Shown here: positions 1 to 35,797 of the stretch, one piece after another
Layout of the letters: the number at the start of each line of letters is the position of its first letter
Numbering within the stretch: the stretch's first letter is position 1
Source: Rotaria sordida
Taxonomy: Eukaryota
DNA: 35,797 nt
Direction of reading: 5' to 3'
Assembly (NCBI GenBank): GCA_905250005.1
Contig: CAJNOH010001581.1
Location: forward strand, 1-35,797
Notes under the pieces: generated by a model
The model's input: only the letters and a program-made list of their open reading frames with translations
What the model was told of the DNA's origin: nothing
Database searches by the model: none
Translations under genes and position numbers: made by a program

Positions 1-193
1 TGTAGGTGTGGGTGCGGGTGTGGGTGTGCGTGTGGGTGTGGGTGTGGGTGTGGATGTGGGTGTGGGTGTGGGTGTGGGTAACTCTTGTATAGCTGTCCAC
101 ACCCACACCCATACCCATACCCACACCCCACACCCACACCCTCATCCATGTCCACACCCACACCCTCATCCATGTCCACACCCACACCCATAT
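1..193. repeat. Head-to-head telomere-like repeat pair. A (TGTGGG)n G-strand tract at 1-82, a 15-bp spacer and a (CCCACA)n C-strand tract at 98-190, running off the window start. The C-side carries a roughly 30-bp higher-order unit 'cacaccctcatccatgtccacaccca' twice.
   Basis: Direct reading shows GGGTGT hexamers followed by ACACCC hexamers. The G- and C-tracts are reverse complements of each other, so the locus is a hairpin palindrome. Confidence 0.9.
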
Positions 194-2375
194 GAGATTG
201 ACAGCTAATTGTAAAGGCTTCAGTGGTAGGTACATTTGGATATAACGATTCTATATCAAAGCTGATCATTAATTCATTATTTCTCGTTAATGTTTTGTTC
301 ACAATTTTGGCAAATTAAAATGGCTCCTTCACATATGAAAAGACTTTCTTTCTCATATTAGCAAGAAATCCTGCGAGTTTATAATTTAAACCATTATACC
401 TTGCAATTATTGTTCTTAATGTGCAGTTGGCTTTATGTGCCTTCATTGTACAATAAAGCACTGGAATTGAGTTATCCGAGACAAATTATTCATCCTATTC
501 TTTTATAATTTTCTTATTTTTCAATAATTTGAGCATTCTGCTATTGATTTATTTTTTCTTCTTTTACTGATTCATCATTTTCTATCTTACTTAACTTCTT
601 TGGATCTTGCAAAATTTTTTACTTTATCTACATAATCACTTTTGCTCATGCATACTACTGCATTACCTTTGTCAGCTCGTAATATAACTAACGATTTGTG
701 CATTTTTTAGTTCTTTTTTTAATGCAATTCGTTCTTCATCACTTAAATTTGATTACATGATGGTTTCCAAGAGATGTTTCTCTTCTCTGACTCATCTTTG
801 GTTTTTATTAAGGCATATTCAATTTCTGTTTGTATGTTGAGAGGTTCCATGACGTTCTCTTCTATGTGAAATTTCCAACTTCTGCTTAGTAATTTCAATT
901 GTGAAATACTAAGAAGTTTTGACAATAAATTATAAACTAATTTGTCCAGAAGAGAAAAGGAGCTCGTGTATGATCATCTACAGCACTAAGTAACAGAAAT
1001 TTTAACCTCATGTAAATTCTTGGCTTTAGCTATTTAAGCTTGTTTTTTTTTTCATGTACATGAGATTTAATTCTTTAACGACGATGAGGTGCAAATGTGT
1101 TGAAAAATGCATCAATTGCAATACGATTCAATTCTTTTCTTAATTTAAGTGGATTTCTTTGTTTTTCTGAGTATTCAATAAAGTAATTCACGTTAAAATT
1201 TCTTCACTTGAAGAGATGAAACAAGATGTTTATTTGCTAACTTAAATCTGAGAAATTCACGAGTTACGCCGTACACAAGACATACATGTAAAAGTTTAAT
1301 ATCACACTGAGTTTTTGCTAATTTCATTGTTAATCTCTCGACATGTTTGAATCTTCTTAAAGCACATTCACCATACTTTCTTCGGATGTAATTAATTAAG
1401 TTGGAGTTGTAAATAGAATTTTTAGTAAACCGAACGATAAAATGAAAAATATGAAATTTTTTATTTCTTTATTTAGGAGCTTTCGACACTGTTTATATAA
1501 TTATCAGTTTAAAGAAAAAGATTTTACAATAGAAGATATTTATATAGATTGAAATAAAGTCCAAAGTCTAATGAATCATTACAACTCAAATTTACGCGTA
1601 TGCAAATATCAGTGTATTTTTTTTCTCATTGCAACAACACGGAATACAAAGCTAAGTGAAAAAAAGAGGAAGAATATATGAAGAACGAGACACATGTGAT
1701 GATAAGCATATCGATGAAAAAATGACTGCCTACGTAATGAAAAAGTGATGCTTCGTTGATTCATGTAAACATACATTGATGAGAAAAAAAACCAGTAATG
1801 TTGTCAGTGATAAATACAAGGTAAAATCGATTGGAAGCACACAAAAAAATCTATACACTCTAGTGTCACCTAGCACGTAAGTATATTTAGTTTCTAACAT
1901 TAGTATACTAGTAATAAAATTAAAGTTAAAAGTAAAGAGTAGCTACAAACAAGAAAAAACCAGTTGAACATAGACACGTGACATTCTGATGACCTTTTTG
2001 ATGATATAGACGTACCAAAAGAGCTATTTGAATATCAATATACTGAATTAAAATCTAAGATTGAAATATGAAAGCAAAAAGTCCTTATGCACAAAATAGG
2101 AGAAGTGTCCTGGATTTTTCACAAAAGACAGCCTTTTCACTTTTCTGTATAAACATCAATCAAAGAGTGCAGCGATTGAATGAATTCCATCGATTGGCAT
2201 GCTTGTCTTTCTGGAAAAAGGCTCTCAAAAAATCAACTCAAAAAACGCTCTCATGAAGAAAGTATTCGGGCAGATAAAGTCGAGTCGATTTTGATCTTAT
2301 TTTTGGGTAATATACAGTGAAAAATTTTATCAATTACAATTGATTAAAATTTCAAAATCCTATATGTAATGAAAA

Positions 2376-2396
2376 TGAGAGAGAGAGAGAGAGAGC
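2376..2396. repeat. (GA)n microsatellite
   Basis: The run gagagagagagagagagag is read directly from the sequence. Confidence 0.9.
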
Positions 2397-2550
2397 GATG
2401 ATGTTCTATTTCGTTACTATTGTAATGTGTATTTTATTGTGATCAATAATGACAAACTGGAAAAGTAGCATTACTACCACCCTAGGTATAGATGTGCACT
2501 GCACTGTTCAATCACTACAGTTGTGTCTGCTTCGCATAATACACAAGTTG

Positions 2551-2696
2551 AGGGTGTGGGTGTAGGTGCGAGTGTGGGTGGGTGTGGGTGTGGGTGTGGG
2601 TGTGTGGGTGTAGGTGTGGGTTGAAATCTTATATTCTTTCAAATCCATCCACATCGCTACCCTCACCCACAACCACACCCACACCCATACCCACAT
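2551..2696. repeat. Head-to-head telomere-like repeat pair. G-tract at 2551-2621, a 37-bp spacer and a C-tract at 2660-2696.
   Basis: Direct reading shows (GGGTGT)n, then a spacer, then (CCCACA)n. Confidence 0.85.
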
Positions 2697-2937
2697 ATTT
2701 TTTCCTTTGTTTTCCTTTTTTCCTGCATAAGTTGGTTCATTTTACTTTCTTTACTTCTTATGCATGCCTTATGTAAGTACTTCAGAGTGTCACATAAACA
2801 GTAAAAGCAAAATCCAAAAAAAATGCATCTTTATAGGTTGGAAAAATGAAGTAATTCTTTTCAACAATAAATACGCAGTAAAATCGATTGTAAACACACA
2901 ACTTGTATAGTCTAGAATCGAGTACGTAGATGGCTGC

Positions 2938-3487
2938 GCTGATGCAAATACAACTTGTATCGGCCCCTCGAGAGCTTCTCATGTATTCCGTCCTAATCCT
3001 TCCACGCTGCAAAGCTATCCACATCCACCCTCACGTATCGGCATGTATCCGCTTGTATCGGACCTGTATATAGTCATAGCGTCGTATATACCCCTGAAAA
3101 GCCTAGAATTCACGAAATCTTGTATGGGATGTATCGAGGTGTATTGCCTTGTATCGCCACGTATCGATACAAGCCGACGCACACCAATCGCTATGTATCG
3201 AACCTATGTATAGACATGCCGTGGTATATACCCTAAAAAGCCTACAATTCACCAAAGCATGTATTGCCTTATATCGGCTTGTATCGATACATGGCGGTAC
3301 ATGATTTCGTGAATTCTAGGTTTTTCAGGGATATATACCTCGGTATGGCTATACATAGGTCCGATACAAGCGGATACATGCCGATACGTGAGGGTGGATG
3401 TGGATAGCTTTGCGGCGTGCAAGGATTAGGATGGAATACATGAGAAGCTCTCGAGGGGCCGATACAAGTTGTATTTGTATCGGCGCA
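2938..3487. mobile_element. Near-perfect palindrome (foldback or MITE-like) of about 550 bp, rich in GTATCG/CGATAC motifs, with nested internal inverted and direct repeats
   Basis: 2945-3100 is the reverse complement of 3300-3480; for example 'caaatacaacttgtatcggcccctcgagag' pairs with 'ctctcgaggggccgatacaagttgtatttg'. The inner segment 3100-3320 is also self-complementary ('gaattcacgaaat'/'atttcgtgaattc'). It contains an internal roughly 29-bp direct repeat ('cccctgaaaagcctagaattcacgaaatc' / 'ccctaaaaagcctacaattcaccaaagc'). No ORF is present. Confidence 0.75.
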
Positions 3488-3939
3488 CCCCTCTTATAAT
3501 GTGACTTTGTGGTAATTTATTATCTAGAAACATGAGTAATCCAGCATCTTACTATATTAGCTTTTCGACTTTTATGAGAAAACACTCATCGGTAGCTGGC
3601 ATCGGTAACATCCGCTTGGTTACTGCAAAATAAAAGCAGTTGTGATTTCTTTTCTATGAAAATTGCTGGCTCTGAATAAATGAAGTGCTAAATAATATCG
3701 CATTTATTGGTTAAAACTTTTCAATCTTTCCTTCATTGAGTGTGATTTGCAGAGAAAAAACGCCTTAGCTAACGAGGTAGAAAAATATCTATGAATTTTA
3801 GACAGCAGAATATTGAATACATATTATACTCTTTCTATATAAAAAAATTAATCTGAAAGAATGTTTGTAAATTCAATGAAGTGGATCTGATTCTAAACTT
3901 TTAGAAATATTTTCGCGTAATATTAATCACTCGATTATC

Positions 3940-4611
3940 ATGGCCAGTTACGTATGCAACGAGACTAATAAATTAGTTCGCGTGGTATTGCTTGATAAAT
4001 CCGGTAAACACAGTACTCGAATAGTACCGCCACAAGAAACAGTAAGTTTTCAAACAACATCGTCTGGTTTCAATACTTTTTCACTTTACAAACTGTTACC
4101 TGGAAACAACGATTTTGAGCCATCATCATGCGCAGACTATACTTGTCCTGCAGGCACTACATTGACTATTCAAGAAACAGAAACTTACTTGCAGTTCGTA
4201 CCATCTAAATATACACCAACATGGAAACAAAATTTTATTCATGATTTGGTAATTGGGTGTGTGTACAGTAATAATAGATTGCCTGGTGAAGCTGCTCGTG
4301 CCACCTCGGGATTGGACCCGGCGGCTGTGGGCATGGCTGAAACTAGAATACATAATCTTACCGATGAAATAGCTCGAGTGGTTCTTACTGATGCAAATAT
4401 GAGAAGAAGCGATCACATATTTAAACCTCAAGAGGTGTTTCGTTTTAGGTCAAAAAAGGGTTCAACTACAGTATCACTTTTTCGAAGATCAGAAGATAAT
4501 AATGGTTTTGAACAAACATCATGTGCGAACTCTAGTTATAATGGAGGTCAATCGTATGAAATCAAAAAAACATGTGGTCACTTCGAGTTTGTCCCTAATA
4601 TTATACCATAA
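3940..4611 (+). CDS. Intronless hypothetical protein of 223 aa built from two homologous half-domains of about 80 aa. Each half ends in a '...TSCA..x..G...E..FEFVP' / 'LQFVP' motif.
   Basis: Single ATG-initiated ORF at 3940..4611. Its halves align internally: VRVVLLDKSG...CADYTCPAGTT..ETYLQFVP against ARVVLTDANM...CANSSYNGGQSYEIKKTCGHFEFVP. A GC-rich patch at about 4280-4340 stands out from the AT-rich surroundings. I recognise no family. Confidence 0.55.
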   Translation: MASYVCNETNKLVRVVLLDKSGKHSTRIVPPQETVSFQTTSSGFNTFSLYKLLPGNNDFEPSSCADYTCPAGTTLTIQETETYLQFVPSKYTPTWKQNFIHDLVIGCVYSNNRLPGEAARATSGLDPAAVGMAETRIHNLTDEIARVVLTDANMRRSDHIFKPQEVFRFRSKKGSTTVSLFRRSEDNNGFEQTSCANSSYNGGQSYEIKKTCGHFEFVPNIIP

Positions 4612-5566
4612 CTAATACGGAGTATTTTTCTGTATCGTTTTTCTTAATAAATATCACTCTCACAAAATGTGACCAAATATGATATATGTGAACAGAAATA
4701 CGACAACGAATGTTAGAAGCAACAAATCCATATGAATCTATATGAAAGGCATTCATCAGCCAGAACTTTGATATCATCATCATAAATACAACCATAGAGA
4801 ATTGAGACTGAACTCTGATTATCTAACTATCGGGATATCATTTTGCTTTAGTTTCATATTGAATTCGACATGATATTTATCTTGGACGTCGGTTTCGATG
4901 CTGTTTTCATTATTTTATTCAAAAATAATTTCAAAAAACGAGCCACTTAAAATAATCCATAAAATAAAGAAAGCTTTTAACAATTGAATAGTTTATGTTA
5001 ACTGATCAATGCTGTTTACACTGCTATGAGATATTCTACGATAGTTTTATTACGGCATGAAGCTATCTTGTGTAGGTGTCGGTGGGTGTGTTTAAAGAAA
5101 AAAGTTGAATTAAACATAAAAATACAAAGTAGAATATATCAGTTACTACGACCGGTTTCGTCCTTGCAGAAGGGACTCATCAAGTAGCATAGAGGATATA
5201 AAATTCTAAAAGTATTATTAAATCTAATTCAAAGTCTGTTATAAATAAATAGATATATGAATATTTGATCTCCTCGATAGCTAAGAGTGATTCACTTCAT
5301 CCTCACTCCAGAAAGGCAATAGAAGTTTATATGAAGTTGAGTTTCTTAGTTATCTCTATCAAATATTTTGACTTAACTCATTGGGAGACTACCGTTGGTA
5401 TATCGGCTTCAATCCCTAGAGAAACGAGTTTGCCGAAAAACATATATCTGTTTATTAAAACGAAGACTAAAACTGCTGATCTTTCGAGCGTTTTCGCCCT
5501 TATCCTATTCACGAAAGGAATAAGATTAGAAAATTGCAACCGAAAGGCCCGGTTTGGCTGTTAATT

Positions 5567-5827
5567 TGGGTGTGTGGGTGTGGGTGTGGGTGTGAGGGTG
5601 TGGTTGTGGGTGCGGGTGTGGGTATGAGGGTGTGGGGGTGGGGGTGGGGGTGGGTGTGGATCTTCTCTTCACCCACACCCACTCCCACACCCGCATCCAC
5701 ACCCACACTGACACCCACACCCACACCCGCATCCACACCCACACTGACACCCACACCCACACCCACTTCCACACCCGCATCCACACCCACACTGACACCC
5801 ATACCCACACCCACACCCCACCCTCAT
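5567..5827. repeat. Large head-to-head telomere-like repeat block. A degenerate G-tract at 5567-5660, an 11-bp spacer, and a C-tract at 5671-5827 organised as 3-4 copies of a roughly 36-bp higher-order unit 'cacccacacccacacccgcatccacacccacactga'.
   Basis: Direct reading. The 36-bp periodicity is also visible as a 12-aa periodicity ([12 protein letters not shown]) in the artefactual ORF 5509..5814. Confidence 0.9.
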
Positions 5828-6739
5828 CTCGTTGTCAAAATATCCCTTATGGGGTAATTTGTCCAAATACTCTTAGTTCATATTTTATTTTATTGATGGC
5901 TTTTCCATTTGTTCTATGTGTAATCAAGGCCTCCTTTATCATTCATCATATCCAGTCTGTTTCATTCGCCATAGTTTTCACTCGAGAAAATTCGAATGTG
6001 TATCTATAATCAGTGGTATGCTTTGATAATTCAAAATTTAAGTCGTAATTTATAATCGCTTTCTAATGTTCAGACATTCTTTGACCGCGAAATCAGTCAA
6101 CTTCTCCAACATACACGAAATCAGAATGTCCATAACGAATTTTGTAAGCAAGTTTCTTCAATCTTCTAGCTTCATCATAGCCCTTCAGAAGTCACAGAAA
6201 GTTTTTCTTTCGAATGAAATAGCTCTTGGACTCCAGATGAAACTGCACATTTGATAGTAGCTTAGTGAAAAATTTTCTCAGTCGAGAAACAAAACTTACC
6301 GTTTAGTATCCATATTGCGAAATGTTAAAGAAAGTAGTCTATTTCGATACGGTTGGAATAGTTAGTTGGTTAAGAGGTTTAACACTAAAATTTCCATCTC
6401 AAGTGCCATGGCAGATGACATGAGAGGGGTAACCACTTGCTTTCAAAGTCTCTGTCAGTCTCTTTTTCTCTTCTTTAGCTAATTTGAATGAGTAGTTTAG
6501 CCTCTCAATGCAAACTGTGAATGTTTTCACCAAAACTACTTTGTACTTTCTGATTTAATTCGAGTCCTAAGTACGATAGTGGTCTATATATGCAGGTTTC
6601 CTATATAGTGTTGATATGTATTCGATGATCTTTCATTTTGTCAGCACGTCAAAGAAAAGGAGATGGGTGTTTGTCTGAAATTCAATTGTGAACTTTAATT
6701 CTGGATGCCAATGATTTATTCTATCCATTTATTCAAGTA

Positions 6740-7095
6740 TTTTATTGTGTTCGATATCGAAGTCAGCAATGATATCATCAACATATCAATACCAAATCTT
6801 GAGTGGCTTTTTCGAAAAACGTTGAAGTTTCTCCTTCAGTTTTAATATAACAATATTCACAAGAATTGGCGCAAGGGAACTTCTCATGGCAACACCATTC
6901 ACTTGTTTATACTTTTTGTCAAGAAATCTAAATCGAAGGTTTCATACAGCCAAATTCATTAAGTCTTACATTTGACTTCTATACTATGTCATATCTGATG
7001 TAGTATTCTGTTTATAGATCATTTAAAGAACATATTCAATTGTTTCAGTCACTGATATATTTGTAAACAAGGATTCCACATCAGATGAAACCATA
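6740..7095 (-). mobile_element. Decayed retroelement reverse-transcriptase fragment with in-frame stops
   Basis: The minus-strand translation contains the RT motifs 'SSDVESLFTNISVTETIEYVL' (RC of about 7027-7090), 'SSLAPILVNIVILKLKEK' (RC of about 6853-6890) and 'YVDDIIADFD' (YxDD catalytic box, RC of about 6755-6790). The motifs are in the correct N-to-C order but are interrupted by stop codons. The family cannot be determined by eye; a Penelope-like/Athena or non-LTR origin is a guess. Confidence 0.5.
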
Positions 7096-9984
7096 GTCTG
7101 AGTCATGAAAGATCTAAACGCTCGGATTCTCGTCACAAAATGATACGAATCTTTTATGAATGAGGTTGGTTGTTGAGTTCGATGAGAGACAAGGAATGAT
7201 GCTATATATTTGGATAATTCGTTGATAATTGTATGCTTTGATAGAAGAAATTGTGAGCCTTTAGTTGTTCACACATGACAGACAGCGATGCGAATATGGA
7301 ACGGAGTCGCCAAAAAAAAAGTGACTAATACATTATTTTATATAATTGCCTAAGGACCTTGTTCATTTCTATTTCTTTCTTTTCCATTGAAGACGAACTA
7401 GGAAAGAAGCGACATTGCTTCCCGTTAAGAATTGCTCTTCCTATGCTCTCATAATCAATCTTATTGAAAACAATTATACAGTTTCCCGTGCTGCTTTATA
7501 AATTACAGTAGGCGCGGTGCATTTAAGAGTTCATCGGGTACGTTCAGTATCTTCTTCTTGCAAACGCTTTTCATCAATTGCTGAGACGCAGAAAAAATGT
7601 GTCGATAGAGAGTACAAAAGACGGATAGGTGATACGTGGGTAGTAGTTGGAACGAATTTCGTTCAACGTCAGTTTGAAAATCTACGAAATTGATTATTCT
7701 TTGTTTCATGGAAAAATCCTAGACATGTGCAAGAAGTCTTTCCTCAACAGAAGATAAGATGTATGAGGATACATTATGAGCAAGTTTGTAAATATTGGAC
7801 GTCTAGTTCTCACTAGCAGGTCCATGAGCAAGTCTCTCGAATTTAATCTCATCTATCATCGAAGCACGATTATGTTCTGTCATAGTCTTTTATCAAAGAA
7901 CAAGATTGGTCGAGTAGAAATCAACCGTAGGCACTTTCTTTTCCAACCAGTCTATACACGATTTTAGTTCTTGATTGAGGCAAATAGTCACCTTGTAACG
8001 TACTTCATATTCGTGTTGTAGACATTGACGTTTGAAAAGCAGAGCTTGCTCAGCCAAAATATAAGATTGTTTCAACGCATGAAGGTGAATAATAGATTGA
8101 ACTAGACTATACATTAACCAAGTGTAGGGATTCTCAAAGCCTAATTAATAGGAACTGAGCAGTCTTCAGCTGTCAGACGATATTGTCCTTTTCTTAGCGT
8201 ATACCGAAATGATTCATACAACTGCAGACTTGTGTTCAAAAACCTAAATGCGAAAGCAATACTTTCAGTAGATAGAGCTCGCGCAACTCATTCAAAGAAC
8301 ATAAAAAAATGTTTGAACCACAGAGGTCTCCCACACTCATTTTTCGACTAGTGAGAAGATTGACACAAATCGTGCATAAATGTCAAACACGAGATCCTCA
8401 TATTCTAACATAAGAAAATTGAACGGCGCATTTTCTCGTTATGATAAGAGTACGTGCGTAAAAACATAGTTGTTTGAGGTTGTTTGTGGAATGGCAAGAC
8501 AATGGACATGGAAACCACGCTGATTCAACTACTTTTATGTTGGTCGAATAAACCACATAAGCTTTAGTAGGCTATTGGTAGATGGTTGGATCTTTTTTAT
8601 GAGTCCACAATTATATCAAGTATTTTATTTTCTGAGAGAAAGCGTCGTTCACTAAAATATTTCTGTCTGCTGTCTGCTGAAGGCTATCAGAGAGTAGCTC
8701 TACTCCAGCTATGGAATAAACTGTATTTTTTAAAAGAAGCTTGACTAAAAAGTAATCGTAGATAGATAATGCAAATTTGATGCTGGTATACATATTTTTG
8801 TTTTCATTTTTATAATTATTCAAAAAAAACCTTGGCCACGGACAATCATAATCTGTCAATCTGGCTCATGGGTTAGTTTTTCTTTGAAATCAATAATTTT
8901 TTTGAATAAGGTCCTTTACGTGTAATAAAATTCCTCAGAAGATATTAGTTATTGTGAAATACAAACTTGACTTCTACGTTTTTTTTTCTTTTGTATTTTT
9001 AATGAAGAAAAAATTCATCAAAGTGGCGTTTTAGAGAATCTGAATTCCGTTTTCCTTCTTTCTGAGCAGCAGAGCTATGTTAATGAAATTATGAACATGA
9101 ATCTTTTTCTATCTTTTTGTTCGTTGATAGTAATCAGAAAGTATCCAATTGATAATTAGAGGAAAATAAGCAATCTTTTGCGAAAAAGCATCAGAGCATA
9201 CTAAGAACTTTGAAGACAAATGAAGACATGGCAAATGGCGACCATCCATCTTCAGAGTAATAGAATATTGAGGGCCACTTTATGCTTGAACTTACTTCAA
9301 TCGCCAGAATCACGATACCAGCGTATTCATTCGCAAGCAGCGTTAAGAATCAGTGTGGATTCTGGGCTTAGATGTGACTGTGTAGTTCCTTTAATAAATG
9401 ACCAGCTCTAGTAGACTTTAAAAAGATATCAATGGCTTACTCAAAGGTGTTTTTCTAGCAATATAGATTACATAGTTCATATTTTCTTACGATTTTCATA
9501 ATTTCAGATGGTTTTCAGGATATTAAATAAAGATTTCGATTGCAACGAATATCATTGGTTGAATGATTTTTGTGTTTATTTTTCAAAGAAAGGATTTCGT
9601 TTCCAGTGAATTGTCGAAACTCCCCGCATGGCATTCAATAAGATTGTAATTTTCGAGCCATTGTCAACATTGATATTGAGGCGACAAAGAGGTACTTATC
9701 CAGAATCGGTTAGCTGATAAAGTGGTCTGAATTACACTCTGCCATACTTTATTTAACCGATCGAAATTCGACAGAATGATCTAACGAGGGAACCTCTTCA
9801 AGTACTAAAAAGCATTTGACCTCAAATTTTGTCCACAGATAGGAGATGTATATACTAGAAAAAGTCTAAAAGGATATCGACCCAAGTAGCGATTTGGCTG
9901 AGATAGCAGCGTTTTACTATAATTTTTCTGTAGAACCTCACGTTGCTAGTAAAATTAAAGTTTTGAATTTTGATCTGAAACTTT

Positions 9985-10930
9985 GTCTACACGGTTGGAA
10001 AAAATATTATTCCAGGGGGTAGCGCTATAATTTCAAATAGAAGACATAATAAATTTTATATCAAATGAAAGCTCGTTAAAAATGGGGTTTATTGGTATTA
10101 AATAGTGAGGGTTATGAAAACCTTTTAATGTCGGGCTTAATAAATTTTCAGAGATTTTATACTTTTTTTGGGATGGAAACTTAAAGTACTAGTGATTCAA
10201 GAATGGAGTAAAATGTTTTTCTTGAATATTTTTACACGGTTCGATAGAGCTCGTCAAGCTCTATAAAACTGTATACATTAAAAAAATTTTAAGACACTTT
10301 TTTTGCGATAAAAAATTCAAAAAACTATTTGGAAAATCTTAGAAAACATGAAAAAAATTCATATTTTTCATGTGGAAGAACAACACTTACTTTTTCAATA
10401 AAAGTAGCTTTTTTCATTGTTTTTACTCCGTCAGGCGTTTCGAAACATACTCATTAGACGCAGCTTTTCACACTGCATCGAACGAGTATATTTCGAGACG
10501 TCTGAGGTAGTAAAAACAATGAAAAAAGCTACTTTTATTGAAAAATTGAGCGTGTTTCTTCAATTTGAAAAAAAAAAGAGTTTTTAAATATTTTTGAAGT
10601 TTCCCGAGTAGTTTTTTGAACTTTTTATCTCAAAAAGATGCCTCAAAAAATTTTTAACATGCACAGTTTTGTAGAGCTCAACGAGGTCTATCAAACCATG
10701 TAAAAATATTCAAGAAAAAAAATTGACTTCGTTTTTGAATCAGTGGCACCTTGATTTTCCACCCCAAAAAAATATAAAATTTCTGAAAACTTCTTAAGTT
10801 TGACATTAGAAAGTTTTTACAAGCCTCACTATTTAGTATCAATAAACCCCATTTTTGACGAGCTTTCATTTGATATAAAATTCATTATGTCTTCTATTTG
10901 AAATTATAGCGTTACCCCCCTGGAATAATA
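9985..10930. mobile_element. Near-perfect palindrome of about 950 bp (foldback or long-TIR non-autonomous DNA element). It is flanked by TA dinucleotides, and a telomere-like repeat abuts its right end.
   Basis: The terminal sequence 'acacggttggaaaaaatattattccagggggtagcgctataatttc...' at 9985-10110 is the reverse complement of 10828-10930 ('...gaaattatagcgttaccccccctggaataatattttttccaaccgtgta'). The inner segments are also mutually complementary, with a centre near 10470. The flanks read ..tgtcTA|CACGG ... CCGTG|TAcatcc. There is no ORF of 64 aa or more inside. Confidence 0.8.
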
Positions 10931-10936
10931 TTTTTT

Positions 10937-10955
10937 CCAACCGTGTACATCCACA
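10937..10955. repeat. Short C-strand telomere-like tract (acatccacacccacaccc) immediately after the palindromic element
   Basis: Read directly from the sequence. Confidence 0.7.
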
Positions 10956-11354
10956 CCCACACCCTTTATGAATAGTTATTGCACAATAAGCGTACTATTT
11001 AGATGAAATCCATTTTGTGTTTCTTTTTCACTTTCATTCTGCTTTTTTTTTCGAATGTCGCAGTAGAATAAAAACACGACAAGTGAAGTCAACAACAACG
11101 GCATTCTCCGATAGTTTGAAAAAAAATTTGGGTTTTTTTAAATTAAACATTTACAATGACACATGAACATTGGTATAGTATTTCTTTATTTTTTTTTATT
11201 TAATATCTACTGATTTTCTAGTGCTCAATTCTATTCTGATTGGCAAACAACGGTTCATTGTTCATTTGAAAATGTGTTTACTCCAACGATTGCTCATATA
11301 GTCGGTGCTAATCTTCAAAATATATTGGGTATTAAACACTTTAGACCAGATGCA

Positions 11355-14300
11355 ATGGCTAGAGATGCCTCATCACCATGTATATTTACATGCCAAAGAC
11401 GAGAAGCAAACGATATTCGTGATAAACTTATCCAGGTGACGACTGAATCGTATTCACATATTTGGTTTTCAATGCAAACAGAACCATTTCATTTTATTTA
11501 CAATAGGCGTTCAATGGTGGATGATGATTCAATGAAAGTCAAACAATATCCTGTCTTTTTCTATTTTGGTTCTATGTATACTTATAGTACTTTTCATATT
11601 CATAGTAAACCACACCCAGTTATTTACGATATTGACATAACCAAATGGAATCAGGCACCAGAAACAATTCGTATCATGTCTAAAGATAAAACGAGACAAA
11701 TCTTTATACCAGTGAAATGGATACAAAAAAAAGTGTTGGTCAATACAAATGGACGACCATGTGTGGTTTTAATGTTAAAATATTCTGTAAAAATGAAAAG
11801 AAAAGCAACAATCAATGGTAAATCAAAGTATGAAAGGTAAGGTAGATAGATCAATTGATAATACGACTGTTGTTTTCCAGACAGATGCTCTCGTGACACT
11901 TGTTCCTTGGCAACAGTTGTGGGTGTGGCTGTGGTAGACGTGGATGTGGGTGTCGGAGGTGCAGCGACTATAAATGTTCATCAGTTTTTTGCCCACTCAC
12001 ACACATATCCGTGCTGCAAAACTGAATGTCCGAGAAGTAGTTGTCACCGAGGAGCAAGTGTCACGGGAATATCTGTCATGGAATCGTTTTATATTATAGT
12101 TCCATGAAATCATACATCAGTAATCTTATATTTCATATCTCTTCTTTTAGAGTATGTCGAATAGATGAAGAAGGACTCGAAACAATCGTATCGAGAAGTT
12201 CTGATCTTCTTCTTTCGTTCAATGAAATTGACCATACATATGCTTTTCTGTCAGAGCTTACAAAAGAAACCGATAATTATCGCAATAAATTTAAAATCTA
12301 CTTTGTTTCACTTAAACAAGTTCAATGTGATAATAATAATAATAAACAACCTTTTAATTTGCCTCGATCAGCATCACATAAACAACATTATGCATTGAAA
12401 ATGCTTTATTCTATGGGTTATGTGTTTCAAGATAAATATTCAAAACAAATGCATGATCAATTTGTAGCATTTGATAAAGAATTATTCAATAATATGTGCT
12501 ATTATCTTAAAGAAAAACTCGAAGAAAATCATTGTTATATGTTAAATCGTATATTCGATGAATACAACACTTATCTAAAAGAGAAACGTAAAAATGAACA
12601 AGAATATTCTGTACAAAAACTTCCCTATTGTATTGGTTGTATTTCGTTGACACCATTACGAATTATCTATCATCGAATGGAATCATCAATTGAAAATCGA
12701 GCATTAAGAATGAGACAATTCGGTGGTGAAGATATGTTTTTATTGGTACATATTCGAGAAGAAGATAATCAAGCATTAAAAGATTTTGATTCATCAATTA
12801 AATGTCGACTTAAATCAAAAATGATGCAAGGAATTAAAGCTATGGATAGAATCTATCGTTTATTTGGTACATCAACTAGTCAATTAAAAGAAATGTCATT
12901 TTGGTTTGCAGCTATTGAAGATAAACCAATTGAAAAAGCTTGGGAAGAATTAGGAAATTTTTCGTCCATAAAAAATGTTGCCAATTATGTAGCACGGATT
13001 GGTCTTTATTTCTCAACATCTCATGCAACAGGAGTACGTGTATATTTTCTATTTTTGATAGAACAAACAAAAAAATCCAAACAATATTTTTTATTATCAT
13101 ATTTTAATAGATTTCATTTAAATATGAGAAAAACTTCTCACCCAACATGCAATATGTAGCAACAACTATTGATGATATTGAGACAAATGATAAAAAATAT
13201 TGTTTTACTGATGGCATCGGAAAAATGTCATGGGGTATTGCTGGTCTAGTTGCTCCAAAATTAAATATTAAATTGGAATCAAGAGATGATATACCGTCAG
13301 CTTATCAAGTTCGTATTGCAGGATGTAAAGGAATGCTCGTCATTGATCCTAAATCGAAAATGAATGATTATTATATAAAAGTTAGACCATCGATGGAAAA
13401 ATTTCAATCTGATAATTGGGAATTAGAAGTATGCAAATATAGTGGACCGTGTAAGGTTTCAAAAACTTAGTAGACAAATAAATATTATAACAATAGATTG
13501 TATTTGTTTTTATAGTTGAACTTAGATTCAATAATCAAGTGATCATGCTTTTATCGGATTTGCGTAATCCTGATGCAGTTTTTGAATCCTATCAAAATGC
13601 AAGTTTGACTAATTGTTTTGCACAAAATGAAAAGGAACAGCAACGAAAATTGAAGTTTGCATCAGCTAAGGAAGATTTATTAAAAAATAGAATTCCATTA
13701 CCGTTAAATGAAGCACGAAATATGTTTGGTGTTGCCGATGAAACTGGTACATTAGAATATAGTCAAGTATTTATTCAGTATAAAAATCTTGATCCAAACA
13801 TTGATAAAACATATATTGTTGTAACTGGTATGTTTGTTTTTTTTTAATTATTTTATAATTCTACAAAAAAATTACATCAATTATGTATGTCTATAGGTGA
13901 TGTATTAGTAGCGAAAATGCCGTGCTTACATCCTGGCGATTTTCGTCGGTTGACTGCTATCGATGTACCTCAATTGAGAAAATGTATACGTGATTGTATT
14001 GTATTTCCAACGAAAGGAAAACGACCTCATCCGAATGAAATGTCTGGATCTGATCTAGATGGAGATCAATATTGGGTGAGTCTTAATGAAACTAACTGAT
14101 GATTCACTATTTCAATTAAAATACTATAATAAGAAAGAAAAAACTATTTTATTTCGGATACTTTATAAAAGCAAAAATTATTATCAAGATTTTGACTAGC
14201 ATGATGTCTTAAACGAATGTTGTCTTATTTTTATGTTTGTACTTATAAGTTTTGTAGACAGATTAGTACAAGAAATAACAATGCTAGATATCTTCTTACT

Positions 14301-16483
14301 ACAGATCAACTCGAGTTTTCTTTTCAAACTTAAATTTGATCTTTAAAACAAAGCATACATGAAAGTACGGATGAATATAAGAAAATAATACATAATTTTT
14401 GTGATCTCATTTATTTACTATCTTTGATAAGATTGTGTAAAGCTTTTATTACAAAGAAAATTCAATTAGTACAATTGCAACCTTAGGTACTATGTTATTG
14501 AAAATGTTAAATGTCTTTGTATTAGGTATATTGGGGAAAACAATTGGAAATCAGAGAAATGGATGAACCATTATCATATGAATCTTTACCAAAGAAAGTA
14601 GTACCTAAAATAACATATGAAGATATAATCGATCATATCGTTGAGTCATTTGGAGCTGGAAGTCAAGGTATTATTTGTGATGTACATTTAGCAATTGCTG
14701 ATTCTCGTCCAAAACGTACCAGATCAGATGAATGCCGATATTTAGCTGAATTATTTGCACGTGCTGTTGATGCACCAAAAACAGGTGAAATTATTGAATT
14801 AGATAAAGTTTATAAATTAAGAGCAGAATTTTGTCGAGGATATCCAGAATTTATGAAAAAATACGATCAACCAATACGTCAATCGCAGAGTATTTTAAAT
14901 AAATTATTTTTAAATGCAAGAAGATACTTTTTTACGCATCATGAAACAGATCTTCAAATAGCATCATCAAAACCTATTTTACGATCCGATTCATCTACTC
15001 CTAAAGTCTGTGCACAACGAAAAACTGGAGCAAGCGTACAAGACGAAGAGTTTCAAGAATGGCTTATATCTCTTAACATTGATACATCAGACAATACAAT
15101 CAGTGAAGCTAAATCTATCTTAGCAAACACCAAAGGGAGAAAAAGCTCAATTAAAAGTCTTGATACTGCAAGCAGTATAGTTGAGGTGGACTCTTCGACA
15201 CCATCACTAGAATCATCAATCACAGGAAATAAAAAGAAAAGAAATATTCAATTGAAAAAAGAAGAAGCCGAAGACAATCAAACACTCTCAACAAAAGAAG
15301 AAAAACTTCCTGTCGAACCAAAACCATCTGGATCAGCTTCAACAAAAGATAAAACACCAAAACAAACTAAAGCAAAAGCAGAATCTATTAACACATCTGA
15401 TGAACCTTTTAAGTTAACCAATTCTGCTACGCCATCAGTTTCACTACAACTATCAGCAAGTGCTTCGTCGATTTCTCAGAATACTCTTAATCGAAATATT
15501 GTTTTCAATGGTATGACAGCAGTAACCAATCGGCTCAAATGGGTTCAAATAGGTAGTGATGTTTTTACAGTTGATCTGGATTCAAAAGGGAATAGTGAAA
15601 GCAATGCAATAGATAAAATAGTTAATCTTATGCTTGATCTAAGAAAAACAGCATCTTTTTCGACTGACACTAAATTAACACTTACAATATTATGGGGTGA
15701 ACTTAACATTAGAACTACACAAACAATGAATGATACAAAACCAAAGAATATAAAAGAACTTGTCCAAGTAATCAAAGATAATAATGATATTGAAATTTTA
15801 TTTAGAGAATCTGATATCAAAAGTATTGTAAAAGAACATGTAAGTATCGACACTTATTTAGTATACAATAACAAAAAACCTTTTAATCTTAGGAACCATC
15901 TGGCAAATCAGCAGCAGTCTATGTCCTTATTTGTAGATGTTTGGTTATTACACCAAACGATATAGCACTCATATTTGATGATAAAAAAAAATTAAAGAAA
16001 ATTTCATTTGCTTCTCGAGAGTGGATTTGTGCTGTTCGAGGCGGTGAAGCTATTACGGATAGTTACTATGAAATTCGATGTACAACCAAAGAAATCGATT
16101 CAGAACATGAGTCATTCTCTAACTATTTGAAAATGTTGTTCAAAGATCTGAACTCACTTGATATTTTAACTGGTAAAAGTCCACAAATTTCAATTGCTAG
16201 CGAACAATTTATACCAGGAGTACAAATTATTTCTTTACAACGATTGGTTCGTTGTGATTATGTCCTTTTAAGTCAACGAAAGTTATATCAAGGTCAATTT
16301 AGTACACTGACAAATCTCGAGTGGGCTTTTTATCATGTTACACGTATTTCTACAGAAAAGATAAATGGTAAAATTTCAACACGAGATGTAATTGAATTTC
16401 AGGCAACACCAATTCAACTGGCAAAAAAATGTGAACAAGACTTGAAAAATTTATGTGATTTGGCAAAGAGATTTTTTGACTAA
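11355..16483 (+). CDS. Cellular RNA-dependent RNA polymerase (RDR/RdRP family) with a long C-terminal extension. Proposed exons: 11355(first ATG; frame open from 11271)-11836, 12151-13033, 13111-13450, 13516-13827, 13897-14075, 14526-15839, 15893-16483.
   Basis: The catalytic exon encodes 'VLVAKMPCLHPGDFRRLTAIDVPQL...GSDLDGDQYW|VYWG', which is the eukaryotic RdRP DxDGD motif. Upstream exons carry 'RIYRLFGTSTSQLKEMSFWFAA...NVANYVARIGLYFSTS', 'FTDGIGKMSWGIAGL...PSAYQVRIAGCKGMLVIDP' and 'FNNQVIMLLSDL'. The downstream exon has 'HLAIADSRP...CRYLAELFARAVDAPKTGEII'. All seven proposed junctions keep the reading frame and use GT..AG with introns of 53-450 bp, for example 13034-13110, 13451-13515, 13828-13896 and 15840-15892. 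The track ORFs 12041..13159, 13147..13470, 13539..13847, 13887..14099, 14544..15965 and 15941..16483 are pieces of this gene. The last roughly 500 aa (Ser/Thr/Lys-rich low complexity, then a globular-looking terminal exon) have no similarity I recognise. The 5' end is uncertain; an upstream exon is possible. Confidence 0.85.
11917..11960. repeat. Degenerate telomere-like G-tract (ttgtgggtgtggctgtggtagacgtggatgtgggtgtcgg) lying inside RdRP intron 1
   Basis: Read directly from the sequence. Confidence 0.6.
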
Positions 16484-17237
16484 ATTTTAATAATATAGTT
16501 TATGAACAAAATAACAGAATAAATCAAGACAATGAGAGTAACATTTTCAATGTCTTTAAAAGTCATCTTCGAGAATCACGAAAAAGAGAAGATAGGTATT
16601 GTTCTAGAAAGTTCGTTTTATGAATAATCGACAACTTATTATGTTTATAGTACAGTTTTGAGACGCAAAACATTTATAGAAATGAAACAATTTCTTATGT
16701 AATTGATTGATATTTAACGCGTACTCAACCATCGTATTTCTATGATTAGGATTAACAGTTTGAATTTAAAATACTAAAATTTTTAATTAATATAGGATAT
16801 CTGTTCGGCAAACTTCATGCAAATGGTAGACAATGTTGATTTTAAACTAACTGAATTGAAGATAAGAAAAGAGAGAATGATTATTAAAACGAATTATGTT
16901 TGTTTACTTTTAGTTTTTGTATCAGAAAAATCATTTTGACTTTTTTTCATTTAAACATGAACGATCAGGTTCAAATGTTAGTGATAATATATATTAGTGT
17001 CACATTGACATTTTTATTATTTCAATTGTAGAATTCATACAAAAAAAAGTTACTGATCGCTGTATAAGATTATTCATAAATCATTTGATAATCCAAAGAA
17101 ATCTGTAATACAAAAAAATCAATCAGTATTCTTATAGCTTCGATTAATGTTAATGATGTGGAGATAAATCGAAATGATCTTTTCAAATCATTTCATTATG
17201 AGATTTTGAATCTATCGCTAGTGTCTTAATCTAAATC

Positions 17238-17307
17238 GATGTAGGGTGAGTGTGGATGCCGGAGTGTACTAGTTCTCTTTCGGTACACCCACACCCACAT
17301 CCACATC
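17238..17307. repeat. Mini head-to-head telomere-like hairpin (gatgtagggtgagtgtggatgccggagtgtac / loop / gtacacccacacccacatccacatc)
   Basis: Direct reading shows imperfect reverse-complementary arms of about 25 nt with a 12-nt loop. Confidence 0.75.
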
Positions 17308-17896
17308 TTCCTTTTTAAATTTGCATTATTAGTCATTCTTTTTATCTAAAAAAATAAAAGTATTGAGTTTTTTATATTTGAAGAATCTTAGACGTTTTAG
17401 GCATAGTTTCTTTCCGTAGAAATAAAATCGAGAATAATTGAGATGATACTAAATGATTATAAAAGTAGTTCGATGTAATTGTAACAAATCTAGCAGATAA
17501 ATCTCAAATAATAGACGCATCACTATTGGCAGTGACAATTTAACGAATCTCTTGAGATATAAGCCGTCGAGATAACAGAGGGTAGATTGAACAAGAAAAA
17601 AAAATCACATATATAACACTAAAGATGTCACGGAGTCCGTGTCAACCCACCTTTTAATTTTTTCCCTGTAAGAGCTATCAAAGAAATTTCATATGGTCTT
17701 CGTGCATTGTTAGGAGAATAGCGATTAAAGAAACGATCAATCTGCAAACGATAAGTATTAATTTAGCTAAAGGCAAAAATCAGCATTGTGGGTCCGGTTA
17801 GATCCCCAAACAGTGTACAAGGGTTAATTATATCCTGACTTCGAATGAGATGGTTCGCTTTCCTGTTAATTAAAAACAAAATGAAAAATGAAAATG

Positions 17897-17955
17897 CAGG
17901 GTGTGGATGGGTGTGATTCTTCTTTTAACTCACACCTATACCCACACCCACCTCC
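17897..17955. repeat. Mini head-to-head telomere-like hairpin (gcagggtgtggatgggtgtga / 16-nt loop / tcacacctatacccacacccacctcc)
   Basis: Read directly from the sequence. Confidence 0.75.
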
Positions 17956-19102
17956 AAATCAAACAAAATCAAATTTAAAAATCGGGCTCTATTACGTCCT
18001 AGCCTTAAGGACACTCTACAACCTGAAAACCACCCGGGCTTGGTAGCTCGTATCCTTATTATGAAATTCTTGCCTGCGTAAAGGGTAATGAATTAACTAG
18101 AACTTGTGCATTTCGTTGAGATTTGGGGGAGATATTTTAACCATAAGCTATTCTAGTCAAGATCAACATTTCCTGAAATTTTGGTTGAAATCGGACGAAA
18201 AATAACAAAGTTCGCTTCTGAGGGGGCCCCCCTTAAACAAAAACTACACAATTAAAACAGGCTTTATTTTATAGATTGTAGAGGTTTTTACGCTGCATCT
18301 TGTGGCATATTTTGTTTTTAAAGTAAACGTACTTAATCATGAAAAAAAGAAATACAAAAACTGGCTATTCACATTGTAGGACACTCGATATTATTCATAA
18401 AGTAATTATAAATTAAACTTTCCATTCAATTTACCGCAAAATTCATAAAAATCTATATTAAGTAAGTCTCATGAGAGTGCAGACGAGATATTTGTGTTAT
18501 GGATATCTGTGTGAAATAAAGTAACCTAACAGTATGTTTCAATTCAATGCACCAGAAATAATTTCTGACTCAAAGGGTTAAATCCTATGTCTATTTACGT
18601 TTAGAGTATATCTATTGTCGTAGCAGAAACTGGCAAACGAGACAAATTTAACACTATTTTAGAAGGAAATACGAATTACATTTTTCTTTTATATATTATA
18701 TTTGAAACTATTCGTGCAGAAATACTTAAGGTTTAAAATTTGTCTCAGTTTTATGTGATGATATTAAACAAATCAACATAGTATCGATGATAAACGAATA
18801 CATCATATAATGAAAGATTTCCTTTATTGTGACCTATCGTTTTAATATCTTGTTGATCTTCAGAAAAGATGTTGTATCATTTGAGACAACTGAAAAACAT
18901 TTTCTATTTAATGATTTTCTTAAACAGTAAAATATAATAATGAATTTCTTTTCTCTTTTTAATGAACAGAATTTGCAACGTTTATTATTCTTTAATTTGA
19001 ATTATCTTTGATTATTCATTTTTCAATATATTAATATAAATTAAGAGAATTTTTTGTATCTATATAATCACACAAAACATTTTGCGAAAAGTATTCCATC
19101 AT

Positions 19103-19137
19103 AGGGTGTGGGTGCAAGTGTGTCTGAGTGTGCGAGT
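19103..19137. repeat. Degenerate telomere-like G-tract (agggtgtgggtgcaagtgtgtctgagtgtgcgagt)
   Basis: Direct reading. The downstream complementarity is weak. Confidence 0.5.
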
Positions 19138-19876
19138 ACATAAAGAGAACACTCACAGCCTGCATCTCGACGCACTCTTTCAAACAAAAAAAAATTTAAA
19201 TATATTGACAGAGTCTGGACCGAGAGTTCCTTGTCAGAAGATGAAAAAATCATAAACCCAGAAAAAATAAGGTATCGAAGAAAAACCGATGCAGTTTTTG
19301 AAAGAACAGAAGAGGAGCTATCTTCCCATGCATTTATCTCAATTTCGAAATTTCTGACGAAAATTGACTTTTTTTTAGAAGACCTTTAAACATATCTTCA
19401 TAGTTGTTTAAGTGCTATGTTGAGATTTTTCTTCAACCATTCAGTTGGAAGAATACTATACTATTTGCGTCTCTGAAGCAAGAAGTTTTCCTGTGACAAT
19501 AATACATTTTGAATGATCAAAGGTTGCGAGCATAGGTGAGAGATGAGTACAATATTCCCATCAAGATCCACACTCTTATGATTTTCATGACATGGGACAC
19601 TTAGCGACGACATTAATGATGAAATGTATTAACATTGAGCTTCATGACTTGTGAAAATTTCCATGGTATACCGACGATTTCATCAGCTTGTGCAATAACT
19701 CAACGTGCAGAACTGTAAAGAAAAATATTAATAACATTTGCCTACTTCTTGTTTTTTCTCTTTTCCTTTGCATGGAGTAACGCGTAACCATATTAGTCAT
19801 CACACGATTATTTTGAAAATAGGTCATAGAATGAATACGTTCGTAGATTGGTTCATAAATCATTGATTATTTTCAG

Positions 19877-22800
19877 ATGAAACAAGCTACTACCTCTACT
19901 TCATTATTATCACCATTCAATGGCAAAACGATTGTACTCGAACTTGGCCATGAAATAGGTTTCAAAGCTAAACAAGAATTGATCAACTATTTACGAGAAC
20001 AGCAAGCACATATTTCATATATTTTGACAGCTAGTGTATGTTCTCCTTTTATTCCATTAAACATGTGATTAAAGTTGACTTATTTAGACTGATTATGTTT
20101 TGGCTATGAATAATGTAGATAGCTACAAGATACGTCGTGCCAAACAGCTTGGCTTACCAATAGTCAATGTTGAATATGTATACAGATGTCGTTGTTTGCC
20201 ACCTGGTCAAACATCAATTGATATTAGTAAATTTATTATCAAGTCAGCTGAAGATCAAGAAAATTTTACAAAAACCGGCACTATTTCCATGGAAGGTATT
20301 AGTAGTTCTTTTAAAAATCATGTCAGACATCCTTGTTCATTAGAATGTCGAGTAAATGTGACTAAAATCAATAAATTCGATTTGACTAAAATCAAATTAT
20401 GGAATTCGGACGATGTCGATTTGCCTGGTTTCGATGAGTTGACACATTGTGAGATTGGCAAATGGGCCATTTTCAAAGTAGATTTGTATTAATTTCTAAC
20501 TATTGTTCTCTTATATTTCTACTGTTCATAATAGGAAACCAACGATAATTCAAATGTATTTTTTGTTCTTGAACTTCAAGTTATTCCAGAACAGTACTAC
20601 GATCGAACAACGAGTGATTATCGACTACGATTTCGATATGAAAAACAGACTATTATTGGTGAAGAACCACAACACGATAAAAAAATTTCGATACAATATG
20701 CATTCAGTGATGATCCAAACGAACAACAACAATTGTTTGCATCGTACTATTATCGAGTGGCTAAAATGTCACGTATAACACGAATTCGTGAGATGTTACC
20801 TAATAAATTAGGATCAAAACTATTGTTACGTGTAAGTAAATAACATTGACAAAGAGAAACTATTTTCCAAAAGAAGATCAATTATTTTTAGTCTTTATTT
20901 ACTCATCGTATCGATACACAGATACTTGATGAGAACGTATGTCAATTGATTGAATCGATTTGGTTAGAATCGATTGGTGATCTGAATAAAATGTTGAGCA
21001 TATCACCCGAATCGATCACTCTCAAAACGGTATACAAATTCATTTTGTTACATTCATATTAGTTTGTGCTCTAAACAACTAAATAGATCATTGAAGCCGA
21101 AGCTGCACTGCTTGAACTCAAATCAACCAACAATTCTGCTGCTGCACTTCGTTTCTATTCACTTATACCACATCGACAAGAATACAATATCGATCTCATC
21201 AAGAATCGTCGAGCGTTAACCGAAAAAATAGACTTATGTCAAGTATGTCTATTTCTTTTTATTTGTTTTGTTTGATCTTTTACCTGTTCAGATGCTTCGA
21301 GATATGCTTACTGTCAACGAACTGACCAATTGGAATGTTAAAGCACCAATCGAAGCTAAATATCGAGCATTGAAATGTTATATTGAAACAGTGACTAGTT
21401 CAACACCCGAATTTAAGAATATTGCTAACATCATTCAATCGTCGACAGATAGGTGAGAAAATTTAATATTCAATTTCATGATAATAGCTTATTTGTTTTT
21501 GTTCATTAGCGATGAACAAATTGTCATTCACAATGTATTCAGCGTGGCTAAACAGACAGATGCACTCAATTTTTGTACAACATTATCTCATCAACGACAA
21601 CTATTTCATGGATCGAAATATGTCAATTTTCTTGGGATTCTTTCACGGTAAAATATTCATTTAATCCTCTAGACAATATTATGTGTACATTTAGTGGTTT
21701 GGTCATGCCTAAAATGGTAGTAGAAGACTTAGGTGTTGTACGTACTGATATTGGTTGTCTCGGTTATGGGATTTACTTTTCTGATTCTGCTTCGACTTCT
21801 TTAAAGTATACAACAACAAGCATAGTACGACCAGGTCGTCGTTTGTTATGCATTTGTCAAGTAGCACTTGGCGAAACAGCTAACTATTATTCATTTTCAC
21901 CGACTCTCACCAAACCTCCGGATGGTTTTCATAGTACGCATGGAGTTAAACGAACAGAAGATAATCATTCAATGTTTACTGTAAGTAGTTAGTGTTATTG
22001 TGACCTATTAAAGTATATTTTCAAAAATTTTGGTGAATTTCGTAGAACCAGCGAACCAAATTTTTTCGTCAATACCAGTGACTAAGCATTCATTTATGTC
22101 AGAGTTCATTGGTAGAGCTTGGAAAATCCCTTGACTATTGAATTCATAATTAATAGTGCAATCATAAATTTGATATTTATCGAAATAGGATAATGAATAT
22201 GCGATCTATCAACTCGATCAACAACGTTTACTCTACATTGTGGAAGTTTCATGGGCACCGAAAGATAATCTCAATATCGAATTAGAACGATTACCAATTA
22301 TTCATCATCAACAGCATGCATTACAATTGAGTGAACATGGTAATGATGATTCTTTTTATTAGATTAGAATTCAATTATCAGATTATCTGTTACATTCTAG
22401 TCGAAGTTCCCATGACAATCGATAATGAAATCATTGAAATAGCTGAACAAGACTATGGTTTAATATGTCCATCATCAGGAAAACTTGTACCACTTAAATC
22501 ATTTCATATTCGTGCTCAAATTGTTGATGTTACAGTTGAAGTAATTATATCTATGTTTCCATTGAAGTCAAATACTAATTCATCATATTTCTATTTAATG
22601 AAAAAGGTTGTTCTCTATCAAGTCTATCACAATATGAGTTCGAAACCGATTGAAGCTAAATATGTATTTCCTCTTGATGAAAATTCAACTGTATGTGGTT
22701 TTGAAGCACATATCAACAATAGAATTATCAAAGGTGTCGTTAAAGAAAAAGAACAAGCCAAACGAGAGTATCGAGAAGCAATTCAAAAGGGTCATGGCGC

Positions 22801-25800
22801 CTATTTAATGCATCAAGAAGAAGCTCAAGTGTTCAGCGTTGCTGTTGGTAATTTGCCAGCGAACAATGAAGTTATCATCAAAATAACCTATGTTGCCGAA
22901 TTAGAAATCGAAAATGGCGATATTATTTTTCGTCTTCCAGCCAAAATGACTTCATGGCAATCGAAAAAAGCGATCGAAAACAAAGATCAAACAATTCTAC
23001 GATCTATTGGTATTGTCGATGAAAAAGTTGAATTCAGTTTCAAAGCATCGATTCGAATGCCATACAAAATAGTGAAATTATTTTCGCCAACACATCGTCT
23101 TCGTCGAAAGTTAACTGATTGTATAGCCATGATTGAACTTGTCGATAATATCTTACTTGATCAAGATTTTATTCTTTCGATCGCACTCAACAGTCCTAAT
23201 TTACCTCGAACATCAAATGAAACATTGTCATTGGATGACAACAGTGGAACAACTGACACATCGAACAATCATAATTCTCAAGCATGTATGCTTACCTTTT
23301 ATCCACGATTCGAAACATTGACGAATTCGAACGAACAAATTGAAATTATTTTCATTATTGATGTATCAAATTCAATGGATGGTAGTCATGTACAACAAGC
23401 TAAACAGTTAACTCATTTGTTTCTTACTAATTTGAAAGTTGCCGATGAGAATACATATTTTAATGTAATCACTTTTGGATCAGGTAATAATGTTATATTT
23501 AACAGCGTTATTTTTACTATTCAAATTGGAACTATTTAGATAATGATGAATGTTTTCCTATATCAACACCAATCACAAAAGAAAATCTTGATAAAGCCAA
23601 ACATTTTGTTTTGGTTAGTAGTTTTTCTTCAATCTTCATTTTGTATATAAAAGTATTCTAGCATTCTCTTGTCCATCGTGGTAATACGGATCTATTTGCT
23701 GTTCTTCATCGTTATTCATTATTACCATCGTCATTATCATCGAAATTCGGTCGTCAATTCATTCTTCTATCCGATGGACATATTCACGATCTGAATTCGA
23801 TTCTTGCTCTACTCAAATATCGACCGACTATGCGTCGTGATCGTTTATTTACATGTTCAGTTGGTAATATTGCAAACAAACATGGTTTGAAACAGTTAGC
23901 TAATGGAGCAAATGGAGGTGGTCTAACAACGATATTCGATTCGAACTATCGATCAAAATGGAAAACAAAAGTATTGAACATTCTTGAACAGATCCGACAA
24001 CCTTGTGTTACAAGTATATCTATCGATTGGCATGGTCATTTGGATGAAGAACAAAAATTCAATATGCAAGCACCGAAAATGATTCGATCTTTGTTCAATG
24101 GAATGCGACTTACTGTTTATCGATTCATAGAAAATTGTCACAAGGCAACATTGACGGCTACTATTGATGAGCAAGAATTTGTTACGACTGTATTTAGTAG
24201 TACGATGACAACGACCAGAGGGCGTATTCTACACTGTCTAACTACTCGAGCGATCATCGATGATTATGACAACGGACTATTGGATGTAGATGAGAGCGAA
24301 AACGAATTGATCAAAGCTCAATATCGACGAGATCTCATCGATCTCAGCATCAAATATTCTGTTGTCAGTGCATACACTAGTTTTGTTGCCATCGAAGAAC
24401 GTGATATCAAAACGGATATAAAAACTCTTCAACCAGGTTAGTAAAAAAAGTTGAGATTTTATTGACTAAAGTCATGGGTTGATTAGTAACAGAATAGCAC
24501 AAGAGTAAAAATTTATCTACATCACTATTGAGACATGTACTTTCTGTTATAGGTGTTCGTCTGCCTGAAGTTATGCTGAAGCATGATGTGGACTTACTAC
24601 CATACATGGGATGGGATGGTGATATATCAAACTTGACTTTAATCAAACATAAATTGTTCGATGCGCGTATTTCACTCGAATGTGCATCGATTCAGGGCAA
24701 AAAAGAAACAGTTGCTGATGTTGAAAAACTTTGTCAAAAAATTTCCTATCGAGCAGGTGGTGATGCAAAATTTGGTATGATGATGACTATCATACGCACA
24801 TATCGTTATTCATTGAATGAATACGATAATGCAGATGAACTCGAAGACAAAATGCGAAAGGGTATGTTAATTGATCTAGGATCAAAATTTAAATATATCG
24901 AATTTGAAAAATGAATAGATATAATGACCGAAATGATTAGTGCAACGACAGAAGAACGGCAAGCATTACAACAAAAATGTCTGGCGAACAATTTGATAAT
25001 CACAAATAACGAATTGTAAGTGAAAGAAAGGAAAGAAACATTCAAAAAAAAATGTTGGTGTATTCGTTCTCTTACAGTGAATCAATGGCTAAATACGATG
25101 GTAAGAAGGGAATTTGATCATTCTACTTTGGAAACCTCAATCGAGAGAAAGAAAGTGATTCTATAATTTAGACCAAAATGAAAAAATAAGAATATGCTAT
25201 TCATCATCAAAGCAATGGACAAAAACGAATCTCATGATTATTTTGGTTTCTGTATATCATAGCATCTGAGCAATTCGATTAAGACAGGATAGAGTAAAAA
25301 GTACTTTTTCTATTCAACTTTTAATCGTAGATTTATGTGTCCTCTTTCTATAACGTAGTATAATTTCAACAGAAGGGATCCAAGAAAAATCTTAATAATT
25401 GCATAACATGTCCACACTACGTATATTGATCTTCGACAAACTTACGAGGAAAGGTCACGAACTGATAAATCGCTTTTTAAATTTTAGTCATGCCAATTTG
25501 TAGAGCTTGTTGAGTTATTAACTAATATGATAAACATTCAGACCAACAAATGGGGCTGTAGAGTAAATTTCTAATAATCTAAGTTTCTATTAACCTATCC
25601 ATACCCCTATAGAGCTCCTAAGCACTCCTATAGGACTACTATACGGTATGGACAGATTAATTGAAATTTAGATTATCAGAAATTTACTCTACAGCTGCAT
25701 TGTTGGTTCGAATGACTATTATATCAGTTAATAACTCAACAGGCTCTACAAATTGGCATGACTAAAATTTAAAAAGCGATTTATCAGTTCGTGGCCTTCC

Positions 25801-26334
25801 CTCATCAGTACGAGGGTGAAAATGAATAACCATTGCACGTACTCAATCATCATATTGCATTTTTGCAACTCTAACGGTAGTAGAAAATCATTTTAGAAAG
25901 CTTTGGTGAAGTGACATTAAACGGAATTACTTGGATGTTTTGAAAGAATTATATAGTCTAACTTTAAAGTCTAACCTATACTAAGTAGAACATTTAAGAT
26001 TATCAAAATGAATACCATGTGAAAAAAGTGAAGATCGTTTCCAAAACAATATTTATATTTCATTTTCATAGATTTGGTTCGTATGCTTGGAGCTGATTTC
26101 AAGGATTTAACAACAGTTGAACAAATGGAAAAGATAAGAAAACTATGCAGCATGGTGCGTCAATTCAATGCTACATATAAGAATAATGCCGAAAATTGAA
26201 TATTTCTTTTTCAGTTAGATGAAGTACCAGATTTTATTGGTAAATTATTTATGCCAGCAACAGCAAACCTATCACCAATACCTGAAAAGCAACTTCCAAC
26301 TACAGATAACATGAAGATAGGGGTGCGTGAGTGA
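19877..26334 (+). CDS. PARP4: PARP4/vault-PARP-like poly(ADP-ribose) polymerase with BRCT, a possible WGR-like segment, PARP alpha-helical regulatory, PARP catalytic, VIT and vWA domains plus a C-terminal region. Proposed exons: 19877-20035, 20088-20477, 20535-20831, 20892-21029, 21087-21242, 21292-21452, 21501-21647, 21695-21980, 22189-22339, 22401-22540, 22607-23483, 23540-23613, 23662-24436, 24552-24860, 24919-25015, 25078-25100 (micro-exon), 26072-26154, 26215-26334.
   Basis: BRCT: 'FNGKTIVLELGHEIGFKAKQELINYLREQQAHISYILTAS|TDYV..AKQLGLPIVNVEYVYRC'. Regulatory: 'LDENVCQLIESIWLESIGDLNKMLSISPESITLKT', 'ALRFYSLIPHRQEYNIDLIKNRRALTEKIDLCQ'. Catalytic: 'RQLFHGSKYVNFLGILSR|GLVMPKMVVEDLGVVRTDIGCLGYGIYFSD...LLCICQVALGE' and 'DNEYAIYQLDQQRLLYIVEV', which keeps the PARP H-Y-E triad. 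VIT: 'KPIEAKYVFPLDENSTVCGFEAHINNRIIKGVVKEKEQAKREYREAIQKGHGAYLMHQEEAQVFSVAVGNLPANNEVIIKITYVAELEI'. vWA: 'IEIIFIIDVSNSMDGS...ITFGSD..FPISTP', 'RGNTDLFAVL', 'ILLSDGHIHD', 'SAYTSFVAIEER'. Every proposed junction is frame-consistent with GT..AG and introns of 48-208 bp, except a 971-bp intron (25101-26071) that carries a palindromic element. The track ORF 22331..23539 hides a 66-bp in-frame intron (22541-22606) whose removal restores the VIT consensus. The 3' end is uncertain: the stop at 26332-34 coincides with a possible GTGAGT donor. Confidence 0.8.
25447..25815. mobile_element. Near-perfect palindrome (foldback or MITE-like) of about 370 bp inside the long intron of the PARP4-like gene
   Basis: 25450-25620 is the reverse complement of 25630-25812; for example 'cacgaactgataaatcgctttttaaattttagtcatgccaatttgtagagc' pairs with 'gctctacaaattggcatgactaaaatttaaaaagcgatttatcagttcgtg'. 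The centre lies near 25625. No ORF is present. Confidence 0.8.
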
Positions 26335-27591
26335 AAGAGGGACCATCATCCACAGCTATACTCTGACTGGAAGACAAAATTTCTTTCTCAGTAAAAGTAT
26401 CGCCAAAATACTTCATCCAGTTGAGTTGAAATTGATACCGATGCTAAATCGTTGCGTAGAAAGAGTACAGTAAACATTAGAGCACAAAACATTAAACTGC
26501 GGGTGAGTCATAGGTGGTGTCAAAATCCACAAATTTCAGGATAACATTAAATTAAAGGCGGCACTTTTGGATGGCTTTCTGTTCTCTTAGTACGATAGTA
26601 CTTAGATGTAATTAGTCATCTGTAGAGTAACACTGTTTAGTAATTAAAAGCAAAATTGAGCTTTATTCAGGGTAATCTTAAATGAAAATCTGATGGTTTT
26701 CCAAAAAAAACTGCTGTAAATATTTGAAAGAAAAAAAGAACAATTTAGTAAGAAAAGAACGGCTTCGATCAATATAATTACAAGATATAGGTATTTCGAA
26801 AGAAGAGACTTCACCGCATGTCTCTATAGAAAACAATTCATTTTTGCTTTAGAGGAAAAAAATCAACTTCTGTTGAGAGACCTATTGATTTCTTGTTTAT
26901 AGAAGGTGTTGTTTTTTTACGGCACGAGAAGCATCTCATGCTCAATGGAGTCTAACTGAAGAAGAGGTCTAACTTTTTAAGTTAAGAAGTGTGACCTTTA
27001 GTTACTTATTTTCTTAATCTTTAGGCTTCCTTCATCAAGAATTTGTTTTCAAATAAAACAAATACAAAAACATTAGAAATGATTTCTCAAAACAAAATAT
27101 GTAAAGTATCATGTACTACAGAAAACATACTTGCAAACAAAAATAAAGATTTGACTAGAATAGCAGTCGAATTTCATCAAGACATATTTCTGATAGAGTC
27201 TACATATTACTTCATGTTTTAGTTCTATGTTGATTCTAAACATTGTATTCATTTTATTTTGCAACAAATCCTTGACAGAGAAATTCTACAAAGAAGAAAT
27301 CATTTAGTACTACACTTCATTCTCAGGAGGTTCAGTTAAAATGGAGTACAAGGAAAGATACGATTTCTTTTAGTCTCAAGTATTACATATTTTTTAAGTA
27401 GAATTCATTCAAACTTTATTCGCTTCTCCTCATCGGCAAGATTATATGTCAAGAATATGAAAAATAGGTTTTTTTTAGATTGAATTTTTCATGTTAGCTG
27501 CGAAATTTTTTTTCTCTCTCGGATCACTACCGAATGGCTCCAACACTGCTTATTGTGAACCCGTTCATCCAGTCCTATGATTTATTTCTAG

Positions 27592-28323
<732 letters not shown>

Positions 28324-29171
28324 ACTGTTATTTTTATTAAAGAATATTCCTTCGACTGAAGGGAGGGTCATATGAAAAAAAAATGATTTTGTGTGTCTGT
28401 GTGTTTGTGGCAAGGTCAAAAGAACATCCGCTTAAAGATCAATGCTCAGGTTTCTTCGATATCTAGCTTTCGTCCAATCAGTTTCTTTTGGGTTGCAATT
28501 TCAGCTTATCAAGAGTTTTCGATATTGGCCTTTCGGTCAATCAGATCCTTTTAGCTTGGAGTTCCAGTAAATCAGGGACAAGAATTTATTTAAATCAGCG
28601 GATTTATCTATTGATAGCATATAATACATTTTCACTGTATCAAAAGAAAGCTATAGTTCAGCAGAGTTAGTCCTCGTCCTCAACTACAAACTCTGTCCAT
28701 GGAAATCTCATGATGAGGGTGTCTTCATAGTAGTTGATATATTTTCTAATCCATCAGTGCAAACTAACACATTAGATCGAAAATTTCGAGCGCTTTCAGA
28801 ATATGTTATTATGTTTTTACAAATATCGTGACGATATATTATTTTTTCCAGAGGTATATATGGATTATTCTTATATCGAATTGTTTTTTGACATATGAGA
28901 TTTGTAGATTGACATGATGTAGACATTTAATTTAGTACTGAAATATTTGTTGTGATGTTTTATAGTTGATCGCAGTTGTAGTCAGCGAAGAAGAGTAATT
29001 AATTTGGTGTAACTGTTTGCTTTCTTTTATCAAAAATAAATAGCTTATTTGTCACTTATCTAGACAACAGTATTTTGTAGCTACTGTTGGGGATTATTTT
29101 TAGTGAGGACACCATCAGAATTGCTATCGAAAACAAGTGGTTTGAAACAAGTGTCATTAGAGGAATATGAA

Positions 29172-31327
29172 ATGGCTGATTCATACGATGACAAGGGCAA
29201 AGACGCCGGCGATTCATCTTCGCTTCGATTTACAGACACCCGTGGGCCCTTGTTGACGAATCACGATTTGCCCACTTCGAAGATAATTCTAGCTAATGAA
29301 AAGGAACGCTTGACAGAATCGAATTTTCTTAAGTTACTTTCGAAATCAGAAGAACAACAAATGTCAATGTCTACTGTTGATAAGAAACCGAAGAAAAAGA
29401 AGATGAAAGAAAGGGGTACAGATAAGATCGTTATTAGCATCAAGTTCGTTTCATTGTGTCCGTTATAGAATCAATGCCTGCACTACCATCGGAGCCACCA
29501 CTAGAACCGCCTCAACAACAACCAAGCCCTGGTGCCAAGATACCAATGTATGTATTTTCCGGACTCTGTGTCATGTAGTCATTGATGTTTTCTGTTAGGA
29601 TGTCAGATGGTAAACCAACGTCAGGCTTGACATTACCATGCAACCAGCCATCAGTACAAATATCTGAAGCTGCAGCATTATCGTCTTGTATCGATAATCT
29701 CAAGACTACAAGTAAGATCTGAATTTCGGCCTATTAATATTTATGGTAATTCCTAACTTCAACTAGATTTGAGCTATAATACTTGGACTTCTTGCGCAAA
29801 TAATAGGTTGTTCTTATACGATCAAGAGTTCCGAATGTTTTACGCCTATTTCCGAGGAGGAAGCAGCAATTTATGAGTTTGATGAATTTGATTAAATTTG
29901 AGTGAGTATAATAAGCTAAATTCAAGTCACTGAGACTTACTGAAGTTAAACATGCCACGTTCTGATTTCATGTCCATTTCAGGTCTCGAATTGGCAGCGC
30001 CATTCGATTCGTCTGACCATGTAGTTGATGCTTCTGTATCGGCTCCTCTTTCTTTACCGGAACCACTGTCACCAGACATATCATATCGAACAATATCACT
30101 GTCAAAAGAAGCGGCAAAATCTGCATCCCGCAGTGGTAGCAACTGTATGCAATCTCCAATAGCATCAAAACCGAAGTCAAGTGTTAGTAAGTTAGAATCA
30201 TACAAATTTCTCGATTATTTTGATTAACGATCTGTGAACATAGAAACGCCTTCACGAGTTTTGTCAAAGAGTGGTAAACATGGTAGCATGAGAGTACTTA
30301 TCAGTGAACCACAAAGTTCAGACGATGATACAATAGATGAAATACTATCAATGGATTCGACATATGAAACTGTACAATGTGACGAGATGTCTGACAAAAT
30401 ACATGTGTCAATGGAAAAACGAGATCAACACCGGAAAGTACGTACATTAACATGGAATTTTTCTTATGAAGTTTGATCAACTTGTTAGGAGCAACGGTAT
30501 GACGATGATATGAGAAAGTTTACAAGTGAAAGTGCACAATCAAAATCCACGATTGATAAAAAGACAAGACGATTAGAAATGTGAGTTTTGACAAAGGTGT
30601 GCGACGATTAATTACTAATCGTCATTCTCGATCGATGACTTTGTTTTTAATGAGAATTAAATGAAAATTTAGATCTCGATCAAGAATGACACGTAGTTCA
30701 ACATCCGAAACATCTGTCTGTGATCTACTTCTTCTGGATGTGTGTCCACTTGGTCTAGGCATCGAAGATATTCACGGTAACATGCACACGCTGATTCGTC
30801 GTAATACAATTATTCCAGCGCGAACTGAACTTTATCCAATATTCACAAATGCTTATGCCTATCAAACAACAGCTACCATTCGCATATTTGAAGGTGAACA
30901 TAATCTCACAAAATACAATGTACGTAGTGTTCTAACTTTATAAATTTTATTTTCTAGCCTTCTCTATTATAGATATTATTGGGTGAATTTAGTCTTTCTG
31001 ATCTAGCAAGCAACTTCGCTGCTCAGACACTTGAAATAGCTATTCGTATGGATATCGATGCTAATGGGATACTTCATGTCGATGCTGAAGAAGCACGCTC
31101 GGGCGCGAAAGCTTCATTTACTGTTGGATCCAATCAGCAAAGTTCGACAATTACTTAGATGTTTCATATCATTATTAAATACCGTTCATATTTATCTAGG
31201 GTTGAGCAAAGATGATATTGAACGACATATTACATATGTAGAAAGTGATACAAACTTTGCAGCTAAATCTGGTCAGTATGAAAAAAGTATAAATGATATT
31301 AAATTATTGTTATTCTGTAGTTTATGA
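29172..31327 (+). CDS. Chimeric protein with about 330 aa of disordered Ser/Asp/Lys-rich N-terminus followed by an Hsp70-type substrate-binding domain (beta-sandwich plus the start of the lid) and no nucleotide-binding ATPase domain. Proposed exons 29172-29415, 29983-30186, 30244-30437, 30489-30580, 30673-30919, 30973-31141, 31200-31327.
   Basis: Hsp70 SBD hallmarks: '[135 protein letters not shown]'. Compare canonical DLLLLDVAPLSLGIET...NTTIP...IQVYEGER...[32 protein letters not shown]...GRLSKEDIERMV. No NBD motifs exist anywhere upstream; the upstream exons encode 'MADSYDDKGKDAGDSSSL...KKPKKKKMKER' and 'LELAAPFDSSDHVVDASVSAPLSLPEPLSPDISY...'. All six junctions are phase-consistent. The 31141/31200 junction uses a weak GTTCGA donor but recreates the conserved Arg of 'GRLSK'. 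The 3' end at the 31325-27 stop is uncertain. Confidence 0.65.
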
Positions 31328-31413
31328 TCGCAAACCCAATGATTCATTGTACTTAGTTCGTATTATGTCATCTTTTCATAGTTCGATTTTTCACTTTTTC
31401 TGTCTTTTCTCAG

Positions 31414-32203
31414 CTCGATGGTCAAATCACATCTGTAACACGTAACTTTTCTGGTGAACTTATTACCTCATTCGGTAATTTGTCCTTTGTTGTTGTTTGA
31501 GAGATATACTGCAATTGTATACGAATTCAGGTCAAACGACTGGTGCTCCACTTCTCATTAAACTGAAAAATGTTCAATCTACAAGAACAATGATTGAAGA
31601 ACTCATCAAACTTCAATCCGAGGTAATATCATTTTCAAAGTTTATTACCGATGTATTTTTTTGCATTTGATTCGAATATAGGACGGTTCATTTACGTTGA
31701 ATAAAGATTTAGCTGATATACTTCATATCAATGTTGATATTTTCAATGGCCTAGAACAATATTTACGTGAACAAGGTTTTAACTCGCTTGGTAAGATCGT
31801 ATGATTTATTACGGAGATATGAACTTTAATTTTCTTAGCTTTGAACATACAAGACGAAATTCTTCGTTTAATTGGTACAGGTGTCATTCTTCTTTGGCTC
31901 GTTCTTCAAATGCAAGATTTACAACAACATACGTGTCAATTTTTATTTAACATTGAACAAATCAAAGTGAATTGTTTTTTTCCGATCTTTTCAATTTACA
32001 TTTTACTCTCTCTATGTTGCTAAGGTTTATCTCTGCAACCATTTACCTGCTAACATGAATGAACAAATTAGCAAAGCGATCGAATTCTATCAACAAATAA
32101 GTCAACGTAATGGTATCTATTGTAAACAATTAGAATTGAGCGATTCATCATGGGATATGTTTATTCAACGTATAGTTATTGGCATCGATCATGTCAATAA
32201 GTA
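31414..32203 (+). other. Cluster of exon-like segments with consistent splice phases: 31414-31474, 31531-31622, 31682-31790, 31839-31874/31966, plus a terminal ORF 32025-32203. They may be 3' exons of the Hsp70-like gene or a separate gene fragment.
   Basis: Each segment is bounded by good acceptors ('ttttctcag', 'cgaattcag', 'gaatatag', 'ttttcttag') and donors ('gtaatt', 'gtaata', 'gtaaga', 'gtacag'). The spliced peptide is 'LDGQITSVTRNFSGELITSF|GQTTGAPLLIKLKNVQSTRTMIEELIKLQSE|DGSFTLNKDLADILHINVDIFNGLEQYLREQGFNSL|ALNIQDEILRLI'. The 'LQSEDGSFTL' motif is reminiscent of the C-terminal region of VIT/vWA-family proteins. Linkage to the upstream gene could not be resolved by phase. Confidence 0.4.
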
Positions 32204-32958
32204 AAAAGTGATTCTGAGTGACATCTCTTTTTTTTCTAATAATTTTGCTATTACACTTTTATTATTCTAATCCTGAAGCACTACAATATTGTTTATTCTT
32301 CAACACAAAAAAAATAAAAGAATTAAAGGGTGCGGATCGATGTACGCGTGATAGTAAACATAAGACGTACATTCTCATATTTTTCATGAGTCATGTGTTG
32401 GAAAAAAGCAGTTGCAAGATTTCTCAGTGCAAATCTTGGCGCACAAGTAATTGTTCCTGGCTTACGACTAAATTGATAAATACTTCAATCGTGTTGGAAA
32501 AATCTGAATCAAAGTTTTGTTGAGAGTGTGAGTGAGAACTCAATATAACATCCTCATTCCCATCTATCCACATCCATACATCCAAAATTTGCCATGATCT
32601 AAACGAAGTAGAATGCATGGAAAAACTTGCCATTTCTATCGTTCAACAGACAAATACATTAAAAATTTGTGGTTATTGAGTTGTAAGCTAACAGTAACAT
32701 TCTTTCAGCTAGTAAGTCTCATTTTATTTATTATAGACGTCAAAATATAAGGTAGGTGGTTGTTTTTTGAATAAGTGTCGATAGGAACAAGCTAGAGACC
32801 TGTGATTTTCACCATTCAACAGAGAACAGAGATGAGCATTAGGGATGCACCAGTGCCAGTAACTGAGTGCCCAGTCGAACTGGGACCCAGTCACGACTGG
32901 GCACTTAGTCATTTAACGTTTATTCCGCTAATCGATCAGTACTTCCCTCTTTTCTAAC

Positions 32959-33026
32959 GGTGTGGGTGTCGTTATTGTCTTTATAACCATTCCCACATCC
33001 AAACAACATCCACACCCACACCCACA
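32959..33026. repeat. Mini head-to-head telomere-like hairpin (ggtgtgggtgtc / spacer / cccacatccaaacaacatccacacccacacccac)
   Basis: Read directly from the sequence. Confidence 0.7.
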
Positions 33027-33941
33027 GGATACAAAGGATACCGGGATTCGCTTTTTCTCCCTTATACTTACTTCTCTTTTTTCAAACAGAGATTGCGAAT
33101 AATGTCAAACAATTCTGCTCTCTAATCAGAGTCTATAGCTCATAATGTGTAACTACTACAAGTTGATTCATGACAACAAGCAGCACTTACGTGTTTGCTG
33201 CAGATGGCCTTACTCTAGATTGGCCAGATGCGAGATCTAACTGTACATCATCAACGTATCAAGATTTAGAGAGTTCCAAACATCTGAGTGGCTGATCTAT
33301 AGAAACTTCAATTTATATAATCAAGAGAAGCATCGTTAGTCTAAATAATTTCTTTTTCATTCTTCACAATAAATTCTTGTTAATTTTGTTTTCTTTTTCA
33401 AAAAAAAATGATCGTCTTGAAGAAAAGATCAAGATTCAGTTGTCTGTTTCATCAGATGGGAGGAAGCACCCATAGTTCTACAATCAAGCACACAAATGAA
33501 AGTGCATTGTTACTTCATATCAGTGAATCGATCGAAAACATATATCTAACATCTGACTATATGCATTCGTATAGAAGGAGAGACAAAGTAATTACACTTA
33601 AAGAAAACAACAAGTGTTATTGCACACACTCACGAAGAAAATATTTGATGAAGCTTTGCCAGATGCGTTCGTGATCATTTGACTGCTATGTTAATCAGGG
33701 ATATTTATTTTCTGTATAAATGTTTTGCCTATTCGATTTTCTTCACAATTTATCGTCGAACGCAGCGATCGCTCCCATAGAATGAAGCTATTTACAACTA
33801 CAGGTATCTCATTGTTTTTTGTGACTCGATAAAGTGCATATAACGGATGCTTTTATTAAATTACGACGAATTTAGCCGTGACAGTTGTTCTTTCGTTGAT
33901 ACTGATTGATTTTGGTAAATTAAATAAACATATACTTTCAT

Positions 33942-35003
33942 ATGAGTACTTCTTTTTGTTTATTTAAATCAGTGTCAACACAACTCTATCAGAAATCGAT
34001 CAATTGGGACAATCGTGCCCAAGGTCAATATACAGATGCTATGGCCAAAGCTGATTTTGGTTCGGTCAGCGGATGGAAAAACGATCGTGCATCGATCTCA
34101 GACGGGAAATTACGTATCACTTTACGAAAAAATGCATTGGGTGGGGAAAGCGGTATCATATCCAACACAAGAATCCCAGATGGTTCTGCATATGAGTTGG
34201 ATTTTGACGTTCGGTTTCATAGTCAATTCGACTGGAGTCGTGGTGGAAAAGTTGGTTTCGGTTTTGGCATCGGAAATCGAAATACAGGATGCAATCCCCC
34301 AAAAGATGGAGCGGGTGGAACTCTACGTTTAATGTGGTACAATGATAATAAACGAGTCTATTTCATTCCATATGTTTATTATTATGGTATGCCAGGGCAG
34401 TGTGGAGACAAGTTTGGCAAATCGTATCCATCAACTGGTATGAGTTATTATTCTTAAGGAAAGTTATATTCAGAATCACCGCTAGTTTGAAGTAGTCACT
34501 GTTCGAGATTACTTCTCCATTCGACATGCTTTTGAGCACGGATTATCCCCATAGAGTATCGAAACACAACCGAAAAGTCTTTAAAATTTCTTACCAGATC
34601 ATTTGATGATTCAGTAAAAAATGTCATCAATGATTGCGAAAGGGTGAATATAAAAACGTACTCTTTCTTAACTTTAGGTAGTATTGAAAAAGGCAAGTTG
34701 TACAGAGTTCATATGTATGTCAAATCAAACACTGGTAATAACGCCAATGGACACGTCCAAATAAAAATCAACGGAGAAGTGCTAATTGATCAGAGCATCC
34801 GGTGGACAACCAATGACAGTAAACGACTTATTAACAACTTGTCTTTTCACACGTGAGTTTTATTTCAGAATACTTTTGTTATAAGTACTTTATTTGACTT
34901 TTTTCAAAATAGATTTCGTGGAGGAAGCGAAGATCATTGGAAATCCAACGTTGATAGCATGATTTACTATGATAATTTGTCTGTCAGACAAATTAGTAAA
35001 TGA
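33942..35003 (+). CDS. Small secreted-looking beta-jelly-roll (concanavalin-like) protein, possibly polysaccharide-lyase-like. Exons 33942(or 33973)-34437, 34677-34852, 34913-35003. An alternative 5' mini-exon 33782-33803 ('MKLFTTT') would splice to 33973.
   Basis: Track ORF 33942..34457 ('...WDNRAQGQYTDAMAKADFGSVSGWKNDRASISDGKLRITLRKN...GFGFGIGNRNTGCNPPKDGAGGTLRLMWYNDNKRVYF...') continues through GT..AG introns 34438-34676 and 34853-34912. The downstream exons read 'G SIEKGKLYRVHMYVKSNTGNNANGHVQIKINGEVLIDQSIRWTTNDSKRLINNLSFHT|FRGGSEDHWKSNVDSMIYYDNLSVRQISK*'. Phases match: 1 then 1, and 2 then 2. The composition is Gly/Asn/Trp-rich. The family assignment is a guess. Confidence 0.6.
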
Positions 35004-35153
35004 GGTTTGCATCTTCAAACGATCTCGAACATATCGAATTCATGAATTCTATTTTTTTTTCTTATTACTCAAATAAATTTTCGCAAAATTTTGAGTGAAA
35101 TTGATTTCTTAAATATCTTGAAGATGTTAATGGTCTTCGGAGAACTAAAGAGT

Positions 35154-35292
35154 ATGGGTGTGGGTGGGTGTGGGTGTGGGTGGGTGTGGGTGTGGGTGTA
35201 GAAACGGAGACGTCGCCACCCACACCCACCCACACTCTGTACAGTGTGAATATTTAGTCGATCCACAGAGATTCACACCCACACTTATACCC
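35154..35292. repeat. Head-to-head telomere-like hairpin. G-tract at 35154-35199, loop 'gaaacggagacgtcgc', C-tract at 35217-35236, and a second short C-tract at 35272-35292.
   Basis: Read directly from the sequence. Confidence 0.85.
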
Positions 35293-35592
35293 TAAATAAT
35301 ATTCTTTCGTAAATTTCTTTTTGTCAGATATTGTTAATATAACTATTAGTTAAGAAATGAAACTCACAAAGATCAACTTCGAAATTTGATGTATTTTAGC
35401 ATTCGATTGAGTTGAAGAGAAAACTTTGAAAAATCAAAGATCTTCGTTCGATAAATGTCAATGGCAGTTTATTATCACGAACTATGAAGTATCTTTATTA
35501 ATATCATTGATAAAACATTATTTTATAAAGATTATCAGTCATCATGCTGCATTCGATTTTGAGCAACACATCTATTAATGAGTACTATTTTA

Positions 35593-35797
35593 CTATTGCG
35601 TAGAGTATTCCAGCTGACGTGACGGATCATTTGGTTGCTCAATAGCACGCTTTACTCGTCTTGCACTTTTATACACTTGTATACTGGCAAATGTTATAGA
35701 CACGACATTGATTCCACACATGAGAGAAAAGTAAGGTCCCGTATGCATTGCATTCTCAAGAGGAACGGCAATAGTGACAATAATGCCTGCTGCACAA
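35593..35797 (-). CDS. 3' end of a minus-strand gene that continues beyond the window. The C-terminal 67 aa read '...CAAGIIVTIAVPLENAMHTGPYFSLMCGINVVSITFASIQVYKSARRVKRAIEQPNDPSRQLEYSTQ*' and look like a membrane protein.
   Basis: The reverse-complement reading frame is open from the window edge to a TAG stop at 35593-35595. It contains a hydrophobic helix-like segment and is absent from the ORF track because it has no start codon within the window. Confidence 0.45.
   Translation of the reverse strand, partial: CAAGIIVTIAVPLENAMHTGPYFSLMCGINVVSITFASIQVYKSARRVKRAIEQPNDPSRQLEYSTQ

What the first reader, a model, noticed from the sequence alone, without database searches (positions are those of the whole stretch)
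1..35292. Recurrent head-to-head (G-strand then C-strand) telomeric-repeat palindromes scattered through 36 kb
There are at least eight loci where a (TGTGGG)n tract is followed, after a spacer of 11-37 bp, by its reverse complement (CCCACA)n: 1-193, 2551-2696, 5567-5827, 17238-17307, 17897-17955, 32959-33026, 35154-35292 and weakly 19103-19137. Isolated short tracts also occur at 10937-10955, 11917-11960 and 5060-5090. This orientation is what a telomere-to-telomere fusion junction or a hairpin-capped end looks like. Ordinary interstitial telomeric repeats left by chromosome healing or by terminal retroelement addition would be single-orientation tracts. The arms and loops differ between loci, so they are not copies of one element but the product of a repeated process. 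The motif matches the bdelloid-rotifer telomeric repeat, and this cluster suggests a subtelomeric region. The structures can form G-quadruplex or i-motif hairpins.
Basis: partly seen in the sequence, partly recalled or inferred. Interest (0 to 1): 0.8.

Follow-up and report, generated by a model that had tools for sequence, protein, structure and literature searches.

The report
Head-to-head telomere-repeat junctions in rotifer DNA
This stretch of bdelloid rotifer (Rotaria sordida) DNA is punctuated by scars where two DNA ends, each capped with telomere repeats, were joined nose to nose, which suggests how these break-tolerant animals re-stitch and reshuffle gene-sized pieces of chromosome.

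Summary
The window is 97-99% identical to three Rotaria sordida assemblies. It holds nine places where a (TGTGGG)n-like tract is followed within 60 nt by (CCCACA)n, against 0.34 expected by chance. The reverse order never occurs. Across 231 kb of non-redundant bdelloid DNA, including four named species, the count is 18 to 0.

Three of the junctions recur in independent assemblies with hexamer-unit length differences, so these are not assembly foldbacks. The arms are not mirror copies, the flanks are unique, and there are no target-site duplications.

The left arm of the 5565-5823 junction is a former chromosome end. It caps a 5'-truncated Athena/Terminon-type retroelement 3' end, which has a hammerhead ribozyme at 5147-5183 (minus strand) and sits on an older G-tract at 5070-5093. 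The same layout occurs in Rotaria sp. Silwood2.

Homology between species and between assemblies breaks at the arms. One flanked segment carries a polysaccharide lyase gene of bacterial origin.

The spacers are pyrimidine-rich on one strand (p about 0.0002) and resemble the last bases of the retroelement's 3' tail.

Best reading: these are fossil joins of two telomere-capped ends, possibly helped by the retroelement's reverse transcriptase. A subtelomeric location is unproven, and a hairpin-capped origin is not supported.

The parts
1..193 (.). Junction P1: G-arm 1-79, spacer 80-96 (TAACTCTTGTATAGCTG), C-arm 97-193 with a 24-nt higher-order repeat
   Evidence: hairpin z = -6.2
2547..2696 (.). 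Junction P2: G-arm 2547-2622, spacer 2623-2657, C-arm 2658-2696. Homology to Rotaria sp. Silwood2 starts at 2698, just after the C-arm
   Evidence: z = -6.2
5070..5093 (+). Older G-tract. It is the telomere on which the retroelement was primed, merged with the complement of the element's 3' (ACACCC)n
5094..5564 (-). 5'-truncated Athena/Terminon-type 3' end. On the minus strand it has a hammerhead ribozyme core at 5147-5183 (Rfam match 5128-5201) and a 57-nt tail at 5094-5149 ending CTTTTTTCTTTAA
   Evidence: (HH9, 21.2 bits, E 0.0045 in a 241-nt search)
5565..5823 (.). Junction P3: G-arm 5565-5659 (the telomerase cap on the truncated retroelement), spacer 5660-5670 ATCTTCTCTTC, C-arm 5671-5823 with a 36-nt higher-order repeat
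   Evidence: z = -6.6
10946..10966 (+). Solo C-tract abutting the right end of a 960-bp foldback element
11880..12077 (.). Ambiguous inverted-repeat element in an RdRP intron. Outer 36-nt arms enclose G-tract 11915-11958 and C-tract 11992-12005
17244..17307 (.). Junction P4: G-arm 17244-17258, spacer 17259-17282 (contains GTTCTCTTTC), C-arm 17283-17307
   Evidence: z = -2.3
17898..17956 (.). Junction P5: G-arm 17898-17916, spacer TTCTTCTTTTAACT 17917-17930, C-arm 17931-17956. Also present in assembly L130
   Evidence: z = -4.9
19102..19175 (.). Weak, decayed junction P8. The purine-rich spacer is on the plus strand
   Evidence: z = -0.4
32519..32583 (.). Conserved in three other R. sordida assemblies
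32957..33028 (.). Junction P6, about 860 bp upstream of the PL14 gene: G-arm 32957-32973, spacer 32974-32991, C-arm 32992-33028. Hexamer-unit indels between assemblies
35150..35287 (.). Junction P7, about 150 bp after the PL14 stop codon: G-arm 35150-35202 (30 nt in the other assemblies), spacer 35203-35213, C-arm 35214-35238, second C-tract 35271-35287
   Evidence: z = -4.9

Best explanation
Each locus is a fossil joint between two DNA ends that both carried telomeric repeats. These were true telomeres, or new telomeres added by telomerase to broken ends.

The left end contributes its G-strand (TGTGGG)n. The right end, turned the other way, contributes the complement (CCCACA)n. Joining two such ends can only give G-then-C, never C-then-G.

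Some joints re-united or replaced neighbours, so homology between species or assemblies breaks at the arms. The result is a chain of gene-sized segments, each bounded by a C-arm on its left and a G-arm on its right.

Shown: the strict orientation, the reality of the loci, and the breakpoints at the arms. Also shown is that one G-arm here, and one in a sister species, caps a truncated Athena/Terminon-type retroelement. That G-arm was therefore once a chromosome end.

Inferred: the short pyrimidine-rich filler next to the C-arm is an abortive cDNA of the extreme 3' tail of such a retroelement. It would have been primed on one telomeric overhang before the strand was ligated, or template-switched, to the second end.

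After joining, the arms evolve like minisatellites, with hexamer indels and higher-order repeats.
For: 1. Orientation. There are 9 G-then-C and 0 C-then-G pairs in the window, against 0.34 expected for each. The count is 18 to 0 in 231 kb from several bdelloid species.

2. Not artefact. P5, P6, P7 and the degenerate 32519 locus recur in independent R. sordida assemblies, with 6-nt unit indels. The Silwood2 junction is present in two assemblies.

3. Arms are independent arrays. Their variant units do not mirror each other. Flanks are not inverted duplicates, and no target-site duplications are seen.

4. Former chromosome end. A G-tract at 5070-5093 is followed by an antisense PLE-type hammerhead at 5147-5183, about 380 bp of body, and then the G-arm at 5565. 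Rotaria sp. Silwood2 has the same order: a G-tract, a Hammerhead_1 match at 8676-8727 on the minus strand (26 bits, E 2e-4), then the G-arm, spacer and C-arm. A strict hammerhead search found only these two in about 230 kb. Published accounts describe Athena/Terminon 3' ends as a hammerhead followed by (ACACCC)n, with 5' truncations capped by telomeric repeats (PMC6431247).

5. Breakpoints at the arms. Homology between the window and Silwood2 starts at 2698, right after the P2 C-arm. It ends at 4728, where Silwood2 continues with a degenerate G-tract. Assemblies L128 and L129 share a G-arm and spacer, then diverge completely inside the C-arm.

6. Context. Junctions are dense here and in an A. 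steineri region containing a PL14 gene that is bacterial-like in the window (4 in 21 kb). They are absent from about 94 kb of other loci. The PL14 gene is 56-66% identical to Bacteroidota enzymes.

7. Filler. Fifteen of 18 spacers contain TCTT or TTCT on one strand, against 7.6 expected. Purine/pyrimidine skew is 0.45 against 0.22. The two hammerhead-bearing tails end in the same kind of T/C-rich run directly 5' of their C-tract, as do solo C-tracts in A. steineri.

8. Plausibility. Telomeric repeats and Athena fragments were reported at induced breakpoints in A. vaga, described as transient neotelomeres that leave scars (PMC13564844).
Against: - No joining event is observed directly.
- Only two junction-associated breakpoints could be examined, and Silwood2 may be a paralogous rather than an orthologous copy.
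- Only 2 of 18 junctions have a recognisable hammerhead fragment beside the G-arm.
- The link between filler and retroelement tail rests on two tails of low-complexity sequence and was not tested statistically.
- Plain end-joining of two telomeres does not predict an 11-36-nt filler.
- Junctions also occur deep inside chromosomes, so they are not simply stacked chromosome ends.
- Telomere-like tracts sit in most intergenic gaps of the A. steineri locus. Junctions also lie close to PL14 genes in three species. This could instead point to selection for a function.
Confidence: 0.6

Rival explanations
1. The palindromes are copies of a foldback or MITE-like mobile element. Its inverted arms are made of telomere-like repeats and its short core is pyrimidine-rich. 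It inserts as a unit into intergenic DNA, and its arms then expand and contract.
For: Spacers share a motif across species. The window holds other foldback elements. The 11880-12077 element in the RdRP intron has outer non-telomeric inverted arms and lies between conserved exons, like an insertion.
Against: No target-site duplications are seen, and apart from 11880-12077 and a weak excess at the degenerate 32519 locus (local score 19 against 12.3 +/- 1.8; no inverted repeat found), no terminal sequence is shared beyond the telomeric repeat itself. Arm lengths range from 14 to 154 nt. At two junctions homology stops at or inside an arm instead of resuming on the other side. One G-arm is explained independently as the cap of a retroelement fragment.
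Confidence: 0.12
2. They are selected cis-elements. For example, they could be boundary or telomere-protein binding sites between genes. Or they could be pre-positioned 'safe break' points: a break in the spacer would leave two ends already carrying correctly oriented telomere seeds.
For: Placement is almost exclusively intergenic. Seven of nine intergenic gaps in A. steineri L131 carry a tract. Junctions lie near PL14 genes in three species. Assemblies share a G-arm and spacer but have different partners, as if the joint had been re-used. The geometry is that of the two inverted telomere seeds in artificial-chromosome vectors (own knowledge).
Against: They are absent from about 94 kb of other loci. 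There is no fixed relation to gene starts or ends: they occur between convergent, divergent and tandem genes. Arms decay and vary freely. No test of selection was possible.
Confidence: 0.1
3. Whole G-spacer-C units are inserted at breaks as reverse transcripts of a small hairpin RNA derived from the retroelement's 3' end, rather than arising from two separately capped ends.
For: The spacer plus C-arm resembles the tail plus (ACACCC)n of Athena-type 3' ends. PLE reverse transcriptases are reported to make inverted, self-primed structures (PMC3846280).
Against: Neither of the two hammerhead-bearing 3' ends has a G-tract upstream of its tail. At P3 the G-arm belongs to an oppositely oriented element. 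The arms are not complementary copies of each other.
Confidence: 0.08
4. Fold-back (hairpin-capped) repair or assembly foldback artefacts.
For: The sequences can fold into strong hairpins.
Against: Flanks are unique rather than inverted duplicates. Arms are not mirror images. The loci are reproduced in independent assemblies with allelic differences.
Confidence: 0.04

Closest known systems
Head-to-head interstitial telomeric arrays at ancestral telomere-telomere fusion sites (classic case: human 2q13; own knowledge)
   Same: Two degenerate telomeric arrays lie in G-strand-then-C-strand order at an internal site. Unrelated sequence lies on either side.
   Different: Here they are short (14-154 nt per arm) and very frequent, about one per 4 kb. 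They separate gene-sized pieces rather than two whole chromosomes. They also carry a pyrimidine-rich filler.
Athena / Terminon telomere-attaching Penelope-like retroelements of bdelloid rotifers (PMC6431247, PMC8557442, PMC3846280)
   Same: The unit at 5070-5659 fits the description: a hammerhead motif, then a tail, then (ACACCC)n at the 3' end. It is attached to a G-tract, 5'-truncated, and capped by telomeric repeats. Genes lie between telomeric tracts.
   Different: Chains of such elements should give tracts of one orientation only. The G-then-C arrangement is not mentioned in the secondary accounts I could read; the two primary papers were not held. No Athena reverse transcriptase gene was found in the 10 of 21 ORFs of 100 aa or more that were scanned; the rest were not scanned.
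Telomeric repeats inserted at repaired double-strand breaks, and neotelomeres at induced breaks (PMC7215372 for mammals; PMC13564844 for A. vaga)
   Same: Telomerase acts on broken internal ends and leaves short interstitial tracts as scars.
   Different: The insertions I know of from mammals (own knowledge; the paper's text was not opened) are single-orientation tracts in otherwise collinear DNA. Here both ends appear to have been capped before joining, and partners can differ.
Head-to-head inverted copies typical of endonuclease-containing Penelope-like elements (PMC3846280)
   Same: At P3, two 5'-truncated 3' ends face each other, one of about 470 bp and one of about 11 nt. This echoes the head-to-head inverted structures ascribed to PLE reverse transcription.
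   Different: The junction here is made of telomeric repeats. The elements lack an endonuclease, and the second 'copy' is only inferred from a short filler.
Telomere-bearing elements (TBE1) of Oxytricha and inverted telomere seeds in artificial-chromosome vectors (own knowledge)
   Same: Segments are bounded by C-strand repeats on the left and G-strand repeats on the right. Adjacent units would read G-then-C.
   Different: The bounded segments contain no transposase, only ordinary host genes. There is no evidence of excision or linearisation.

Membership tests
Telomere-telomere fusion-type interstitial telomeric sequence | Two telomeric arrays in head-to-head (G-strand then C-strand) order | tested here: met
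   9 loci in the window. 18 to 0 against the reverse order in 231 kb of bdelloid DNA
Telomere-telomere fusion-type interstitial telomeric sequence | At least one flank bears hallmarks of a former chromosome end | tested here: met
   Met for P3 and the Silwood2 junction: a hammerhead-bearing Athena-type 3' end sits on a G-tract and is capped by the G-arm. Not demonstrable for the other junctions
Telomere-telomere fusion-type interstitial telomeric sequence | The two flanks derive from different ancestral locations | tested here: inconclusive
   Homology breaks at the arms in two comparisons. Orthology is uncertain and the other junctions have no comparison
Athena/Terminon (endonuclease-deficient Penelope-like element), for the 5070-5659 unit | Hammerhead ribozyme motif near the 3' end | tested here: met
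   The core UUGAUGAG-helix II-CGAAAC-CGGUC has the palindromic helix III typical of PLE hammerheads. Rfam HH9 gives 21.2 bits, below the gathering score of 52, with E 0.0045 locally. The first core C is mutated to U
Athena/Terminon (endonuclease-deficient Penelope-like element), for the 5070-5659 unit | Reverse-complement telomeric repeats (ACACCC)n at the 3' terminus | tested here: met
   On the minus strand the tail runs into AAACACACCCACCGACACCTACAC, which is the complement of 5070-5093
Athena/Terminon (endonuclease-deficient Penelope-like element), for the 5070-5659 unit | 5' truncation capped by telomeric repeats | tested here: met
   The fragment ends at 5564 and is followed by about 95 nt of TGTGGG-type repeats
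Athena/Terminon (endonuclease-deficient Penelope-like element), for the 5070-5659 unit | Athena-clade reverse transcriptase ORF | tested here: not met
   No reverse transcriptase domain among the 10 window ORFs scanned, of 21 listed at 100 aa or more. The copy is a short 3' fragment, so none is expected
Foldback / MITE-type transposon | Target-site duplication and terminal sequence shared among copies | tested here: not met
   No shared flank repeat longer than 4 nt. The arms share only the telomeric hexamer. The exception is the ambiguous 11880-12077 element, which has outer 36-nt arms
Fold-back inversion / hairpin-capped break | Arms are exact complements and flanks are inverted duplicates | tested here: not met
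   Variant units differ between the arms. Inverted-alignment scores of the flanks equal those of shuffles for 7 of 9 loci
microRNA precursor families (Rfam hits) | Score at or above the family's gathering threshold | tested here: not met
   All hits are far below threshold, for example 66.5 against 168 and 49.6 against 90 bits. They match on both strands, as any GC-rich hairpin would

The most novel reading that the evidence does not exclude
Bdelloid rotifers have a retroelement-assisted end-joining route. The RNA piece that lies 3' of the Athena/Terminon hammerhead cut (tail plus (ACACCC)n) anneals to a telomeric G-overhang. The element's reverse transcriptase copies the few bases of tail, runs off, and jumps to a second G-overhang, which covalently bridges two telomere-capped ends. 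The resulting G-spacer-C joints would be re-usable. A break in the joint leaves two correctly capped ends, so gene-sized cassettes, including foreign genes, can be stitched in and reshuffled without loss of coding DNA.
Probability: 0.2. Interest if true: 0.85.

Novelty: new variant of a known kind. Interest (0 to 1): 0.6.

Why it matters
Bdelloid rotifers survive massive chromosome breakage and carry an unusually large share of foreign genes. How fragments are re-joined and how foreign DNA is captured remain open questions.

A strictly oriented, sequence-recognisable scar would mark past joining events genome-wide. The scar has three parts: a telomere cap, a short retroelement-like filler, and an inverted telomere cap.

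With such a marker, the history and mechanism of fragment joining could be tested by simple pattern counts in long-read assemblies and in irradiated lines. The scars would also link telomerase, telomere-attaching retroelements and gene-order change in one structure.

If the scars are only decayed fusion points, they are still a useful marker of dynamic regions rich in horizontally acquired genes.

Tried and rejected
- **Metagenome scan.** A scan for TGTGGGTGTGGGTGTGGG returned 120 contigs. Nearly all had 45-70% GC and were not rotifer, so they gave no usable orientation statistics.
- **IMG/VR scan.** The same pattern hit Thr/Pro-coding repeats of giant-virus-like contigs. There were no Terminons and no hammerheads.
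- **Whole-window Rfam scan.** It gave only sub-threshold microRNA-like hits to the hairpins and missed the hammerhead. The hammerhead appeared only in a 241-nt search.
- **Other junctions.** Rfam searches around P4/P5/P8 and P6/P7, and a strict structural search of all bdelloid loci, found no further hammerheads.
- **Primary papers.** The Terminon paper (PMC5850863) and the Athena paper (PMC1890498) are not held. I could not check whether they mention inverted tracts.
- **Apparent rearrangements.** The differences of assemblies L130 and L128 from the window coincide with N gaps, so I dismissed them as scaffolding.
- **Promoter or terminator role.** I considered and dropped this because the junctions lie between convergent, divergent and tandem genes alike.
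- **Telomerase read-through as the source of the filler.** I dropped this because young junctions with near-perfect arms have different fillers.
- **The RdRP intron locus.** I first took 11915-12005 as a clean synteny-preserving scar. It turned out to sit inside a larger inverted-repeat element, so it is left ambiguous.
- **Exact look-up of window ORF 3940-4611.** It found nothing.

Full report
**What the sequence is.** The window has 29-42% GC. Its polysaccharide lyase ORF is 96% identical to a Rotaria sordida protein. From position 22224 to its end, the window aligns at 93-99.5% (mostly 97-99%) to contigs of three independent R. sordida assemblies.

All ORFs of 120 aa or more are on the plus strand. 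The recognisable genes are:
- an unknown 223-aa ORF at 3940-4611;
- a multi-exon RNA-dependent RNA polymerase at about 11274-16483;
- a PARP/VIT/VWA gene from about 20100 to about 32200;
- a two-exon PL14 lyase at 33885-34471 and 34673-35003.

The lyase is 56-66% identical to enzymes of Chitinophaga and other Bacteroidota, so it is a horizontally acquired gene.

**Checking the observation.** TGTGGGTGTGGG with at most one mismatch occurs 68 times, against 0.05 in shuffles. Reading the sequence confirms a G-tract, a short spacer and a C-tract at eight loci: 1-193, 2547-2696, 5565-5823, 17244-17307, 17898-17956, 19102-19175 (weak), 32957-33028 and 35150-35238. A degenerate ninth lies at 32519-32583.

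If the 28 tracts are placed at random, 0.34 G-then-C pairs within 60 nt are expected and nine are seen. The same number of C-then-G pairs is expected and none is seen. G-spacer-C reads the same way on both strands. The absence of C-then-G is therefore a real asymmetry and not a matter of strand choice.

I fetched homologous or related loci from Rotaria sp. Silwood2, Adineta vaga, A. steineri, A. ricciae, Didymodactylos carnosus and unnamed rotifers in metagenomes. In 231 kb of non-redundant sequence the count is 18 to 0, p = 8e-6.

The junctions are unevenly spread:
- nine in this 36-kb window;
- four in a 21-kb A. steineri region that also contains a PL14 gene;
- one each in four other loci;
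- none in about 94 kb of other loci, several of which hold housekeeping genes.

**Artefact and simple alternatives.** P5, P6, P7 and the 32519 locus are present in other R. sordida assemblies. The differences are allelic: P7's G-arm is 30 nt rather than 53 nt, and P6 gains one hexamer in one arm and loses one in the other. The Silwood2 junction is present in two assemblies. These loci are therefore not assembly foldbacks.

The arms are not mirror images. In P1 the order of variant units in the G-arm bears no relation to that in the C-arm, which has its own 24-nt higher-order repeat. For seven of nine loci, the 200-nt flanks align in inverted orientation no better than shuffles do. No target-site duplications appear. 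Segments between junctions share no repeats with each other.

This rules out fold-back repair and makes a transposon unlikely. Rfam microRNA hits are far below threshold and occur on both strands. Five loci fold into strong single-strand hairpins (z -4.9 to -6.6), two fold weakly, and 19102 does not fold. Several arms fit the G3N1-7 quadruplex pattern.

**The key finding: one arm is a former chromosome end.** Between the 'isolated' G-tract at 5070-5093 and the G-arm of P3, the minus strand reads UUGAUGAG-UCCCUUCUGCAAGGA-CGAAAC-CGGUC. This is a type I hammerhead core with the short palindromic helix III (ACCGGU) that marks Penelope-like elements. Rfam HH9 matches 5128-5201 at 21.2 bits with E 0.0045 in a 241-nt search. 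That is below the gathering score, and the first core C is mutated to U.

In the sense of that element, the order is:
1. C-rich repeats, which are the complement of the P3 G-arm;
2. about 380 bp of body;
3. the hammerhead;
4. a 57-nt tail ending CTTTTTTCTTTAA;
5. ACACACCCACCGACACC, which is the complement of 5070-5093.

This is what reviews describe for Athena/Terminon elements: a hammerhead immediately upstream of reverse-complement telomeric repeats, attachment to G-overhangs, and 5' truncation capped by telomeric repeats (PMC6431247, PMC8557442, PMC3846280). The P3 G-arm was therefore a telomere added to a retroelement that had itself been added to an older telomere.

Rotaria sp. Silwood2 shows the same order at a different position with a different, canonical hammerhead. 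That hammerhead reads CUGAUGA...GAAAC-GAUC-GUC and matches Rfam Hammerhead_1 at 26 bits, E 2e-4. A degenerate G-tract starts at the point where homology with the window ends. It is followed by the hammerhead fragment, the G-arm, the spacer and the C-arm. A strict structural search found only these two hammerheads in about 230 kb of bdelloid DNA. None lies beside the other junctions.

**Breakpoints.** Homology between the window and Silwood2 is 86-88% and includes non-coding DNA. It begins at 2698, two bases after the P2 C-arm, and ends at 4728. Neither flank is related beyond those points.

Assemblies L128 and L129 are 97% identical for 9 kb. They share a degenerate G-arm and spacer, then diverge completely inside the C-arm. 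Telomeric arms therefore mark places where neighbours have been exchanged. I could not show orthology for Silwood2, and only these two comparisons were possible.

A candidate synteny-preserving case lies at 11915-12005, between two conserved RdRP exons. The homologous introns of two other rotifers have no tract there. However, it sits inside a 198-nt element with outer non-telomeric inverted arms. I leave it unclassified.

**The spacers.** They are not random. Fifteen of 18 contain TCTT or TTCT on one strand, against 7.6 expected (p about 0.0002). Their purine/pyrimidine skew is 0.45 against 0.22, and their longest homopurine or homopyrimidine runs exceed the null (p 0.0004).

On the strand where the spacer is pyrimidine-rich, it lies directly 5' of the C-arm. 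The T/C-rich ends of the two hammerhead-bearing tails lie 5' of their C-tracts in the same way:
- CAACTTTTTTCTTTAA|ACACACCC (tail) compared with TTCTTCTTTTAACT|CACACC (P5);
- TTATCTTGTAAA|CTCGCCC (tail) compared with AACTCTTGTATAGCTGT|CCACACCC (P1).

Solo C-tracts in A. steineri have the same kind of neighbour. This suggests that the spacer plus the start of the C-arm is a very short copy of the retroelement's 3' end. All spacers (0-36 nt) are shorter than the 57-nt tail, though some exceed the 27-nt Silwood2 tail. Copying the RNA piece left downstream of the hammerhead cut would give such short products. With only two tails of low complexity, this remains a lead.

In the window the pyrimidine-rich strand is the plus strand for P1 to P6, and the minus strand for P7 and the weak P8. 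On this reading, both ends of the 2.1-kb PL14 segment acted as the primed telomeres.

**Mechanism, with shown and inferred steps.**
- *Shown:* the strict head-to-head order, independent arms, reality of the loci, breakpoints at the arms, a retroelement-capped former end at one junction in each of two species, and non-random fillers.
- *Established background:* telomerase and Athena act on broken ends in A. vaga and leave 'scars' (PMC13564844). Endonuclease-deficient PLEs prime on exposed 3' ends (PMC3846280).
- *Inferred:* broken or natural ends acquire G-strand repeats, two such ends are joined, and the filler is an abortive retroelement cDNA trapped or used in joining, either by ligation or by template switching of the reverse transcriptase. 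The arms later change by slippage.

I put 0.6 on the joined-capped-ends reading and about 0.35 on the retroelement origin of the filler.

**Comparison with what is known.** The closest analogues are:
- head-to-head telomeric arrays at chromosome fusion points (human 2q13, own knowledge);
- Athena/Terminon chains;
- telomerase insertions at repaired breaks (PMC7215372).

This case differs in its frequency and in its gene-sized spacing. It also differs in pairing two inverted caps with a filler, and in its association with a retroelement end. No paper in the searchable library describes inverted telomeric tracts in rotifers. The two primary Athena/Terminon papers could not be read, so prior description cannot be excluded.

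A subtelomeric location for the window is plausible, given the telomeric tracts, the foreign gene, the foldback elements and the structural polymorphism. It is not shown. Comparable junctions lie at 14.87 Mb of a 20.35-Mb A. vaga chromosome record, and at least 412 kb from either end of an A. steineri contig.

**Verdict.** This is a real and reproducible structure with a strict orientation. It is best read as scars of joins between telomere-capped ends in a dynamic region of a bdelloid genome. It is a new variant of known telomere-healing and Athena biology rather than a new kind of system. It offers a simple genome-wide marker and a testable hypothesis of retroelement-assisted joining.

Noticed in passing
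window 33885-34471 and 34673-35003: A two-exon polysaccharide lyase family 14 gene, 56-66% identical to Bacteroidota enzymes and so horizontally acquired. Telomeric junctions lie about 860 bp upstream and 150 bp downstream. Paralogous genes in A. ricciae (L135 11025-11085, 34 bp after the stop codon) and A. steineri (L131 9010-9066, about 780 bp upstream) also have junctions nearby. An A. steineri copy in a region of housekeeping genes (L133) has none.
   Followed up: partly
window 9988-10947: An element of about 960 bp that is 83% identical to its own reverse complement (foldback). Its right end abuts the solo C-tract at 10946-10966.
   Followed up: partly
window 2928-3494; L001 5874-7400: An inverted repeat with 197-nt arms that are 92% complementary. 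The Rotaria sp. Silwood2 homologue carries about 950 bp of extra sequence at the position of window ~3070.
   Followed up: no
window 25440-25809: Nested inverted repeats inside the PARP/VIT/VWA gene, with 110-nt arms at 90% and 57-nt arms at 88%. Probably an intronic foldback element.
   Followed up: no
window 11880-12077: A 198-nt inverted-repeat element in the intron between two conserved RdRP exons. Its outer 36-nt arms are 81% complementary and enclose a 44-nt G-tract and a 14-nt C-tract. The homologous introns of two other rotifers lack any tract.
   Followed up: partly
window 128-189, 5572-5658, 5670-5823, 35155-35198: The telomeric arms contain higher-order repeats of 24, 32, 36 (listed with period 12 by Tandem Repeats Finder) and 16 nt built from variant hexamers. 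The arms therefore grew by internal duplication after they diverged from the perfect repeat.
   Followed up: partly
L128 17190-17232 versus L129 17226-17281: Two R. sordida assemblies share a degenerate G-arm and spacer, then carry different C-arms and entirely different downstream sequence. This is a structural polymorphism located inside a junction. L128 has a further strong junction at 18298-18442.
   Followed up: partly
L003 2791-2823: An unnamed rotifer contig has a junction made of the TGAGGG/TCACCC repeat variant with no spacer at all (TGAGGGTGAGGGT|CACCCTCACCCTCACCCTCA).
   Followed up: no
L131 1-20801 (A. steineri): Seven of nine intergenic gaps in this region contain a telomere-like tract or junction. 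The region lies at least 412 kb from either end of a 995-kb contig.
   Followed up: partly
window 2623-2657, 17259-17282, 32974-32991; L135 11043-11066; L128 18405-18420: Several spacers have their own short non-telomeric inner stems next to the arms: TTGAAA/TTTCAA, GTGTAC/GTACAC, GTTAT/ATAAC, AGAGTAT/ATACTC and GTGAT/ATCAC. It is as if the first bases added to both ends were the same.
   Followed up: no

What the first reader, a model, noticed from the sequence alone, without database searches (positions are those of the whole stretch)
2938..3487. 550-bp GC-richer palindrome built from GTATCG/CGATAC motifs
This second long palindrome is unrelated in sequence to the other two. It contains nested inverted and direct repeats and a dense recurrence of 'tgtatcg(g/a)' and 'cgatac' motifs, at least 15 copies. 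It lies between a telomeric hairpin at 2551-2696 and an intronless gene at 3940. It could be a foldback element, a hairpin-RNA locus or a protein-binding array.
Basis: seen in the sequence. Interest (0 to 1): 0.55.

Follow-up and report, generated by a model that had tools for sequence, protein, structure and literature searches.

The report
Decaying foldback palindrome in rotifer subtelomere
The 570-bp palindrome is real and sits in a bdelloid rotifer chromosome-end region, but comparison with a related rotifer shows it is an old inverted repeat drifting neutrally, most likely a dead foldback-type mobile element and not a working hairpin or protein-binding array.

Summary
The arms at 2928-3124 and 3298-3494 are 197 nt long and 92% complementary, with 173 nt between them. 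The region holds 14 exact GTATCG/CGATAC hexamers (24 with one mismatch), mostly in 10-bp phase. It is a GC island: 46.6% against 29.9% in both flanks.

The window is bdelloid rotifer subtelomere, shown by TGTGGG repeats and by genes closest to Rotaria. An orthologous copy of the palindrome plus the downstream 223-aa gene exists in Rotaria sp. Silwood2, so it is not an assembly artefact and it predates that species split.

The four arms evolve independently:
- 39 substitutions are confined to one arm of one species.
- 9 differences are arm-specific and shared by both species.
- Only 1 site shows the compensatory (species-shared) pattern.

Motif bases are no better conserved than other bases (11% against 13% mismatched). 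The Rotaria copy carries a 943-bp MITE inside one arm, and its arms are only 79% alike.

No other copy, target-site duplication, transposase or known RNA family was found, but no rotifer genome could be searched by DNA.

Best reading (0.45): a fossil foldback/MITE-like element with iteron-bearing arms. The main rival (0.3) is a repair-generated inverted duplication. A maintained function looks unlikely. Interest is low.

The parts
2928..3124 (.). Left arm of the palindrome (197 nt)
   Evidence: Inverted repeat I1, 92% complementary to 3298-3494. Orthologous arm in Rotaria sp. Silwood2 L001 is 84-87% identical.
3298..3494 (.). Right arm of the palindrome (197 nt)
   Evidence: It is 92% identical to the Rotaria orthologue in the pairwise alignment and 89% in the four-arm alignment, and is the slowest-changing of the four arms (2 and 10 single-arm changes).
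3125..3297 (.). Central 173 nt: a second, directly repeated copy of the inner arm segment plus two spacer-less sub-centres
   Evidence: Direct repeats D4/D5 at 139-140 nt spacing, and inverted repeats I3, I10, I11. Against Rotaria this part has 40 gap columns, with gaps of about 20 nt falling in the 10-bp arrays.
3054..3125 (+). Segment s, copy 1 (inner part of the left arm)
   Evidence: Three paralogous copies are 83-87% alike. Copies s (86%) and s2 (90%) are each closest to their own Rotaria orthologue, so the triplication predates the species split; the s' pair scores 83%.
3194..3264 (+). Segment s2, the tandem (direct) copy of s
3298..3368 (-). Segment s', the inverted copy of s (inner part of the right arm)
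3035..3064 (+). 10-bp phased array GTATCGGCAT GTATCCGCTT GTATCGGACC (left arm)
   Evidence: Motif starts at 3035, 3045 and 3055. The Rotaria copy has one or two extra units here.
3122..3170 (+). 10-bp phased array of five units ending in sub-centre 1, GTATCGATAC (3161-3170)
   Evidence: Motif starts at 3122, 3131, 3141, 3151 and 3161, with the reverse motif at 3165. It is two units shorter in Rotaria.
3261..3304 (.). Array of three + units, sub-centre 2 GTATCGATAC (3281-3290, the symmetry point of the outer arms), then reverse units
   Evidence: Motif starts at 3261, 3271 and 3281 (+), and at 3285 and 3295 (-); I11.
3362..3391 (-). 10-bp phased array in the right arm, mirror image of 3035-3064
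   Evidence: Reverse motifs at 3362, 3372 and 3382; TRF period 10 at 3361-3387.
2939..2964 (.). Terminal mini inverted repeat of the left arm (degenerate: CTGATGC-N11-GTATCGGC)
   Evidence: Read from the sequence; conserved in all four arms.
3458..3484 (.). Terminal mini inverted repeat of the right arm (perfect: GCCGATAC-AAGTTGTATTT-GTATCGGC)
   Evidence: Motifs at 3460 (-) and 3477 (+).
2697..2927 (+). AT-rich leader between the telomeric-repeat junction and the palindrome; part of the block shared with Rotaria
   Evidence: 91% identical to L001 5636-5867. 29.9% GC. 2842-2901 has an 80% paralogue at 1786-1845.
3495..3939 (+). AT-rich spacer between the palindrome and the ORF, with a TATA-like box at about 3835
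   Evidence: 91% identical to Rotaria; 29.9% GC.
3940..4611 (+). 223-aa ORF with two tandem ~100-aa all-beta domains; neighbour of the palindrome, not shown to be functionally linked
   Evidence: 80% aa identity to P0001 of Rotaria sp. Silwood2. dN/dS 1.19, dS 0.09. No Pfam family. Distant single-domain relatives exist. AF2 pLDDT 46.

Best explanation
This is the fossil of a foldback-type, non-autonomous DNA element. It is a roughly 570-bp block made almost entirely of two long inverted arms. The arms carry short 10-bp-phased arrays of a GTATCG(G/C)C iteron, an inverted pair of that iteron at each outer tip, and a spacer-less centre at GTATC|GATAC.

The inferred history is as follows. The block entered or arose in an AT-rich subtelomeric stretch upstream of an orphan two-domain gene. 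It then gained a 140-nt internal tandem duplication. It later expanded and contracted its 10-bp arrays by slippage. All the large events happened before the window species and Rotaria sp. Silwood2 diverged.

In a live element of this kind the iterons would be the binding sites of the mobilising transposase, and the arms would pair or be synapsed during excision. That step is inferred from how foldback, hAT and CACTA subterminal repeats work; it is not shown here.

What is shown is the present state. Neither the arm pairing nor the motifs are under detectable selection, and the element is decaying at about the neutral rate of its surroundings.
For: Anatomy: 197-nt arms at 92%, 10-bp phased subrepeats, terminal mini inverted repeats and a spacer-less centre.

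Discrete block: 46.6% GC against 29.9% in both flanks, with the switch within about 50 bp of each arm end.

Real and old: an orthologous copy with the same architecture lies in Rotaria sp. Silwood2. Nine arm-specific differences are shared by both species. Two of the three copies of segment s clearly pair with their own orthologue (86% and 90%; the third pair scores 83%).

Neutral decay: single-arm changes number WL 8, WR 2, RL 19 and RR 10, against 1 site with the compensatory pattern. The Rotaria arms are only 79% alike. The palindrome is 84-92% identical between species, against 90-92% for the leader, spacer, ORF and 3' flank. Motif bases are 8/74 mismatched against 62/474 elsewhere.

Context: a 943-bp foldback MITE with a 7/8-matching 8-bp target duplication sits inside the Rotaria left arm, so such elements move in these genomes. 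Two further unrelated palindromes lie in the same window. The window is a subtelomeric mosaic with many interstitial TGTGGG tracts (PMC7943196).

Non-coding: no ORF wholly inside the palindrome exceeds 57 aa. No Rfam family matches.
Against: No second copy was found anywhere. The places searched were the window, other bdelloid loci totalling about 250 kb and highly redundant, JGI metagenome contigs, which do contain rotifer DNA, viral and prokaryotic collections, and 5.8 billion predicted proteins queried with a six-frame translation.

There is no convincing target-site duplication. The flanks are ...GAGTACGT | TATAATGT...; at most a shifted TA is shared, which is uninformative in AT-rich DNA. 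No empty site exists. No transposase is nearby.

In both species the palindrome sits in the same 2-kb block, so there is no direct evidence that it ever moved on its own.

The subrepeats occupy only part of each arm, unlike classical Drosophila FB arms.
Confidence: 0.45

Rival explanations
1. This is a repair-generated inverted duplication and was never a mobile element. A double-strand break or a stalled fork occurred next to the short perfect palindrome GTATCGATAC, inside a pre-existing GC-richer segment that carried a 10-bp minisatellite. The 3' end folded back, or the polymerase switched template, and copied about 240 nt in inverted orientation. A later slippage event added the 140-nt tandem copy. 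The product has drifted since.
For: The symmetry point is a spacer-less 10-bp perfect palindrome (3281-3290), as expected for snap-back priming. The region is full of healed breaks: the shared block ends at 2697 directly against telomeric repeats in the window, whereas Rotaria continues with other sequence. Neotelomere formation at breaks is reported for bdelloids (PMC13564844). Tandem duplication and 10-bp indels show a slippage-prone tract. It is single-copy wherever a search was possible, and it has no target-site duplication.
Against: Both outer ends coincide with a sharp GC drop to the same 29.9%. The iteron forms a purpose-like inverted pair at each tip and also occurs in separate clusters along the arm. 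That pattern is more typical of transposon ends than of a random duplicated segment. No species with a single arm is known.
Confidence: 0.3
2. This is a functional cis-element: a clustered binding array for a sequence-specific protein, acting as promoter, enhancer or boundary for the gene 445 bp downstream. Both sub-centres contain TATCGATA, and every motif contains CGATA. From my own knowledge, these are the Drosophila DRE and BEAF-32 sites recognised by BED-finger proteins.
For: There are 24 motif-like sites in 10-bp phase, which places them on one helical face. The motif count is retained in Rotaria (26 with one mismatch or fewer, 10 exact). The position upstream of a gene is kept in both species. 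The gene-proximal right arm changes less than the left (12 against 27 single-arm changes).
Against: Motif bases are not more conserved than non-motif bases (10.8% against 13.1% mismatched). Individual sites are lost in Rotaria (GTATCG to CTATCG, GTTTCG, GTGTCC). One arm tolerates a 943-bp insertion. The gene itself shows dN/dS 1.19. The distant paralogue locus in Rotaria sp. Silwood1 has no such array. A TATA-like box lies much closer to the ATG.
Confidence: 0.1
3. This is a hairpin-RNA (endo-siRNA or piRNA precursor) locus. It would be transcribed through both arms to give a long double-stranded stem that is diced into small RNAs.
For: It has a very stable fold (-241 kcal/mol, z = -33). From my own knowledge, bdelloid subtelomeres are rich in silencing targets. 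An RdRP gene lies in the same window.
Against: Only 1 of the variable sites shows the compensatory pattern, against 39 uncompensated single-arm changes. The Rotaria stem is down to 79% and is interrupted by a MITE. No target with similarity to the arms was found anywhere. No Rfam family reaches its gathering score. There are no transcription data.
Confidence: 0.08

Closest known systems
Foldback (FB-type) transposable elements and long-TIR MITEs. Foldback-like elements are mentioned for bdelloids in PMC2861651. Details of the Drosophila FB, FARE and SoFT families are from my own knowledge.
   Same: It is almost entirely two long inverted arms. The arms contain short tandem subrepeats (10 bp here; 10/20/31 bp in Drosophila FB). 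Subrepeat copy number varies between copies and species. It has no coding capacity and lies in TE-rich chromosome ends.
   Different: Only one (orthologous) locus is known. There is no target-site duplication. The subrepeats fill only short clusters of 2-5 units and not the whole arm. No autonomous partner is known.
Subterminal transposase-binding repeats of hAT and CACTA elements (Ac AAACGG hexamers, En/Spm 12-mers), and the BED-finger sites DRE TATCGATA and BEAF CGATA (own knowledge)
   Same: A hexamer is reiterated in direct and inverted orientation within about 250 bp of each end. The core CGATA/TATCGATA is identical to known BED-finger sites, and hAT transposases carry BED fingers.
   Different: No 8-bp TSD and no canonical hAT terminal sequence could be shown. 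No binding was tested. The resemblance is to a short motif and could be coincidence.
Palindromes formed by snap-back or template-switch repair at short inverted repeats, e.g. Tetrahymena rDNA palindrome formation and yeast inverted duplications (own knowledge)
   Same: It has a spacer-less symmetry centre at a short perfect palindrome. It lies in a break-prone, telomere-healed region. It is single-copy.
   Different: Those palindromes are usually much longer and extend to a chromosome end or a second break. Here both arms stop at about 240 nt, at a sharp compositional boundary.
The 943-bp foldback MITE at L001 6022-6964 and the window palindromes at 10015-10919 and 25440-25809
   Same: They have the same general shape (long inverted arms, non-coding) and the same genomic neighbourhood. 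The L001 element proves recent insertion activity of this class.
   Different: No sequence similarity was detected. Those elements are AT-rich and lack GTATCG iterons. The L001 MITE has a clear target duplication, which this palindrome lacks.

Membership tests
Foldback / long-TIR MITE transposons | Element consists mainly of two long terminal inverted repeats with little or no unique centre | tested here: met
   197-nt arms at 92%. The 173-nt middle is itself made of copies of arm sequence.
Foldback / long-TIR MITE transposons | Arms built of short tandem subrepeats | tested here: inconclusive
   10-bp phased units occur in clusters of 2-5 but cover only about a third of each arm.
Foldback / long-TIR MITE transposons | Target-site duplication flanking the element | tested here: not met
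   The flanks GAGTACGT / TATAATGT are the same in both species and are not a direct repeat. Decay of a short TSD cannot be excluded.
Foldback / long-TIR MITE transposons | Multiple dispersed copies, or presence/absence polymorphism (empty sites) | tested here: inconclusive
   None in the window, in other bdelloid loci (about 250 kb, highly redundant), in metagenome, viral or prokaryotic scans, or in protein space. No complete rotifer genome could be searched by DNA, so this is not conclusive.
hAT-type non-autonomous element | 8-bp TSD, short conserved terminal motif, subterminal hexamer repeats | tested here: inconclusive
   Hexamer repeats are present. The termini (T/A)AGAKGG are only loosely hAT-like. 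The 8-bp flanks match at 3 of 8 positions.
Hairpin-RNA / miRNA-like locus | Stem maintained by selection (compensatory changes), match to an RNA family, evidence of transcription | tested here: not met
   1 compensatory-pattern site against 39 single-arm changes. Rfam gives nothing at gathering score, and only generic sub-threshold hairpin hits. Transcription is not testable with these tools.
Protein-binding iteron array (DRE/BEAF-like cluster, origin iterons) | Motif positions conserved above background between species | tested here: not met
   8/74 motif bases are mismatched against 62/474 non-motif bases.
Protein-binding iteron array (DRE/BEAF-like cluster, origin iterons) | Demonstrated binding by a cognate protein | not testable with these tools
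   The adjacent ORF has no recognisable DNA-binding, Rep or transposase domain.
Athena / Terminon telomeric retroelement unit | Penelope-like RT, hammerhead ribozyme next to C-rich repeats, co-oriented ORFs | tested here: not met
   No RT was found among the window's large ORFs by Pfam. No hammerhead was found by Rfam. An RT gene lies about 2 kb from the Rotaria copy but is not part of the shared block.
Assembly or cloning artefact palindrome | Arms identical, absent from independent assemblies | tested here: not met
   The arms differ at 8%. The same architecture is present in two Rotaria sp. Silwood2 assemblies with diverged arms.

The most novel reading that the evidence does not exclude
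The palindrome is the only sampled copy of an undescribed bdelloid foldback transposon family. Its ends would be recognised through 10-bp-phased GTATCGGC iterons containing the BED-finger core CGATA/TATCGATA. Alternatively, it is a domesticated iteron cluster that acts as a boundary or promoter element for genes trapped between healed telomeres.
Probability: 0.12. Interest if true: 0.45.

Novelty: new member of a known kind. Interest (0 to 1): 0.2.

Why it matters
It matters little on its own. It is one more decaying inverted-repeat element in the TE-rich, break-and-heal subtelomeres of bdelloid rotifers.

Its modest value is as a dated example. The two-species, four-arm comparison shows that a 200-nt palindrome can persist for roughly 10% sequence divergence in a bdelloid genome. 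It has done so without arm homogenisation, without deletion and without selection. This is a small data point on palindrome stability and on the lack of intra-palindrome gene conversion in an animal famed for DNA-break repair.

If genome-wide searches showed a family with GTATCG iterons, it would define a new foldback family and point to its transposase type.

Tried and rejected
1. 'Empty site' paralogue. Window 1786-1845 resembles the left flank 2842-2901 (80%). However, the similarity stops about 30 nt before the palindrome, and nothing after it matches the right flank or the palindrome (shuffle tests). Rejected.

2. The adjacent ORF as the protein that binds the array (transposase or Rep). 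It has no Pfam family. AF2 gives a low-confidence all-beta model with two domains. Its distant relatives are ~100-aa single-domain proteins of unknown function. A paralogue locus in Rotaria sp. Silwood1 lacks any GTATCG cluster. Rejected.

3. The block 2697-4728 as a recently transferred or mobile unit. Its 9-10% divergence from Rotaria is uniform over coding and non-coding parts (dS 0.09). That is no higher than the 14-16% of a host PARP4-like gene compared with the same species, whose orthology is uncertain. The left edge is a telomere-healed break in the window lineage. There are no TIRs or poly-A-type ends. Rearranged orthology is therefore the simpler reading.

4. Metagenome scan with a specific two-block pattern: 0 hits.

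5. Scan with the phased-iteron pattern: more than 120 hits, none homologous. L017 is a bacterial intergenic 10-bp repeat between polysaccharide and RelA genes. L087 is an unrelated foldback of (GGTATCGAAA)n. These similarities exist by construction of the pattern.

6. Six-frame translation of the palindrome as a protein query, to catch mis-called ORFs on other copies: no hit.

7. Prokaryotic and viral origin of the GC-rich block: 0 hits.

8. Rfam at a permissive E-value: only generic miRNA-hairpin models far below their gathering scores, mostly on the telomeric junction.

9. A sigma-70 promoter and terminator scan is irrelevant for a eukaryote and showed no enrichment.

10. The two PNAS papers (DNA transposons in bdelloids; Athena elements) are not held in the paper library.

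Full report
**What the window is.** The window is AT-rich (33.5% GC). It carries many tracts of the hexamer TGTGGG and its complement. TGTGGG is the bdelloid rotifer telomeric repeat (PMC7943196, citing Gladyshev and Arkhipova 2007). Its genes have introns: an RdRP is split over several ORFs, and there is a PARP/VIT/VWA gene. The genes are closest to Rotaria species. The ORF at 3940-4611 has a single hit among 5.8 billion proteins, an unnamed Rotaria sp. Silwood2 protein at 80% identity. The PARP4-like exon also hits Rotaria and unnamed rotifer-like metagenome proteins. The window is therefore a subtelomeric mosaic of a philodinid bdelloid rotifer.

**Checking the observation.**
- The palindrome is the longest inverted repeat in the window. 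Its arms are at 2928-3124 and 3298-3494 (197 nt, 92% complementary), 173 nt apart.
- The single strand folds at -241 kcal/mol, with z = -33 against shuffles.
- GTATCG/CGATAC occurs 14 times exactly within 2957-3482. Shuffles of the segment give 0.28 copies. With one mismatch there are 24 copies.
- Same-strand spacings are mainly 10 and 20 nt, and TRF finds a period-10 array.
- The block is a sharp GC island: 46.6% against 29.9% in both flanks.
- The enrichment is real but does not reflect many independent events. A few short arrays were multiplied by the duplications described next.

**Anatomy.** Each arm, read from the outside inwards, contains:
- a tip with an inverted pair of the iteron (perfect in the right arm: GCCGATAC-N11-GTATCGGC, 3458-3484);
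- about 70 nt of unique sequence;
- three phased units (3035-3064, mirrored at 3362-3391);
- a 72-nt segment 's';
- a second array of two to five units running into GTATC|GATAC.

The symmetry point of the outer arms is the spacer-less GTATCGATAC at 3281-3290. A tandem duplication of about 140 nt has produced a second copy of s (3194-3264) and a second GTATCGATAC at 3161-3170. The largest ORF wholly inside the palindrome is 57 aa. No Rfam family reaches threshold, and there are no tRNAs.

**The orthologue.** Two Rotaria sp. Silwood2 assemblies carry the gene and, upstream of it, the same palindrome. Window 2698-3071 matches L001 5638-6021 (86%). Window 3067-4728 matches L001 6968-8635 (88%). 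The roughly 950 bp between these in L001 is a separate foldback MITE (6022-6964). It has the TIR CCCCGGAAAGCAAAAGTTAGCCAC and flanks CTATATAT/GTATATAT, that is, an 8-bp target duplication matching at 7 of 8 positions. The palindrome is therefore real, not an assembly artefact, and older than the species split. Homology stops on both sides of the 2-kb block. On the left the window has telomeric repeats directly at 2696/2697, which on the minus strand reads as a broken end healed by telomerase. Rotaria continues there with other sequence. Neotelomere formation at breaks is reported for bdelloids (PMC13564844).

**Is anything conserved by selection?** Identity to Rotaria by segment:

| Segment | Identity to Rotaria |
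|---|---|
| Leader | 91% |
| Left arm | 84% |
| Middle | 85% (40 gap columns; gaps of about 20 nt in the 10-bp arrays) |
| Right arm | 92% |
| Spacer | 91% |
| ORF | 90% |
| 3' flank | 92% |

The ORF has dS 0.09 and dN/dS 1.19. The whole block therefore looks close to neutral, and the palindrome is no better conserved than its surroundings.

In a four-way alignment of the arms, the identities are WL-WR 91%, RL-RR 79%, WL-RL 87% and WR-RR 89% (W and R are the window and Rotaria, L and R the left and right arm). The site patterns are as follows:

| Site pattern | Count |
|---|---|
| Arm-specific, shared by both species | 9 |
| Species-specific, shared by both arms (expected from compensation or arm-to-arm conversion) | 1 |
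| Change in WL only | 8 |
| Change in WR only | 2 |
| Change in RL only | 19 |
| Change in RR only | 10 |

The arms had thus already diverged by about 4.5% before the split. Since then they have evolved independently, with no maintenance of pairing. The three copies of segment s are 83-87% alike; s and s2 are each closest to their own orthologue (86% and 90%), while the s' pair scores 83%. Motif bases are mismatched at 8 of 74 positions, against 62 of 474 for other bases. Individual iterons are lost in Rotaria. These results argue against a maintained hairpin-RNA stem and against a conserved binding array.

**Is it a transposon?** Several points favour this:
- the shape;
- the iteron arrangement, including the inverted pair at each tip;
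- the sharp compositional borders;
- the neighbourhood, where a foldback MITE has inserted into this very element in Rotaria and two other unrelated palindromes lie in the window.

Several points count against it:
- There is no target-site duplication and no empty-site paralogue.
- No further copy was found in the window, in other bdelloid loci (about 250 kb, highly redundant), in JGI metagenome contigs, in viral or prokaryotic collections, or among predicted proteins.

No rotifer genome could be searched at the DNA level, so copy number remains effectively untested. The main rival is a snap-back or template-switch inverted duplication at the short perfect palindrome GTATCGATAC in a break-prone region.

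**The neighbouring gene.** The 223-aa ORF is a tandem pair of ~100-aa beta-rich domains (AF2 pLDDT 46). It has no Pfam family. Its distant relatives are single-domain proteins, one of them from Rotaria sp. Silwood1. That paralogue locus has no GTATCG cluster. Nothing suggests that this gene binds or mobilises the palindrome.

**A lead from memory, not tested.** Both sub-centres contain TATCGATA and every iteron contains CGATA. These are the Drosophila DRE and BEAF-32 sites recognised by BED-finger proteins, a domain also used by hAT transposases. This fits the idea of former transposase-binding iterons, but the match is to a very short motif.

**Verdict.** This is a genuine and structurally elaborate palindrome that is evolutionarily inert.
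- Most likely (0.45): the fossil of a foldback/MITE-like element with iteron-bearing arms.
- Next (0.3): a repair-generated inverted duplication.
- Unlikely: a maintained binding array (0.1) or hairpin-RNA locus (0.08).

It is a new member of a known kind, and interest is low (0.2).

Noticed in passing
window 1-190, 2552-2695, 5572-5823, 35155-35235; shorter or decayed ones at 17250-17310, 17900-17960, 19100-19180; also L001 8791-8887 and L146 869-1028: Junctions of the form (TGTGGG)n - short spacer - (CCCACA)n recur at least eight times, across three species. Six of the eight spacers examined are T/C-rich and contain TCTT (for example ATCTTCTCTT, AACTCTTGTATAGCTGT, GTCTTTCTTACTATCCG). Random end-to-end fusion of telomere-capped fragments would not predict a shared spacer motif. 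Athena/Terminon addition, as I understand it, predicts same-orientation repeats and not head-to-head ones.
   Followed up: partly
L001 6022-6964 (Rotaria sp. Silwood2): A 943-bp AT-rich foldback MITE is inserted in the left arm of the Rotaria copy of the palindrome. Its TIR is CCCCGGAAAGCAAAAGTTAGCCAC, it has internal GATAGAGCT...CTCTATC repeats, and its flanks CTATATAT/GTATATAT form an 8-bp target duplication (7/8), which is hAT-like.
   Followed up: partly
window 9991-10947: A second palindrome has a nested inner palindrome (10300-10636). Its inverted repeat extends past CAGGGGGTAGCGC...GCGTTACCCCCCTG into flanks that are themselves reverse complements (TATTATTC / GAATAATA). It is followed at once by a CA telomeric tract (10950-10965). 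The Rotaria contig L003 matches window 9808-9992 (76%) and then ends.
   Followed up: no
window 25440-25809: A third palindrome (110-nt arms, 90%) has an inner period-16 inverted pair and is unrelated in sequence to the others.
   Followed up: no
window 3940-4611: The orphan two-domain ORF is intact in both species, yet dN/dS is 1.19 at dS 0.09. It is either fast-evolving or barely constrained. Its distant relatives are ~100-aa proteins, several of which begin with MG (e.g. MGQ, MGS).
   Followed up: partly
window 1786-1845 vs 2842-2901: A 60-nt direct repeat (80% identical...TAAATAC..GTAAAATCGATTG.AA.CACACAA) lies just left of the palindrome and again about 1 kb upstream in the previous telomere-bounded fragment. 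Its 3' part also resembles the arm tip (2886-2912 vs 2938-2964, 67%).
   Followed up: partly
window 18235-18358 and 28332-28546: Short sequences are shared at 72-88% with several places in the Rotaria sp. Silwood1 loci L145 and L146, including inverted matches. They are probably small dispersed repeats or MITEs common to philodinid genomes.
   Followed up: no
window 20000-25000 vs L157 7653-12200: The PARP/VIT/VWA gene region is collinear at 80-84% nucleotide identity with an ENA metagenome contig (ctg354810, 263 kb), and at 84-86% with Rotaria sp. Silwood2 L003. L003 carries a ~1.25-kb insertion relative to window 22000-22156.
   Followed up: no
L087 1990-2310 (metagenome contig): An unrelated foldback is made of (GGTATCGAAA)n arrays in inverted orientation around two tandem sub-hairpins. 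This architecture is much like the one studied here. It was found only because the scan pattern demanded phased GTATCG units.
   Followed up: partly
window 5070-5092: A short degenerate TG tract (GTGTAGGTGTCGGTGGGTGTGT) lies inside the 4729-5571 stretch, which has no counterpart in Rotaria. It may be another decayed healed end.
   Followed up: no

Follow-up and report, generated by a model that had tools for sequence, protein, structure and literature searches.

A 960-bp stretch (9988–10947) located upstream of an RNA-dependent RNA polymerase (RdRP) gene of Rotaria sordida is probably an old, non-coding foldback Tc1/mariner-like MITE, which came to lie next to the gene through a lineage-specific rearrangement; we put the probability of this reading at about 0.8. 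The whole stretch of DNA analysed, hereafter the window, comprises positions 1 to 35,797 of contig CAJNOH010001581.1. The initial annotation had mentioned a simple foldback transposon, or MITE, as an alternative to a hairpin-RNA locus. This alternative is borne out by the Tc1-like TA-flanked termini, the non-coding character of the element, the recurrence of both its terminus and its inner module elsewhere, and the presence of two further palindromes in the window.

The inverted repeat extends over the whole element, which measures 960 bp including the flanking TAs, the element proper occupying positions 9990–10945. Direct reading and a repeat scan give the layout TA/CACGGTTGG…CCAACCGTG/TA, and with the flanking DNA the arm ends read …tgtc/TA/CACGGTTGGAAAAAATATTATTCCAGGGGG … CCCCCTGGAATAATATTTTTTCCAACCGTG/TA/catcc… (slashes mark the element boundaries). 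The left flanking TA (9988–9989), a putative target-site duplication, is followed by the outer left arm with the terminal inverted repeat CACGGTTGGAAAAAATATTATTCCAGGGGG (9990–10189; about 95% match in the outer 120 nt), the inner palindromic module (10190–10753, bounds approximate, centre at 10464–10472), the outer right arm with the right terminal inverted repeat (10754–10945) and the right flanking TA (10946–10947). None of these features has a defined strand. Pairing ends beyond the TAs, where c at 9987 and c at 10948 stand unpaired.

Gapped global alignment of the left arm with the reverse complement of the right arm yielded 401 matches, 76 mismatches and 6 gap columns, corresponding to 83% identity, and self reverse-complement BLAST gave 82.9% over 965 columns (E = 0). 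Identity by alignment column is 93–97% in the outer 120 columns, 65–85% in the interior and 95% at columns 401–440. The termini are perfectly complementary over about 27–32 nt (32 with the TA counted), and the inner arms (10300–10463 and 10473–10636), separated by a 9-nt spacer, are 79% complementary. The earlier description of a 950-bp near-perfect palindrome is thus right as to the self-complementarity of the whole element, which measures 960 bp, and wrong as to its perfection, the arms matching at only 83%. The predicted RNA fold of the element has an energy of -517 kcal/mol, against -178 ± 7 kcal/mol for dinucleotide shuffles (z = -50), with the outer ~110 nt of the stem forming a nearly unbroken duplex. 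The inverted repeat is far above chance level. ORFs that overlap the element reach at most 63 aa. No tandem subrepeats were found within 9988–10947, and the 9 nt on either side of the palindrome show no duplication. Comparison of the window with itself revealed no relation of the outer flank of the left arm to local sequence, and self-BLAST found no further copy of any part of the palindrome elsewhere in the window.

The ends of the element begin with CA followed by an A-rich run, in the layout TA/CACGG…CCGTG/TA. Their Tc1-like form, TA/CACGGTTGGAAAAAAT, resembles, and no more than resembles, the ends TA/CAGTGGCTCAAAAAAT of an element with transposase ORFs on L001, a contig of another rotifer. 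TA is present on both sides of the element and is self-complementary; because it is its own reverse complement, the TA/TA pair is indistinguishable from two extra bases of the inverted repeat. On the basis of the TA flanks and the terminus resemblance, the element most probably belongs to the Tc1/mariner group. The Tc1-like element of L001 carries ORFs with DDE_3 and HTH_Tnp_Tc3_2 domains and 231-nt terminal inverted repeats, with ends reading TA/CAGTGGCTCAAAAAAT, and the same contig also contains a 240-bp palindromic MITE with ends TA/CAGTGAAAAAAAGG. The termini of the Tc1-like elements in L001 and L027 differ from those of the 960-bp element. The window contains no transposase genes.

Relatives of the terminus were sought by scanning metagenome contigs for the exact terminal 20-mer, which occurred at five loci. 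One of them is a true relative, a single AT-rich rotifer-like locus present in two samples (L007 = L009); the others are chance matches of 20–24 nt, GC-rich or otherwise one-sided. In L007/L009 the terminal 52–53 nt are 92–94% identical to those of the 960-bp element and are TA-flanked, and the L009 copy likewise finishes with …CCAACCGTG/TA, its other end being truncated. The flanking DNA is unrelated to the window, and the interior is of a different sequence, yet self-complementary too. The telomeric tract that adjoins the element in the window is absent beside the terminus in the L009 copy. Prokaryote genome contigs, searched with two patterns, gave no matches, and viral contigs gave only chance matches of 18–19 nt. 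No second full-length copy was present in the metagenome, prokaryote and viral contigs scanned, and no empty insertion site was found in the sequences compared.

The second recurrent part lies deeper in the element. Element positions 208–305 and 659–753 match positions 14436–14529 and 14798–14895 of L027, a contig of the same other rotifer as L001, at 75–81% identity (E down to 1.5e-15). In L027 the matching segments make up the outermost ~120 nt of a 530-bp palindrome with arms that are 99% complementary. Since the ends of the inner module match the ends of this different, young palindrome, the 960-bp element is, as far as this homology goes, a composite, with an outer module of ~200 nt per arm surrounding an inner palindromic module of ~560 bp. 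An IR/DR (Sleeping-Beauty-like) architecture was considered separately, as the terminal 9-mer TACACGGTT recurs at 10233, and was rejected: the L027 equivalent reads TATATCGTT. Because of this difference, and because L027 homology begins about 45 nt further out than the recurrent 9-mer, the copy at 10233 is probably neither a second binding site nor an element end.

The recurrence of the defined Tc1-like termini on independent contigs also bears on the possibility that the palindrome is an assembly or sequencing artefact, arising from a chimeric fold-back read or from mis-joined haplotypes. A precedent exists in the 2013 draft of the A. vaga genome, where large palindromes later proved to be assembly artefacts (PMC8494291). 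Those artefacts were at the scaffold level, unlike the present palindrome of less than 1 kb, and artefactual fold-backs give near-identical arms, while the arms here are separated by 76 substitutions and 6 gap columns. Such an origin has next to no probability.

The two arms have not diverged evenly. The K2P distance between them is about 0.18 overall and about 0.05 in the outer 120 nt, so that the outer arms are far better kept than the inner ones; the same is seen in the unrelated palindrome at 2928–3494. Since the outer arms are better preserved than the inner, uniform decay of a once-perfect palindrome does not fit. The interior was therefore probably an imperfect palindrome already at the time of insertion, and the need to bind transposase therefore probably preserved the likeness of the termini along the family lineage. 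Judged by the ~17% difference between the arms and its neutral pattern, this copy is not recent. A transposase encoded elsewhere would bind the conserved terminal ~30–55 nt (CACGGTTGGAAAAAATATTATTCC…), and, by what is typical of the family, a Tc1/mariner-type transposase would excise the element and reinsert it at a TA, which becomes duplicated. Mobility of this exact 960-bp composite is what we infer from these features. The composite could have arisen in a master copy, either by insertion of one palindromic MITE at the centre of another or by duplication of one arm through template switching, and in both cases then have moved as a unit; it could also have formed in place.

The gene on the right is a multi-exon RdRP gene (11157–16483, plus strand, 3' limit approximate). 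Matches to Pfam PF05183 were obtained for four ORFs between 12041 and 15965, and the catalytic GSDLDGD motif is located at 14052. By similarity to the NCBI model P0009 of Rotaria sp. Silwood2, the protein starts with MTHEH at the ATG at 11157, followed by an intron. The first coding exon shares 85% protein identity with P0009, the closest homologue. Measured to this ATG, the distance from the end of the palindrome is 209 bp; the 320 bp given originally runs to the first long ORF instead and has to be corrected. Contig L015 of Rotaria sp. Silwood2 is 84% identical to the window at the nucleotide level over positions 10975–11826, and alignment with it delimits a conserved proximal promoter or 5' leader of the gene (10972–11156, plus strand).

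Upstream of the homologous genes the palindrome is missing. L015, L002 and L017 contain no inverted repeats of at least 25–30 nt upstream of RdRP, and L016 has no inverted repeat in the ~200 bp upstream of the gene. L001 carries no related element there, only an unrelated 240-bp MITE about 940 bp before the ATG. Neither a related element nor telomeric dodecamers were found in L017–L026, ten copies of another RdRP locus. No homologue of the gene that follows RdRP in L001 is present in the window.

Between the palindrome and the conserved promoter lies a short interstitial telomeric tract outside the transposon (10948–10964, plus strand), reading CAT-CCACACCCACACCC, also (C)CACACCCACACCC. The tract proper, CCACACCCACACCC, is 14 nt long (10951–10964), or 17 nt with the variant start CAT, and represents the C-strand of TGTGGG, the hexamer repeated at bdelloid rotifer telomeres (PMC7943196, PMC8494291). 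The tract noted earlier as capping the palindrome is thus truly telomeric, although "capped" is too strong a word for 14–17 nt on the right side only. The window contains 39 copies of GGGTGT and 38 of ACACCC, where base composition would predict about 3, and long tracts of the same TGTGGG/CCCACA hexamer are located at 1–190, 2552–2695, 5568–5823 and 35155–35285. TE-rich regions laden with telomeric repeats are typical of bdelloid subtelomeres (PMC2861651, PMC6431247, PMC8494291), and by its repeat content the window is such a TE-rich, subtelomere-like region of a bdelloid genome. A nematode origin of the DNA, suggested by Tc1-like ends next to an RdRP, was rejected in view of the TGTGGG tracts and the match to Rotaria. 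Seven head-to-head telomeric-repeat junctions are also present in the window; they resemble scars left by telomerase healing at two ends or by the joining of one telomere to another.

In the alignment with L015, homology of the window runs from the ATG back to about 10972–10975 and not beyond. Between L015 and L002 the alignment can be carried upstream by at least about another 40 bp (E = 4.6e-5 by BLAST), and the two contigs align with L001 over roughly 100 nt more. As L015, L002 and L001 remain alignable beyond the point where the homology of the window ends, the upstream state of the window is the derived one. Judged from these alignments, ancestral DNA upstream of RdRP is lost within about 8 bp of the tract, about 185 bp before the ATG, and the palindrome is situated on the non-homologous side of this derived breakpoint rather than in the ancestral promoter. 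The tract is oriented as at the left end of a chromosome, with the C-strand on top and the RdRP side retained. A chromosome break in the ancestral upstream region of RdRP may thus have been healed by telomerase, the tract marking the break; telomerase healing or neotelomere formation at breaks has been reported in A. vaga (PMC13564844, PMC3846280).

Only the flanking TA separates the end of the element from the telomeric tract. Such abutment is unlikely to result from random insertion, with a chance of roughly 1 in 1000 over a non-coding stretch of ~5 kb. It could be due to insertion into a TA at the edge of the tract, or to a break at the end of the element that was healed and then rejoined. 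A more elaborate sequence of events, in which a transposase-type break at the element end was healed by telomerase and rejoined, and the palindrome was later co-opted for RdRP-amplified small RNAs against TEs, is a long shot.

The same abutment could also suggest that the palindrome was made in situ, by break repair through a hairpin or template switch linked to de novo telomere addition. The coincidence of its right end, but for the TA, with a telomeric tract and a rearrangement breakpoint would fit such an event, as would the known formation of neotelomeres at breaks in A. vaga (PMC13564844) and the telomeric scars throughout the window. A local origin, however, does not account for the 53-nt TA-flanked terminus of identical type at an unrelated locus on a contig of another organism, nor for the inner module at the ends of another palindromic element, nor for the Tc1-like end form, TA/CA followed by an A-rich run. 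The arms have diverged by 17% while a tract of only 14–17 nt survives, and a left arm whose outer flank is unrelated to local sequence does not point to local copying. We consider this origin very improbable and retain the insertion of a foldback MITE as the preferred reading.

The main proposal of the initial annotation was a hairpin siRNA source placed beside the RdRP as its amplifier: a transcript of the palindrome would fold into a dsRNA of ~480 bp and be diced, and the neighbouring RdRP would amplify the products. The fold predicted for a transcript of either strand is indeed very stable (-517 kcal/mol, z = -50), its outer duplex of ~110 nt is nearly uninterrupted, and only 209 bp separate the palindrome from the ATG of an RdRP with an intact catalytic GSDLDGD motif. 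Bdelloids, moreover, have an expanded RNAi machinery and produce small RNAs against TEs (PMC7943196, PMC3846280). The arms themselves speak against a stem maintained as RNA. In a stem kept as RNA, transition mismatches should favour G:U pairs on the transcribed strand; 25 mismatches keep G:U pairing on the plus-strand RNA and 24 on the minus-strand RNA, with 27 of the transversion type (binomial p = 1), and 17% of the stem positions are mismatched or gapped. The mismatch pattern is that of neutral decay of two DNA arms. The genomic setting argues in the same direction, as the palindrome occurs upstream of none of the RdRP homologues compared and lies beyond the derived breakpoint at which the ancestral upstream sequence was lost. 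Rfam families gave no match anywhere in the window.

Proximity to the gene carries little weight. The palindromes at 2928–3494 (211-nt arms at 90.5%, inner palindrome at 80%) and 25440–25809 (86%), both unrelated to the 960-bp element, bring the number of palindromic elements in the window to three in 36 kb, about one per 12 kb, and any particular gene in such a region has a chance of about 10% of having one in the ~1 kb before it. Bdelloids carry a mean of 38.9 RdRP copies per haploid assembly (PMC7943196). The adjacency of palindrome and RdRP is unsurprising because there are about 39 RdRP genes per genome and ~1 palindromic element per 12 kb. A read-through transcript would fold into a long imperfect hairpin and could yield small RNAs against the element's own family; siRNAs from the palindrome would hit that family, as with any palindromic TE. 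The proposed source-and-amplifier arrangement finds no support in the missing G:U bias, the absence of the palindrome upstream of homologues and its position beyond the breakpoint. A dedicated endo-siRNA hairpin locus is improbable, and a dedicated partnership of the palindrome with this RdRP is unsupported, nothing in the DNA compared here indicating one.

To the left of the palindrome, six-frame translation revealed the decayed remnant of a reverse-transcriptase (RT) retroelement (5850–7166, minus strand). Its RT stretch (7166→6414) contains …NGVAMRSSLAP…YVDDII… and matches RVT_1 with E = 3.5e-6 and 27.3 bits, just below the cut-off of 29.6; this score was obtained for the excised RT stretch alone, a Pfam search of the whole six-frame translation giving no match. 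The RT stretch is followed by a possible GIY-YIG-like one (6122→5889), and by its motifs we take the remnant to be Penelope-like. Its 3' side abuts the telomeric tract at 5670–5823. Derivation of the palindrome from an inverted pLTR junction of this remnant was rejected, since the window contains no second copy and over 2.8 kb separate the palindrome from the RT remnant. Likewise rejected was the idea that the palindrome or the tract is the 3' end of an Athena/Terminon element bearing a hammerhead ribozyme, given that no Rfam match was obtained and that the orientation is at odds with the attachment model. To the right of RdRP, the window contains a vault-PARP-like gene with PARP, VIT and VWA domains and a polysaccharide-lyase-14-like ORF.

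Palindromic MITEs derived from Tc1/mariner elements include Stowaway-like MITEs, Tc6/Tc7 of C. elegans and the "PALTA" families of Repbase. The 960-bp element resembles them in its TA flanks, its termini starting with CA and continuing in an A-rich run, its length of less than 1 kb and its lack of an ORF, as well as in the self-complementarity of the whole element and in termini that are conserved between members while the interior varies. It differs from them in the combination of two palindromic modules, in its bdelloid host and in its site bordering on an interstitial telomeric tract. Drosophila FB elements have arms built of tandem subrepeats and 9-bp target duplications. The palindrome shares with them the long inverted arms and the folding back of the entire element; as it has neither subrepeats nor a 9-bp duplication and is flanked by TA, assignment to the Drosophila FB type was rejected. 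The element at 2928–3494, with reiterated TGTATCG motifs, is nearer to the FB design than the 960-bp palindrome is. Like Drosophila hpRNA and plant inverted-repeat siRNA loci, the palindrome has long inverted arms whose transcript would fold into a dsRNA hairpin; unlike these loci, it shows pairing without wobble bias and is not conserved at homologous loci.

Within bdelloids, foldback-like DNA transposons were reportedly described by Arkhipova and Meselson in 2005, and short interstitial telomeric repeats of bdelloid subtelomeres are said to have been described by Gladyshev and Arkhipova in 2007. A later paper that cites the 2005 work describes foldback-like DNA TEs in bdelloids as insertions that create indel polymorphisms, occurring alongside mariner/Tc, hAT, piggyBac and Helitron elements (PMC2861651). 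The 960-bp element comes from the same host class and resembles these transposons by that description. In A. vaga, whose TE load is small, TIR elements form the largest TE class (PMC8494291). The tract beside the palindrome is similar to the interstitial telomeric repeats of bdelloid subtelomeres, where (ACACCC)n is found beside TEs and captured genes in a TE-rich region (PMC6431247). Unlike the Athena/Terminon case, the palindrome would represent a DNA transposon and not the 3' end of such an element, and no match to a hammerhead ribozyme was obtained.

For the biology of bdelloids, the palindrome is a further decayed foldback MITE among the TEs already known from their subtelomere-like regions. 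It also calls for caution, as a hairpin repeat near an RNAi gene is no proof of function in genomes with dozens of RdRP genes. The terminal inverted repeat CACGGTTGGAAAAAATATTATTCC… defines a MITE family of the Rotaria lineage and may aid annotation, and the composite structure exemplifies modular exchange between palindromic elements. More unusual features of the window are the head-to-head telomeric junctions and the healed break that would have truncated the RdRP promoter. If the elaborate sequence of breakage at the element end, telomerase healing and co-option were true, it would be a natural, sequence-resolved case of TE-induced breakage and neotelomere healing that placed an RNAi gene of an asexual animal in a new regulatory neighbourhood.

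The terminal 9-mer of the 960-bp palindrome at 9988-10947, TACACGGTT, is found again inside the left arm at 10233-10241, 245 nt from the end, with its right-arm mirror at 10694-10702 reading TACATGGTT. The homologous position in L027, on a contig from another rotifer, is not conserved. The internal copy may be a second binding site, a chance occurrence, or a relic end.

The related rotifer contig (L001/L027, ENA ERZ25069412) contains three elements. The first, a 530-bp palindrome (L027 14401-14930), shares homology at its ends with the inner module of the palindrome at 9988-10947; its arms are 99% complementary, indicating a recent element. The second is a 240-bp palindromic MITE (L001 4540-4780) with ends TA|CAGTG…, and the third is a Tc1-like element (L001 2158-3848) with ORFs matching DDE_3 and HTH; its 231-nt TIRs contain a motif repeated in an IR/DR-like layout.

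Two more whole-element palindromes are present in the window, with sequences unrelated to each other and to that at 9988-10947. In the palindrome at 2928-3494 the 211-nt arms match at 90.5%, and a second palindrome, at 80%, lies inside; numerous TGTATCG-like subrepeats make this element more FB-like. The other (25440-25809; 370 bp, 86%) lies directly after the ORFs of a multi-exon vault-PARP/PARP4-like gene (20100-24914), which is located downstream of the RdRP gene and encodes PARP catalytic, VIT and VWA domains.

An isolated telomeric tract of G-strand polarity, TGTGGGTGTGG…TGTGGGTGT, lies within the RdRP gene itself at 11918-11953, between the first long exon (to ~11840) and the next one (from ~12041). 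Since none of the fetched RdRP homologue loci contains two perfect telomeric units in tandem, either as GGGTGTGGGTGT or as its complement, this tract looks like a telomeric insertion into an intron. Beyond the Pfam domain, the gene encodes a long serine/lysine-rich C-terminal extension (14544-16483; ORFs of 473 and 180 aa) that shares only 40-54% identity with homologues. The first homology search returned eight hits, and the low complexity of the extension was probably the limit.

Seven head-to-head telomeric junctions are found in the window, each consisting of a (GGGTGT)n tract followed on the same strand by an (ACACCC)n tract across a gap of ~10-60 bp: 1-79/97-190, 2552-2621/2659-2695, 5568-5659/5670-5823, 17245-17255/17285-17300, 17899-17914/17931-17955, 32959-32970/32992-33027, and 35155-35199/35217-35285. 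The G-strand tract precedes the C-strand tract at all of them, and the reverse order never occurs. Consequently, the stretches between junctions open with a C-strand tract and close with a G-strand tract, a likeness to linear DNA with two telomeres.

The 3' side of a retroelement remnant (5850-7166, minus strand) adjoins the telomeric tract 5670-5823. The reverse transcriptase encoded here is decayed, contains stop codons and shows the motifs …NGVAMRSSLAP…YVDDII… (RVT_1 E = 3.5e-6, just below the Pfam cut-off), and is followed by a possible GIY-YIG-like stretch (DFVYVGEV…); judging from these sequence features, the region is probably the remnant of a Penelope-like retroelement. The 2.1-kb segment 33027-35155, with a C-strand tract of one junction on its left and a G-strand tract of another on its right, contains an ORF (33942-34457) that weakly resembles polysaccharide lyase family 14 (E = 2e-4, under the cut-off) and is a candidate foreign gene.

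The junctions could be scars of breaks at which both ends were healed by telomerase and later rejoined; alternatively, they could result from telomere-to-telomere joins between separate fragments. Under the Athena/Terminon attachment model, tracts would have a single polarity only, and the head-to-head arrangement is left unexplained. No description of junctions of this kind was found in the accessible literature. A mini head-to-head junction, GTGGTGTGGGTGTGGGTG – 20-nt spacer – ATCCACACCC, is present at 2087-2135 of L015, the RdRP-homologue contig of Rotaria sp. Silwood2 (CAJNWK010009205.1), ~620 bp 5' of the start codon (ATG) of the RdRP gene. Its presence in a second Rotaria genome indicates that the head-to-head motif is not unique to the window.

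Follow-up and report, generated by a model that had tools for sequence, protein, structure and literature searches.

The direct products of RNA-dependent RNA polymerases (RdRPs) bear a 5' triphosphate (PMC6396948), and the recognition, protection, or trimming of that end decides which Argonaute can load them. PIR-1 of C. elegans dephosphorylates the triphosphorylated RNA made by RdRP and is physically associated with the ERI complex, of which an RdRP is part (bioRxiv 10.1101/2020.08.03.235143). It belongs to the DUSP11 family and has a cysteine-phosphatase fold, and it acts in trans as a separate polypeptide. Triphosphate ends are also handled by proteins with a tunnel fold. These include the Cet1/Pct1-type (TTM) RNA 5'-triphosphatases (PDB 1d8h, 4pn0, 2qy2, and 6l7v), which occur in fungi, protozoa, and giant viruses, as well as RESC1 and RESC2 (GRBC1/2; PDB 8cdp, 8fn4, and 8fn6), a catalytically dead kinetoplastid heterodimer that binds the 5' triphosphate of guide RNAs. 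RESC2 holds this end in its tunnel despite lacking two of three metal ligands (PMC10201420); the same source describes tunnel RNA triphosphatases as generally limited to viruses, fungi, and protozoa.

The RdRP repertoire of bdelloid rotifers, with about 39 copies the largest reported in any animal, includes the bdelloid-specific clades RDR I and RDR II (Nowell et al. 2021, eLife, PMC7943196). In the passages of that paper that deal with RdRPs, the functions of the divergent clades are explicitly described as unknown, the Pfam RdRP domain is the sole criterion by which RdRPs are recognized and counted, and no C-terminal domain is described. The window analyzed here, 35,797 nucleotides of a Rotaria sordida contig, contains a member of this published expansion. 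The gene, on the plus strand, is intact and comprises eight exons that encode an RDR-family RdRP of about 1416 amino acids. The same protein is deposited as a single 1413-residue "RNA-dependent RNA polymerase" (GenBank CAF1232112.1; UniProt A0A815U8Y0) that is identical to the window protein save for a 3-residue splice-site difference; the window protein is 95% identical to the protein P0006. Thus, both the gene, as an RdRP, and the bdelloid expansion were already known. Cellular RdRPs are not rare in this group, and the presence of such a gene in an animal, which the first-pass annotation called notable, is not novel in itself, because the expansion was published in 2021.

The beginning of the gene lies upstream of the start at 11355 in the first-pass annotation, which is an internal methionine. 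The true start codon (MTHEH-C...) is in a 17-nt exon 1 at 11156 to 11172 (ATGACACATGAACATTG), read directly in the sequence with GT next, and the N terminus that it encodes agrees with those of P0006, P0007, P0009, and P0039. A GT..AG intron separates it from exon 2 (11222 to 11836, located by tblastn with orthologues), which has its acceptor, TTTTCTAG, at 11214 to 11221 and encodes an N-terminal region without a Pfam family; its in-frame open reading frame opens at 11274. The exon 2 donor at 11836 preserves the residues YER that are seen in orthologues, while the GenBank model places the donor at 11827. With the extended start, the protein gains 50 residues at its N terminus; they are conserved in orthologues from Rotaria and Adineta and also occur in the GenBank model P0039.

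The polymerase core aligns with the canonical RDRs A. thaliana RDR2 and N. crassa QDE-1, its only solved homologues, and shares their DxDGD loop. The RDR2 (7eu0) alignment (E = 7e-69) starts at residue 416 of the 1416-residue protein, in exon 3 (12151 to 13033 in the gene model), so that the core runs from about nt 12764. It continues through exon 4 (13111 to 13450; gene model, orthologue tblastn, and RDR2 alignment) and exon 5 (13516 to 13827; gene model and orthologue tblastn) into exon 6 (13897 to 14075; sequence read and Pfam), which carries the catalytic loop. The Pfam RdRP family PF05183 was matched with an E value of 2.6e-130 (436 bits versus a cutoff of 23.8), and DLDGD was read at nt 14052 to 14066, within a GSDLDGDQYW loop that aligns with the equivalent loop of RDR2. 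These results confirm the first-pass assignment to the RDR family. The motif is likewise preserved in each of the six other loci examined, namely, three orthologous loci, two paralogous loci with a tail, and locus L018 of A. vaga, which has no tail. Judged from its residues, the core is catalytically intact. The nearest nonbdelloid matches, from a mite and a fungus, are 28 to 32% identical.

The core ends at about nt 14915 to 14950, in the first part of exon 7 (14526 to 14969). The Pfam model stops at residue 860 and the RDR2 alignment at residue 862 (1366-residue numbering; residue 912 of 1416), in agreement with the end near 14950 that had been noted before. On the RDR2 side the alignment stops at residue 963 of 1133. 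Therefore, the rotifer protein lacks a sequence counterpart of the C-terminal region found in plant RDRs, and a linker and a further domain follow in its place.

This C-terminal extension of about 490 residues, close to the length of roughly 500 first noticed, is part of the same gene as the polymerase. Exon 7 (14526 to 15839) runs stop-free from the core into Ser/Thr/Lys-rich sequence, and this single uninterrupted exon joins the RdRP C terminus, the linker, and the first ~120 residues of a folded domain. The linker (nt 14970 to 15479), delimited by composition and orthologue identity, consists of 64% STKEPNQ and 19% hydrophobic residues, is only 26 to 39% identical between orthologues, with many indels, and is probably disordered; a short conserved motif, QDEEFQEWLISL, lies inside it at nt 15039 to 15074. 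Thus, the continuation of the exon into low-complexity sequence stands as first described, but composition and indels reduce its length from ~300 to ~170 residues. The globular part, earlier taken to be 195 residues in the final exon, is about 320 residues long and is split by an intron. It opens with 'NRNIVFNGMTAVTNRLKW...' at nt ~15468, and its N-terminal ~125 residues (nt 15468 to 15839; residues 1 to 124 of the AlphaFold2 [AF2] model described below, and conservation) are encoded in exon 7. The last intron (15840 to 15892; 53 nt, GTAAGT..TTAG, phase 0, junctions read directly) falls inside the domain. Exon 8 (15893 to 16483; gene model, AF2, and conservation), a final exon that the first-pass annotation had recognized, encodes the remaining ~196 residues and a TAA stop codon, with the translation 'EPSGKSAAVYVLICR...REWICAVRGGEAITDSYYEIRC...RFFD*'. 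An AATAAA polyadenylation signal was read at 16518 to 16523, 35 nt past the stop codon.

The last intron lies at the same codon in the seven loci checked. For the window, L001, L004, and L005, its GT-AG junctions were seen in the sequence itself, and the same exon boundary was found by tblastn in L012, L013, and L014. The divergent paralogues L009 and L019 are split at the same position of the domain profile. The tail is included in GenBank/UniProt models of R. sordida, R. sp. Silwood1, A. steineri, and D. carnosus, with GenBank models from three bdelloid species among them, and it is conserved in Rotaria, Adineta, Didymodactylos, several metagenome lineages, and paralogues that share 21 to 30% identity. 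A profile search with the domain through 1.84 billion protein representatives returned 20 matches, all of which look like RdRP tails; every named one is bdelloid. Two apparently stand-alone matches, P0031 and P0024, were rejected as such because each sits immediately downstream of an RdRP gene model and is a split annotation of one gene. No tail was detectable in the A. vaga paralogue P0011 (locus L018), indicating that some RdRPs can do without the domain.

Sequence comparison placed the tail in no family. Pfam searches with 13 members matched neither PF02940 (mRNA_triPase) nor PF01928 (CYTH) at an E value of ≤1, sequence-profile searches of the PDB found no family, and searches of the protein representatives and the PDB found no sequence homology to kinetoplastid RESC1 or RESC2. 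AF2 with a 6-row alignment gave a pLDDT of 42 and no usable model. The orphan domain became interpretable only once divergent paralogues joined the alignment. With 23 sequences, in an alignment that is shallow and has many partial rows, the model (m8b1256e47080) reached a pLDDT of 88.4 and a pTM of 0.88, and all five models were between 84.7 and 88.4. Foldseek searches of the PDB with this model matched RESC1-RESC2 (E = 4e-10) and Cet1 and Pct1 (E = 3e-5), with a probability of 1.00 throughout, and the matches in BFVD were giant-virus mRNA capping enzymes and mRNA 5'-phosphatases. RESC1 and RESC2 were the best structural matches in two methods, in alignments with 9 to 12% identity, and three independent structure-library searches concurred on the fold. 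The predicted model has the beta-barrel tunnel fold of the triphosphate tunnel metalloenzyme superfamily, in which the triphosphate is bound inside the barrel. On the basis of this model, the tail domain can be firmly placed in the triphosphate-tunnel superfamily with the Cet1-like RNA triphosphatases and RESC1/RESC2. The first-pass annotation could assign the tail to no family and suggested a novel accessory domain. Both statements are correct for sequence, in that no common known domain was found and the sequence family and the domain architecture are new, but not for structure, because AF2 and Foldseek lead to a known fold.

The predicted domain resembles RESC1 and RESC2 in its size (about 320 residues, in a class of about 320 to 350), its Cet1-like barrel, its degenerate metal site, and the beta2-beta3 hairpin that follows beta1. 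Its first elements (strand NRNIVF, beta-hairpin, helix, hairpin, helix, strand, and helix) follow the order in the published description of RESC, in which the resolved domain of RESC2 comprises residues 133 to 483. However, RESC1 and RESC2 exist as separate mitochondrial proteins, obligately paired in a heterodimer, and function in RNA editing, whereas the rotifer domain is part of an RdRP and occurs in an animal. The Cet1-type enzymes are fold neighbors that differ in setting as well as in sequence: the rotifer domain has no evident guanylyltransferase partner, its context is RNAi rather than capping, and it does not match the Pfam mRNA_triPase family.

Across paralogue clades sharing 21 to 30% identity, the charged residues K/R1235, D1249, R1269, D1276, E1280, R1282, K/R/Q1336, and E1388 are conserved, and in the model they sit on polar faces of the barrel strands. 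Most predicted strands are encoded in exon 8, as are R1235, D1249, R1269, D1276, E1280, R1282, and E1388. The tunnel-lining residues, and the strand that matches beta1 of Cet1, were assigned from strand periodicity only. Cet1 binds the gamma-phosphate with the basic residues R393, K409, K456, and R458; the candidate basic residues here are K/R1235, R1269, R1282, and K/R/Q1336, with an inward orientation suggested by the same periodicity. The motif A signature ExExK, which supplies the Cet1 metal ligands E305 and E307, is absent anywhere in the domain of the window protein. Its strand Y-V-L-I-C-R (residues 1230 to 1235) aligns with Y-E-F-D-C-K of divergent paralogues, a clade that carries ExDxK and whose members, from these residues, may be active enzymes. 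Motif C of Cet1 comprises the alternating acidic residues E492, E494, and E496 on the last tunnel strand. The last strand of the rotifer domain, TRDVIEFQ, has one near-invariant glutamate, E1388, with T/V and H/Q flanking it on the same face. The lack of ExExK and the presence of one rather than three glutamates make canonical metal-dependent hydrolysis doubtful for the window protein.

Because RdRPs that initiate de novo give their products a 5' triphosphate, the likeliest role for the domain is binding, and possibly hydrolyzing, such ends. The reading that we consider probable, with some reserve, is that this bdelloid RdRP consists of a polymerase core, a flexible linker, and a triphosphate-tunnel domain that acts on 5'-triphosphate RNA ends; the model suggests that the polymerase is equipped, within the same chain, to handle the triphosphate ends of its RNA products. 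The tethered domain would most likely capture the 5' triphosphate on RNA that the polymerase itself has made or on an uncapped template. The captured end might then be held and protected for hand-off to Argonaute or be hydrolyzed to di- or monophosphorylated RNA. Acting in cis, the domain would parallel PIR-1, which works in trans and is a functional precedent that is similar in the proposed role only. The missing acidic motif in the window's clade favors binding or noncanonical chemistry, as in RESC2. A more detailed and considerably more tentative proposal is that bdelloids unite polymerase and 5'-end processing in one polypeptide, with the ExDxK paralogues being true RNA 5'-triphosphatases that make Argonaute-loadable ends from triphosphorylated siRNA precursors and the others, including the window's clade, being catalytically dead "readers" of 5' triphosphates that retain the nascent RNA or choose templates lacking a cap.

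Other explanations can be considered. The tunnel fold might be kept as a scaffold only, without triphosphate binding, as a module that recruits Argonaute, Dicer, or a helicase or that dimerizes the RdRP, for which Med18/Med20 and the domain-swapped hairpin of RESC1-RESC2 could be compared. We regard this as unlikely. The charged residues R1269, D1276, E1280, R1282, and E1388 are retained on polar strand faces across highly divergent paralogues, as a ligand-binding tunnel predicts; the best structural matches are the members that bind RNA ends rather than the Mediator subunits; and a divergent clade retains the ExDxK pattern. It is less probable still that the domain is a CYTH-like enzyme with a substrate other than RNA (nucleoside triphosphates, inorganic tri- or polyphosphate, or thiamine triphosphate) or a cyclase, for example one that modulates the concentration of NTPs or PPPi around the polymerase.

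It is very improbable that the tail results from faulty annotation or assembly, or is drifting nonfunctional sequence, with a protein that ends soon after the core and a spurious fold prediction. The failure of the 6-row alignment would fit such an explanation, and dN/dS ratios offer little against it: they are 0.31 to 0.52 for the domain versus 0.47 to 0.93 for the linker, but dS is saturated, making this weak evidence. However, an uninterrupted exon ties the core to the first half of the domain; the open frame and the position and phase of the intron are conserved in Rotaria, Adineta, Didymodactylos, the metagenome lineages, and the distant paralogues; a polyadenylation signal lies past the stop codon; and the three structure-library searches agree on the fold.

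No earlier account of a fusion between an RdRP and a tunnel domain was found. C. elegans needs a separate phosphatase, PIR-1, for triphosphate ends, and a tunnel module covalently attached to the polymerase would solve the same problem with a new architecture. If the predicted fold is correct, the Cet1/RESC branch of the tunnel fold would come to include an animal protein, and the distribution of the fold bears on whether these RdRPs reflect ancient retention or horizontal transfer. Bdelloids are ancient asexuals, and under the more tentative proposal of a combined polymerase and 5'-end processor the domain would provide a mechanistic basis for their specific expansion of RdRPs and Argonautes and for the biogenesis of secondary small RNAs without ping-pong.

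The core of the plus-strand gene is an RDR-family polymerase, as the first-pass annotation had recognized. A whole-protein scan matched the Pfam RdRP domain (PF05183; E = 2.6e-130), a PDB sequence search found solved structures related to the core only for plant RDR2 (E = 7e-69), one further RDR, and fungal QDE-1, and the catalytic DLDGD loop is intact (nt 14052 to 14066). Identity to bdelloid proteins was 95% for R. sordida, 80% for Rotaria sp. Silwood1, 60% for Adineta steineri, and 58% for Didymodactylos carnosus. The proposal that an RdRP in this animal was notable in itself does not hold, because the bdelloid RdRP expansion has already been published; bdelloid genomes have ca. 39 RdRP copies, mostly in the divergent clades RDR I and RDR II, of unknown function (PMC7943196). 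The gene itself is already annotated.

Reading nt 11200 to 16700 and enumerating the GT/AG pairs that keep the frame open yielded plus-strand coding exons, from an internal ATG, at 11355 to 11836, 12151 to 13033, 13111 to 13450, 13516 to 13827, 13897 to 14075, 14526 to 15839, and 15893 to 16483, for a total of 1366 aa. However, orthologous proteins begin ca. 50 residues further upstream (MTHEHCAQFYSDWQTTVHCSFENVFTPTIAH...). Their N terminus is matched exactly by a 17-nt plus-strand exon at 11156 to 11172 (ATGACACATGAACATTG followed by GT), which encodes MTHEH and the first two bases of a Cys codon and is followed by a 49-nt first intron with its acceptor at 11221/11222. Because this orthologue sequence is present in the window, the full protein is predicted to be ca. 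1416 aa, with the ATG at 11355 an internal methionine rather than the gene start that had been assigned there. An AATAAA lies at 16518 to 16523 on the same strand, 35 nt past the stop codon.

The database entry for this gene (CAF1232112.1/A0A815U8Y0; P0039; R. sordida, 1413 aa) differs from the present model solely by a 3-aa alternative donor. Its donor at 11827 omits YER, which is kept in the orthologues from Rotaria sp. Silwood1 and A. steineri, and thus the case for the donor at 11836 looks stronger. The 1391-aa model of a second R. sordida allele or haplotype (P0006) omits ca. 25 tunnel-domain residues, joining YYEIR to YLNSLD without CTTKEIDSEHESFSNYLKMLFKD, which is probably a spurious annotated intron. 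Downstream of the gene, a plus-strand neighbor at 20100 to 25000 encodes a PARP catalytic domain (ORF 21573 to 21992; E = 1.4e-11) and VIT (E = 3e-33) and VWA (E = 3e-6) domains (ORF 22331 to 23539), and its sequence looks like that of a PARP4-like vault poly(ADP-ribose) polymerase. A plus-strand 171-aa ORF at 33942 to 34457 matched polysaccharide lyase family 14 weakly and below threshold (E = 2e-4; 21.5 bits versus a cutoff of 27) and, if the match is real, could be one of the nonmetazoan, horizontally acquired genes common in bdelloids.

The tail had been proposed to belong to the same gene as the polymerase, and this was confirmed at the sequence level. The end of the core, the linker, and the first ca. 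120 residues of the domain form a single unbroken exon (ORF 14544 to 15965). The last intron is short (53 to 73 nt across loci), GT-AG, and in phase 0, and its retention would shift the frame. Its junctions, read directly, fall at the identical codon in the window and in three metagenome loci (L001, L004, and L005); tblastn placed the same last-exon boundary in L012, L013, and L014, and the domain is split at the same profile position in the divergent paralogues L009 and L019. The tail is also included in the GenBank models of several bdelloids. Pairwise dN/dS was 0.31 to 0.52 for the domain versus 0.47 to 0.93 for the linker, values that carry little weight with dS saturated. The possibility that the tail is a separate gene was rejected because of the exon continuity and because the database matches that seem to stand alone, P0031 from Rotaria sp. 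Silwood1 and P0024 from D. carnosus, each follow immediately after an RdRP gene model and thus are split annotations. In L009 (7095 to 7673) and L019 (11953 to 12750), the exon encoding DLDGDQYW continues directly into VYWG or VYWD; the 450-nt intron that follows DQYW in the window (14076 to 14525) is missing from both, and the tail-domain intron is common to all three.

The tail had been described as ca. 300 aa of low-complexity sequence followed by a 195-aa globular segment, and alignment of the window with the orthologous lineages L001, L004, and L005 required that division to be redrawn. Beyond the last short stretch of conserved core sequence, which ends at ca. residue 930 (1416-aa numbering), comes a Ser/Lys/Thr-rich, indel-rich linker of ca. 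170 aa (nt 14970 to 15479, plus strand) that is 64% S/T/K/E/P/N/Q and 19% hydrophobic, with 26 to 39% identity. It is followed by a well-conserved block of ca. 320 aa that runs from NRNIVFNGMTAVTNRLKW to the C terminus. Because this block begins inside the long exon and spans the last intron, the last exon supplies only the C-terminal two-thirds of the domain. Within the linker, a motif at 15039 to 15074 (QDEEFQEWLISL; consensus [QK]D.EF..W[LF]) is kept in all orthologues, in the divergent paralogues P0022 and P0035, and in a tail-less A. vaga paralogue (P0011; DENFKKWLAEH), and it could form a short helix or serve in docking, as part of the polymerase rather than of the tail.

The first-pass annotation could place the final segment of the tail in no known family, a view that stands for sequence searches but not for the predicted fold. 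Scanned against Pfam, the whole protein, its tail, and 13 members of the family returned RdRP only, with the remaining matches noise (E > 0.03). In PDB sequence-profile searches, neither the whole-domain alignment (A2) nor the divergent-clade alignment (A6) gave more than chance matches (kinase, PriL, and SOD; E of 0.2 to 2). AlphaFold2 with six close or partial sequences gave an unusable model (pLDDT, 42); with the divergent paralogues added (alignment A5; 23 rows), it gave pLDDT of 88.4 and pTM of 0.88, and the model is one compact unit of ca. 15 strands and 6 helices. Foldseek comparison of this model with the PDB matched the kinetoplastid RESC1-RESC2 (E = 4e-10) and the RNA 5'-triphosphatases Cet1 and Pct1 (E = 3e-5), with a probability of 1.00 for all, and comparison with viral predicted structures matched giant-virus mRNA capping enzymes and "mRNA 5'-phosphatases." All of the structural matches are triphosphate-tunnel proteins. 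The RESC domain (ca. 320 to 350 aa) has beta1, then a beta2-beta3 hairpin, with helices surrounding an imperfect barrel; it belongs to no recognizable sequence family and is missing two of the three metal ligands, and still the RESC2 tunnel binds the guide-RNA 5'-triphosphate (PMC10201420). The order of elements in the rotifer model fits the published layout. The idea that the tail is a displaced head or C-terminal region of plant or fungal RDRs found no sequence support; the predicted fold resembles tunnel proteins instead.

Tunnel-facing residues were judged from strand periodicity on the alignment. The predicted strands have polar faces conserved in both clades (K/R1235, D1249, R1269, D1276, E1280, R1282, S1334, K/R/Q1336, E1388, and H/Q1390), as would be expected if charged residues lined a tunnel. 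The window's clade lacks the canonical motif A (ExExK). Its candidate strand reads Y-V-L-I-C-R (aa 1230 to 1235; the other candidate for the Cet1 beta1 equivalent is NRNIVF, aa 1104 to 1109); the equivalent strand is Y-E-F-D-C-K in the divergent paralogues and Y-E-L-E-C-R in one of them, P0033. Cet1 has three Glu residues on the last strand, whereas the rotifer domain has a single near-invariant Glu. Therefore, the domain is assigned on its predicted structure to the tunnel fold superfamily but not to the canonical Cet1-type enzymes. Judging from these residues, hydrolytic activity of the window's protein is doubtful, and that of the ExDxK paralogues, such as P0031 of Rotaria sp. Silwood1, is plausible.

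When 1.84 billion representative proteins were searched with a profile, just 20 matched; these were exon-sized pieces of RdRP tails or an RdRP C terminus with its tail, and all of those with names were from Rotaria or Didymodactylos. Word-indexed protein searches found few tail relatives (5 and 7 matches), and a metagenome locus scan with a closer alignment added only two further orthologue lineages. Databases list the tail as orphan "proteins" of 150 to 430 aa because genes on metagenome contigs were called prokaryote-style as exon-sized fragments. Loci L001 to L003 are contigs of 100 to 200 kb, in freshwater and other metagenome assemblies, of clearly rotifer-like animal DNA with intron-split HSP70, ionotropic glutamate receptors, and an orthologous RdRP with the tail. 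The divergent paralogues keep the polymerase DLDGD, with domains 21 to 30% identical to that of the window. The A. vaga paralogue P0011 (L018; CP075494.1, gene I4U23_027210) has a 56% identical RdRP with DLDGD and the linker motif, but a profile HMM (E <= 1) found no tunnel domain in the 5 kb downstream; thus, some paralogues lost the domain or never acquired it. Just upstream of this RdRP gene, the opposite strand carries an RNase III (Dicer/Drosha-like) gene. From the negative Pfam and PDB searches, the narrow distribution, the paralogue divergence, and the tail-less A. vaga copy, the domain is therefore an old accessory, confined to this lineage, of some but not all bdelloid RdRPs.

The RdRP gene, the bdelloid RdRP expansion, and the tunnel fold are known already. 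Apparently new are a cellular RdRP fused to a predicted tunnel domain of the Cet1/RESC type and the presence in an animal of this branch of the fold; RNA triphosphatases with a tunnel are described as limited, as a rule, to viruses, fungi, and protozoa (PMC10201420). Literature searches found no link between RdRPs and TTM, CYTH, or RNA triphosphatases in rotifers or RNAi, which is not proof of absence because most subscription-journal papers lay outside their coverage.

A scaffold or dimerization module with a dead tunnel is an unlikely role for the tail. Action on a non-RNA, CYTH-like substrate is improbable. That the tail is an artefact deserves hardly any credence, given that its open frame and intron position are conserved. 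5'-End capture is the favored reading. Direct RdRP products, such as nematode 22G RNAs, carry a 5'-triphosphate (PMC6396948), and in C. elegans a separate phosphatase, PIR-1, associated with the RdRP-containing ERI complex, dephosphorylates RdRP-made ppp-RNAs (bioRxiv 10.1101/2020.08.03.235143). A tunnel domain on a flexible tether to the polymerase would be well positioned to seize the nascent product, or an uncapped template, by its 5' end, which might then be protected, handed on, or trimmed.
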